A stretch of DNA of 63,378 nt, filler included, from Pelomyxa schiedti (lineage: Eukaryota; Protista; Evosea): the NCBI GenBank assembly GCA_020536535.1. It is 16 parts of 16 records of this genome, joined end to end, with 100 filler letters (N's around TTAATTAATTAA, not from the genome) between each part and the next. Parts side by side here need not be neighbours in the genome. Positions count along the whole stretch, not along the records: positions 6,886 to 8,902 come from JAHLWZ010002174.1; positions 9,003 to 15,202 come from JAHLWZ010001439.1; positions 15,303 to 17,275 come from JAHLWZ010002190.1; positions 17,376 to 24,449 come from JAHLWZ010001377.1; positions 24,550 to 35,662 come from JAHLWZ010000089.1; positions 35,763 to 38,269 come from JAHLWZ010001972.1; positions 38,370 to 40,205 come from JAHLWZ010002246.1; positions 40,306 to 42,806 come from JAHLWZ010001976.1; 8 more parts are not named here. One strand, given 5' to 3'. The notes under the pieces were generated by a model, which was not told the DNA's origin, ran no database searches, and worked only from the letters and a program-made list of their open reading frames with translations. Position numbers and translations under genes: made by a program. Position 1 is the first letter of the stretch. Each line of letters opens with the position of its first letter. This document shows, piece by piece, positions 1 through 63,378 of the stretch.

Positions 1-1
1 G

Positions 2-163
2 TGCCGAAACAGTGTGATTGTGAGGGCTGACCTGCGGAATTTCCTCACAGAGGCAATGAACCAGAGTGCACAGGTTCACACCCCCACTGTTTTCAAGCAG
101 GCACTGGACTCTGTGGACCCCGTTGTAATCTCACACATTCAGTCAAGCCCATCCCGATCTTAA
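2..163 (+). CDS. 3' end of a coding gene, weakly importin-11-like C-terminus (partial)
   Basis: Open frame from window start, CRNSVIVRADLRNFLTEAMNQSAQVHTPTVFKQALDSVDPVVISHIQSS..., ending TAA 161-163. Resemblance to importin-11 tail is from memory only. Confidence 0.3.
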   Translation, partial: CRNSVIVRADLRNFLTEAMNQSAQVHTPTVFKQALDSVDPVVISHIQSSPSRS

Positions 164-424
164 ATAGTTACATTGATAGCATCCCCTATTCCCGAAACGA
201 TAAAAAAGAACCGGCTTTTTTTTTCCACAAAATCGAATTGTTTTGTCATGGTGTCTCCAACAGTTGAAATACTTTTTTTTTTCTTTTCTAGCTTGAGCAT
301 GACTCATGATCTCTGGAGATGAGAAAAAGTGCATTGATGTCATTGTCAACATACTCCGCGATTACTTTCACTTGTCCAAATACAGACCGATACAAGTCGC
401 CCTAGACACAAACCCCACACCCGC

Positions 425-527
425 AGTGTGCCTTGTATTGACAAGGTGAGTATGTCTAGTTTGAATCGACCTTAAATTGGTCGGAAGTTGGGATTGACAG
501 ACTCACCTTGTCAATACAAGGCACACT
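425..527. repeat. Fold-back element: perfect 27-bp inverted repeat with 49-nt spacer
   Basis: 425-451 AGTGTGCCTTGTATTGACAAGGTGAGT is the exact reverse complement of 501-527. Confidence 0.9.
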
Positions 528-614
528 TCACAGCTGGACCCATACGACGAATCTAACAATGAAAAGGAAAAAGTAAAAAGATTGCATAGAATTTTTGGAC
601 AATTTTTAAACTCC

Positions 615-3600
615 TCACAGCTTATCAAGGAACCTGTCAAGTGGTGGAATGCCCTCAGCAAGACCCTTGCGTTGTCTGACTTGTGCAATGACTTGGGCAA
701 TCTTGGTGGTGCCATCGAATGGGTCTCCCTGAATGATGGCCCAGTGGTCAAACACGCACTGTGGGAAGGCCTNNNNNNNNNNNNNNNNNNNNNNNNNNNN
801 NNNNNNNNNNNNNNNNNNNNNNNNNNNNNNNNNNNNNNNNNNNNNNNNNNNNNNNNNNNNNNNNNNNNNNNNCCCTCAGCAAGACCCTTGCGTTGTCTGA
901 CTTGTGCAATGACTTGGGCAATCTTGGTGGTGCCATCGAATGGGTCTCCCTGAATGATGGCCCAGTGGTCAAACACGCACTGTGGGAAGGCCTGCCCGCT
1001 GGTGTGGCTTCGGAGGTCAGCAGTGAAGCCAAAGGACTCAAGTACTGGCAGGTAGGATCGGACGGTGTATAGTGGTGTGCCGGGTCTCTGCTCCTCAGAG
1101 ATGACGTGCCCTCTCCTCTTGTTGAGAACGGAGTAGATGCCTCCCATAGCGGTCTCAGGGCACTGAGCAAGAGTAAGTTAAAGCGGTTGGAGTTAAAGTA
1201 AAAGCAAACCTGAATTTCGACCAAGTAGACTGGCTCGAGAAGTCTTGGCTCGGCGGTGAGCATGCAACCGTAGTAGCATCGTCGGGCAGTTGGGATAATT
1301 TGACCGCCACCTCTGTGGATGGCATCGGTGTGAAGGGCAACATCGTAAAGGTTGAAGCGGCATCCACGGACGTTCTCGTCGCACAGGGGTCCCTCCTTCA
1401 TGGCCCACTGGAAGGCGCTGACCATGGAGTCCTTGATCTCAGCCAAGTACTGAACGGCCTTGGTCATATCAACAAGCAAGTTCGCACCCTTGTTCTCTGG
1501 GCCGAAGCACCAAAGTTTGCGGGCGTCAGTTGGGTCCCAGTTGAACTTGTCAATAAGGGCGCGGGCGCGGGCCTTGGGATCGTCGTTGGCGTTGACTGTT
1601 CCTCCCTCAATAGCCTCTGGCAAGTCGGCATCGAGTGGTGCGGCCTTCATGAAGAGCCTGTTGTGCTTGTTGGGGGACTTGCTCAGACACATCTGGTTGG
1701 ATTCGGCAGAAACGGTCTCACGGAAAGATACGACTGGGTCACTGGTTCGGAGCTCGGCTGTGCAGTACTCCTCACGCAAGTCGTGGAGGCAAATCTCAAG
1801 ATGCAGCTCACCGGCTCCGGCAACGATGTGCTCACCGCTCTCCTCGATGTAGCACTGGCACAGGGGATCAGACTTGGCAAGTCTCTTGAGACCCTCTACC
1901 AGCTTTGGAAGATCGGCTGGGTTCTTGGGCTCGACGGCAACACGCACGACGGGGGAGACGCTGAACTTCATGTCCTTGATGGTGCATGCATCGTCGTGGT
2001 CAGAGAGGGTTCCTGACTTGACAAGGAACTGATCAATACCGACAAGACCAATGACGTTTCCGCATGGGCAATCCTCAACTGGCTCAGTGTATCGTCCCAT
2101 CATAAGAACGGTCCTCTGTACGTTCTTGATGTACAAGTCGTCCTTCTTGCCGGGAACATAGTTGGAGCCCATAATGCGGACCTTCATGCCGGTTCGGATG
2201 GTTCCGGAGAAGACACGGCCGAAGGCGTAGAACCTTCCCTTGTCTGATGTGGGGACCATCTTGCTTACGTACATCAACAAGGGGCCATTTGGATCGCAAG
2301 CTCGGATGGAGGTAGCAATTGGGTCGTCCATTGGTCCGGTGTACAAGTTCTCGACACGGTAGCGTTGAGCAATAGCTGGGGATGGAAGATGGACGACCAT
2401 CATCTCAAGAAGGGTCTCACTGGCTGGGAGCCACTTGCGCATGACGCACTTCAGAAGTGCCTTCTGGGTCAAGTCCTATAACAAAGTATTAGACTACTGA
2501 ATGACTTGGGAACGGGAAGATACTCTCTCATCGGGCTTGAGCGCAAGGCCAAGCTTGGCAAGCATTGCCTCGTACTTGACTCGGTCGTCTCCCATAACAG
2601 CCTTGAAGAGCTGAGAGATAGGCTCCATGATGAACTGGCAGAAGGCACGGGGGATTGGCTTTCCGTTGTCGCCAACTGCTGTTTTCTTCCACTTTTTGCC
2701 GACGGGGTCATAGAAGTTGTCTCCCCAGAGCCTGTCCATCATCTTGGCTGGGTCAATTCCGAACTTGGTGCCCAAGAGCTTGGCGAACTTGTTGAGGGTG
2801 AATGCCCATCCGTGAAGACCACTTCCGAAGGCAATTGTGCCCTTCTCGGGTTGAACTTGAACATCACCAAGCAGTTCGTCCCTGTAGGTGGCAATGACGA
2901 CGTTGACGGTCTCAATAGCACGGGCGAAGTTCTGGTAGATTTCCTCGGGTGCGAGCTGAAGCTCAAGAAGAACACGGTCGACCTTGTTGACGACCAAGAT
3001 GGGCTTGATACGCTCAGCAAGAGCCTGGCGCAAGACAGTCTCTGTCTGTACGCAGACACCCTCGACACAATCAACGACGACCAAGGCTCCGTCTGTCACA
3101 CGAAGAGCAGCTGTGACCTCTGAGGAGAAGTCAACGTGGCCAGGAGAGTCAATAAGGTTAATCAAGAAATGGCGGCCCTAAGAAAAAGTGAATAGGACAT
3201 CAAAATCAGCCAGGAAATTGTACCTCGCTGCCAACTGGAAGAGGTACCTCCTCGGGAGCCTGGAAATACATGGAGATGGCGGTGGACTACAAGAATCAAT
3301 AAGGAACAGCAACAAAAAAAAACTTGGAGGGAGATACCTTGATGGTAATACCACGCTCTTGTTCATCAGCCCTTGTCTGTGTGTAGCACATATCACCAAC
3401 CTTCTGCTGGGCAATGATACCGGCGGCACCAACCAATGAGTCAGTGAGTGTTGTTTTGCCGTGATCGACGTGAGCAATGACAGACATGTTTCGGATGTTG
3501 GCTTTAACATCCATCATACGTCTGACTTGATCGATGGTGAAGTTGACCTAAACCATGCGCGTGAGACGCCGTTTTTTATTTGGAAGTAGGAAAAAAACGA

Positions 3601-3735
3601 GGGTGCGAATAGGGGCGTTTGGAAATTAAAAAGAAAAACGAATAAACCGCAACGCTATGTAAAAAATAAAAAAAAAACGACGCGACAGCGATTGCGACAA
3701 CGATGTTGAGGCCAACGGGAGGCACAACAAACCAT
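615..3735 (-). CDS. EEF2: Eukaryotic translation elongation factor 2, six exons
   Basis: [36 protein letters not shown] and diphthamide loop [19 protein letters not shown]-only exon 3733-3735. Introns 3548-3732, 3287-3337, 3178-3223, 2476-2523, 1163-1209 (all GT-AG, frame-restoring). Stop TGA 615-617 after LDRFLDKL. The N gap at 773-872 carries an artefactual 121-bp duplication. Confidence 0.98.
652..993. other. Scaffold gap artefact: 100 N flanked by a 121-bp duplication
   Basis: 652-772 is identical to 873-993. Same 121-bp pattern at the gaps 30944-31043 and 33979-34078. Confidence 0.95.
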
Positions 3736-4165
3736 TTTCGGTGTTTATCTAGCAGTAGTGTTGGTGGGATCTTGGTCTTTGTCGATGTGCGTTGAGCACG
3801 AAGAAGTGATGAAAAAAAAAAAAGAAAAAAGAAAAATTAAGTGCGGCTTATAAATGTGTCACAAGATATGACGCGTCTTTATTTTTTTTGCCAGTAGATA
3901 AGGGGCTTTTAAATAACTTTTCGAGGCAACTGTGCTACCAGATCCACGCTAATATCTTCGATCCGAACCAATGCACGAATAATCAACCCCACCGAAAGTG
4001 ATTTTTTTCTGTGGTTCGTTCTCATCACAGAAGCAATCTGCACTGCAAAAGAAGAAGAAACCCAGGGTTGGTATTGCTGTGTTCACCAGCGGCAAATAAT
4101 CCTTGAACAGAATTCGTAGTAGAGAGCTGTCCTGTTGCTTGTGTTTGGATAACACCTCCTGTGGC

Positions 4166-4265
4166 NNNNNNNNNNNNNNNNNNNNNNNNNNNNNNNNNNN
4201 NNNNNNNNNTTAATTAATTAANNNNNNNNNNNNNNNNNNNNNNNNNNNNNNNNNNNNNNNNNNNN
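4166..4265. other. Artificial contig linker N44-TTAATTAATTAA-N44 (first of 15)
   Basis: Six-frame stop linker. Further copies at 6786, 8903, 15203, 17276, 24450, 35663, 38270, 40206, 42807, 47627, 56138, 57703, 59608 and 62139, each 100 nt. Confidence 0.99.
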
Positions 4266-4290
4266 TTCCAACGAGTAGCGACGAGGTCTC

Positions 4291-6600
4291 ATGGCCACCA
4301 CAACAAGTAGTACAACGACTGTACCAACGGCCGTCATAGCCATTGTGCCACTACGAGAACAAAACGCCCCCATCAGCATCACTAAATCAGAAGCAAATGA
4401 TACAAGATCTTTCGGTAGTGTTTGCCAAAGTCGAAAAAATTTTGACAAAAAAATTGCATTTGGGGGATGAAACTAAGTTTGGGTTTTTATGGTGTTGGCT
4501 CAGAAGAACACTGTTGGCTGTTGTTGGGTTCTATGTAATTAGCAATGAATTGTCCAAGGGGGAACATCACCACCCAAGAGTGTAAAGGAAATTTCTGTTG
4601 GGTGAGCAGTGACTGCTTGCACCAGAGAGAAGCAAGCATTGGGGTTGCAGTACTCACAAGTGTATTTTGGTTTTTTTTGTGGTGATGCTATATTACCTGC
4701 TGTCTGACTGATGAAGGTCATGGTGTGCCTGGGATTGATTCGATACAGGCAAGAGGAGTGAACCTGCAGGTTGAAAGATTTTGGTCTTTCCAGAAAGGGG
4801 CCGGAGATGGCATAGCTGTGGTGCTAAGGGAAAGGAAAATTGCACAATAATAAGATACAGGTGGCCAAGAGCTAGTGGGAACCTCTTTGACTAGTGTGCT
4901 GTTTAATCTTCTCTTTGGGAAGTCAGATCACCCTTTCTTGTCTGAGAGGACTGGCATCTTGCTGATCTGTGAACTTTCTGGTACCTCGTGTGAGCAATGG
5001 GAAAAACAGAGATTTTTCCCATGGAAAAAGCATGAATAATAGAACAGGAATCCTTCAGGCATTATTTCAAGGCACAAGTGAAATGAGTGGATTGAGTGAA
5101 TGGCAAAACAACCACACACAACACATACGATGTAAGGCAGACATTACATGAATGGAATAAAACCAGAAGTAGAAAGAAAACGGACTGGCTGAAAGAGCTT
5201 GAGCTGGACACTGTGCTCCATTCATAAAAGGTGGTACATCCAGCTCATGGGGAAGAAAAGTAAGGTCATCCACCATAAAAGAGAACCTTGTTGCCTTGGA
5301 GTGAGTTTGAGCTGGAGAATGGGTCTCAAGCATCCTGTGTTTGGGGAAGTAGATCAGAGCCAGACAAAGGGCTTGTGTGGAGAAAAGGGTTGGTGGCTCT
5401 CCCCCTCAAAACACGACACTGCCCACAAAAACATGTTTTTTAGTGTGAGATGGTGTGTGGCTTTTGTGGTTGAGTGGAAAAACTGTTTGGGCTCAGGGCC
5501 TACCTGTTTGGCAAGAAGCATTCTGGGAATGACAACATTGGAGGTGTATCTGTGCTTTATACAAAATTGGGGTTTGAAAACTTTCATCAAGTTTTCACTC
5601 ACTTTCAAGCAACTGCAGTACTTTGAAGCAGACTTGCTATGCCATGAGAGTCCTTTTTGAGTTTGCTCCTTTTCATTTTTCAATGACACAGTGGAATGTT
5701 GAGCACAATTCAAAGCCCATCTTCTCCCTGTATGTATTGCTCTGTTACCCTCCCTGTGTTAAAAGAGTTTTTAGGTGTACTTTTGGCAAGACCAGTTAAA
5801 TCAGATGTCAACACACTTTCACAAAAGAAGTTGTCTCCCTTGGATGATGTGACACTTGGTATAGCTTTCCTGGGAGCATAGAAGCTACATTTGATTTGCT
5901 CATTACTTCCAAAAGTGGACAAGCTTTCCCCAAGCTGTAACTGCATTCAGAGATGACCACCACTGTGCTACTGTTGCTCATTTGTTGCTTCATGTTGCTT
6001 CTGGCTCATTGTCAGAGACTGTTCTCAGTAACAAGATGTTTCAATTGATGAAGACACCTCAGCAGAGGTTTGTGCAATTTTCACCAAGTGGAATGGTACT
6101 TTTATGTGCATGATAGCAAAGGAGGGAAGCCAGCTATTACCCCTTACTGTCCTTGGATAAATTTCATATGGAGTCTGCTTTTCACAACCAATTACTACAC
6201 AAAAGGAGGAAAGTTCTTTTAACAATAAATACACCATGTTACCGCAAATGTGTTTACTTGAATTCCATCAACCCCACCCAGAACTCCATTAGTCTTCAGG
6301 GGAATTCCTCCATTGAGTAGAGCCCCTGAAGAGGATGCCAAATGGACCTCCCACTGGAAGTTCAGCAAGAGGCACTCAAGAGCAAGTGCCAGAAGGGAAC
6401 CACTTATAGAAGTTGAGCCACAGTTACCACAAAGAACAAATCCCATTTCCACTGCTTCCTTACTACAGCTGGATAATTCTCACTTGGATGATGATACTTC
6501 CATAGAGCCAGGCAATTCCACATTGGTGGAAAACACCACCCCCAAAACAGCATCACACACGTTCCTGGCCACAGAAACCACCCAGAAGCACAACCACCAC
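4291..6600 (+). CDS. Probable multi-exon hypothetical gene, exon structure unresolved
   Basis: ATG 4291 (MATTTSSTTTVPT...) in a CpG-rich start followed by a CpG-poor body with several open segments. No domain recognised; end approximate. Confidence 0.3.
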
Positions 6601-6885
6601 TGGAAAAGCAAAAAAATCGAAGCAAAAAATCGTTTTTTTACCCAAGTTTGCCGCACCCCATATTATGGGACTGCCCAAACTTTTTCGGTGTGCACACGAT
6701 CAAAAAACGAGCGTTTTTCTGGGAAAACAGTGTGCACACAGTTTGCAGCACGCCAACGGCCAACAGACACACCAATGTGCTTCCCNNNNNNNNNNNNNNN
6801 NNNNNNNNNNNNNNNNNNNNNNNNNNNNNTTAATTAATTAANNNNNNNNNNNNNNNNNNNNNNNNNNNNNNNNNNNNNNNNNNNN

Positions 6886-6990
6886 GAGATGAGCAACGTG
6901 AGGAACAAGTGGATGATTCAGCCCACCTCTGCAATCACAGGAATGGGTTTTTCTGAGGGTCTGGACTGGGTTTGCTCCAATTTGCCCTGA
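6886..6990 (+). CDS. ARF/ARL-family small GTPase, C-terminal fragment
   Basis: EMSNVRNKWMIQPTSAITGMGFSEGLDWVCSNLP* matches the ARF-family G5/terminal helix pattern W.IQ.TSA..G.G..EGLDW. Confidence 0.8.
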   Translation, partial: EMSNVRNKWMIQPTSAITGMGFSEGLDWVCSNLP

Positions 6991-7095
6991 AACACACACA
7001 ACACAACAAAACCAAGATTAAGACGGTTTTTGATTTGTTCTGAGACTGGAATGTCTATGTGAGCCTTCAAAGTGATTATTACCTCAACACCTGCC

Positions 7096-8464
7096 TCAGA
7101 GGACTGATTCGTGGGCAATTCCAAGAAGCCTCTTAGGGGGGAAGGTTATTGTGAGGACTACGAAGCCAGAGAGAGGCTCCAACACTTGAATGCGGTCACC
7201 AGTCACAATAAACAAGAACCCTGAGCCAGCCATGACCTGTCTGCACTCTGGAACACTCACTGTTTTGAGCGGCCTTGTTGTGTTGTGGCAGTCCCAAAGT
7301 TCACACAGTGAGTTGGGGTAGCCTGGCATGCAGTGAGCACAAAAAACAGACTGGTTCAGCTGTGTCAGATTAGGTGGCACGCCATTCATTATACTGCATG
7401 CCAGATGTGTGATTTGACCTGTTGAGGAATCCACCTGCACGAGGTCGGACAGTGGGAGCGACAAAACAAAGGCACCAGAACCATCTCGCTTCTTCAAAAA
7501 CAGTGGAGGCAAGCATTCTCTCTCTCTGGTGAGTGTGTGGTTGATCTCCTCGTCAGCGATAATGGCTGAGGCGGTAACGCACAGGCTCCCGGTTTGGAAG
7601 GACCTCCGCAAATCTACAACAACGAACGCCAGTCCCAAAAGCTTCTTTCTGCCCTCCGACGCCTGATACCCAATAAGAAGCAACTCGTCTCTGAAACAGC
7701 TTGGAAACACAAGTTCAGAACAGGTGAATAATGCATCCAGAGGCACTCGAACCCTCCTTGATGCATCAGTACCAGCAGCAGAGTCATCATCGCCGCGCAG
7801 CAGCCTCACAATCACCAGGCTTGCTGGCCTTGAATCGAGAGCCACAGCCCAGTCCATCCACTTGCTCACACCCACCCAGAGGAACGGCCCCTCCTCGACA
7901 CCCTGGTCAGCGAACCCAATGAGCCTCTTCCTCCCACTCCCGGGACCCCCAAGCAGCGGCGCGACGCCGTACTTCTTCGTCGCCGAGTCGAGCTCCCACA
8001 CGTGGGCAGTGGTCTGCGCACACAGAGCCGGTCTCCCCCCGGTTGCCGCTGCCGGGCCCAAGACCACGTGGTCGTAGGGCCTCGCGGTCGCCACGACGTG
8101 GCTCTGGCGCCCCCCGCCCGCCGCGCCGACCGGCCCCAGCAGCGTGCGAGAGAGGGAGAACGAGAGCACGGTCGCGGGCCCGGCCGGCGGGGGGGGGGTA
8201 CCTGTGGGTGCTGTGGGCCTCGCTCAGGACGAGGGCGAACGAGGCGGTGTCGAGGAGGAGGGTGTGGAGGAAGGACCGAGTCGGCGAGGCGAAGGGGGAG
8301 CCTGGGAGCCAGAGGGCTCGGGCCGCGCTGGGCGCCCCGCACCGCGGGTGTGACGAGGTGGCCAGCGCCACTAGTTGACTGCGGGCATCGAGGGCTGCTG
8401 CGAATCTCGGATGGGTGGACGCCGATGAGGAGCCCCCACCATCACCCATCAAAGACTGTCCCAT
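7096..8464 (-). pseudogene. HPRCG-family member 1, with a +1 frameshift in a C10 run (pseudogene or sequencing error)
   Basis: MGQSLM...DARSQLVALATSSHPRCGAPSAARAL, then after 8189-8198 the next frame gives VVDLRRSFQTGSL...CELWDCHNTTRPLK...VLEPLSGFVVLTITF. Removing one base joins the frames. Confidence 0.75.
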
Positions 8465-9002
8465 GACTCGCAAACGTGCAAAAAAGAAAAATCGATTCAA
8501 TGAAAAACAACCAAGCCTCATCATACGGTGCTTTTCTCTCCTTGATCTCGTGTGCGATCCACGATTCACTTGCACCTCGCGTTCAGCATCCACACACCAC
8601 CTGTGCGTTTCTGTCCTTTCACTTTCCAGATCCATTTCAAACGAAATGATGCACCTCGTGAGGTGGCCCCTGTGACGCAAATTGTTAGCCAGCCAACGAC
8701 GCAGGAAGTGAGGCCGGGAGCGAGGCGGCCACGTATGGAACTGCGCGGCGACTAAGTAGAGACCGAGCGAGGTTGGAAGGAAGATGTCGTTGAGCCGGTG
8801 ACAGGGGATGCAACGCGGTGACACATCGGAAGCGATAATGAATTAGAAACGTCGGTGAGTCGAAAACATCGGGAGTCCTCAGCCACTGACTCCACATTTT
8901 ACNNNNNNNNNNNNNNNNNNNNNNNNNNNNNNNNNNNNNNNNNNNNTTAATTAATTAANNNNNNNNNNNNNNNNNNNNNNNNNNNNNNNNNNNNNNNNNN
9001 NN

Positions 9003-9701
9003 TTGCAATTGCATCCGTTCCTGCTCCTGAGCCTGCTGTGATGATGATGGCACCACGAGACTCTGGACACGCAGCAGCCCTCTCGACTCGTCAATTCCAC
9101 ACCACCACCTCCCGTTGATGCTGCAGGTCCAGCCCGGCTCGTACTCCAGCCTCAGCACATCCACACCGCCCACTTCACTCCCCTGCGAGTTGTTCCTGGT
9201 GTCCCTCAGCCACAACTCGCTGGCGCCGGGCACCCCTCGCACGTGGGCCACGTGGCGGTAGGCGTCGGCCCACCAGCAGGCGCCGGGCCGGTCCACCTCC
9301 ACGCTGCCGACTACTCCGCGGGGGGTGACGCTGAGGAGCAGCGCGGACACGCCGGCGCGGTGCACCACGCTGCGGCACTGGCGGGTGCCGCTGGCGCCGA
9401 CGGGGATCACGAAGCGGCGCTCGGTGGCGGCCACGCAGAGGTCCCACAGGATGCGGAGAAGGGAGGGCGTGAGGACACGCGAGGGGGGGCTGCGGGCGCC
9501 GCACCGCGGGTGCGTCGACGTGGCCAGGGCGAGGAACTGGTCGCAGGCACGCAGGGTGACTGTGACGACTGGCAGTAGTGGCGGCCCACCCCCGTTTTCG
9601 GTGGGATTCCTGCCCGTCGAGTTGCCTGTTGGTTCTTCGCGATACCTGCCCGTCGAGTTGCCCGTTGGTTCTTCGCGGTACCTGCCCTTCGAGTTGCCCA
9701 T
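9003..9701 (-). CDS. HPRCG-family member 2 (3' truncated at contig edge)
   Basis: MGNSKG...LRACDQFLALATSTHPRCGARSPPSRVLTPSLLRILWDLC; nearly identical to member 3 in parts. Confidence 0.85.
9609..9701 (-). repeat. 36-bp tandem repeat, about 2.6 units, encoding (M/T)GNS(K/T)GRYREEP
   Basis: Units start at 9609, 9645 and 9681 on the + strand. Confidence 0.9.
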
Positions 9702-10023
9702 TTTATTTGTTTCTGCCAGATGGATGAGAAAACACGGATTAATGATTTTTAGGGTAAGTCTAATCAGTGGCACCCAACACTCCAATCACACCGCCCAACA
9801 CCACAATCACTGCTATTATTCCTGCTCTCATTCTCTCCTGTGTTTGTTGTTACCTTTGTGCTTTTTTCTTGGTTTTGTTGTGATAACGGCGTTTAGACAG
9901 CTGGTTGAGCTTGTTGCTGTGCAAAAGGAATTGTTGGCAGCGGGATTCACGAAATTGAATGAAGAGTCCCCTTGGACACTCACCCCCGGTGGCAGGTTTA
10001 AAAGTACTTTTTCCTTATTTGAC

Positions 10024-11331
10024 TTAATCCACAAAAAAGAAGTGTTGTTGCCTGTACACACCCCAACTGGGAGTGTAACAAAGGGTGAAGACAACAAAAC
10101 CAGAAAGGGCATCAACCACACTCATTTGCTTGTTTTGTCCCTCATCCTCATTGGTGATTTGAACCAGGAAACCACACTCACCAACAACAAACCCTGTTGT
10201 CTGAACTACTCTCATCGGTTTCTCGATGTCATTGCAATCCCACAGCTCATAACGCAACTTCTCGTATGAAACGCAGAAGAGTGAGTCACTCAAACGTGAC
10301 AGTGTGCATCTTTCCAAACACTCCCCACAAATCCCCTTCACTGTTCCACCGGGTCTCATTTCCACAACGAATACATGAGTTGGAGCACTGTTGGCAGGAA
10401 CGTGGTGGGCCCACACTTGGATCACGCAAACCTGGGCGCCGGTCTTTGTGATCAGAATGAATCCCTCAAGAATCCTTCCTGCCGGTAAACTTCTGGTCGC
10501 AGAGCACACCACAGACAGGTTACCACTTGAGAATGTCTGTTGTGCATCCACAACAAGGATCCTCTTTTCATGTTTCCCAACTGCCGCCGAATTTGGCCTC
10601 AACACCACCAACAGTTCATCAGGGTCTGATTTGCCCATGCCCATAAACTCCACACTCTCTGGATCCACTGCAACAGTGACAACAACACTCCGCGACGTGG
10701 GCAGCAATTGCATCCGCTCCTCCTGCTGTGATGATGATGGTGGTGGCACCACGAGACTCTGGACACGCAGCAGCCCGCTTGACTCATTGGTGCCACACCA
10801 CCACCTCCCGTTGATGCGGTAGGTCCAGCCCGGCTCGTACTCCAGCCTCAGCACATCCGCCCCGCCCGCTCCCCTCCCCAGCCTGCTGCTTGTGTCCCTC
10901 AGGACGAACCCGAGCTCGGCGCCGCGCCCCTGCAGGCAGGCGACGTGGCGGTCGGCGTCGGCCCACCCGCTGCCGCTGGGCCGGTCTTCCTCCACGCTGC
11001 CGACTACTCCGCGGGGGGTGACGCTGAGGAGCAGCGGGGACACGCCCGCGCGGTGCAACAGGCTGCGGCACTGGTCGCTGGTGCCCACCGGGATCACGAA
11101 GCGCCTCTCGGTGGCGGCCACGCAGAGGTCCCACAGGACGCGGAGCAGGGAGGGCGTGAGGACACGCGAGGGGGGGCTGCGGGCGCCGCACCGCGGGTGA
11201 GTCGACGTGGCCAGGGCGAGGAACTGGTCGCGGGCACACAAGTTCACTGTGACGACTGGCAATCGTGGTGCCCCGCCCTGGTTTTCGTTGGGAGACCTGC
11301 GCCCTTCGTTCCGAGACACGCCGTTGCCCAT
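10024..11331 (-). CDS. HPRCG-family member 3, intact and intronless
   Basis: MGNGVS...ARDQFLALATSTHPRCGARSPPSRVL...VVDAQQTFSSGNLSVVCS...YELWDCNDIEKPMR...FFFVD*. Confidence 0.9.
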   Translation of the reverse strand: MGNGVSRNEGRRSPNENQGGAPRLPVVTVNLCARDQFLALATSTHPRCGARSPPSRVLTPSLLRVLWDLCVAATERRFVIPVGTSDQCRSLLHRAGVSPLLLSVTPRGVVGSVEEDRPSGSGWADADRHVACLQGRGAELGFVLRDTSSRLGRGAGGADVLRLEYEPGWTYRINGRWWCGTNESSGLLRVQSLVVPPPSSSQQEERMQLLPTSRSVVVTVAVDPESVEFMGMGKSDPDELLVVLRPNSAAVGKHEKRILVVDAQQTFSSGNLSVVCSATRSLPAGRILEGFILITKTGAQVCVIQVWAHHVPANSAPTHVFVVEMRPGGTVKGICGECLERCTLSRLSDSLFCVSYEKLRYELWDCNDIEKPMRVVQTTGFVVGECGFLVQITNEDEGQNKQMSVVDALSGFVVFTLCYTPSWGVYRQQHFFFVD

Positions 11332-11405
11332 TACTTTCCAATGGAACCAAATTCGGCGAAAAAAATAACCAATCAACCAGGCTTGATTGAACTTGCCGGA
11401 CAGAC

Positions 11406-12741
11406 TTAGTCCACAAAATAGAAGTCATGGTTCATTGGCACCCTCCAGTTGGAGGGGAAACCAAGAGCCAGAACAACAAAGCCAGAACGAGCATCAACCA
11501 AACTCATCTTCTTGTTTGTTCCCTCATCATCATTGGCGATTTGAACCAGGAAGCCACACACCAGCAGTCAAGAGTGTGTCAGCAACAACTCTCATTGGCT
11601 GCTCGGTGTCATTGCAATCCCACAGCTCAGAGCGCAGCCCCTTGTGTGAAATGCAGAACAGTGAGTCACTCAAACGTGACACTTCACAGCAATATCCACC
11701 GTCCATCTGCTTCACTGTTCCACTGGGTCTCATTTCCACAACGAATATCTTATTGGGAGGTGCAGTGGCAGCACCTGGATTCGGCACCCATACCTGGATA
11801 ACACAAACACGCGTTCCAGTTTTTTTGAACAGAAGGAATCCCTCACGAATCTCCCCTGCTGGAAAATTGGATACCAGAGAGCACACCACAGCCAGGTTAC
11901 CACTTGAGAATGTCTGCTGTGCATCCGCAACAAGGAGCGTCTTATCCTGGGTCCCCAATCCTCTCAGAGATGGCCTGATAACCAGCAGGAATTCATCAGG
12001 ATTTGACTTTCCCATGCCCAAGAACTCAGCACTCTCTGGCTTCACTGCTGCAGCGATCATCACACACCAAGGAATTGGCAGACTTCCGTTCTGGTTCTTA
12101 ACCACCGGAACCACGATACTTTGGAGGAACATGCACTCCCTATCCGCACTGAGTCCACACCACCACTTCCTGTTGCAGTAGTAACTCCCTCGGATCCCCC
12201 ACTCCCTTACAAACTCCAGCCTCATCACCACATCAACTCCCAATGTTTCCCTCGTGTTTCCTACTCTCCCCCCTGGTTCTTTCCCTCCCGAACCAGCTCC
12301 TCCTCCCCCCGTCACCCTCCGCCTCATCAACACACACCCCCCGCCGCCCTCAGGGTTTGGGCCTGCCCAGTGGTCGGCGTCGGGCCGCCGGTGCGGCGGG
12401 ACGAATGGCTCCAGGGTGGCCGAGACCCCGCGGGGGGTGACGCTGAGGAGCAGCGGGGACACTCCCGCGCGGTGCACGAGCTGCTGGTGGCTGGTGTTCC
12501 TGGTGGTGCCCACGGGGATCACGAAGCGGCGCTCGGTGGCGGCCACGCAGAGGTCCCACAGGAGGCGGAGCAGAGGGGGCGTGAGGGCGCGGGCGGGGCT
12601 GCGGGTGCCGCACCGCGGGTGGGCGGACGTGGCCAGCGCTAGGAATTGGTCGCGAGCGCGCAGAGTCACTGTGACGACTGGCAGTGGCTCCTCCACCTCC
12701 TCGCAGTGTCTGTGGTGACACCTGTCTGTTGAATTGCCCAT
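11406..12741 (-). pseudogene. HPRCG-family member 4, 2-nt (GT) loss near the 3' end
   Basis: Frame breaks at about 11555-11561. The shifted frame gives GFLVQIANDDEGTNKKMSLVDARSGF...HDFYFVD*, matching members 3 and 5. Confidence 0.8.
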
Positions 12742-12829
12742 CGTTTAAAAAGAACTGTTTAAGTTACATACCACGTATTTAGATCGTAAAAAGCAAACAA
12801 CAAAGTGTTCTCAGAACCTGGCGTGTTCG

Positions 12830-14176
12830 TCAATCAACAAAATAGAAGTCATGGTGCATCTGCAGCTTCCAGTTGGGAGTGAAATCAAGAGTCAGAACAA
12901 CGAAACCAGAAAGAGCATCAACCAAACTCATCTTCTTGTTTCGTCCCTCGTCTGTGATTCGAACGAGGAAACCACGCACACCAGCAGCAAATAGTGTGTC
13001 CTGCACAACTCTTATTGGCTTGCCTGTGTCGTTGCAATCCCACAGTTCATAACACTGGGTCTTCTGGTATGAAAGGCAGAAGATGGAGTCACTCACACGT
13101 GACAGTCCACAGCCACCTTTCAGTTGCATCACTGTTCCACTGTATTTCATTTCCACAACGAATATTTGAGTTGGTGGCCCACTTGGATTGGGTACCAATA
13201 CCTGGAGAACACAAACCAGCACACCAGTTCTTTTAATCAGAATGAATCCCTCACGAACCCTTCCTGCCGGGAAAGTCCTGGCCACAGAGCAAACCACAGA
13301 CAGGTTACCACTTGAGAATGTCTGTTGCGCATCCACCAGAAGGATCCTCTTTTCGTGTGCCCCAGCTTCCGCCAAATTGGGCCGCAACACCACCAACAGT
13401 TCATTTGGGTTTGACTTTCCCATGCCCAAGAAGTCCACACTCTCTGGATTCACAGCTACTGCAAATATAACACTCTTGGGCTCTGCTAGTATTGACGGTT
13501 GTTGTTGCGGCTGCTGGTGGTCCTTAACTTTTGGCGCGACGAGGCTCTGAAGGCACATCCAATTCCTGCTCAAGTTTAGTCCACACCACCATTTTTTATT
13601 GCAGTAGTAACTCCCATCATGATCCCACGTGGGGCCCTTGACATACTCCAGCCGCAGAACATCGACGCCAACGCCACGAGAGTGTCCAGGACCAAACACG
13701 TACTTATGGTCTATTCCTGTTACTGCGTCCCCCTTGGGATCTCCTCGTCCATCATCTTCTTCTGCACTCCTGTCTTTGAGCACAAACCCATAACCGCCAT
13801 CTGGCAGGAAGGTCTGAACGGAAACGTGGTGGTCCGCGTCTACCCACCAGTTGGGCGGCGGGGCGTGCGTCTCCAAGTTGGCCACGACGCCGCGGGGACT
13901 GACGCTGAGCAGCAACGGCGACACACCCACGTAGTACATTAGATTCTGGTTGAGGTCCCCCGTTACCACTGGAATTACGAAGCGCCTCTCGATCGAGCAG
14001 AGATCCCACACGAGGGCTAGGAGAGGCGGAGTGAGGACCCGCGGGGGGCTGCGGGCGCCGCATCGCGGTTGAGTCGACGTAGCGAGGGCTAGGCATTGGT
14101 CGCGAGCACGCAGGGCCACAGTTACCACCGGCAGTGGATCCTGGCTCCGCGATTGGGCCGTTAGGTGGTTGCCCAT
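12830..14176 (-). CDS. HPRCG-family member 5, intact and intronless
   Basis: MGNHLT...ARDQCLALATSTQPRCGARSPPRVLTPPLLALVWDLC...YELWDCNDTGKPIR...FYFVD*. Confidence 0.9.
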   Translation of the reverse strand: MGNHLTAQSRSQDPLPVVTVALRARDQCLALATSTQPRCGARSPPRVLTPPLLALVWDLCSIERRFVIPVVTGDLNQNLMYYVGVSPLLLSVSPRGVVANLETHAPPPNWWVDADHHVSVQTFLPDGGYGFVLKDRSAEEDDGRGDPKGDAVTGIDHKYVFGPGHSRGVGVDVLRLEYVKGPTWDHDGSYYCNKKWWCGLNLSRNWMCLQSLVAPKVKDHQQPQQQPSILAEPKSVIFAVAVNPESVDFLGMGKSNPNELLVVLRPNLAEAGAHEKRILLVDAQQTFSSGNLSVVCSVARTFPAGRVREGFILIKRTGVLVCVLQVLVPNPSGPPTQIFVVEMKYSGTVMQLKGGCGLSRVSDSIFCLSYQKTQCYELWDCNDTGKPIRVVQDTLFAAGVRGFLVRITDEGRNKKMSLVDALSGFVVLTLDFTPNWKLQMHHDFYFVD

Positions 14177-14439
14177 TGTTTTTGCATCAAAATTAGTTAT
14201 TCGCTGAAGATGATGAAGGGTGCGTGCACCCAGAAACTCTTCTTAATACAGAAGCAGAAATTGTTTGTAGCTCCAACATGCTTTCCTCTGGAGTAAGAAG
14301 GATAGGATTCCTCCTTGATTTCCGTTTTTGGAAAGACAGCGTCACTTTTCAGTTGCACCAGTGTTGTTAGTCTTCACAAATAAATCTTGACACCCGACGC
14401 GCGACGCGACGCACGCTCTTTGTGTTTTGACACATCGCC

Positions 14440-15185
14440 ATGTCTACGACGACCAGCGAAGACCAGCAACAACACGCTCCCCCTGCCGAAGCGGCGACGA
14501 CTCCCGCAGCCGACGCGACACCTAAAACCGAAACCCCCGACGAGGTGGTGGTAGCACCTGACGCGACCGAGAAACTAACAACACCAACAACAACACCAAC
14601 AACAACGCCAACAACAACGCCAACAACAGCGGCGACTGCGCCCGAAACCCCCGCGACGAAGGCGGATGATGTTGTTGTTGTTGCTGCTGTTGCTGTTGTG
14701 GAGCAGCACAAGAAGGAGGAGGACACAGGGGTGGTGCCTGGGAAGGAGGAGGCGCCCTCGGTGAAGGAGCCATCACCCGCACCTACACCAACAACGCAGA
14801 ATGCGAGCGATAGTGGTGCTGCAAAAACCACAACCGCGACCGCACCTGCAACTGCAACGCCTGCTGCTGCTGCTAATGCTACTGGCGGCGGAGGCAAGAA
14901 AAAGAAGAAGAAGGGTGGTGCTGCTGCTGCGACAGGTGATTCCGCGGCGGCTACTGGTACTACACAGGCACCCCCGGTGAAGGAGGAACCGCAGGCGCCC
15001 GCGGCAAAGGGAGGGAAGGCTGCAAAGGCACAAAAGCAGGAGCAACAGCAGCCGGCCAAGGCAGCAAAGCAGAAGAAGCAGCAGGAGAAACAGGGGAAGA
15101 AGGCCAAGGCAAAGAAGAAGGAGACTCTATCCCTTGCTGAATTCACTAAAGACGTTAAGCCGGTTCTCCCAACTGCTCCAAGGAG
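14440..15185 (+). CDS. eIF4B-like protein, first exon (truncated by contig end)
   Basis: Long T/A/P/K-rich leader, then KKKETLSLAEF...VLPTAPR, matching the eIF4B N-terminal K-rich/SL.(D/E)F and LPTAPR motifs that precede the RRM. GT donor at 15186. Confidence 0.55.
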
Positions 15186-15302
15186 GTAGTTTTTTTTTAA
15201 AGNNNNNNNNNNNNNNNNNNNNNNNNNNNNNNNNNNNNNNNNNNNNTTAATTAATTAANNNNNNNNNNNNNNNNNNNNNNNNNNNNNNNNNNNNNNNNNN
15301 NN

Positions 15303-15504
15303 GCCTGAGCACCCAGTCTTTGGCCCACTTCCTGACGAGGCTCGGCGATTGCACCCATAATTTCAACGACGGGCAGCAGCTTGCGGAGCACCTCGCGACG
15401 CCACAACAACACAGTGCAACCACCTGTGACTGAGCCGACGTCGTCGTAGTCGTCGTCATGCCTTTTTGAATGGCGTCACCGTCCCGCGATCGTGTCTGAC
15501 CCAT
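15303..15504 (-). CDS. Divergent HPRCG-family member 9, 5' fragment
   Basis: MGQTRS...SAQSQVVALCCCGVARCSASCCPSLKLWVQSPSLVRKWAKDWVL; degenerate version of the family motif. Confidence 0.55.
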
Positions 15505-15678
15505 TTCTCCGAAAAAGTTAGTGATTCGAATTCGTGGAAGTTAGTGATTACTTCCACGAGCAGTTGAGGCGCAGGGGAATTGTGCCAAAGGAGTCAAACT
15601 CTTTGGTCAATCTCTTGCCATTCTAATTCATTCGCGATCTAAAGTCTGTCCCACTAGCTAGATTCACCGAGAACCGTG

Positions 15679-17275
15679 ATGGCATCATCAACGAGGCTCA
15701 AGGTGGGAACACGTGAGATGCAGTGGGCGCTCCAACCACGAGTGTACTTCCACGAGCAGTTGCGGGCGCTACTGACGTCATCGCACCCGAGGTGCGGACG
15801 ATACAGCCCAGCGAGAGTCCTCCCAGTGTCCCTCATCCGCCAAATGGCCGACATTTGGTCCCCTGGTTCCGTTTTCGTTCGCAGTTGCTCTCCCACGTGG
15901 GCCACGCCGACAGTAGCAGTGATTGTGGGAATGTCAAAGCACACACTGGGAGTGACGACCAGGGATTCCATAATCAAACAAATGGACCTTGGGGACAACG
16001 TTGTGTGGATGACCGACGACGGAAGCCTCTGCCTGCGCCCAGTTCAACGCCCAGTGCCTGCTGCTGTGTGTGACATTGTGAATGGGTGCGAGGTGCCAAT
16101 TCCGGAATCAGGCAATTTATGCACAGCGAAAGGCAGAGGCCAGTGGATAATTGACTCCTTAAGTTCACAGTGGAACATGTGGAGGGTGGTGGTTAGTCCT
16201 CCTCCTGTTGTGCAGTGTGGTGGGAGAACAAGTGATTGTGAGGTGGATTCAAAAAAGGGATTGCTGTGCGTGCTGGGTCCAAGGAAGCTGGCCACCTGCA
16301 AGGAATGTGAGAGTGCCCACCACATGTTTTTCAAGTCCTTTGTGGGTGATGGCAGTTTCTTTTGGGTGTGTTGCTACGCACACCATCACCATTTCATACA
16401 CTTGATTGATTCAGCAAGGGCATGGGAAACTGGTGAGATTGTTCCTGTGGATACTGTGGACATGGTGAAACCTGTGGAATGGGGTGTACTGGGTGTATCT
16501 GTTTACCAGTGCTTCTGGGGATCCAGGAGGGTGTTGGCAAATACTATCTCTTACATGTATGACATGGGAGGAGGAACTCCCAGGGAACTCTGCGCTTCAA
16601 CGTGTCGTCGTGCCGTCACAGATACCCTTTTTATTGCTGAGAGAGAAGTCGGGAGTAATGAGTGCTGCATGTGGGATTTCAGTGGTAATTCCCAGGAGGT
16701 GAAGGTGTTTGGGATCCCATGTGTGTGCAGAGGTCTGACCGCTGCTGGTGATTTCGTTATTGTGGAGGAAAGCTGCTCCAAAGTTCATCTTGTTGATCCT
16801 GCTTCTGGTCTTGCCATTTTGCTATTTTCACGTTGCAATTACTATGATGAATACTTGTGTCATTTGTGGAAGTGTTCATGGGTGAGAGTGTGTTGCAACA
16901 CCAAAGATTGGACACTGTCTGTCGTAGTCGTTGATTTCTGTGAAAAGAACTTTTTTGATCTTCATCCCACCTTCTCTTTCGTTCTTTTTCCTCTGTGGGG
17001 CTTTATTCTCTTCCCACAGAAGCTAACAGAGGGAGTCGTGAGTGGTTATTTGGAGACAACAAAGGTCATTCTGCTGCTCTACCAACTGAGCTACACCTTT
17101 GGGTTTGCCTGTTTTGTTTGGAAACAAACACACACATCGGCAGTCACTACATTTAAAAAAAGAACAACAACTGTGATGGAACCTCCTGCAAGCGGGAACA
17201 CCATGACGAAGTCTTGGCCAAATGGTGTTGAGACCCCTGACTCCAGTTTTGCTGCTTCGAACCCCAGTTCATACA
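15679..17275 (+). CDS. HPRCG-family member 6 (divergent); frame stays open to the contig end
   Basis: FHEQLRALLTSSHPRCGRYSPARVLPVSLIRQMADIW...LIDSARAWETG...CCMWDFSG...HLVDPASGLAIL. Family similarity ends near 16830. Confidence 0.75.
17066..17100 (-). pseudogene. tRNA 5'-half remnant (intact D-arm/A-box, no T-arm)
   Basis: Minus strand GGTGTAGCTCAGTTGGTAGAGCAGCAGA; no GTTCRA loop downstream. Confidence 0.5.
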
Positions 17276-17578
17276 NNNNNNNNNNNNNNNNNNNNNNNNN
17301 NNNNNNNNNNNNNNNNNNNTTAATTAATTAANNNNNNNNNNNNNNNNNNNNNNNNNNNNNNNNNNNNNNNNNNNNGATAATGCACTGTAACAATACAAAA
17401 ATTTACCTTGCACTTGTTTGGTGTGAGGTGGCAGCTGTTTTTTCACAAGGGTCCACATATGTTCTTCACAAAACAAAAAAAATTTTCCCCTTAGAACTAC
17501 CAACTGTCCACCTTGTCTACATGTTGCAGACTCAAACCTGTTAAAAACATTGAAACAACATGGCTTTTCCCCATTGGT

Positions 17579-17705
17579 AAAACAGCCGCCCGGGTGGCTG
17601 TTTTATTTTTTTTTCCTTATTAAAACAGCCGCCCGGTGGCTGTTTTGAGGGGGCGGCTGGGCGGCTTTTTTTACAGGAAAGTGATAGGGAAAAAAACAGC
17701 CGCCC
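17579..17705. repeat. Cluster of AAAACAGCCGCCC direct and inverted copies forming two near-perfect palindromes
   Basis: 17579-17604 and 17622-17646 are self-complementary. GGGCGGCT copies near 17651-17667; another AAAACAGCCGCCC at 17693-17705. Confidence 0.85.
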
Positions 17706-18351
17706 TTTGACCCAGATATGCACTTCTGGCGTGATCCTTCAAGAGGTTGCAGATGTCAGTGCTGTTGACTCTTGTTGCCAAATCGAGTGCCGTTTCACCT
17801 TTTCTGGTCTTGCAGTTTGTGTCGATTCCCTTTACTCAGAGCAGAGCCTTCACCCCTTCCTCGTGTCTCCCCTCACAAGCCACGTGCAGCGCCGTGAGGC
17901 CAACGAGCTCCGGGAAACCCGTTGCTTCCCCCGCCAAGTTGACATCCACACGCGGGCACTCAAGCAGCGCCACAACAGCACCCATCCAGCGCCCCACGCA
18001 TGCCCCGACCAGCGGGCACCCCTTGTTCACATCCACGTCGGATCTCGCCACCAGCACCCTCACCAATGCATCGTGGCCGTGCCAAGCCGCGAGGCACAGT
18101 GGCGTCTGACGGCACCTGGCGGTTGTGACGTTCGGGTCGATCCGGGGGTTGCGCGATGCACCTACGCAGAGGAGCTCCCGCAAGAGCGGCTCGTGCCCTA
18201 ACGCGCACGCGTAGTGAAGCATGGTCCAACCATCACCATCGTAGATGGGGGTGTTGATGTCCCACGTGGGCGACGGAAACTCGGGCATGATGCCACGCCC
18301 GCACGCATCGCGCATGGCCTGGTACTGATTCTGAGACGGTGGCCTTGACAT
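17706..18351 (-). pseudogene. Ankyrin-repeat pseudogene, paralogue of 19474-21943
   Basis: WDINTP...TMLHYACALGH...TPLCLAAWHGH...TALHVACEG, in-frame TGA at 17836-17838, then VKGIDTNCKTRKGETALDLA; ends at the palindrome cluster. Confidence 0.85.
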
Positions 18352-18456
18352 GGGTTTGTTGTTTGATCGGACTTCAAGATCTGTAACTGTATCACTGGTT
18401 GTTAGGTGAAGATGATAATCCTCGTCATCCTGCTGAACTAAACAAAAACGAGCAAA

Positions 18457-19330
18457 CTAAATTGAGTGCAATGTGTTGAGAGCATCAGAAGCAGAGAGCC
18501 TGGTGGCACGATCACGTGACATCATCCCAACAAGCACCTGTGCAATGGTGGTGCTCATCTCCGTCGTGGATCTTGCTGTTCCCGTTGTTGTTATGGCTGG
18601 CATTGTGGCTGTGGGTGTGTTTCCATTGTTGATGTTCCAGTTCAGAGGGAGGAGAGGAGGGAGAAACTCAGTGGAGAAGGTGAACATGTCTTGTTTGAAC
18701 TGGCCAATGAACTTGTTGGTGGGTGGCAGCATGGCATCGTAAAAGGTGAGGGCGAGGGAGAATGAGTCACACTTGGCAAACGAGAACACACAGGACGGGC
18801 CATGCATCCTCATGAGGTCCCTGGAGAGTGCACTCACCTCGGGTGGCATTGTCCCTGCGTTTCCCCACACTTGGCTTTCACCCCTCGTCACTGTAACTTG
18901 CAAGTCGTCAGTGGAACACTCCACAGCTTCTCCAAAGTCAATCAATGTGAGAGGGAAGATCCTCAAAAGCAATCCTGACTTGTGATCGCTTGCAGTCGTT
19001 GTTGCTGTTTTCAGAGAATGTTGCACCATGTGCCTTCTCCTTGTTCAACATGTGACATCATGTGATTGTTTGCTTGTTGCCGTTTTTGTGTCAATTCCAT
19101 TGACTTGGAGCAGAACCTTCACGCCTTCCACGAATCCCTCTACACAAGCCACGTGCAGTGCTGTATGATCATGATCCGCCCAACAACCGACTCGTGCCCT
19201 TTCATGCACGGCAAGCGGTAACTATCATTGAGGGTGTTGATGTCCCACGTGGGATGTGGAGGGGGGGAGGGGGTAGTGGGTGATGGTGTGTTGTCTTCCA
19301 GCCTGAAAGTCGTTTTACAGCCAGTAGGCT
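18457..19330 (-). pseudogene. Internally deleted ankyrin-kinase paralogue (ankyrin scraps fused to kinase C-lobe)
   Basis: PTWDINT.., TALHVACVEGFVEGVKVLLQVNGIDT in shifting frames, then LTLIDFGEAVEC...WGNAGTMPPE...KCDSFSLALTF...MMSRDRATRLSASDAL*. N-lobe and HRD absent. Confidence 0.8.
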
Positions 19331-19473
19331 TGCTGACAAATTGTGTTGTTACCTCATGGGCAGAAGCGGGTGTGTGTTTCAGTAGAATACGCGAGCACAC
19401 TCACATCATGATGCATCGTTGTCAATTAGGCGAAAAAACCTTGAACCGATAAATCAACCCATTTGAACCCGTG

Positions 19474-21943
19474 ATGACAACAGCACTGTCAGAGGATCAG
19501 CGCGAGGCCATGCGTGAGGCGTGCTGGCGTGGTGTAATGCCCGAGCTGCCGTCATCGCCGACATGGGACATCAACACCCCCATCGGCCGTGATGGCGAGA
19601 CCATGCTCCACCTTGCGTGCCTGAACGGCGACGTTTCACTTGTACAGCAGGTCCTCGGTGCAGTGGGCGCGGCATCGCGCAGCCCCCCGATCGACCCAAA
19701 CACACCCGACGGGCATGGCCTGACGCCACTGTGGTACGCTGCCCGTTGGGGCAAGGAGGCAGTCGTGAGGCTGCTGGTGGCAAGGCCCGACGTGGGCGTG
19801 AACGTGGCGTACCCGCTGCACATCGCATGTTGGGGCCACCGCACCAAGGCGGTGGCGGCGTTGCTCGAGTGCCCGCGCGTGGACGTCAACTTGGTGGCGC
19901 GGACAGGGGCGGACAAGTCTCTTGACGGTCGAACGGCACTGCACGTGGCTTGTGAGGAGGCATCCCTGGAAGGGGTGAAGGCTCTGCTAGAAGTCAATGG
20001 GATCGACACAAACTGCAAAAACAACAAAGGTGAAACACCACTCGATGTGGCAACGAGAAGGCAGTGCCCTGGTATCTGCAACCTCTTGAGGGATCACAAC
20101 GCCAGGCTGCAATCCTCAAAGCCCGCCACCACCATCACCATCAACACACCAGAAAGTAGCAGCACATTTGAAGTTGAGATGAGAGAGAAAGAGAGAGAAA
20201 TTGCAAGAATCACAGTGGAGAACAAGAGGCTTGGAGATGAAATGAACGAGAGGGTGTTGATTCTGGAAGGGAAACTGCAAGAAAAGGAGAAGAGGATCCT
20301 GACACTCGAGGAGGAGAACTCTGTTCTCAAATCATGTTACCAGGTATTGTATTCTCTATTTCATTTGACTTCATCAACTGACTAAAATTTCTTCACTCCA
20401 CCTTGTGAAAATTCAAAAAGGAAACAGAGGCAGCTCTCTGTGAACAACAAACTGATGCAGAAAACCTGAGGAAAGACCTCACAGAAGAAGTGGAAAGATA
20501 CAAGGTTTTCCTTCCTCTCTTTACAACACACACAAGTCACTCAAAAAACCCCTGCCATGAATCAGACAATTGTGAACACAATGACATCACTTATTTCAGC
20601 AACCATTGATGATTTTGGGGTGATGAAACTGCTTGGCACAGGTTCCAATGCTGCTGCGTTCCACGTGCAACACCGATCCACAATGTTCAACAACCACAGC
20701 ACCAACAACCAAATAAGTTCCACTTCAACAACAGCCTCAGCTCAAACAAGAACAACAACAAGAACGAGAACAGACATGGTGATGAAGGTGGTTTTCAACT
20801 GGGAGAACGCACCACGGCAGACACTTGTGAGGCAGAAATACATGGTTGAATGTGTTGCGCTCTCATTGGTTCCAAATCACCCAAACGTGATCCACCCTCT
20901 TGGTGCTTTGGTCATCCCTTGGTAGTTATTTATTTATTTTTCACCACTTCTTCTCTCTCAATCAAGTCAATAAATAACTCACAGAGACTGTTTTAAATAG
21001 CCTTCCAGCAGAATTTGCCGAGAAAATACCAAGTGATAAAAGCTTTTATCGACAGCTGGGAAACAACAAGTCTTTGGCCATTCTCATGCCCCATTGTGGG
21101 ATCACACTGTCATCGTTCCTCTCTTCCCCCAGCAGCAATTGCATGACGACAGTCCAAGTTGCACAGAATCTGTTTGTTCAAGGACTCAAAGCCATCTTCC
21201 ACATTGAGTCTCATTTCGTTGTTCACAGGTTTGTTGGTTTGTTCCCATCCCACCCTTCTCAAAAAATACCCCAACCCGCTTCTTCCCAACCTTTCTTCCA
21301 ACCCCATCACGGCACTCTTGTTTGTAACTGACTGACTTCCAAACACAGGGACATCAAGGGAGACAACATCCTTGTTGAGCCAGAGACTGGCAAACTGACA
21401 CTGATCGACTTTGGTGAGGCACTCCACTGCCCAAACATGGAGATGATGGTGACTGCCACTTCGCAGGCATGGGGCAACACAGGCACAATTCCACCAGAGC
21501 TGAGCACGTTCCTCAAGAGCCTCACAAGGGGAACCAGTGGTGTGTTCTCATTCTCAAAGTGTGACTCTTTTGCTCTCGCTCTCACTTTCTGGAACGCTCT
21601 TCTGCCACCTGACCACAAGTTCATTGGCAACCATGACGTGAGCCGTGACATGAGTTCATTCAACACCCAGTCCCTTCTCAGTGACTTTCCAGTCCCCTTG
21701 TTTTCACCATCACCACCATCAGTATTAACAGCGGGGCAGGTGTCAACAAGGGCAGCAGCAGCATTGCAGCAAGCACAACCAACACCAACAGCAACAAAAA
21801 GGAGGCGCCAGAACAACAGCATCACCAACGAAATCAACGGGCAAACAGGGCTTCTTGAGACTGTGATGATTGAGATGATGAACCCTGACAAATCAGCCAG
21901 GCTGGGTGCTGCTGATGCCATCCACTCACTCACTTCTTGTTAG
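19474..21943 (+). CDS. Ankyrin repeats + coiled coil + Ser/Thr-type protein kinase, five exons
   Basis: About 4 ankyrin repeats; LGTGSNAAAF, VMK, HRDIKGDN (split by an intron), DFG, GTIPPE. Introns 20344-20420, 20505-20565, 20922-21000 and 21229-21348 restore the frame. Confidence 0.9.
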
Positions 21944-22127
21944 AGAGCCTGGCACCGATGATTCGCTCCCCTAAGGGCTCTGCCTGTAACCAACAAATAA
22001 TCAATGCACACCGAGGTTAACTGTTGTTAACAAAAGTGTTCTCTGACATACAGCACTGGTCAACGGAATCACATTCGCCAGCCTTGATTTTTCATCATCG
22101 ACACGATCAAAAAAATCAAGGCGGAGG

Positions 22128-23477
22128 ATGGATGGCGAGTCTGCCCCGGGGCAGCAGCAACGACGACGAAAACAACGCACAGGGAAGGCAGTGGTCGTCG
22201 TGGCGTGTCCCAACAACAACAACAACCAACAGCAACAACCACCGCGCGCCGTCGCGACGACCAAGGCGAGGGACCAGATTGGCGCGCTGGCGTCGGGGAC
22301 GCACCGGCGGTGCGGCGGGGCGGCGGGGTGCCCGCTGCTGTCAATTATGGGTGGCGCGCTGGCCGTGAGGCTGGTGTGGCTGTGGGTGATGGACAACAAC
22401 ACCGCGACGAGGTTCTACTGCGTCAAGTGGCGCCACGATCAGCACCAACAACAACGAGGAGGTGGCGGGTGCGTGATGATCACGTTCGGGGTGTCCCTGG
22501 CCCTGATGTCGCTCACTCACGAGATGATGTGGTGGGCGGAGCGGCCCGGCGACGGCGCCGTCTGCGGCGCCAACGGGGACTGCGTTTACGGTGTGGTTGG
22601 GAGGGGGAAGGAGATACGGGTGCGGGACAGGGCCACCTGGCGGCAGGGGGTGCTGTTTGGGGATACCGGGGAGTGGGACTATCTATGCTCGAATGGGATG
22701 TGGCTGGTGCTGTGCAGGAGGCACAACGACGAGGTGGCTGTTATTGAGGTTCCCAGGAAGAGCGCGGCGGTTGGTCTCACGAGCAGGAAGTCAGTCGTTG
22801 TGAGATGTGATGGGAGGTGGAATGTTCGTGTTCCACAGTTTACGAACATCAGCGACGATTATGTGTCTCTTCTCTGCCATGATGCCCATAATTTTGCAAG
22901 CTGTGAGATTGTGTTGGTTGACTTGGTTCAAACGCGTTCATCTGGAAAACTGTGTGTCCTGACTTCAGCTGTTATAAGGGTGGACGATCTGCCACCGCAG
23001 TTTTCACAGTTTATTCTGTCTTGTTCTTACTTTGCTTTCCGCACAGAGAGCGGTGCCTTTTACTTTGTTGTGGGGCATGGTGATGACTGCACCTACTCAT
23101 CCAATGGCTACATCACAGTTGAGGGAGTAACTGGAAAGCTGCAGCCAACGTTTTCAGGGGAGCACAAAACCCGTTTCCTGCGGGTTGTCCCACTGGACCA
23201 GTCGCGGTTCTGCACGTTTGATCCCTGTGGTGATGCGTACGAAGTGTGGGATGTCAACGACACAAGCAAACCAGTGAGGAACCAGAAATGCATGAGCGGT
23301 TGTTCGCCTGAGGGAGCTTTTTTTGAAGGTGGCCTGCTGTTCCAGATGAGTGCTTCACTCACAGAGATGCACGTGACTGAGGCATCCTCTGGTGCTCATG
23401 TCATCACCTTCAAATTGTTCAGACCCTTGGAGAATGTTTCACACCATTTCTCTTTCCCTCTCTCTGGCTCCAATTGA
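22128..23477 (+). CDS. HPRCG-family member 7, intact and intronless
   Basis: KARDQIGALASGTHRRCGGAAGCPLL...RLVWLWVM...VLVDLVQTRSSGKL...YEVWDVNDTSKPVR...SSGAHVITFKLFRP. Confidence 0.85.
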   Translation: MDGESAPGQQQRRRKQRTGKAVVVVACPNNNNNQQQQPPRAVATTKARDQIGALASGTHRRCGGAAGCPLLSIMGGALAVRLVWLWVMDNNTATRFYCVKWRHDQHQQQRGGGGCVMITFGVSLALMSLTHEMMWWAERPGDGAVCGANGDCVYGVVGRGKEIRVRDRATWRQGVLFGDTGEWDYLCSNGMWLVLCRRHNDEVAVIEVPRKSAAVGLTSRKSVVVRCDGRWNVRVPQFTNISDDYVSLLCHDAHNFASCEIVLVDLVQTRSSGKLCVLTSAVIRVDDLPPQFSQFILSCSYFAFRTESGAFYFVVGHGDDCTYSSNGYITVEGVTGKLQPTFSGEHKTRFLRVVPLDQSRFCTFDPCGDAYEVWDVNDTSKPVRNQKCMSGCSPEGAFFEGGLLFQMSASLTEMHVTEASSGAHVITFKLFRPLENVSHHFSFPLSGSN

Positions 23478-23583
23478 CCTTCTCCTTGGAAGTCAATGAG
23501 AGGGAAGTGTGGAGGTGATGACAAACAAAAAAAAAACAAGCTTGTCACAAACATCTCTTGATTATTTGCAAACATTGACTCAG

Positions 23584-23675
23584 GTGAAATTTTCAGTGCC
23601 ATCGTTGGGGGGGCGTAAAACATCTACACAAGTGATGAAGACAACGGGCCCCCAACGATGGCACTGAAGGTTCAC
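23584..23675. repeat. Fold-back: perfect 20-bp inverted repeat with 37-nt spacer
   Basis: 23592-23611 TTCAGTGCCATCGTTGGGGG pairs with 23649-23668; extends outward with G-T pairs and one bulge. Confidence 0.9.
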
Positions 23676-24146
23676 GATAATGGTGCCTTGCTCCCTTACT
23701 TCTGGTCACCCTAAGCAAAATCAATTCTTGGAGCAACAACAGATCCATCTCGTGATGACGAGAGAACAGTCCCTGAATGTCAAAAGGACAAGCAGGTTGA
23801 TCAAAAGGTGGAGTTTTACTGTAAACTCCAGAGTCATCACGGGGAATTGAGAACTCACCTTGTAACATGCTTTGAGGGAGACAACATACTTGTTTGACCC
23901 AGCCACCAACAAGCTCACGTTGATTGACTTTGGAGAAGCTGTGGAGTGTTCCACAGATGATGACAAGCTGCAAGCCACAGTGACGAGGGCAGACAGGCAG
24001 GTGTGGGGAAACACCGGCACAATGCCACCATCACAACGACAGGGATGAGCACCACCATTGCACAGGTTCTTGTTGGGATGATGTCACGTGATCGTGCCAC
24101 CAGGCTCTCTGCCTCTGATGCTCTCAACACATTGCACTCTCTTTAG
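23656..24146 (+). pseudogene. Kinase pseudogene fragment of the ankyrin-kinase family
   Basis: MALKV..., GDNILV/DPATNKLTLIDFGEAVEC...WGNTGTMPP, deletion, ITTTGMSTTIAQVLVGMMSRDRATRLSASDALNTLHSL*; several frameshifts. Confidence 0.85.
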
Positions 24147-24175
24147 TTAAACCCTTAGGGTGTATTCCCTTTAGG

Positions 24176-24266
24176 GTGTGTTAATTGCGGGGTATTGTTT
24201 TCCGCATGTTGTTGTTTTGAGGATGATTGTTTGTTCAGAATTCCCCAATACCCGCAATTAACACAC
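24176..24266. repeat. Fold-back: 21-bp inverted repeat (one bulged G) with 48-nt spacer
   Basis: 24176-24197 GTGTGTTAATTGCGGGGTATTG versus 24246-24266 CAATACCCGCAATTAACACAC. Confidence 0.85.
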
Positions 24267-25132
24267 ATTTAACTAAAGAGAATTTTGTATTCCAAATAAC
24301 AGGTGAATATTATTAACTGTCAGTTGTATTTTGATGAGGGAACTCAGAGTCCTTGCCATGCTTTCCACAGGTGTTGTCATGTGACCACTCACCTTGGTAC
24401 GTGTTCCCATTGGCATACTTGCACACACCATAGCCCTCCCTCACATTGTNNNNNNNNNNNNNNNNNNNNNNNNNNNNNNNNNNNNNNNNNNNNTTAATTA
24501 ATTAANNNNNNNNNNNNNNNNNNNNNNNNNNNNNNNNNNNNNNNNNNNNGGACTGAGAAGTGTTCAACTTGGGGATTTGGGGTTTATTTCTTTCACCCCA
24601 AAATTTTTTATCCTTCTTGGTTTGAAAGAAAGAAAATAAAAAAAAAAAAACAGGTAAAAAAGGTTCACACAGCGTGCGCGGTCGTTAACTGCTTTCAATA
24701 ACCCAGCAGCGAAGACATTTTCAGTGCACCGAAGTAGGTAGGGGAATGAGGTCTTCAACGGGAGCCCCATCGCTACGACAAGTTTTTAGGTGCTTGCTCC
24801 TGAGTACTGTTCGTTGACCCTTTGCTGTACCCTTCTATGAGCAGTCTCTGTCTGTTGAAGAAAAACGACGACTTAGGTTCATGTTGAAGGATACCACTTG
24901 ACGAATCTGGGAAGGACAAAGGACAAAACAAGCCAACAGGCCTGTTCTCCGAGTCAATAGGGTGGATGAACCGAACCCAAATGCTTCTCGGGCGCGTTCA
25001 CACTTTTTGGACCAACAGAATTCCCTTAAGCAATCTGTTCAACTCTCCTTTCCCTCAGCTACTTGAAACTAGGCTGCGCAACTTGCCGATCGTTTGTTCA
25101 AGAAGGGGGCACTTTTTTTTTTTTTGTTTACC

Positions 25133-25173
<41 letters not shown>

Positions 25174-25296
25174 ATGAAAGTACGAGAGGGTTCGACGCTA
25201 CTAGTTGGTGCTGCGTTCGTGATTGTGCAAGACGAGCGTCAAGTCTACCAACTTTTTTGACATTCTTCAAGCACACGCACTTTCTTCGCAGCTCGG

Positions 25297-27176
25297 ATGT
25301 CTACATCATTTCCCCAGCAGCCACCCGTTTTGGGTTTTCGTCAACTGTCAGTCAAAATTTAAGAAACCGTAACAACACGAACGGACACCGCCACCTCGTG
25401 CACGACAGCAACTACAACTGCTGCGGCGCCCACCACGCCGACGAGCAGCGGCGCCGTAACGCCCACGGAGGGCGCTGGGGACGGTCCTCGTAGAAGCGCC
25501 CGAATACGCCTCAGGGCGCAACTGGGCCTACACAACCCACATTACACAGACGCCATCACCACCAGCAGCCAAGACAGCCGCGAGGTCGAAAAGCACAAGG
25601 AAAGCAGCGACTCCGGGGGCGCCGACCAGACGCCCAATCCCACGCCCTCAAAGAGGGCAAGAACAACCACAACCACAACCACAAACGCAAACGCGAAAAC
25701 AACAAACACGAAAACGAAGTCTTCTACAACGCCAACGAAGACGAAGACGAAAACAAACAATGGCACCACACAAAGTGAAAGTTCCACCACAAAATCTTCG
25801 TCGGCAAAATCGAAGACACCATCAAAGCCAATAGAGCCACCACCAGTATCATCAACAACCACAACACCAACGCCAACGCCAACGCCAACGCCAACGCCAA
25901 CGCCAACGCCAACGCCAACGCCAACGCCAACGCCAACGCCAACGCCAACGCCAACGCCAACACCACACTCAACAACACAGAAAAAGTCTACTCCCAAATC
26001 CAAGGCACCAGCAAAGGAAAAGCCACCAACAAAGTCCAGCAGTAAAACACCACCAAAGAGGCACAAGAAGCAACAACAGAAGAACAAGGAGCCTGTGAAA
26101 GACGGGAATGGGAATGTGGATGTTAATGCTAATGCAAATGGGAATGGGAAAGGTGCTGAGGAAGAAGAGGAGTATGAGGAGGACCCCATGATTCCGTCAG
26201 TCGGGTCTACTGTTGAGGCTCTGATGTGTCACCACCGTTGCTCACGGTCTGAAGAATCGTGCAACTCGCGCCACTTGTGCTGCATTTATGCGAGGATGGT
26301 GAGGCGACTCAACAAGATGATAGAAACAGAGAAGGCGGATAAGGTAAAGGCCATCGCGGAACTGCGCGAGGCGGCGACAGAATCGAGGAAGCAATGCGTT
26401 TCCATGCGCGAGGTTCTGTGGAAGGAGTGGGAGGAAAAGAGGGAAATGATGATCAACACACTGGTGCAAGCTGTTTGGTATGAGCGTGACTGCAGGCCTG
26501 ACTCTAAGTTAGGTAGGGCCTGAACTGTTGATTTCATTTTCTTACACAATTTCCTTTTCAAATCAAACAGTTAATTATATTGTTCCTGAGGCAATAGAGG
26601 CAAATATCAAACAATGCTTTGAGGCAACAAAGAGAGTACAATCCGCTTTAGTCAACCTGACAGAAGTGGAAGAAAACGGGGTACAGGACAAAGTCGCCAA
26701 ACTTAGTATGGCACTCTCCAACTTGGGTGTTTGTTGTGTGTTGCAGTCCCTTATCACAGTTCTAACACACACCCCAAGGTGGACCTTTTGTTGGAATACG
26801 AAAAACAGGGGATAATACCTTCACTTTAGTAACAGTGGTTCACCATCATCAAGATATTCAAAGAGAATGGTCGGAGTTTGCTGGGTTCCAATTCCGTATA
26901 TCCTCTACCCAGAGTCCACCCGGCAGTCTGCCGAGTCTCCAGCTGGACGCACGGTTCACTGGAACAAAGAAATTCTCTGTCTGCTTTGGGAAAACTACTG
27001 TAACCACAGGGGCTTCCACTGATGCTACTTCCATCACAGCTCCACAACCAGTACAGTCAGGGCCCATAAGAGGTCGTGGAAAATCAGTGTACAAGAAAAT
27101 ACTTCCACTGAGCACACCAGCCCTCAACGTTCCAGGTGACACCCACATTTTCTTAATTGTTGAGGTAAAGGCCTAA
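25297..27176 (+). CDS. Hypothetical multi-exon protein: Thr/Pro-rich stalk, Cys/His cluster, coiled coil, possible MATH-like C-terminus
   Basis: ATG 25297 joined to the long open frame by a putative 30-nt GT-AG intron (25334-25363). (TP)n, CHHRC..C..HLC, terminal ILPLSTPALNVPGDTHIFLIVEV*. The MATH call is weak. Confidence 0.55.
25867..25956 (+). repeat. (CCAACG)15 minisatellite encoding (Thr-Pro)n
   Basis: 15 perfect hexamer units. Confidence 0.95.
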
Positions 27177-27199
27177 GAATTCTTTTTTTTTTGAAACCT

Positions 27200-30100
27200 T
27201 GTTTTCACAGCACACACAATGAAAAGAAAGGATTGCTTTAGTAGCATGGAAAATTTTATTGAAAATCCCAACGGAACCAACTTTCAAGGGGCGTTGCTCC
27301 TGCAGTGCTTTGCCACCAAATCCCTTTGCTGTGTAATTCTTAGTGGAGAAAAAATTCAAAAGAAATAATACCTCCTCTTCAGTGACGAGGGCACCAATAC
27401 ATGAGTGTTTCCTCCACTGCCCCACTGGGTCATGATTCATTCGCAGCACTTTTTTTAGTTGTAGAGGTTTTGCTATTTTGTATCTCCTTACATTCACGGA
27501 ACAGGAAACGTCCATGTGATTTTAATATAAGTTCGGAAATACCAGTCTTGTCTGAAAGTTGTCCCAAAGGTACATCATCTACAGATTGTACGAGTTCGTT
27601 TGTCTTTAGACCTGATGAAGAGGTAAAAAGAGAAAAAAGAGTGACCCACGTACTACATCGTATCCACAAAAGAAGGTCACTCCATATATCTTTGTACTGT
27701 GTATGCGGCTTACATAGGGTGATGTTAATCTCGGTGGTGTCGTTCTTTGGACCCCGAACTCTGGCCGATACTTTAACCTGTATATTCTCTTCGTCGTAGG
27801 AGAACATCCACCAGTATATGTTGACCTAAAGGCATTGTTAGACATTACTAGATCTGCAGTGCGAGCTACCGTTGTGGTTACTGCTGTCCCGTCATACTAA
27901 ACCATAAATTAATAATGGAAGCAAAGAAATACCAATATACTTTTAGCTTCCCTTGGAGAGTACAAATTTCTGGTTGAAGTTCTATTGTCTCATTGGCAAG
28001 AGATATAGCTCTTCCACATAAGCCACAACTCATAAAGAATTGTTCCATTGTAAATTTGCCACTCCTCTGAATGTTGATTTAGAAGGGTCCAGAAAGAAAC
28101 ACGTCACACATGTTCAACTACGATCTCTGAAATATCTTTTTGTGCCGCATTGTCATTCAGTCCCTAGAGCAACCTTTGTTTTCAAAAAAGGAAAAAAAAA
28201 AAAAAAAACAAAAAACAAAAAACAAACTAGAAGCCGCTCATACTCAGCCTCGCAGCAACACTCACTTCGTGCCATTCGAAATTAGTGAACAATAAGTAAA
28301 ACAATGGACCGACACACATTTTGTCCCGGGGTGGCGCACATTCACAAGCACCGGGCCCTTTTTTTGGAGGTGGCGCTGTAGCCTCGCCTTCTTCTTCTTC
28401 TTCTTCTGCTTCACTGGTCGCAGTCACAGTAGCAGTCGCCGTAGCCGTAGCCGACGTGCTGGTGGTTGTACTAGCAGTGGCCGCCGTCGACGTTGTCGGG
28501 AGGGCGGGCGCCACTCCTCCTGTTTTTTGCTGCCGATCGTGGTGGGGCACTGAGGGAGACTCTGCTCGGGCGGAGCGCACGGCGAAGAGTGGTGCGCTTC
28601 ACTGAAGGGTCGGTGTTGCGGGAAGAACTGCTGGCAGAGGGCGCTGCATTGACAGGGGCAACAGCAGGTGGCCTTGATGTTGTTGGTGGGGGTCGTTTTT
28701 GCCCAGACCTGCTCATGTTCAGGCTCGAGGTGCTTTCTCTGCAGCGGTGGGGTGAATCGGGAATTTTGTTCCCGAAGAATCATCGCCTTATGAAGGCTGG
28801 AGAGGTTTTTCGGTCTGTGCACGTTTGGTGTGACTGTAGTGAAAGTTCTGAGGATTATGTTTTTTTTCTCCAATTCTTTCGGGGTGAGCCAAAAAAGAGT
28901 CAGAAGCCTTTTGCTCGGAACCTGTATGCGTAACAGTTTCAAAATGTTGGGAAGCGCATCGCTAGGGAAAATCCTTGATTTGGCATCCTCTCCCATCACC
29001 CGTGGAACTGTTTGAGGTGAGAAAGAAGCCACTTGGCATTTTTTGAACGATGCAAATTCCCGGAAACTCCCTGGGCACCTGGCCAATGGCACCTCCAATA
29101 AATGCCGCTTCTGGAGCTGTTACTTGTTTAGAGTCGCAACGGGGCTCTGGGGGTGCTGAACACGAGGATTGCCTCTTTTTTTGGGGAAATCCATATCATC
29201 TTTTGAAAAAGAAAAAAGAGGGTTGGACTTGGAAAAAAAAAACTCTTTTGGACAATGGCAAAACTCACAAACTTATGCCCTGTGCGGGCAGTACCTTTCT
29301 ATGTCAGTGTCGATTCCCACCTTGGTGAGTGCAGTTGAAGGCATTGCATGTTGGTGCTGTAGCGCGAGATGGTGGCTGGCTTCCGGCCCCTCTTGTGGTG
29401 TTATTTGTCTTCAACGAGACTGGGTGTGGTCGATATGGTTCAAGTATCTTGGAGAGCACTGTTGTGAGGGGGATGCAAGCATCTCCAAGTGGCACCCACG
29501 TTGTATCCCAAACGTTCCGCGCCAGACAATTTTGCTTGGATGGGCCTCCCAATTGGGTTCCCTCGTCCGGGAGATTGGAGAGGTAAAGCCTCTCCCTGGT
29601 GCCAATCTGGTCGTGGAACGCGGGCGTACTCCGTTTCGGGGTCTGAATGATGGCACATGTGCACAGCAGCAAAGCTATTGAAGTAGTTTGCATAAGAGCT
29701 GCCAACTGGGCCGCAACCCCTGTGGATTGGTATTGGAGCAGAAGCCTCAGTACTGTGCAGTCCGGGTTCGGTTGATTGAGTGCAATGTAAAAAGGAGTCA
29801 ATCGGACGCTGTAGCTTTTCAGACGGGTTCGCAGAGGTTTGAAACACTTGAGCTTCTGTTCCATTCCAAAACATAAGAGCGAACTTTCACATCTATTGGT
29901 GGTGGTGCAGAATAGATGAATCGAGAGACTGGTCTCCTCCTTGGTGGTGAAGATCAAGGGTTTAATACCAAGCACCATGGGTACTGGAGATAGAGTTAGA
30001 ATAAAGACGTAGTAAGGTAATGTACATGGATGGGCCGCATTACCTTTATTTGGCTTGGTTATCTTACGGGATTTGATTCTAAAAAAGGGGGATAAAAGCC

Positions 30101-30700
30101 GCGAGTTTGACAGAGGAACGGCTATACTCATATCCGACTGAAAGTGGTTCCTTTTGGAGAAAAATCAGACAAACTTTCTCCTTGCTATGTTGTTTTCAAA
30201 CCTACTGGAGCTGCAGCGCGGGATAACTGCGAAAGTGAAGAATACTTCCTTGCCAGACTCAGAGATCTCAATGTCTGAGCCCACCTCAATGGTCCTTACT
30301 GGGGCTGCGTTTGGATTCCTCATTCTCTTCATCGAAGTGCACAGAGGGCAGGTGTGTTCACCTGATTTGGGTTAAGTTGTGATCAGGAGCTACCAGAGAA
30401 ATGAAAGATACCCTTATTGTCCCTTGGGTGCTCAGCCACACAATAGGCTTGCCTGATAGCCTGCTGCATATACTCCCTTGTCAATTTCTTGGAATCAAGC
30501 CACCTGGACTCAATCCAGCAGCTGGAGGAGGGAGAAGAAACAGGTGCACAAAAGAGTGCAATAGGTTTGGTAAATTGAGAAAACGGTTCATTTGAATGAA
30601 TGGTGAAATGCTAATGTTGTTGTTGTTCATCATTTTGCCGACTTGGCCCTTCCACAACAAACCACACGACTGTTGGTCTGGTCTCAAAAATGGGTTCCAA
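27200..30700. other. Decayed coding-like island (broken frames, possible mobile-element debris)
   Basis: Several 100-275 aa frames on the minus strand linked by shifts and stops; a degenerate C2H2/BED-like CP..FREF...LLSHLKQFH near 29000-29080. No intact domain. Confidence 0.25.
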
Positions 30701-31782
30701 ATCCTCCTTGAGTGCCGTCATACTTCCTCCTCGAGCGCGTCGCGTTGGCAATGTTTTTTAGTGCATTTTGTCAAAGATTTTTTTATCGGTGGTCCCTTGA
30801 CAAAAAAGACCAATCAGTGTTAATTGCCGCGTGTTATCGCCGGCTTGGCGAAGAAATTTCAAGGGACGATCAGAAAAGAAGAAGGGCACCGGAGTTCTAC
30901 TAAGAGGGTGTTACTAATCACAGATCGAGAGAGGTACACATCANNNNNNNNNNNNNNNNNNNNNNNNNNNNNNNNNNNNNNNNNNNNNNNNNNNNNNNNN
31001 NNNNNNNNNNNNNNNNNNNNNNNNNNNNNNNNNNNNNNNNNNNATTGCCGCGTGTTATCGCCGGCTTGGCGAAGAAATTTCAAGGGACGATCAGAAAAGA
31101 AGAAGGGCACCGGAGTTCTACTAAGAGGGTGTTACTAATCACAGATCGAGAGAGGTACACATCAAAGTACACACAGGTACACCTGGTAAGTGGCTCCGTA
31201 TCTTGATGGATGTGGTGTCACAGGGGGAAGGAACCATTACTAATTCTTGGCTGAAAAAAAACTCAAAAATAATTCCCCCTGTAACTGGTCGTAGTACGCT
31301 ATGCGTTGTGCGGCGTCAATGAGTGTGATCATTGCGTTGCACAAGTCATGGCAACAATTTACTGGAGCAAGAAATCGAATCACTTCCGTTCCTGGGGAGA
31401 AAGAGGGGCCGCTCTTTTTTCCACAAATCCTTTGGGCAAGATATATTGGCACCTTTGGAGTGACAGAGTTTGTTAAGTGGCACTGTGGTCTGGGGGAATT
31501 GTCCTTGTTGTCATTCCTTGTGTCACTGGTTTCAGCAACCATTGTCACAAAAGTGCTGTTTTTACAGCACTGAAGAAATTACTCCAAAAATCTATTTATT
31601 CATTTCTTTGATGCTTGTGCCCATCACAAATTGGTGATTGTGATTGATTGTTGCTTCGAAACCAAGTTAAGGTACCAACGCCCAACAGTCAACAGCAAAA
31701 CACTTGCCAAAAAAAAAATATCATTACACGTTAACAAAAACTGACTGAAATGAAGAAGCAGAAGCAATTCAGACAAGACATG

Positions 31783-34700
31783 TCACGAATTGGAGGAGTC
31801 ACCAGGGCTCTGGCGTGATGGGGTGGAAGTGTTCTCGGACGGTTCGCTCTCCAGCATAGCCCGGCATAGACGGACCCACTGCCAGAGCTCCTTCACGTGA
31901 TTGTCGTCGACCGTGAAGCAGCAATGCGGGAACACCGCTGTTGGCAGTGGGATCGCGATTCCGGGCGGAATCCCCCGTTGCTGTGCCATGAGCATGGCCT
32001 CGAAGTATTTCAGCTGCATTCCCTGCCATATGCACAGCTTCGCCATCTTCCTGCGCAACCTCCTGCGCAACTGGCTAGCAGTTAGCACTCCTTGTTGCTG
32101 TGCTGGCTGTTGCTGCTGCTGCTGTTGTTGTTGAGGATGTAGTGGCGGTGGTGGTGGTTGATGTGGAAACATGGGCACAGGGAGCGGTGTTGGTGGTTGT
32201 GGGATATGGGGCTGAGTATTGGGTGCATGGACAAAAACCTGAACTGGATATTGTTGCTGTGGCTGGTGATGCTGCTGGGGCGGTGGGATATGATCATGAA
32301 CGGGTTGAGGAGGTGGGAAACATGACATGGTGAGTGGCGAAGGGGGCGGGTGCCCAAGTGACATTGGCATTTCGTCAAGATCCATCCCGGGGTAAATTGG
32401 TGGGGGACCAGGAATTGGTGGTGATTCGTGAGGCGGTTGCTCAACTGAGCATGATGATGCAGCAGGTGCCTGGGAGGGTGGAGCTTTCTTCTTTTTTTGG
32501 GGTTTGGCCGATAGATCAATCAATACTGCGTTTGTTTCAGCGCACAACATAGTGAATCTCTCAGTGAGATATCTCCCTTTCAGCAGCTGGCAGGACAGAT
32601 CCCTGAAGCAGAGTGAGGTGAATGTTACCTCAACTTTAGAACAAACAATACAAATTGGTGTGAGTAATCGTGATGCTCCCAAGTTGCAGATGCAGCGCCC
32701 TCCAAATATGAAATGAGATCCAGAAGGAACTTCCCCTTATTTGGGATGAAGATGCCCTGTATTGTTGACAATTAAGACCAAAAGTGAAAGACAAGTTTTG
32801 GAGTGACGGACCTGCATTTCAGGAAACAGAAAATCAGACAGCTTACTTATCAAGGGATCCAATGGGCTTGAACCTGTTTCACTCCCAAGGGAGGGATGAT
32901 TTACGCATGCTGGTGATGGCATCGGCATCATCGTGAAATTGGAGGGATCGGGAAGGGGAGCCGCACAGCTTTCTGTGCGCACTTCACCTGCCGAGCACAA
33001 ATTTGGCATTTGATTGACAACCTGCGTGTGATCGACGCCCTGCGAGAGGAAAGTTGCTGGGTCAGCGTTGAACGAAGGGGAGTGCACCGCCAGCTGCTGA
33101 TCTCCACCAGCAAACCCGTTTGTTTCTGGAGGATACGACCCGTGAGCGTATTGGGTGAACGCAGCATCAGGCCCCTGGAAGCTGTGAGGTGCACCACCAC
33201 TTTGCTGATCATGTGGAATAGTCTCGTCTGTTATCACGGCTGCTTCTCCAGGCAGAACTCCTGTGCTTCCATTTCCAATTGGCAATTGGTCTTCGAAACC
33301 CTCTGGATTTGCAGTCGCCCTCAGTGGCAGAGGATGAAAAGGTGCACCTTGCTCGATGGCTTGATGCATGACCGCGGAGCTTTCCAGAAACTGCTGGCGA
33401 GTATATGTATAAAGAGCTTCTGCTTGTGCTTCTGCTGTGCCTTGTGAAGGTGTAACTTGCTGCTGAAGCATCATTGGCACACTTGATGCTGACTCTGCTG
33501 TTACGCTGTTCTCTCGCTCAAAAGTGCCACCCACAGGACCACTAAAATTTGGAACCACGGCAGAACAACTCGTGATCCCTGGAGCAGCATTATCGGTGCT
33601 CCATGAGTTATTTTCAGCCTCATCTACCGATTTGGACGGCTGCGTTGGAGAGGCTTCCTTCATTTCGGCATCGGTTTCGTTGGGAGGATGTGAAGGATTC
33701 CCGGAGGATGAAACAGAGGACCATCTACCAAAAACAGAGGAAGAGTTGCCAGACGAGGAGGCATCTTTATTCAACGGCGAGAGGGTTGGTGACAGAGCCG
33801 GAGGAGGCGGGCTTGTGATATTGATAATAGCCTCACTCTGGCGAGGCGATGGTGATGGGGGAGCAGGAAGAGGAGGAGGGGGAAGTGCCTCGAGTGATGC
33901 TGGCTGTGGCTGCGGCTGTGACGTGGTAACAACAATTTGAGAGGAGACTTGATGAAGAGGAGGAGAGGGTGTTGCATTNNNNNNNNNNNNNNNNNNNNNN
34001 NNNNNNNNNNNNNNNNNNNNNNNNNNNNNNNNNNNNNNNNNNNNNNNNNNNNNNNNNNNNNNNNNNNNNNNNNNNNNNGGGGAGCAGGAAGAGGAGGAGG
34101 GGGAAGTGCCTCGAGTGATGCTGGCTGTGGCTGCGGCTGTGACGTGGTAACAACAATTTGAGAGGAGACTTGATGAAGAGGAGGAGAGGGTGTTGCATTA
34201 AGTTCTGAAGAAACGTCGGGTTGTTGCTGTTGCTGCTGTTGCTGTTGGATGGGCCCAAGTGATGCGGTCTGAGGTGGATTGGAGAAAATAGATTCATCAG
34301 AAGGGGGAATCTGATCACCGCTCGGAACCTCTTGGCTGTTATTGATGAACGGATCTTTGATGGGAGCACTTGTTGATTCGGAACCGGAATTTTCTGGTGC
34401 CTCATCAGCACCAGAACAACAATAAGAACCAGGGATGACGATGGTTGTTGGCAATTCAGGTTGCACTGACTTTCCTGTGTATTTTTCAGGGATTGGAACC
34501 GACACTGAGTCTGAGTCTGGGACCGGCACAGGTGGTTGGCTTGATTCGACTGAAGAGGTAGAAGTCGAAGTGGACATAGGAGCACAAGGCACAACAACCA
34601 CGACTTCCTTTTTCCCCTCACTTTTGCTCGATGGTGCTTGCTGTGTTTCGGCTTTCACATCCCGGTGCTGTTGTTGTTGTTGTCTTCCTCTCTCGGGGGC

Positions 34701-35662
34701 AGAGTGCAGTGGGGCACCACCGTGGCTTGAAATAATCTTGTGGACACTGATGTCTTCCCTCCTTGTTGGGCTTCTGCTCGTTTGTCTCTTGTGCCTTCGG
34801 GGGCTGCTTCCTCTCTTCGTTTTTTCCCTGCTTCTGCTCTTGCTTCTGCTCTTGCTTCTGCTCCTGCTCCTGCTCCTGCTCCGACTTCGCCTCTTGGAAG
34901 AAAAGGAAGGGGATGGGGAAGGGGTCTTTACATCCCATCCCGATGTGATCCTCTTTCTTGTGGAGTTGTCATGGCTCCTTTCAACTGGCTTCCTGTTTTC
35001 AGACTGGTATTGTTGCGCAGTCGATTGCCTTGTCTGCTGCTGCTGTTGGTGGTGATCATTTTCTGCCTTCAAATCCCGTTGTGGAGCAGGCAACGCAGTT
35101 TTTTCACTGCCTCGAGACCTTGCAGAAGAACTTTGATCTCGTTGTGAAACTCCCTTTCTTGATGAAATACTGATCTCAGGACGCTGCTTAATCGAATCAC
35201 TGCACTTCTTTTTGGGGACATCTTTCTGTGGAATTGCAGTGTTCTGTGTTGGTTGTGAGCAACGGCTTGTTTGTTGAGTGTGCGTGATCTTTGAGTTCTT
35301 CACATCTCCGTTCACTGTCTTGTTGATTTTTGGTGGAGGCATCAACTCTGTCTGTGAAAGTGATGGAAGTGAGCATGCTGGCTTTTTGTGAGTCTCGGAC
35401 TTTTCTGGTGCTGCTACTGTCGCAGCCGCAACTGTGACAGGCGCCTTGTCTGCAACACCTAAAGAGCCTTTTGTTGTTGTTTTTGGTTTTTTCTTTCTCG
35501 TTGTTTTCTTTGTTGAGGTTGTGGTGCATGTTGTCGTGGCACCACTGGTGTGTTGAGTGCCGCCACATTGTGCCAGGTACTCTGTCTCTGGAGCTACTTG
35601 TGGTGGATGATGACGAGAATGACGACGTGGCAGGTGGATGGAAGCGGGAGAGGAACCGGGCC
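31783..35662 (-). CDS. Large low-complexity protein (Ser/Arg, Gln, Pro-rich), 5' truncated
   Basis: One frame after collapsing the 121-bp gap duplication; RSRSRSRSKSRSKSRSR tract; GT-AG donors at 32811 and 32628 restore the frame; stop at 31783. Confidence 0.7.
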
Positions 35663-36015
35663 NNNNNNNNNNNNNNNNNNNNNNNNNNNNNNNNNNNNNN
35701 NNNNNNTTAATTAATTAANNNNNNNNNNNNNNNNNNNNNNNNNNNNNNNNNNNNNNNNNNNNTGATTACACAGGACCAAGTGAATGAAAGTATCACACAG
35801 TGGCTGTCATCACTCGCTCCTGCAATATCATCCGCTTCCACTTGTGGTTCTCCCTCACAACGACACCAACCAATACCACAACAACAAGCACGCACACAGG
35901 GAGGCTCGTAAACAACAAACAACAAACAACAAAGAACAAGTCCCAGTGGCTACCACCTACCTACTTTGTGTTTTTTTCATCATCGTCCGATTCAGCGAAT
36001 CAACAACAAAGGAGG

Positions 36016-38039
36016 ATGGCGACGATGTCATCGCGGTTCGGTCGACGCGGAACAGTCGAAATGGTTGTGGACGACACGTCGTCGGGAGTGGGCACGTTCA
36101 CGGGGCGCCTCGTCGACAGCAAGCGCGACGGCGGCGGGCGGTGCGCGGGCCCCGAGGGGTACACCTACGACGGCGAGTGGAGGGACGGCAGGCTCCACGG
36201 CCGCGGCGTGGCCAGGAGCCCCGGCGGCGGGACCAGCGATGAGATGCAGGGGTTTGGTGCCCAGAGGAGGAAGAAGATGACCGCGTCCACGGGGCAACGG
36301 CAGGAGACGAGGGTTGAGTATGAGACGGTGTACGAGGGGGAGTGGGAGCAGGGCAAGTGGCATGGGAGGGGGAACCTTCACAGTGGCTGGTGTGGGGCGA
36401 GGACAGGCCAGATTCAGGAACAGTGAGGGAGGAGTTAAGACCAGTGGTGTTGGGGAATTACAACTTACTGGTGTTTTCCAGGAACACGAAAGAGTGGCAT
36501 GTTGCCTTGGATGTGGTGACAACAGTAAGCAGCAGGAACAAAGAGTAAGGATGTTGGAAAATGAAGTGGGAAAACTCAGACATGAAGTTGAGCAGTTGTT
36601 GCTGGAAAAAGAAAACCAAGTTGAAAAAGCAGACAACGCTGTTGACCACATTCTGCAGCACATTAAGCAAGGGTCTTGGGTCAGGTCCCTTTTTTCAGCC
36701 ACAGAGGCAAGAACAGGAGTACAACTCGCAACCGCACAGCAGGCAAATAATAACATTACTGGAAGCAGGATACTACCTGGCACAGTGTGCCCCTGTTTAC
36801 TGAAGGAAGTTTCAGTCACATTAGAAAGGCCTAACATTACATTTAATGAAGTCTTTTGCTCTTTGTGCCCATTTGACAAGGTAAAAAAAGGACAAACAAT
36901 AAAGTAACACCTCTTGATCTAAATCTGACAACAATCACCAAAAGATTGTGAAGATGGAAATTGAAAAGAGATTTGGGGTTGATGGTAAATCAGCGGAACT
37001 ACCACTTTCCAAGACAGTATCATTGTCTCAACTCTCCCTGAGTATTCCTCCTTCTCTAGTCCCAGGTTTTCTCTTCTCTCCTCACATTTCAAACACTCCA
37101 CTGAAATGTAAAGCACAACCAGTGCATGCTAAGGTAAGAATTTCACCAGTGATGGACTTTAAAGAAACAGACCTGAGATTCTCCCCAACACTGGGGTGTG
37201 GGGCCTGTGGCAGTGTGTTCAAATGCATACACATTCCAACATCAAGGGAAGTCACAGTGAAGTTACTTCATGAGTTGGTAAGGTCAGAGTTCAGCATTAG
37301 CAAATTCAAGATGGAATTAGAGGTTTGTCTCTGAACTTGGAAGAAATAACCACATAAAAACACAGATTATGAGTGGGTTCCAGCATCCAAACATTGTGCA
37401 GTGCCTCGGTGCATGCACAAAAACTTCTGGGGAACTTTGGATTGTGTCTGAACTCATGTGTTGCAGTCTCAGGCAGGTCCTTCACCAGGTTTTTATTATG
37501 TATGCACCAATTTTAGAAAATTCGATTCAAAAATAGAAACACCTGAATTTCCCAGAAGTTGTGGCCATTGCACTTTGTGTTTCCAAGGGAATGGAAAGCA
37601 TTCACAGGTATTATTTACAGCACAAAAAGCAGTTTTTTATAAAACAACCATGCTTGTACACAGGCAAAACTACATGTTCTGCGATTTGAGCAGCAACAAC
37701 ATCCTTTTGGATTCAGATGGTACTCCAAAAATATGTGATTTTGGTGTGGCCACCAAATGCGACCCACATGAGGAGCTGTGGCCATGTGTAGGTACAGTAC
37801 TTTACATGTCATGTGTACACAAGACATTATACAGCAAAAGGTTTGGTTCCTTCCCGGTTCCTTCACCAAAAAAAATCACAGGGGATGTGTGGAGCTTTGG
37901 GATTCTGACCACTGAAATGGTCTGTGGTGAAGTCCCTGCTGTCTCTCGACAGTTCCTTTCAGTGCAGGTGATTCATGAGTTCCTCCCTGCCTACACGAAA
38001 TCCTTTCCTGGTGATGCCGAAGGTTGGCACCCAAATTGA
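36016..38039 (+). pseudogene. MORN repeats + coiled coil + protein kinase, frameshifted and probably non-functional
   Basis: YDGEWRDGRLHGRG and YEGEWEQGKWHGRG; frameshift near 36370; LGCGACGSV, VTVK, HPNIV, FCDLSSNN (HRD altered), DFG, DVWSFG; C-lobe tail broken. Confidence 0.75.
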
Positions 38040-38106
38040 CAGGATGACAACCCACCATAACAGAGGTAGACAGGCTTTGCCATGAAGCTAGTGTGTTTCC
38101 CATTAG

Positions 38107-38269
38107 ACTTCCCCTAAAACAGTCAACAGCCAACTGGTGCGTTGTCTCTCAGCCAGTAAATTGGTTGTCAGCCAGTAAATTGCTTGTCAGCCTCCACATG
38201 GCGTGGAAGCTGACACAAGGCATGGCAGCCAGCACGTTTGGTGCCAGCTGATGGGTTAGTGTGACAGCC
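38107..38269 (+). repeat. Dispersed repeat, copy A (runs into contig end)
   Basis: Starts ACTTCCCCTAAAAC and aligns with 44616 onward; internal 19-nt tandem 38150-38187. Confidence 0.8.
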
Positions 38270-38369
38270 NNNNNNNNNNNNNNNNNNNNNNNNNNNNNNN
38301 NNNNNNNNNNNNNTTAATTAATTAANNNNNNNNNNNNNNNNNNNNNNNNNNNNNNNNNNNNNNNNNNNN

Positions 38370-38594
38370 AACCACAAGTTCATCGGCAGCCGCCTCAATG
38401 GTGACATGTGCCGGTTCACAACCAAAGCCCTCGTGGATTCGTTCCCACTGCCGCCTCCCTTTGTTCCTACCAAACCACCCGACCCGCGAGCGGAGGCTTT
38501 CGTGACCGTGCTAATGGACATGATGAACCCACAGAAGAACCTCAGGATGTCCGCCGCCCGTGCAATCACATTGCTCACGCCCTTACTCTGTTGA
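38370..38594 (+). CDS. C-terminal fragment of another ankyrin-kinase-family kinase
   Basis: HKFIG...DMCRFTT...VLMDMMNPQKNLRMSAARAI aligns with the tails of 21943 and 18457. Confidence 0.7.
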   Translation, partial: NHKFIGSRLNGDMCRFTTKALVDSFPLPPPFVPTKPPDPRAEAFVTVLMDMMNPQKNLRMSAARAITLLTPLLC

Positions 38595-38634
38595 GCCATT
38601 CTGTTCTGTAACCCTCTTTGGTTGGGAATATTTT

Positions 38635-39582
38635 TCATTCAGTTTGTGTGCTGATTTTCTGTGCTGTACCTGTGGCTGGGGAGCCACTGCCTGTGCTTGT
38701 GCTTGTGCTTGTGTTTGCTGCCGCAGCTGCTGCGAGGAGGCGTGACTTGGAGCTTCTTCTTGTTGTCATGGTGGTTGTCGAAACAGGGGGAGTACTGCTG
38801 CCTACTGTTGGTGGTGATGCTGAAGCCGAGGTTGCTGCGGGCTTGGCTTTGGCCTTGGGTTTGTGCGTGGCTGGGCTTGGTTTGTAGTGCTTTGGTTGCG
38901 GCTGCTGCGGCTCACCACCACCACCATCGTCATCACCTTCGTCATCCACAGCATTCTTTCCAATTTTTGTCCCACTGCCGTTCTCGTTTGTCGACTGCGC
39001 AGTTGCCGCCGAGGAAACTGCCGAGTCCGCTGCAGCCTGCTGCTTCGATGCAGCAGCCTCCTTCTTTATCCCCCCCAGCCCCTGCTTCCTTGCGGGCGTG
39101 ATTGTCTCCACGCCCCAGCCCCCCTGTGCCTGTGCCTTGGCCTGCTGCTGCCTGCGGAGGGGGTGGTGCCCCCCAATCGTCGTAGTGCTGGCGGCCTGCT
39201 GTGCGCCCCCAATAGCTTCCGCCTTCTGCTGCTGCTGGTGCTGCTGCTGCTGCCTGAGCTCGCGGTCTACCAGGTCGGCGAGCTGCTGCTCGGAGGCTGG
39301 GTCGCTGGACCGCAGCAGATCCAGGGCGTGCCTCAGCGTGGCCACCGCGGCCGCGTGCTCGTCGCTCATCTGGGCGCCGCCTGGAGACGAGGACGCGGAG
39401 CCGAGGGCGCCGGGACCACCCCCGCCGCCCCCGCCCACGCCGCCGCGGCCGACGATGGCTGGCGAGCGCCCGGCGTTGGGGCCGTGGTGCGCCATCCCGT
39501 ATTGCGACTGCTTCGATGGCGATGGCGACGATAGCCCCATCCCGACCCCGCTACGTTTCGTCACCACCGTGTGGAGCATCAT
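38635..39582 (-). CDS. Hypothetical low-complexity protein with a short helical segment
   Basis: Long open frame with ATG at 39582/39579; DEHAAAVATLRHALDLLRSSDPASEQQLADLVDREL; Q/A/T-rich. Confidence 0.6.
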   Translation of the reverse strand: MMLHTVVTKRSGVGMGLSSPSPSKQSQYGMAHHGPNAGRSPAIVGRGGVGGGGGGGPGALGSASSSPGGAQMSDEHAAAVATLRHALDLLRSSDPASEQQLADLVDRELRQQQQHQQQQKAEAIGGAQQAASTTTIGGHHPLRRQQQAKAQAQGGWGVETITPARKQGLGGIKKEAAASKQQAAADSAVSSAATAQSTNENGSGTKIGKNAVDDEGDDDGGGGEPQQPQPKHYKPSPATHKPKAKAKPAATSASASPPTVGSSTPPVSTTTMTTRRSSKSRLLAAAAAANTSTSTSTGSGSPATGTAQKISTQTE

Positions 39583-39627
39583 CTCCAAAACACAAGAAGA
39601 AAAAAAAGTGGTTCGGTGATCACAACA

Positions 39628-40205
39628 ATGCTTGTCAACTACGAATCGTCGGACGACGAGGACAACGGTGGAGACAGCACGCCAACGCACGACTCAACAA
39701 CATCAACGTCATCCCCACCTGCCAACAGCAAAAAAGCCGACGACATCAAAAGCACACAGGAAACCCACGACGACCCTCGTGCGCTGAGCGACTATGGTGA
39801 TGGGACCAATTGCACCAATCGTGGAGAAACTAGTGTGACCCCGGGCGCGACCAAAACAGCCGTTGTTGAGGCTGCTGAAGGACTTCACACACATTTGGAT
39901 CATGACCGGTCAGAAGGGGTCCACACGCAGGTGGTGCCAGAATCACGGTCAGGAGTAATACAATTGGCTCACACGGCAGAGCCACTATCTGGCGCGCAAT
40001 CAGAATCACGGTCAGTATTGGCGTCAACGGCTGTGGAAAGTGCGGCTGCAGAAGTAACAGGGCCTGTGGCTAAGAGGCCTAGGATTGTGTCTGTGGATTT
40101 ACCCCCTGTGTGTGACCTGCTCAACGTGGGCACAAAGGCCCCATTGCCAAAGTTCCTGCACCCAAACACAGCTCCCTCGCAGCAAGAATTTGTGTGGGAA
40201 GCACA
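39628..40205 (+). CDS. Hypothetical protein with MLVNYESSDDE N-terminus (partial)
   Basis: LV.Y.SSD.E start resembles the leaders of several nuclear RNA-processing proteins; KRPR NLS-like motif; truncated by linker. Confidence 0.6.
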
Positions 40206-40741
40206 NNNNNNNNNNNNNNNNNNNNNNNNNNNNNNNNNNNNNNNNNNNNTTAATTAATTAANNNNNNNNNNNNNNNNNNNNNNNNNNNNNNNNNNNNNNN
40301 NNNNNAATCCGTCTCTCTGTGGGGTTAAAACCGTCATCACAGAACCCTTTTCTTCTTGTTTCCTCTGGCACAAGTGTTAAAACCGTTATTCGTCATGCCA
40401 AGATCCTGCGGTTCGAGTTCCACTTCCAGCATTCATTTTTTGTAGAATGGTAGAGGATTCCGGCCATTTTTTGATAACTCGGTTATTTTTTTTGTCTATT
40501 TGTGACCGTCTGGAAAATTTTCTGGCACACATGGATTTGGAACCTCCACCCTTTCTGCTGATGAACGGCAGTTTTACCCCTTGCGCAACCCCGAGATAAC
40601 ACTTAGAAAAGACCGAGTTGAGAAGAAAATTGTTGCTAAAACGGGCAAAAACCAGGGTGTAAAAGTGCTCACCAGGACTGTGCGGGATAGCACTTTTTTC
40701 TCACTACACTATTTGTGTAACAACCAAAAAGCCGAAAGGCG

Positions 40742-41909
40742 ATGCTTACGCCCTCGTACTCGTACGCGATGGGTGTTACGACCCCGACAATTGTGGGAAT
40801 GGGTGGCCCGGCATCGCATACAGTTGGGCCTAGGAGGGGCCCGCTGGGCACCAACGCGGCGGCGGCGCCCCAGTGCTTGGATTATGGGAGGCTGTCGGTG
40901 CACCCCCGGTACACAGCAGCAGCAGCAGGGAGGCCGACCGCGAGGGCGTTGCACGAGGCACAGCGCGCGATGCTGTTAATAAGCCCCACCGCGTCGTTTT
41001 GTGACCAGCAGCCACAGCAGCAGCAACAAGTTGGCGACTACTACTACCCGGTCGCAACAACAACAACACAAAACCCCGGTCGTGGCCAACAAACGAGACA
41101 CTCGTCGTCGTCCACATCGGCTACATCATCAGCAACATCGACGGCAGAAGCTTCGATTGTTGACAGGACTGTAAGTACCAACACTACCACAACAACTAGT
41201 AGTGGTGGTGGTGGTAGGGGACCGTCACCGGTTGTTCTTCCACCGGGGTACGGCCCCTACAGGGGTGGTGGTGGGACACAAGGGAGTGGGGGGGAAGCCC
41301 GCAATTCCAGAAGCGGAAGTGAAAACTCACATAAGGAACCCCCGGTTGAGAACAGGAAAAAGCTGGAGGGGGAGGATGGTGGCTGTAGTAGGGATAAGGA
41401 TGGGGACAGGGATAGGGAGGGAGGGGGAAATGAAGAGGAAGGGGTTTCTGTAGGGGAGTTAAAGGAGAGGGTGGAGATACTTACAGCCCAGCTACACACT
41501 TCGCGTGTAATTGCGACTGCAGCTTGTGCAGCCCATGACCAAATTAGGTATCAGGCCTCCCCCTTTTTTTGTTTGATTGTCTCATCGGCAAATCAGGAAA
41601 ACGTCACAAATTGATATATCAAATGCCAAGAATGCAGCCACTACGCGTGTATTGAAATCGGTTGTTCTCGACTTGTATGATGACCTAAACGCCATCACTC
41701 AATTTCCTACCTCCCAACAAAACTCAGCAAATGTGTCCACTAAAGAGGGAGAGGTGGTGACACCTCCCAACTCCCAAGTAACAACAACACCCGCAAATCA
41801 GAACAATGCGTGCACCGAAGCTGTGAGCATTGTGAAGCGCGACTTACTGACAAGGTCTATGGTAGAACGTTTACACTCAAAGGGCATTCTAATCATAACA
41901 CAGGCTTAA
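40742..41909 (+). CDS. Hypothetical protein with coiled coil, two exons
   Basis: 49-nt intron 41548-41596 joins HDQI-R-KTSQID in frame; stop at 41909. Confidence 0.7.
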
Positions 41910-42208
41910 GAACATTGGTGTTGATAAGATAGAGATTCAGCCCGGCACAACTAAATTCGACCCGAGTCTGCACGAGGTAACACATGTAAATCAATATGAA
42001 AAAATTATTAATTGGTTTTTACCCGCACAGGCATTTTCTGTGACACCAACAGCAGAGACTAGCCCCGGTAAAGTGATGAATGTTGCCAGAGATGGGTTCA
42101 CCCTCAATAATACGGTGCTACTACGACCGGCCCTCGTCACAATCTCAGCGACCACGGAACAAAAGAAACCATAACACACCCCAAGTACGCAACAGAAAAA
42201 AAAAATTC

Positions 42209-42281
42209 AGGCTCCAGTGGGAATCGAACCCGCGATCTTCGCTTTACGAGAGCGACGCTTTGCCAACTAAGCCATGAAGCC
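42209..42281 (-). tRNA. tRNA-Thr(CGT)
   Basis: GGCTTCA/TGGAGCC acceptor, GCTT-AAGC D-arm, TCGCT-CT CGT AA-AGCGA anticodon arm, TTCGATT T-loop, downstream T-run. Confidence 0.95.
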
Positions 42282-42380
42282 TTCACAGAAGCTCAAGGGC
42301 TTCTCTGTGCATCCTGAAGCAGAGACACAGAACTTGAAAATGGTCAATAAAAATGCATGCCTGAAGTTTTCTTTTCTCAA

Positions 42381-42451
42381 GGCTCTGTTGTTTAGTGGCA
42401 GAATACTTGTTTAGGGTACAAGTGGCCCCGGTTCGATTCCGGGCAGAGCCC
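42381..42451 (+). tRNA. tRNA-Pro(AGG)
   Basis: GGCTCTG/CAGAGCC acceptor, CTTGT-TT AGG GT-ACAAG, CCCGG-TTCGATT-CCGGG, C discriminator, downstream T-run. Confidence 0.93.
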
Positions 42452-43139
42452 GATATTTTTTTTGTTTGTATTCTTTCCGAATGCCTGTGGCAATTGTTAA
42501 CAGTTGTTGCACTTTCCTTTCGTTCCTTTGGTGGGTGTATCAGGAGGAACGAGGGTGAAAGAAGTGCCCTTTGTGGTGTCTTTTTTTATTGGGGATCTGA
42601 TTGCCATCTGTCTCAATGTTAAAACCTTGTCAGAGGTGTGAGGACTACCTCCCCGATCATTGCTTCGAATAATTCATTAACTCCGCTGCCTCCTTGTGCA
42701 CAGGTCTCGTGGTAAATCCAGCTGTTTTTCTGTGCGAAATTGGTGGCAGTGTCAGACTCAATAGCTCTGTCACTTTTGTCTGATTTGTTCCCAACAAGGA
42801 AAACAANNNNNNNNNNNNNNNNNNNNNNNNNNNNNNNNNNNNNNNNNNNNTTAATTAATTAANNNNNNNNNNNNNNNNNNNNNNNNNNNNNNNNNNNNNN
42901 NNNNNNTGAAAGATGATGAAGCAAGAAGAAACCACTGCAACCAACCCATGGCTTATTTTTTCTTTTCTTTTTTTCCACTTTGGCTGACTCTTCTTCAGAC
43001 TCTGGTGCGTTACTGGTGCACTGTGTTGGGTGAAGGTGCGCATATTACATATATATATGTGCATCGCCCACTTTTGCCATGGCTTTGGACACCAGCAACG
43101 CAAAGTATGATGATGATGATCTCCACTCACTCTCCTAAC

Positions 43140-43170
<31 letters not shown>

Positions 43171-43706
43171 CAGGTTGTGTGGTGGGCCTGTGGAAACAAA
43201 ACAGAAAAAGGGGAAGAAGGAAAGAGTGTGGGAAGTGGCCTGTGGCGGGGGCTACCGAAACCGCCAGAGATCCGCCAAAAACGAAAAAATTTGGATATGG
43301 AAGGGGACGCTTTCGTGCGCGTACTACTAGTGGTTCACTGTTCCTTCCACTTGCCAATATTTCCCCTCCTCTTCCCCTTTTGGAAAACTCCCAACCCCCT
43401 GGCATTTTGGGAGCAGAAAACAAGGTGATTTATATCCCCAACTCACGATTTTTCTTTATGTTTGCCTCTCACACCCCCCTCCCCTTTCCACAAACACACA
43501 CACATCTAGGCTTTTTTATTATTATTGTTGTTGTTGTTGTGGGGTTTTTTTTCCCCACCTACTCTCATCCAGCTTGTGGGTCAGCCACAGTCAGTGAGGT
43601 TTGCTCTCCTCTCCTTCATTGCACACACTTATTCAATAGAAATCAACAAACAAAATGTTAACAAAACAACAGCACCACCATAAGGTTTGTTGAGTTTAGC
43701 CAACTC

Positions 43707-44590
43707 TCAACTGATATTCTTCCCTGTGTCACAGATGTCACACATATCAGTTTGTCTTTCACTGTGTTTGTAATTGTGAGGTATCATGTTTAAAAGTGTT
43801 GTTGTGACTGAGAGGTGTTGCTGCCCTCTTGTGGTGGCAGTGTTGTTGTTGGACATACCCTTCTGTTTCTCAATAAACTCCCTCACAAGGGATTTCTTGG
43901 AGTCATCCAAGATTCTTGCTGTTTCGGTTTGTTTAGTACCATCAGGGTGATGCATCACGTGATGCTTGTGTCATTTCAAAGTCTCCTGTGGGATGTGACC
44001 AACAATGTGCAGGAGTGTGTGAGCCATTTGGTGGTCTTTCTGCCATTGGTATTGGTGTGCTCTTCAACGATTTTATTGAACATCAGTTGAAGCTGTCCCA
44101 TGTCAATCCCATCAGAGAAGGAGATGTGGGGAATTTGATTGTTGACTTCAAGGCATGCCTTGAATGTCTCCCTCTGGAAGAAGAAATCGATGTTAAAATT
44201 GACCACATATATGGCCGATCTACACATAGGGTAGACATAGTTTAAATACAAGACACAAAACAATGGTGGGCCAGCTTAGTATACCCTACAATTGAACAAC
44301 AAACACAAGTTCTAGATTATTTTGGGGGCTTGCACAATTACCAGGGTTTCCCAGGACAAGGAAGTCTAATTAACTAACTACTGCAGCAAAAAAGATTGCA
44401 TTCCTTGTGTTTGATGTTTTGCGCGAGCCACTCCTTCACTTGTGTGCGAAAACGCTCCATGTTGTTATGATTGCCGTTACGTCCGTAATCGATTCGACTA
44501 GGGCCTTGCTTCGCTGCGGCTCCTTTGATTATCGTATCTTTTCTTTTCTATCGATGTGTTCCACAAAAGCAACCCCCAGCAGGACCTGAC
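43707..44590 (-). mobile_element. Possible decayed DNA-transposon coding remnant
   Basis: Stop- and shift-broken frames ending KHSERQTDMCDICDTG; a D.CD.C motif recalls some DDE transposases. Abuts the dispersed repeat. No catalytic triad seen. Confidence 0.3.
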
Positions 44591-44615
44591 GGCCATTCCC
44601 TCAAGTCCGCTGTAT

Positions 44616-44830
44616 ACTTCCCCTAAAACGGTTGACAGCCAGCTGGTGTGTTGTCTTCCAGCCAGCAAATCGTTTGACAGCAGCACGTGGCGTGGGGGCT
44701 GACACGAGGGGTGGCAGCCAGCAGGTTGTGTGACAGCCAGCACTTGGCATGGGAGCTGACATCTCAGGTGGAGGCTGACAAATTGTGTGGGAGCCAGCAC
44801 CTGGCTGTGGGAGCCTGCAAGCCTGCCACG
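44616..44830 (+). repeat. Dispersed repeat, copy B
   Basis: Aligns with 38107-38269, mostly transition differences; rich in CAGCC(AGC) and GCTGAC motifs. Confidence 0.8.
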
Positions 44831-45182
44831 TTCTGTCCATGGGTGTGAAAGCTTGCAGTTTTGTGACTGTTTTGGTGTTTTGCGACTGTTGTGTGGTTCT
44901 GAGGCATTTCGCAGGACTGAGGGATTGGGTTACGCCAAAGCACAGTGTGGTGTGTTGTGATTGTTAGACAGTGTAGAGTGGTTTGCCCCCAAGACCTGTG
45001 CCACCGGAAACACGACCGTCGAAGCAAGAAAAACTTTTTTCCGTGCTGTCCAACCAACTTCCTTTTCTTGAAAGACAATAAATAAACCCTTTTCTTGAAG
45101 ATAACAAATGGAAGAATCAAAAACACCCTTTTTAATTGGAGTTTCTTCCCTGCAGAAAACAAACACAAAAAAACACAAACAA

Positions 45183-46754
45183 ATGTCCAAGCTGGTGGGC
45201 GCAGTATATTCAGCTGCGACGTCTGTCGCGTCGACACTTTTGCCTGGGACAAATAAGTCCATCACCGTCGCCATACTGGGTGAAACCGGAAGCGGAAAGT
45301 CATCCCTCGTGGAGCTTCTGCACTTCTGGGCACGCAACGGGGACTCGAGCACACCGGACTTTGTCAGTGCTTCAAGAAACTCGATCCTCGATTCCTCGGC
45401 AGAGCACGGTGGCTCACAGTCGGGGAGCCAGACATTCAAGGTGACGACGTACCGTTTCGTTCTGCCCCACGACAACGTCAAATACACCCTCAACCTCATC
45501 GACACCCCCGGGATGGGTGATGTCTCGGGCTTGAAGCAGGACGAGCAATCTGTGGACGAGATACTTACCATAATTGGGGACAAAAACAAGACACCGCAGC
45601 TCCATGCCATCATCCTGATGCTCAATGGAGCAGTGTGTAGGGTGAGTGCAAGGACCAACTACATCCTGCAAAGGTTGTATGGCCTGTGCCCAGAGTCGAT
45701 GGTCCCCAAGCTTTACCTCCTTTTCTCCAACACACAACTTGTTCCCAACTTTGACTATAAGAGGGAGGTGAAGGTACCCATCAATGACGATCACGTCCTC
45801 TCCATTGACAACTTGCTGTTCTCCCCTGGTGGAAGGCAATACGCCACACTTTCACCTCCGAGGAAGAAGACGATTGAAGCAAACTACAATGCCTGTAAGG
45901 AGATACTGGTGTGGTTCTTTGGTGAGTGGCTGAAAAATGATGGGGTGCATCCAATTGGTTATGGCCAGTTGAGGGATGCACGCAACAAGATGAAGCTCAA
46001 CATCACAGGAACTCTGGCATCCATCTCAGAGATCAATGAGCTGCAAGCGAAGCTGCAAGAAGAAGAAAAGGAGCTTTCTACAACAGTGAAGCCAAACCTG
46101 GAATTACTTCAACAAAAGGCCAAAATGACAAGTACTCGCACCTTGGAGGAAAATGTTCCAACAGATTACCACAACACTTCGTGCACTGCTCCCAATTGCC
46201 GAATGACATGCCACGAGAACTGTAGTCTCACTTTCACTCCAGGTGGTGACAGAAACATATTCCGGGGCTGTGCATGCATGTCAGGCGACACCTGCCGTGA
46301 CTGCCACCACAGCTTTCAATACCACCTGCATGTAAACTACAAAATTGTAAAGAGGGTGGAGACAATAAGCACCATGACCCCTGAGGAACAGCAGCGGCTT
46401 TCTGAAATGCAAACATTTGAACAACAGAAAGAAGCTGTGCTGAGTGCCTTTAATCGACAGCTGTGCACTCTCAAGCGTGAGGCCAAAAAGGCGAGTCTGG
46501 ACTTGACAAATGCCTTGGTGGAGCTTGGGAAGCTGTGCCCCTTCTATGAGTATCGCCTGGAACTTCAGTTTGCGATTGAGATGCTCAAGGAGGCAATGAT
46601 GTGCCCACCCAAGGAAGGCCAAAGTATGGTTCAAAGGAACAAAGGATATGAAATGACCATTGCTGAGTTCAACGAACTTCTTGAAAGGTTCACACAAGCA
46701 GTGTCAACAGCAAGAAAAACTGTAGCCTCGACAACCTCAGATTCCTCTTCTTGA
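45183..46754 (+). CDS. AIG1/septin-like TRAFAC GTPase + coiled coil + Cys/His-rich module, intronless
   Basis: G1 GETGSGKS, G2 SQT, G3 IDTPG, degenerate G4 FSNT; HNTSC..PNC..TCHENC...CACM...C..CHHSFQYHLH. Confidence 0.85.
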   Translation: MSKLVGAVYSAATSVASTLLPGTNKSITVAILGETGSGKSSLVELLHFWARNGDSSTPDFVSASRNSILDSSAEHGGSQSGSQTFKVTTYRFVLPHDNVKYTLNLIDTPGMGDVSGLKQDEQSVDEILTIIGDKNKTPQLHAIILMLNGAVCRVSARTNYILQRLYGLCPESMVPKLYLLFSNTQLVPNFDYKREVKVPINDDHVLSIDNLLFSPGGRQYATLSPPRKKTIEANYNACKEILVWFFGEWLKNDGVHPIGYGQLRDARNKMKLNITGTLASISEINELQAKLQEEEKELSTTVKPNLELLQQKAKMTSTRTLEENVPTDYHNTSCTAPNCRMTCHENCSLTFTPGGDRNIFRGCACMSGDTCRDCHHSFQYHLHVNYKIVKRVETISTMTPEEQQRLSEMQTFEQQKEAVLSAFNRQLCTLKREAKKASLDLTNALVELGKLCPFYEYRLELQFAIEMLKEAMMCPPKEGQSMVQRNKGYEMTIAEFNELLERFTQAVSTARKTVASTTSDSSS

Positions 46755-46911
46755 AACTGTTCCCAAAAAATTTTGAATTTTTTTTTTAGGAACAGTCCAC
46801 GAGAGAACTTTCTAGTTCGTAGCGAGATAAGGCCGAACAAAAGGGTTATGCAGGTGGAGTTGGTAGCAGTGGAGACACATCCTTTTTATGGAACCGCACA
46901 CGAACACTTGC

Positions 46912-46912
<1 letters not shown>

Positions 46913-46989
<77 letters not shown>
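46913..46989. repeat. Poly(C) tract, about 77 nt
   Basis: Directly visible; may be a sequencing artefact. Confidence 0.8.
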
Positions 46990-47726
46990 ACGCTCCTGCA
47001 TCCCACACCCCTGCGCCCCTCCTCCCTCGTTCTCCCTCCTTCTCCCACACCTTTCCTCTCACCCACTACACAATGTAGAGATTGTTGTGGTTTGTGGGTA
47101 GTATCTCGGTGGTGCTGAGGCGTTTCGGGTAACATGTTGTTGTTCTTTCGTTTCCAGTTGCACAGAAGAAGAACAAATAAAATTTAATGCCGTTTGGTTG
47201 CCGGGCCGGTGTGGTGCGTGTCACACGGGTGGGTGGGTGACTGGTGGTGCGACAGACAGTCGCATTTTGGTGCCAGGTCAGAACGTTCTGTTGTTCGGTA
47301 TCGGTTTCTTGTTCTCACGACAACACAGGTCATTGAAGCCTCCATGACGAGGAGAAGGGGCACAGCGGTATGTTTCCATTTCTCTTCTCCGTTTTTCTTT
47401 TTCGACTTCTCACATTTGAAAACCAGGTGGTGTTGCCGATGTCAGCAGAATGTGTGTGCGGGTCGGCTCCATTCCACCAGTATTCCTCTTCTTGAGTACC
47501 CCCCCAATATATAACTCCCCTCTAGGTCCTTTTCTGCATTCACGCTGTATGCACATGGGAGTGTTGGCATTGGGGCCCTCTGTGACTTTCAGCAGCTCAG
47601 CCAGCCACTGGTATGGTTTCTTATTTNNNNNNNNNNNNNNNNNNNNNNNNNNNNNNNNNNNNNNNNNNNNTTAATTAATTAANNNNNNNNNNNNNNNNNN
47701 NNNNNNNNNNNNNNNNNNNNNNNNNN

Positions 47727-48052
47727 ATTGGGTACTTGAGGGTCAAGATACCTCGCTTGCTCTGGGCCTCATCGCCGACGTAGGCGTCCTTGTTGCCCAT
47801 TCCGGCCATGACTTGGGTGTGGCGTGGGCGACCAACGATGGACTGTTGGTGTGGTTAGGTAGGGAACAAACATGTAAATAGAAAATTAAAAAAAAAAGTG
47901 GGTGTCAAGGGGTCGAAGAAAAAAAAGCGATAATGGGGAGACTGGAAACGAACTGGGAAAACGGCGCGGGGAGCATCATCGCCGGCGAAACCAGCCTTGC
48001 ACATGCCTGAGCCATTGTCAATAACGAGTGCCTGAACTTCCTCTCCTTCCAT
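47727..48052 (-). CDS. ACT: Actin, 5' part (two exons, truncated)
   Basis: [33 protein letters not shown], intron 47843-47953, [38 protein letters not shown]. Confidence 0.98.
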
Positions 48053-51000
48053 TTTTTTTATGTTGTAGTTTTGTTGTTTGTCTGTTTGCGGTGTCTGTTC
48101 TATAAAGAAATGAAAAATTCTTCGGGGCTAAAAAGCCTTAGGAAAATTCCTCAGGAACTAAAAAAAAGGAGCAATTGCGGTCCGCCGATCTGAAAATAGA
48201 GTCCGCCCTTCTTCTGAAAGCACAATCTAACTTGGCTCACGGTCTGGTCCCTTCAGGGACCAATGTATACGCTCAGATGTTTTCTTAAATTCTCAGTTGA
48301 TAACATTTGGTGTTTCTATGGTAACCACTTTCCAGCTAAGTTTTCCTCGTGTAAATTGAGTGGTGATCTATTACACAACCTTCAATGACATACTGCCTTG
48401 GAAGCTGTTATACGGTTGTGTTGCAGTAGAGGCAGCAACTTTCCACAGCTTTTGTGGCACTTATAAGCCCACAAGACTAACCGTAGGGCTATCGCTTTTC
48501 AACTTCCAGTGTCAAACTTGTCATGCAATTTTCTTCGCTTCAAAACGCTCTTCTGTGAGTGAATTCTCTTCTTTACATTTCTATTCAACATATAGCACCA
48601 CCCCTACAGCTGACACCAGATAGTGTGGTGGTTACCTTTTTACAAGTGGGATAACAATATACTTGACCTCATGTTATTTTGGCTTGTGCACCTATAGAAA
48701 GAGTTACGTGATGAAAAGTCTGTGCATTCAACTTGCAGTAGAAATGCCACTATATTGTGTAGTGGAAAACAGATCCACAGAAACACCTGGAACATTTCAA
48801 CGCCAAGTCTTTCACACCAGAAGCTGGTGCGAAAGTGTTGGACACTGCGGGGACATCAGCTCTCGCACAGCTGAGCACAACAAACCCCCTCTGGTGGTGC
48901 CGCGGATAATATCGTACATGCGATCGTACGACGAGGCGCGGGGCGCAACATCAAGGCAGGCACCACCGAGGGGCGAGGCACGGGGCCACCCAACAAACGC
49001 CGACGAGGACGAGGGTGATTGTCAACTACGGGGTGAACACAACACCACCGTGATCTCCCATAATACCATGACGGCATGGGCTGGCGATATCACCAACCAT
49101 TCTGGCATTCGGGATCATTACCCAACGCGTGCCAGGCCGCCGGGAGACAACAATGGATGTCTGTCCATCATCACCCTCATTATCCTCTCGACATCATCTC
49201 ACCGGAAAAGAGATGAACAATTGGCTGAATAAAATAATCAACGGACCGGAACGCTGTCACTTTCGTTGTCGTCGCTCAGGATCGGCGGTCTGGTGTTTTT
49301 TTTATTCAGCCAATTCCCCAACGACAAAGGGGCGTGCTGGATTCAGCAGGCTATGACATCAGCAGTCGATTTGCGTCGCCGCTCTTTTGGCGATGACGAC
49401 GTCATCCTCCCATAATCAAGCCTGACCAACCAGCCGCCGAAACGGGGGCCCCCTCTGCCAACAACCACCACGACAACCAAGCGGGAATGCGCAACCAACC
49501 AAGAGTGGCGCATCAATCGTGGACAAACGAAGAGTCACCCGCTCCCTTCGAGGAGTGTGAATGAATACACCCGCAAATTGGTTGAGGTGAATGAAATTGT
49601 GGTGGCGGTTGTGAAGTGTGTGGATGCGCGATTAAAGTGGTGGTGTGAGAGCAGGAGCGGTGAACGGTGATTGTGGGACAAAAGGGGGGGAAGAAAAGCT
49701 GGCCAACAACAAGCTTAATCAGCAACAACCCATGTTGCGCACCCCCATTTTTACAGTGCGGTCCCACAAGGCGCATCCACACACGGTCACATGTATTTGA
49801 TTTGTTGCGTGCAGTCAAGGCAGCCGGGTCTCTCTTGTCAGCACCGAGCCGGGTTCCCACACAAAAAGGTACACTCACTCTTGTCACCGATGGAACTGAC
49901 TTTGATTTTAGGTTCCGGCAGATTGGGAGGCAGGGAGCACCACACTTATTTGTTGTTTGAGTGAATGTGCCGCTCTCTGCTCTCTGCCTCCCCGAGATTG
50001 CGTTCGAGTCTTGAAGTGGTCCCTCAGGTATTTCAATCCTCTTGCGCGGGTATATTCACAACTAACATATATCACTCAGGCATTATTCCGCCCGTGGGGG
50101 AGTTTACTTCTTTCCTGCCTGCCTTGCTGAGAAGCGGTGGTTCGGCCAGCACCACCCTGTCTCTTTTTATTGGGGAATTATTGTGAATTTCACTGTTCTG
50201 TTGAGAGTATGATATTCCTTGCAGAATTGCGGGAATGAGAAAACCTTTTTTCACCCCAAAAAAACCAAAACATAACAAGTACAAGTACAATAACCCACTC
50301 CAGAGCCAACCATTCGACATCATTTACTCACCATATGCGGGATCTGCGGGAACAAGCGGGGCTGCCTTCCACAAACGCGACTACCCTTTTGAACCATGCA
50401 CATCCAGCGACCAAACTCTGGAATGGGAATCCAGAGGGAGACTTCCGGTTGAACATTCATTGCTCAGTGATGGAGACCCTTTTGCTGTGAACACTTCCCT
50501 CGCCTTCGAAACTCGGGATGTATCTCTATATCAGAGAAGGACATCCAACTTGGAAGAATATTGACCGGTGCACCACCCTCCTGACCCATCATTGGCTGCC
50601 GCTTCTTGCTGCTGCATCACAGTAACTTTAAACTCTCTGCCGGTGCCTCCACCCCCAAACCATTCTCCCACACCAACGTGAGAATGGGGAGGTTCCCACA
50701 CCGGGGCAGCAGGAAGGGATGCCGATACCGGGTCACATTGGAGTGGTGGTGAGACACTGAGCCGGGGGAACAGCCCCCAACACATTGGGAGGGAAAAGGG
50801 TACCACAATTCACTGAGCTGATGATGTGCATGTTCAATTGGCCTGTTGGTTGTGGAACTCAAGCCCCGCCTTGAACTCCCCCAATCCCCTTTGGTTGTTT
50901 TTGGTGTTGTGTGGAACGCAATGGAAAAAGTTGTTGGAAAGTAAAGCAAAAAAAAAAGTTTCTCTGGTTTTTTTTTTATGTTTGCGTGTTCTTCAGGGTT

Positions 51001-51111
51001 AAGGTGAAGTGGTTGGTTCCCTACAGGATAAATCGTAGCACAAATAAGTCACAAGAAAAGGCTTTTCTGCCTGCTTGGTTTCTTAGCTTTCCCTTTGCTG
51101 TTTATGAGAAG

Positions 51112-51162
51112 GTTTAGTGGCAGAATACTTGTTTCGGGTACGAGTGATTCCGGGCAGAGCCC
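51112..51162 (+). pseudogene. tRNA-Pro(CGG) pseudogene
   Basis: Matches 42390-42451 but with anticodon CGG; lacks the 5' acceptor strand and 11 nt (GCCCCGGTTCG) of the variable loop/T-arm; keeps the T-run. Confidence 0.85.
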
Positions 51163-51192
51163 AATTTTTGTTCGTTTCGTTTTTGGGGCTTT

Positions 51193-53360
51193 TTAGTTGT
51201 TCCAGGGTTCTGACCAAATCGTGGGTGATAGAGTTCTCGTCCAACAGCGTGTGGGAACAGGGAACTCGAAGGAGGTGTGGGCTGAACAGTAAACCAGAAT
51301 ATCCTCTGTTGTTAGCTCTGGGAAGTACCTCATGGTGTACTGAGCAATGGCCGGTGACTGGCATACAAGGCACATGAAGTTCTCTTTGATGAAAGTCGCT
51401 GTGATGTCTGGGAATTTGGCCAGAAGCATTTGCCACAGGAACAGATCAAACCTGAGGATGAATGTCCAGGGAGACAACTTTTCACACATAATAGAGACCT
51501 GAACATTTTGGCTGTTGGTTAATAAAGTTTTTGGGTTTTTGAAAGTCAAACCTCATCCAATGTGATGTTGAACTTACACATTAACCACTCAGCACAGTTC
51601 TCTTGTCCCCACGTGATCAGGTTGAACAAAATCTGGTTCCCATCAAGTGTAATATGTTCACGCTCCAGTTGGAATTGAGTGATTAACCATTTGACAGTTT
51701 TGGTGGACTCTAGACCAACAGTATTTGCAAGGCTCCGTGCGATAGACTCTTTGGAGATAGAGGACATGGAAGTAATCTTCTTGGCTTGCGAAATACTTTC
51801 ACCTTGAACACTTTCTGCCAAGACACCTCCAAGAATTTCGGAGAGCTTCGGTTCTGGGATTGGGAACTTCTCAATGAGGAGCAGGGGCACAGTCGAGATG
51901 TTTTTCTTTTGGACCAGGTTCTCAACGGTTTCCACAGCCAAACTCTCTTCCACCCCTTTCATTTCGGCATGATTGAGAAGCCATTTGACACCCTCCACAT
52001 TGTCTTCATATCCGTTCAGTGCATTGCACACTTCAACAAGTGCCGCACTTCCTGTTATTATTCCATGACTGCCCGATGTAAGGATTTGGAACGTTGCATT
52101 CATCCAAGACGCAATCAATGTGTTGTTGCGGGCAAGTGCACTGGCGAAGGATTTTCGTAGGTCATCGGGTGAGAGGGTCACTTTTGTTGAAAGCCACTGT
52201 GCAAGTTTCACGTTGTCTTCGAGGTTTTGACAGGAAGCAATAAACATTCCTGGATTTGGAGTCACAGATATACGTGACTCCTCCACAAGCCACTTGATCA
52301 AGTCAAACCCCCTCGAATCCATACAAAGATGTTCCAAATCAGTTTGAGTCGGCGAAAATGATGGATATGTTGAGAGTACCCATTTTAGTATCTCGACATT
52401 ATGGATGTACCGGGCTGAGATCACCTCCTCCCTTCGGATGTGCTCGCTAACATACCTGCAAACTTCCACTTGCGCAGGTTTTTTCCCACTCAGACAATTG
52501 ACGAAAATGCCGTGGGAATTATCCTTCTGGAATGGAAACGTTTCGAAGCACCACTTTACGACGTCTATCTTTCCACTCTGGCACGCAGAAGTATGAATCT
52601 TCATCCAGGGAAATTGGTGGAACGGCTTAATCAGATCAAAGGCATCTACGATCCACTGTGCGATTTCCAAAAAGCCTCCGGAAACAGCCCCACAGAATGG
52701 CTCCACAAACTCCCAGGGCTCGGCGAAGTTGAAGGTCTCCACCAGCCACTTGGCCACGTCGCCGTGGCCCTTCTCACACGCTCTCCTCAGAATGTGAGAT
52801 GCCCTCACATGGTCGACAAGTGTCCCACAAAATCCTCCAGAATCCCACGCCAAACCAGGCCACCGTCCATCGACCAACAGCCTGGCCATTCCGAGGTGGC
52901 CCCCAGCACACAACCTGCTCAGCACATGCCAAAATTCCTTGTTCCTTCTCGTTCTCTTGTTCCGCCCGCTCGCCTCCTCGTGGGTCGTCCCACAATTGCC
53001 ACCGCTGCTGCTGCCGCTGCTGTGGGTTTCGTCGCGGTGCTTCAGCATCCAGTCGACGCAACGCCGGCTGCCGGCCTCGGCAGCGAATTTCAGAACGGGG
53101 TCGGTTTTGCGGTAGTGCCTCAGCAGGGACCGGCACACGCGTCCCACAAGTGGGAACATCGCCTCGGCCACGCGGCACATGACCACCGCATATTTCTCCT
53201 GCATCACGTGCGACTTGGGTGCAATAACCTCTTCTTCGTCGGTCCAAAAGGCGGTGCTCAGGGGTGTCTGCGTCCGGTTTTTTTGTGTCTTCAACAGCCA
53301 CGGCAACACGGAGTCCCATACGACACGCGAGATGACAACGGTCCGATTGATCCCCGTCAT
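51193..53360 (-). CDS. Degenerate ankyrin-repeat protein, two exons
   Basis: Repeats AAEAGSRRCVDWM, CAGGHLGMARLL, ACEKGHGDVAKWL, AVSGGFLEIAQWI, ACQSGKIDVVKW; 53-nt intron 51499-51551; stop TAA at 51193. Confidence 0.8.
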
Positions 53361-53521
53361 GTTCTTCCGATAGTTTCCCACAATCAATCAATCAAAATCG
53401 ATCCTATGGAGATAATCACATCCATCCACATTGAAAAACTCAGCTCTGTATTCTCTTTTTTTTTCTTTCTAACAAGAACACAAGGACTGCAAATTGTTTT
53501 GAGCATTTTCTTTTCTCAGAG

Positions 53522-55919
53522 TTAAGGGTAAAGGGAATGGTGTTCCAAACAGCAACAGTGGTGGTGGGTGCAGCACCCTGGGGGTGGTTCTTCGGTGGGT
53601 TGGAGGCTGTTGGAGAAAAGGCTTTGGCAATACGCGTTCAGGAACCAGGTGTAGTACTGCCAATATTCCCGTTGGTATTCCAACATGGCAGCGGTTGTTG
53701 TCTCTGCGGTTGTTGTTTCTCGGCTCTCTGTTGCAGAACCACTGCATTTCCTCGTCCCGTGCCCTCTTCTGCCCTGGGCCGCGGCGATGCGAGGTGCAGG
53801 TTCCGGGCTCCCAGTTTTGTCCTCGATTTTCTCCACAAGCTTCCGCAGTTCGGCCAGTTCAACTTTGGTGGAAGTTGTTGTTGGTCTGGGTGGGAGTGCC
53901 GATGCAGATGGTGTTGGGTCCGCTGTTGGTCGCGGTGGGGAGGGTTCTTGAGGGATTTCTCCTTTGTTTGCAGACGGTGAAGCCTGAGGTCGTTCCTCCA
54001 CCCTATTGCTGCATTCCAGGGAGTCAAGATAACAGCCATCTTGTGGAAGAGACTAAAGAATGGTAACGAGTGAGTACTTTTCTAATTGTGCCACGAAAAA
54101 GACATCCTTACATCGATACTTGCTATTTTCTCAATAGGAACACTGTAGGTATTTTTCAGGCTATTGACAAATGGCAAGTCGGTATGTGTGCACAGACTTA
54201 TGGAAATTCCGTAACTTCCTGAAAAAACACGTTAACGGTTTCAGCAGAAAACATAAAAGATTCACCAAATCTTCCTGCTCTGCCAACTCTATGCAAGTAC
54301 GTTTCCAAGTCATGTGGCATGTCTAAGCAAACCACTAAGTTCACTCGCCACACATCCACACCACGCGCTAACAAGTCTGTGGCAATAATCACACGGAGCT
54401 TAAAGTTTCTCATTGACTCCATGCACCGATTTCTAGATTCTTGCGCTTGCTGCTTTGAGTTCCCACCAGATTCAGAAATGGCACCCCCAGAACCAATGTA
54501 TCCACAGCACCAGCCCTCTCTATCGAGCCATTCACCAAGTGCCTGTGCCCTGAAAGAAATGTTAATTGCAGTCATACTCAACCGTTTGCCTGAACTTACC
54601 ACGTCTTAGCATTACAGAACACAATGCATTGGTGAAATTGCACATGATTCAGAAGCGATAAAAGATGAGTTACTTTTGCCTCGAATATTTGGTATGTGGT
54701 GAGGTTTGCTGTTTCTAGTTCACAATAGTATTGCCTTATTCCTGTGAACTGTGGGTGTTACGTGTTGTGTGCATGACTTATTCACTGTTACCTTGTAGGG
54801 ATGGAGTCTCCAGAGACAGTAATATTTTGTGGGGATTAGCTGCAAGGGAGTGGATGTGAGAAAGAATCTTTGGGGGATATGTTGCTGAGAAAGCCATCAC
54901 TTGCTTGCGCAGCGGTAGATGCTTGAAAATTTTACTGTTTCATTTTGTGAGATGAGTGCTTTGCCCCTCCCCCATTTCTTCCTTCCTTTAATGTAGGTAC
55001 GTTTGAAAGTGCCCCATGAGAAGAACTTACATAACAACGTCAGAAAATGTATCATCGAGTAATTTGTCAGCTTCGTCAAGAACAAAGGCAGTGGCACTCT
55101 TCACATTGATATACTCATTTTCAAGAAGAAAGAGCATACGCCCTAAATATGTTGAGGAAAACTGGATAGGGTTTTTTTCTTAGTGTGCACGCACCAGGAG
55201 TTGCTACAGCAATGTGGCACCATTTGGCATTGGCGATGTCCAGAGACAATGGTGTACCTCCGATAAACGCAGTACAGTGTAAACCTGACACAAACTGTCC
55301 AATTGATGCTATAACAGACTTTTATTGTTTTTACAGGAAGAAGGAGACAAGTGAGTTCAAGTTCAAGGAAGGAAAAAAACAGGGAGCATACAGCAATCTG
55401 TAAAGCAATCTCTCTTGTAGGAGCCAGTACAAGTGACTGAGTAGGGCACGAGGAAGGGATACTCTTTAGTTTTTCTTCGACCTGTTCCAGAAGTACAACA
55501 GCAAAAACGCACTAAACGTATATGTCACAAGGATTTACAAAAAAAAAACCCACAACAAAACACGTACAGTCTTTCCTGTCCCTGATTTCGCTTGCACAAC
55601 AACATCTGCTTCAAGTAAGAAACGCAAACGGGAGGCATAAATACAAACCAACGCCCATTCTGGCGATGGGAATGGCGCGACGTTGAACGGGAGACGGCAC
55701 TTCGAAACCTGATGCCTTGAGTCCTCGCAAAACATTACCACCAACAACAAGAGACTTGAACGACGTGAACGACGAGTAAGATGATGACGACGCAGATGAC
55801 GAGACAACGGGATCTTCCTTTCCGGCCGGTGTTGTATCATGGACATTGACATTGGCATTGGACTCAGAAGGTTGTGCGACTGTGATGTCTTCCTCAATGA
55901 CATCCGCAGTTCGCCTCAT
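53522..55919 (-). CDS. DDX20: DEAD-box RNA helicase DDX20/Gemin3-like, multi-exon
   Basis: RTADV leader, Q motif GFEVPSPVQ, QAKSGTGKT, VLDEAD, FSATY, TDLLARGVD, YLHRVGRAGRFG, and the Gemin3-type tail EYQREYWQYY. Confidence 0.8.
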
Positions 55920-56479
55920 TTTTTGTTATTTGAAAACAACTTGTCTGATCAAATCTTTCGTTCCAGCTACAGTCGACGTACTTCGGCAACCCAACATCAC
56001 GTGGGCCCACAATTAACCGTTATGTACTCTGTGCGTCTCTCAAACGAAACGAGAGAGTATAGAATTGAGCCGACTCGAAAGAAATAGAAATAGAAAGGAG
56101 CCAGTTTAAGAGAAATTATCGCGGATTTTCGGGGGTTNNNNNNNNNNNNNNNNNNNNNNNNNNNNNNNNNNNNNNNNNNNNTTAATTAATTAANNNNNNN
56201 NNNNNNNNNNNNNNNNNNNNNNNNNNNNNNNNNNNNNTTCCTTGTAGAATTTAGGCAAATGAAGTTAATCACGAGCATTACCATGGCAATGCGGAATACT
56301 GCTTCATGGTCTACACTCAACTCACAAGGAACTGACTTGACAAGTTTGGTGGAACCGGTCACAATAAGGCTGAACCCACTTCCTAAAATGTGCAGCTTCC
56401 GGATCGACCGATCGATATCGTCACTGGATGGAATGTGAGGAGATATTCAGCCGAACATGAGGTACTTATTGATGGCCTG

Positions 56480-56800
56480 TGCTTTCGGGCCTCGCTTCCG
56501 TAGTAGATGGCCTCTTAATTCCCCAAGTTCGATAATTCCGCCATTTGTGGCTCTTGTACACATGCAAACCTTAGGCAGTCATAGGAAACAAACTTGGAGT
56601 AAAAATGTAATAACCTCAACAATTTGCACTGCAAGCTCATAGTAAAAATCACCCACACCAAGCAATTCGGCCCAGAATCCCTTATTTGCTGTAGAGAATT
56701 AGTGTTGCTAAAGTTATTGCAATCATACATGCGAGTGGATCGACACCCACCTTTGTGCACATTTCATTAAATTGCTGGCGGAATTCAGGGCTCTTCCTTA
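56480..56800 (+). mobile_element. Possible heavily decayed pogo/Tc5-type (DDE_1) transposase scrap
   Basis: ISLNCWRNSGL resembles the DDE_1 tail I.NCW.KAG; upstream FDNSA. Frames broken; weak. Confidence 0.2.
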
Positions 56801-57962
56801 TTTTTTTCTGTTGCACTGTTTGGAAACTAGAAGATACAGCAAGAGAGGGAGTATGACTTTGTACTTTTGAGCAAATTCCTCAAGGTTTTGCTTGAAAACG
56901 ACAAGTTGTTCATTCATCTGAAAGAGAGTGTGACGCAACCACAACAAGAGCAAGGAGTAAAACATACCAACTTCATTTGATCCTCAGCAAACTCATTTCC
57001 TTTATTCTTAAATTGTGCCTATATACAACAGCTCAATTGGCATCAAAACAAAGACGACAACCTTGCACCCACAATTACAAAGCACCCCATACATTGGATG
57101 CCTGCGCGTGCAAAGTGCGCGACACACCAACACCTCGTCGCATTCCAGATTCAAACAACAAGTTTTTATGAACTCAAACCAGAGGCCACACGCCACACAC
57201 TAGGCAGCACGATGAGTATTTAAGCGGAGGGGTGAAGGGGGGTTGAAGCAATGCATTGTGGGATTCCACGTTCATTTGGGGAATGATGACCAAGTGATGG
57301 AAGGAGAAAAAAAAAACGCAAAAGGGAAAAGAAGATAGTTACAAGGGGTGTTTATAAGATAAGACCGTTGACATGAACAGCAGACCAGCCTACGGATCTA
57401 GTGGTCAGCCAAGATCCCAGCGGTAACGTCACCGTTGTTTACGATGTTTATTCAGTTCGTGTTTTGCGTTTTTTCCCATACTCTCTTGGGAAGCGTAACG
57501 CGGTTATTATAGCCTATGTGTGAGGGTATATTGTTAATAGTAATAAGAATTGCGTTGGGGGCTTTTTTTTTCACCAAAAAAACAAAATATATAGGGATGA
57601 CTTGATGACGAGGGGTGACGGTTCGTTGGCCAGCCCCACTAACGTCGGCTATGATGACATGTGTATGTGTGCCTTTGGTTGTTGGGCTATTGGCTAACAT
57701 TTNNNNNNNNNNNNNNNNNNNNNNNNNNNNNNNNNNNNNNNNNNNNTTAATTAATTAANNNNNNNNNNNNNNNNNNNNNNNNNNNNNNNNNNNNNNNNNN
57801 NNATCTTCCTTTGAGCCCATTTGCTGACAGATCCTGCGGCACCGGAAAGCTGGCCAAGTTGCAGACTAATTTCGTTGGTCTAGTGGCAAAGCCCCTTGCT
57901 GCGATCTTGAATCTCGCCAGCCCCGCTGCCGGTTTGTTAAGCAATCTCGAGGCAACTAACGA

Positions 57963-58626
57963 CTACTGGTCTGACAATCCCGCACCACTAGAGCTCAACT
58001 GAAACACTTCGGCGTTCTGGCGCAAAAGGATAGGCGTTGCTTTGCTAGAGGAGAACAATAGAGAAGAGAAAAGGAATTTTTCCGCGTTTGGATAAGTCTT
58101 CACTGTCAGTGGAAGCGTCCTTGCTTCATCATCAGCCGAGTGGTAATGGAGGCATTCAACTGAAGAGTTGCCTCCGGTGGCGTGCTGTGTGATCTCCGCG
58201 TGTGTCGTCGAAGGCTTACCATCGTCGCTGTTAGAATCCGACTTGGAGCAGCACCCGATGTGCCTGGCAGTCGTGCACTTTGTGCACCTGTAGTGCTGCT
58301 CCCCGGCGACCACCCGGGAGCACGTGTCACACTGCGCGTCGCCGTCTGGCTTGGGCGCGGCGGCCTCAACGAGCTCCAGGCGGTGGCTGTGCTTCTTGAT
58401 CTTGATCATCCACGGCGGCGACGCAGCCTTCTGTGGCACCTCACGTGGCACCAGTCGTTGCAGCTCTCGCAGAAGTAGACGTACACCTGCGCATCCATGT
58501 CGCCGTCACTGTTGCACACACAGCACTTGGGTTTGAGGAACCCTGGGTTCTTGCCGAACTGGAGCGGGTGCTTGTGCTTGTTGTTGAGGATGATCCACCT
58601 CTGCGGGTTCTGCGGATTCTCGAGGC
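57963..58626 (-). pseudogene. 5'-truncated, frameshifted duplicate of the DC1 gene
   Basis: About 75 nt near-identical to 59403-59478 (LENPQNPQRWIILN.KHKHPLQFGK); frameshift near 58436; continues HSHRLEL..CDTC...HYRCTKC..RHIGC. Confidence 0.75.
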
Positions 58627-58814
58627 TTCATGAACACCATTTTCAATGGGCGTGGGTTTTCAGGGAATTTATTCCAGCTGTTTGGCGCTACCTCAGGATC
58701 GGGAGCTGTAAAAAACCGGAAAGAAACAACAATCCTTTTCCTTATCTCTCATTCTTGTTATCCAGCTGTGTCTCACACCACGAACTACACCCCACACATA
58801 AGTATACATCAGAA

Positions 58815-59607
58815 TCACGGTCGCTGTTCATGATCCGCCTTTTCCTTCCCCTTGTCTGCCTTTGCCCTCACTGCACCGAGGGAATCACCACCCTCGTTTT
58901 CTTCCTCCTCCTCCTCGTGCCCCTCGTCGTCCTCATCCTCATCGTCATCGTCATCCTCGTCGTGGTGGTGGCGCTTGCTCCATTGCACCCCCCTGGTGCT
59001 GGACGATGACTTGGCGCCAAAGGGCAGGGGCCTTGTGCAGCACCCCACGTGCACCACCGTGTTGGGGCACTTTGTGCACTTGTAGTAGTGCTCCTCGCCG
59101 CCCTCGATCAGCCCAGAGCACTGGGCGCACCGCTGTTCCTCGTTGTCTGTCCCGTCCTCCTCCTCGTCGTTGTCGTGTTCGTCGTTTTCATCTTCGCCTT
59201 GTGGTTTGGGAGGCGCGGCTTCCTTGAGCTCCAGGGGGTGCTTGTGAGTCCTGACGTTGATCGTCGGCGGGAGCGGGGTCGGCGCGCCCGAGCACCCGAC
59301 GTGGCAGAACGCATGACAGGCACCGCAGAAATAGACTCCGCCTTCTTTGCCCTCACCACCATCGGCACAAGCACAGCACACGCCGCTGAGGTCCTTGGGG
59401 GCCTTGCCGAACTGGAGCGGGTGCTTGTGCTTGCTGTTGAGGATGATCCACCTCTGCGGGTTCTGCGGATTCTCGAGGCACTCGACGTGGAAGAACACGT
59501 TCTCGGTGTGGCACTTGTACGCCCACGCGGGTCCCGGTTTTGGCTTGTTGCAGTGGTGGCACGTGAACTCGCCGCTGCTCAGGACCAGCTGCACTGGGTG
59601 TGTGTCT
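58815..59607 (-). CDS. Protein with three DC1 (divergent C1, Cys/His-rich) domains and acidic tracts, 5' truncated
   Basis: H.H.L...C..C...Y.C..C....HV.C pattern three times. Confidence 0.8.
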
Positions 59608-59707
59608 NNNNNNNNNNNNNNNNNNNNNNNNNNNNNNNNNNNNNNNNNNNNTTAATTAATTAANNNNNNNNNNNNNNNNNNNNNNNNNNNNNNNNNNNNN
59701 NNNNNNN

Positions 59708-62123
59708 AAGCCAGACGGTGAAAAGCACGACGGAGAGTGGAGGGCCGGGGACAGGCACGGCCGAGGGGCCCACTCGTGGTCCTCCGGCAACACCTACGAC
59801 GGCGAGTGGCACAACGGCCACATGGACGGGTGGGGTGTGTCCCACTTCCCCGGCGGGTGGTATGAGGGGCTGATTAGGGGCGACAGGTGGAAGAGGGGGA
59901 CGTGGAATGAAAAGAACGGGGACGTTAGGTCTGGTGAGTGGGCGTGGAGTGCAAAAGAAGACGCGAATGAGATGCAAGGGTGGGGTGTGCAAAGGAGGAC
60001 AAGCACGGGGCCCAGGGCAGTGGTGACAACGGTGTATGAGGGTGAGTGGGACAGGGGCCAGTGGCACGGGAGTGGAACGTGGTGGTCACCTGATGGATCG
60101 GGTGGCATCTACCACGGCACGTTTGACCACGGCAAGAGAACTGGGCAAGGGAGGATGCTGTTTGGTGACAACAGCCAAGGTGGAGGGAGCTACGTTGGGG
60201 AGTGGAATGACGACATGTTCCGCGGGAGGGGTGTGAGGCTGTGGGCAAACGGTGACAGGTACGAGGGCCAGTGGGTGTGTGGAAAGGAGAATGGACAAGG
60301 CACAAAGACGTGGTCCATCGGATGGTCGTCATTCACAGGGTTGTGGGACGTGGGTGTGCCAAAGAAGGGAACGAGGAGGTGGCCGAACGGTGATCAGTTT
60401 GAGGGCACCTTCAAGCCACAAGGGGGGTTGGGTGACGGTTGGGCATGCTGTGGAGAAGGCACTCTGACGCTTGCAGGGGTTGGTAAGTTGAGGGGAACCC
60501 TTAACGGCAACACTTTCAAAACAAGCACCAGCTCAATTGCCCAGCAACATGAAATGGGGTCATCACAGTCTGAGAACCTTCAGCGGATTGAGGTGTGAAC
60601 TTACTTTCTGTCTCTTACTTTTTTCTGTTTCTGATTTCAGAGTTTTTTCAAACTGCCAGGCACTGAAGAAGAATCACATTCAAGAAAAAAATCAGCTGGA
60701 GGCAGCGTGGCAAAGTGAAATGACAAAAATGCAGCAGGAATGGGAGGTATGTTCCCTGTCCATTGGCCATCCTTTAAAACACCTGTTTCAAATAAAAAAA
60801 GAGGAAATACACTGGACAGATCGACCTGCTCGCAGAAATTTTTCGAAAATTGCAGGAAACCATGGAACAACAGCATGACCAGCTCCAGAAACAAGCGGCA
60901 GAGGCTGGGGACCAACTATTTTCTCCAACAAAAAAGGAAACTGCTGTGTGTGCTACACCTGTTGCATACAATGAACTGAATGAAGCATTCAAACTGACAA
61001 CACATCTGCGTCGTCAGTTGAGGCAATCAGCACCAGAGTTTATTATACTAGCCGAGTCAGTTGATAAACTGAATCAGAGCCTTCAGGGATCCACGCAACA
61101 CAACGAGAAACTGACATCACATCTGAGTGACCTTGGCACGTTGAAGGCCACACTTGGGAAGGAACTTCAGGAATTTGATGAGTCCTGCAAGGAACACCTG
61201 GGACAGACACTTACAGTTCAGAACAGTGAGGCAGAAATGCACGAGTGCTCCAGGAAAATCTCAGTGCTGACATCAAAGCTTCTAAGCATCAAGACAGGTG
61301 GGGCTCCAGAATGTACTCTTTCTCAGCCACAAGAAGGTATTGCCATACTCTCTTCAAAAAAATCAGTCTCTAATCTGTCTCAAAGAAACTGGCAACAGTG
61401 AAAGTTTATTGAAGGTTGGAAACGTGTTGCAAGAGCAGACTCTGGATGATGTTGTCTCTACCACGGCAGCAATACTGCAACCATTCTCAACGTTGACCTC
61501 ACTCACAGAGACACTCACACATATTCAAGGGTGCCAGTTCGAAGAGTGCACAAAGCTCGCAGACCAACACATTGCTCTGTCAAAGGAGCTTGCAGAAAAA
61601 GTCACACTCAGCCGCAAACTCCACAAGGCAATCGCGGAAATGCAGGAAGAGTGCTCACAGATGAAGAGGGAACACAAATCCAAGATGATGCTCATCCATG
61701 TGCTGGAGGGTGACGAGCAGTTCATTGGATCGCCAAATGTGTTCTCTCAGCTCTGCAAGTTGCTCCCACAGGCCCAGCAGGCTGTTACTGGTCTTATGGC
61801 ATCCAAGGCCGCTTCCCTTTCTGCCCTTGTGTCCACCCCTTCAAGCACACTTCCGGGGTGCACCTCCTCTGCCACATTGTCTTCAGCAGGTGTGACTGCA
61901 GCACCCACTGCCACCATCGTGAACAAACTGTGCATCGAGTGTGATGAGAGGCAACCAAATGTTCTATTCCAGCCCTGTGGTCACGTTGTCCTGTGCTCTC
62001 AGGCATCTCGACGCTTTCTCTTTCATTGTTCTATTCACAACTAATCACACACAGTGCGCTGCCGTTGGAATGAGGAAGTGCCCTCTCTGCCGCACGCCAA
62101 TTCATCAAAAACACTTTGTCTGA
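59708..62123 (+). CDS. MORN repeats + coiled coil + C-terminal C3HC4 RING (putative E3 ligase), 5' truncated, multi-exon
   Basis: Many (Y/H)(D/E)GEW..G..HG.G repeats; CIEC...VLFQPCGHVVLCSQ, intron, CAAVGMRKCPLCR; stop at 62123. Confidence 0.85.
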
Positions 62124-62239
62124 TTTAAGTAACATTGTNNNNNNNNNNNNNNNNNNNNNNNNNNNNNNNNNNNNNNNNNNNNTTAATTAATTAANNNNNN
62201 NNNNNNNNNNNNNNNNNNNNNNNNNNNNNNNNNNNNNNG

Positions 62240-63378
62240 GACCAGATGATGTCGCTGGCCATGGCATCGCACCCCCGCTGTGGCTCCCGCTCCTCGCTCT
62301 CGTCGATCTTGTTGCTGTTGATGACCACCACATCGATGGCTGGTTGTTGTTGTTGTTGTGACGGCACTCTGGTGCTCAGGCTGTTGTGGAGGTGGTTGAT
62401 GGGAACTGAGAGGTTCTTCTGCGTGTCTTGGAGCTGCACGCAGTACCATGTGATGATCACATTCGGTGTCTCCTCGGTGTTGTTGACCCTCACTCATGAA
62501 GTGAAGTGGTGGGTTTATGATTGGCGCCGGAAACTGTTGGGTGCAAATGACCACCAGTTGGTGGAAGGGCGGAATGTGTACCACTTGAAGGACAGAGTGA
62601 CTGGGCAACTGCTTGAAATTGACAACTATTATGAAGAAGCTTGTACAAATGGGAAGTGGTTTGTGGGCTTTTCCAAGCAGTTACTGTTTGTGATTGAGCT
62701 GCCAAAGAGGGGAGAACAAAGCACAGCAATGCGATCAACAGTGGTTCCAATTTCACCTGTTGGGAGCAAATGGAAGGGATTGACACATTCCTTTTGCAGT
62801 TTCAATGCTGACAACCTGTTGGTTCGCTTATCTGTTTCGTCCAAAAGTGTTTGTGTGCATTTCATTCTGATCGACCTCGCACAAACAAAGTCATCAGGAA
62901 AACTTGTTGCTGCCGCCTCTGCGATTGTTCACATCGAGGACAGTGACGAGAATCCTGATGCCCTGGAGAGGGATGATTTCATGACCAACGAATGTGTTGT
63001 GTGTTCCACAGAGAGTGGTGCCCACTCGTTTGTCACAATGACTGAACATGCCAGGCTCATTTCCATTGACGAGGGAACTGGCAAAGTTCATAAACTTGAT
63101 TCCAAGAGATACAAATTGTTTTCAGGGACACATGTGATTTCACAACTGAGTGTGTCACAGTTCTGTGTTTTCAAATGGGGTTCTGTTTATGATGTGTGGG
63201 ATATCAATGACCCGACCAAACCAGTGAGGGAATGCAAGTTACTGCCTGGGTTCACCACCACTGAGTCTTTTTCTGAAGGTGGATTCATGTTCCAGATGAG
63301 CGAATCACACACTGAAATACACGTGAGCGAAGAGTGCTCTGGTGACCACGTCATCACCTTCAAGTTATTCAGGCCTCT
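62240..63378 (+). CDS. HPRCG-family member 8 (open at both ends; missed by the ORF track)
   Basis: DQMMSLAMASHPRCGSRSSL...LRLLWRWLM...ITFGVSSVLLTLTHEVKWW...LIDLAQTKSSGKL...YDVWDINDPTKPVR...SGDHVITFKLFRP; closest to member 7. Confidence 0.88.

Follow-up and report, generated by a model that had tools for sequence, protein, structure and literature searches.

The protist Pelomyxa schiedti harbours a large family of proteins, multiplied by tandem duplication and eroded by decay of individual copies, in which a constant N-terminal module of about 40 residues is followed by a predicted beta-propeller with variable loops. The family is best explained, with somewhat better than even confidence, as a birth-and-death repertoire of SCF-type substrate receptors, in which docking on Skp1 and ubiquitination of targets are suggested by a wider family of HPR[L/C]G modules. 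The window, i.e. the whole stretch of 63,378 nucleotides analysed here, is a string of small P. schiedti scaffolds joined by 100-base spacers.

A first-pass annotation had placed nine family copies on five scaffolds of the window, and profile scoring of its reading frames recovered all of them. Two whole copies (9003 and 15303) and two separate frames (the N-terminus of 7096 and the tail of 11406) were left out of the profile, A2, against which they scored E=4.5e-54 (9003), 1.8e-11 (7096 N-terminal frame), 3.4e-11 (11406 tail frame) and 9e-4 (15303); the best unrelated frame reached E=1.5. The HPRCG motif, held to be common to all nine, is present as the exact word in six, while 12830 carries QPRCG, 22128 carries HRRCG and 15303 a degenerate form. 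Three copies are intact and complete, each an open reading frame in a single exon: P0001 (10024–11331, minus strand, 435 aa), which was used for modelling; P0002 (12830–14176, minus strand, 448 aa), the QPRCG variant; and P0003 (22128–23477, plus strand, 449 aa), the HRRCG variant. P0001 is 100% identical to the annotated protein Pelo_17686 over 69% of its own length; the 6,200-base contig bearing Pelo_17686 corresponds to window positions 9003–15202. Its module (residues 33–72; 11116–11235, minus strand) consists, by alignment and model, of a helix, the HPRCG turn, a short helix and a further helix, and its predicted propeller (residues 76–434) occupies 10027–11106 on the same strand.

The other six copies are broken or cut. 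Three are frameshifted. The member at 7096–8464 (minus strand) is broken in a run of ten C (about 8189–8198), so that by profile scores its module lies in the first frame and its propeller in the second; the broken frame is found ungapped in contigs of two DNA runs, which are possibly the assembly's own source. The member at 11406–12741 (minus strand) has a 2-base frameshift near 11554, in its last blade, recognised from profile scores and run contigs, and the divergent member at 15679–16847 (plus strand) has, by comparison with a paralogue, an 8-base duplication near 16813–16828 that shifts the frame beyond the paralogue's stop and leaves it open to the scaffold end (17275). Three more copies are truncated and were identified by profile score: that at 9003–9701 (minus strand) has lost its 3' half at a scaffold end, that at 15303–15504 (minus strand) is an N-terminal fragment with a degenerate module cut at a scaffold end (E=7e-6 in a further search), and that at 62240–63378 (plus strand) is cut at both ends by the scaffold and window ends. 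Four copies (9003, 10024, 11406 and 12830) form a head-to-tail array, of which 9003 is the fourth gene, with gaps of 74, 88 and 322 bases. Within it, run X2 has the in-frame form of 11406, and X1, X3 and an RNA run have the shifted form; presence of the frameshift in only some runs, as judged from contigs of one study, suggests that the break is still segregating. The substitutions tested in 11406 all change an amino acid (4/4; the test covered 14 of the 40 rows listed, out of 111). Contigs of one RNA run from one study cover parts of 10024, 11406 and 12830, a weak indication of transcription, and no contig of the same run lies over the gene body of 7096. The earlier view that no copy needs an intron holds for the three intact copies, the rest being broken or cut; the genome averages 7.43 introns per gene according to its published description (PMC8887013). 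Family-wide myristoylation was also considered, with an MG[NQ] start in 6 of the 8 window copies whose start is visible, but was rejected, MG being found in only 13 of 157 stored proteins; such a start is at most a subfamily trait, and annotated starts are unreliable.

The prediction of many more copies genome-wide was borne out. A ten-sequence profile searched against 1.84 billion representatives, clustered at 50% identity, matched 509 clusters at E<=1e-3, 359 at <=1e-10 and 145 at 1e-30. Names were obtained for 36 of the 150 clusters listed (of 509), and all 36 are from P. schiedti; nearly all named clusters are labelled hypothetical. Among the same 150 clusters, 141 have at least one long unit, 26 have two units and 127 have the module. 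If all 509 clusters belong to P. schiedti, they amount to about 2.6% of the 19,876 proteins predicted in its published assembly (PMC8887013). Proteins with two units are likely annotation fusions; in Pelo_17687, for instance, the window genes 12830 and 11406 are linked by an intron not required by their intact frames. Since adjacent genes have demonstrably been merged in the annotation, additional domains seen on long gene models (Sel1, kinase, RhoGEF, E2 and others) were not counted as architecture. No Pfam family matched any of 90 full proteins at E<=0.001, and NCBIfam gave no match of note. The terms ‘F-box’, ‘ubiquitin’ and ‘gene famil’ do not occur in the main text of the genome paper (PMC8887013), and no earlier description of an HPRCG or HPRLG module, or of a Pelomyxa F-box/Skp1 family, was found among the papers listed in a search of the open literature. 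Three things appear to be new: the module, which is uncatalogued, the range over which it has spread, and the existence of so large a family among hypothetical proteins.

The C-terminal domain, earlier described as propeller-like, is predicted to be a distorted seven-bladed beta-propeller. An AlphaFold2 model of P0001, built on a 90-row alignment, has a pLDDT of 87 and a pTM of 0.86; its blades were counted from the order of DSSP strands and not from coordinates, and the 28 strands of residues 76–434 are read as seven blades with the C-terminal strand closing the ring. In a VIA fold search the 50 matches listed, all propeller proteins as far as their titles tell, had Z scores of 14.2–16.5 and rmsd values of 3.7–7.2; a match at up to Z 16.5, with an rmsd of 4.3 over 290 residues, is consistent with the four-stranded blades of a WD40-type propeller. 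Fold searches return many kinds of propeller with none standing out, which indicates that the domain is a distorted propeller and forms a family by itself. The repeated GH-WD signature is absent, with no PF00400 match in 90 members, and the best PDB sequence match of the family was Caf1/p55 at E=0.019. A single WD (98% W, 93% D) closes strand C of one blade, and its position at the end of that strand supports the strand labels.

The annotation had also proposed a constant module combined with a variable receptor face, and three kinds of evidence agree with it: loop conservation, the contrast in identity between the domains and the substitution rates of the module. The loops on the face with which propellers usually bind ligands, BC and DA, average 0.64 and 0.68 bits, as against 2.03 and 1.88 bits for AB and CD loops (14 vs 13 loops, p=2e-5); loops of the outer face tend to vary in any propeller family, which counts against taking this as a receptor signature. 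Median identity is 42% in the module, which averages 2.45 bits, vs 22% in the propeller. Among the four tandem copies, dN/dS of the module is 0.14–0.33 in all six pairs, that of the top loops 0.54–1.2 and that of the rest 0.25–0.84. The module is thus under purifying selection. Positive selection on the top loops was considered and set aside, since the dN/dS near 1 is accompanied by raised dS and misalignment or relaxed constraint fits equally well. Conservation of this kind fits a constant plug joined to a binding face that varies, and is no proof of positive selection.

The proposal of SCF-like adaptors stands as regards the large family and the propeller, and it is connected, though indirectly, with F-box helix 1 and Skp1, but these are not canonical F-box proteins. 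The Pfam F-box models PF00646 and PF12937 match none of 90 full proteins and none of 44 modules. F-box helices 2 and 3 are absent from the predicted structure, in which the last helix (60–72) is followed by the first propeller strand at residue 76, and profile alignments to the F-box stop at F-box position 21–22. A profile of Pelomyxa modules only scores 8 against an F-box profile, a score reached in 7 of 40 shuffles, so the F-box link runs through relatives only. In those relatives, members of the wider module family, only the last 21 columns of the HPRLG alignment (A5) align, and they do so to helix 1 of 19 real F-boxes at E=5e-5 (0/40 column shuffles); a viral module profile aligns to helix 1 at E=4e-4 (0/40 shuffles), and Pelomyxa and viral modules align with each other at E=1e-3 (0/40 shuffles). 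Counting against an F-box reading, the Leu-Pro-x-Glu with which helix 1 begins is eroded in Pelomyxa, and many members have long insertions right before the helix-1-like helix. Structural comparison gave little for the module in isolation: a module-only model (pLDDT 80) had generic helical matches only in VIA (best Z 5.5, rmsd 2.1 over 45 residues), Foldseek returned no match with the module alone, and a PDB sequence search returned none for the Pelomyxa module profile and one chance match for the HPRLG profile. A co-fold of the P0001 module (residues 24–76) with the core of an amoeba-virus Skp1, run without alignments or controls, was uninformative, with a score of 0.02 and a mark of 0.34.

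At the level of sequence, the Pelomyxa module is one version of a more widespread HPR[L/C]G module, so far uncatalogued, that occurs in metagenomes and two bacteria. A scan for the HPRLG pattern gave 2 real cases out of 18 in genome contigs and 104 loci in metagenomes; in the bacterial order of record G001 the module occurs in 2 of 64 genomes. A5 holds 35 distinct metagenomic copies, chosen by eye after duplicates and off-frame chance matches had been dropped, and one bacterial copy. Its core is fixed by the search pattern, and a downstream segment, L-x-x-L-(D/P)-x-(E/D)-L-L-x-x-I, recurs outside the pattern. A5 and the Pelomyxa module align with a probability of 96% and E=1e-9, a value inflated by selection because the HPRLG set was chosen with a pattern covering the same core. 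Domain matches were found in 14 of the 36 frames (3 ankyrin, 2 RCC1, 1 WD40, 2 FHA, 1 Arf, 3 fibrillarin-like, 1 helicase C and 1 weak DUF) and no family in the other 22; the domains carried point to microbial eukaryotes as the metagenomic hosts. A motif scan of viral contigs with four patterns gave no real module, and a tblastn search of plasmids gave chance matches only.

One viral record, G003 (189 kb), brings the module and Skp1 together. It has eight matches to the A5 profile, all in seven tandem genes, each of which encodes an ankyrin match and a C-terminal module, and the last of these genes stops 31 bases before a gene identified as Skp1 by Pfam; this is a single record, found after the fact, and of 14 viral Skp1 loci the remaining 13 have no module gene in the flanking sequence retrieved (up to 10 kb). 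The G003 Skp1 at first seemed shortened (Pfam positions 2–37 of 48), an interpretation that was rejected: a 55-base in-phase intron (donor GTAAGT, branch point ACTAAC, acceptor CAG) precedes a second exon encoding a normal last helix, and the protein is full length.

In the preferred explanation, the 40-residue N-terminal module would dock on Skp1 as a shortened, one-helix F-box. Its last helix would take the place of F-box helix 1 on Skp1, and helices 2 and 3 may have their substitute in its first helix together with the R-[CL]-G turn. Cowpox CP77 is reported to bind Skp1 with the first F-box helix only (PMC4353913). The top face of the propeller would hold a target near the Cul1-Rbx1 ligase for ubiquitin tagging, each paralogue holding a different one; tandem duplication followed by changes in the loops would give rise to new specificities, and frameshifts would remove them.

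An alternative, which we consider unlikely, is that the module serves as a movable tag for docking on something else than Skp1, e.g. Elongin C, a different cullin adaptor or a scaffold unconnected with ubiquitin, with the propellers still acting as diversified receptors. In the 36 frames from outside Pelomyxa the module often lies near the end of its frame (within 60 residues of the stop in 21/36), and this position, together with ankyrin, WD40 and small GTPase partners, recalls SOCS-box architectures; moreover, nothing in the F-box corresponds to the best-conserved part of the module, its first helix and R-[CL]-G. Against such a tag, SOCS and VHL models match 0/44 Pelomyxa modules and 0/36 outside relatives, and none was found in the full-protein scan either. 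The BC-box consensus has Leu and Cys, at whose positions the first helix of the module has Ala and Phe/Leu. The sole cullin-type matches are an F-box-like Pfam match in 1/36 outside relatives (E=0.019) and a PRANC match (PF09372) in 1/36 (E=0.15), PRANC matching 0/44 Pelomyxa modules, and the neighbour of the viral module genes is Skp1. Somewhat less probable still is that the module, having lost adaptor binding, now serves in Pelomyxa to cap the propeller structurally or to mediate oligomerisation, and that the proteins are free receptors or lectin-like binders. Such a role would suit the pLDDT of 85–95 that the module reaches in the full protein, the conserved loops of one propeller face, the loss of the F-box-like signal from the Pelomyxa profile, and Gln36 and Trp67, which are conserved in Pelomyxa and not in the wider family; but the residues kept best are those common to the wider family (A-L, HPR-G, SP-R-L), and packing of the bottom face on a linker to the ligase would lead one just as much to expect its conservation. 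Least probable is that the family is mostly neutral clutter from duplication or retroposition, with few functional members. In its favour, three of the nine window copies are frameshifted, one in only some runs, and introns are missing from these genes although the genome is rich in them. Against it, purifying selection acts on the module, hundreds of clusters retain the core positions at an identity of about 22%, and no transposase or reverse transcriptase family was matched among the 44 longer gene models scanned.

If the module of these putative SCF-type receptors docks on Skp1, an entire class of SCF receptors, in protists as well as in the bacteria and viruses living inside them, escapes counts based on Pfam. 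Eighteen Skp1 interactors of Dictyostelium with receptor-like domains and no recognised F-box were left unexplained in a published account (PMC9485057). The annotation's suggestion of a role in recognising or controlling engulfed or endosymbiotic microbes is at this stage conjecture. A bolder and distinctly speculative extension, which we would not expect to hold, is that HPR[L/C]G is an undescribed Skp1-docking box across microbial eukaryotes, copied by intracellular bacteria and viruses, and that in Pelomyxa it serves an innate-immunity-like repertoire in which more than 500 receptors inside the cell would single out proteins of foreign or symbiont origin to be destroyed. Pelomyxa is reported to be curable of its bacterial symbionts (PMC10579272).

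Close parallels are found in the F-box/WD40 receptors of SCF ligases, Cdc4 (1nex) and Fbw7 (2ovr), in which an N-terminal helical module likewise precedes a beta-propeller with a variable top face. Both are in the Foldseek list, ranking among many propellers as fold-only matches. In contrast to them, the Pelomyxa family lacks F-box helices 2 and 3, has an extra helix and the HPRCG turn before the helix-1-like part, has no WD40 Pfam match, keeps WD in one blade only, and runs to hundreds of copies; a family that would work like the F-box/WD40 receptors but fails the F-box and WD40 sequence tests is not classed as a member. In SOCS-box and VHL-box receptors (ASB, WSB, RAB40), a short helical box is common to ankyrin, WD40 and GTPase proteins, much as is seen for the HPR[L/C]G module, which differs in having neither the BC-box consensus nor a corresponding Pfam match. 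Poxviral ankyrin-PRANC proteins, cowpox CP77 above all, bind Skp1 with an F-box truncated, as described, down to helix 1 (PMC4353913). Viral and metagenomic relatives of the module share with them the combination of ankyrin and a C-terminal box, whereas the Pelomyxa module has no PRANC match, is N-terminal and is borne on a propeller. Finally, the F-box and BTB expansions reported from amoeba-associated Chlamydiae (PMC4209131) consist of effectors made by the bacteria, which combine boxes that Pfam recognises with LRR or TPR domains, as opposed to a host family with no Pfam match in Pelomyxa, and they share with it, if the present explanation is right, the birth-and-death arrays in which a constant ligase-docking box is joined to a variable binding domain.

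In the window stretches 9003-15202 and 7096-8464, single-exon members of the HPRCG family are fused or cut in the public gene models through added introns: Pelo_17687 joins two neighbouring single-exon members into one, Pelo_17686 ends early, at 333 aa, and the P0023 model spans the frameshift. Just upstream of member 9003, at 9624-9848, contig depth is high and loose ends are present, which suggests a dispersed repeat. Over the motif at 8314-8381, the summed contig depth, which is not a copy number, reaches 255-319, compared with 16-66 in the adjoining sequence; this would be expected if the motif is common to many paralogues at the DNA level.

The family is probably larger than the 509 clusters of the profile search. 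A far more divergent branch, represented by the proteins P0162 and P0163, has VVPRCG or IVGRCG at the place of SHPRCG, and these variants look much like the viral VPRLG. The module is also found in bacterial sources. One bacterial protein (G012, L170:1000-2292, minus strand) has a module flanked by apparent ankyrin repeats, ending in a clear stretch resembling F-box helix 1. In the bacterial bin G002, frames of more than 2,000 aa (L012 and L139-L145) each have two modules and ubiquitin-like tails; these are likely to be eukaryotic contamination or a mobile element. In the viral record G003, the Skp1 gene looks truncated as a single frame because a spliceosomal-type intron (L154:9803-9857) interrupts it; claims of a shortened Skp1 drawn from unspliced DNA need checking for such an intron.

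Three exact 121-base duplications in the window (652-772 and 873-993; 30823-30943 and 31044-31164; 33858-33978 and 34079-34199) flank 100-N gaps and are an assembly artefact. The gene at 748-3177 (minus strand) is presumably elongation factor 2-like. Ankyrin, coiled-coil and divergent-kinase genes form an inverted pair next to member 22128 (17731-21943 and 23914-24148; 72% DNA identity over 623 bases). A 604 aa single open frame with degenerate ankyrin repeats (51546-53360, minus strand), in which the HPRCG module is absent, may belong to another expanded family. A C1-domain frame (58815-59606, minus strand), a MORN-repeat frame (59708-60598, plus strand) and a RING-finger frame (61286-62044, plus strand) are also present. 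The plus-strand single open frame at 45105-46754 (548 aa) combines a septin/AIG1-like GTPase domain (E=6e-6) with a cysteine-rich stretch and resembles immunity-associated GTPases.
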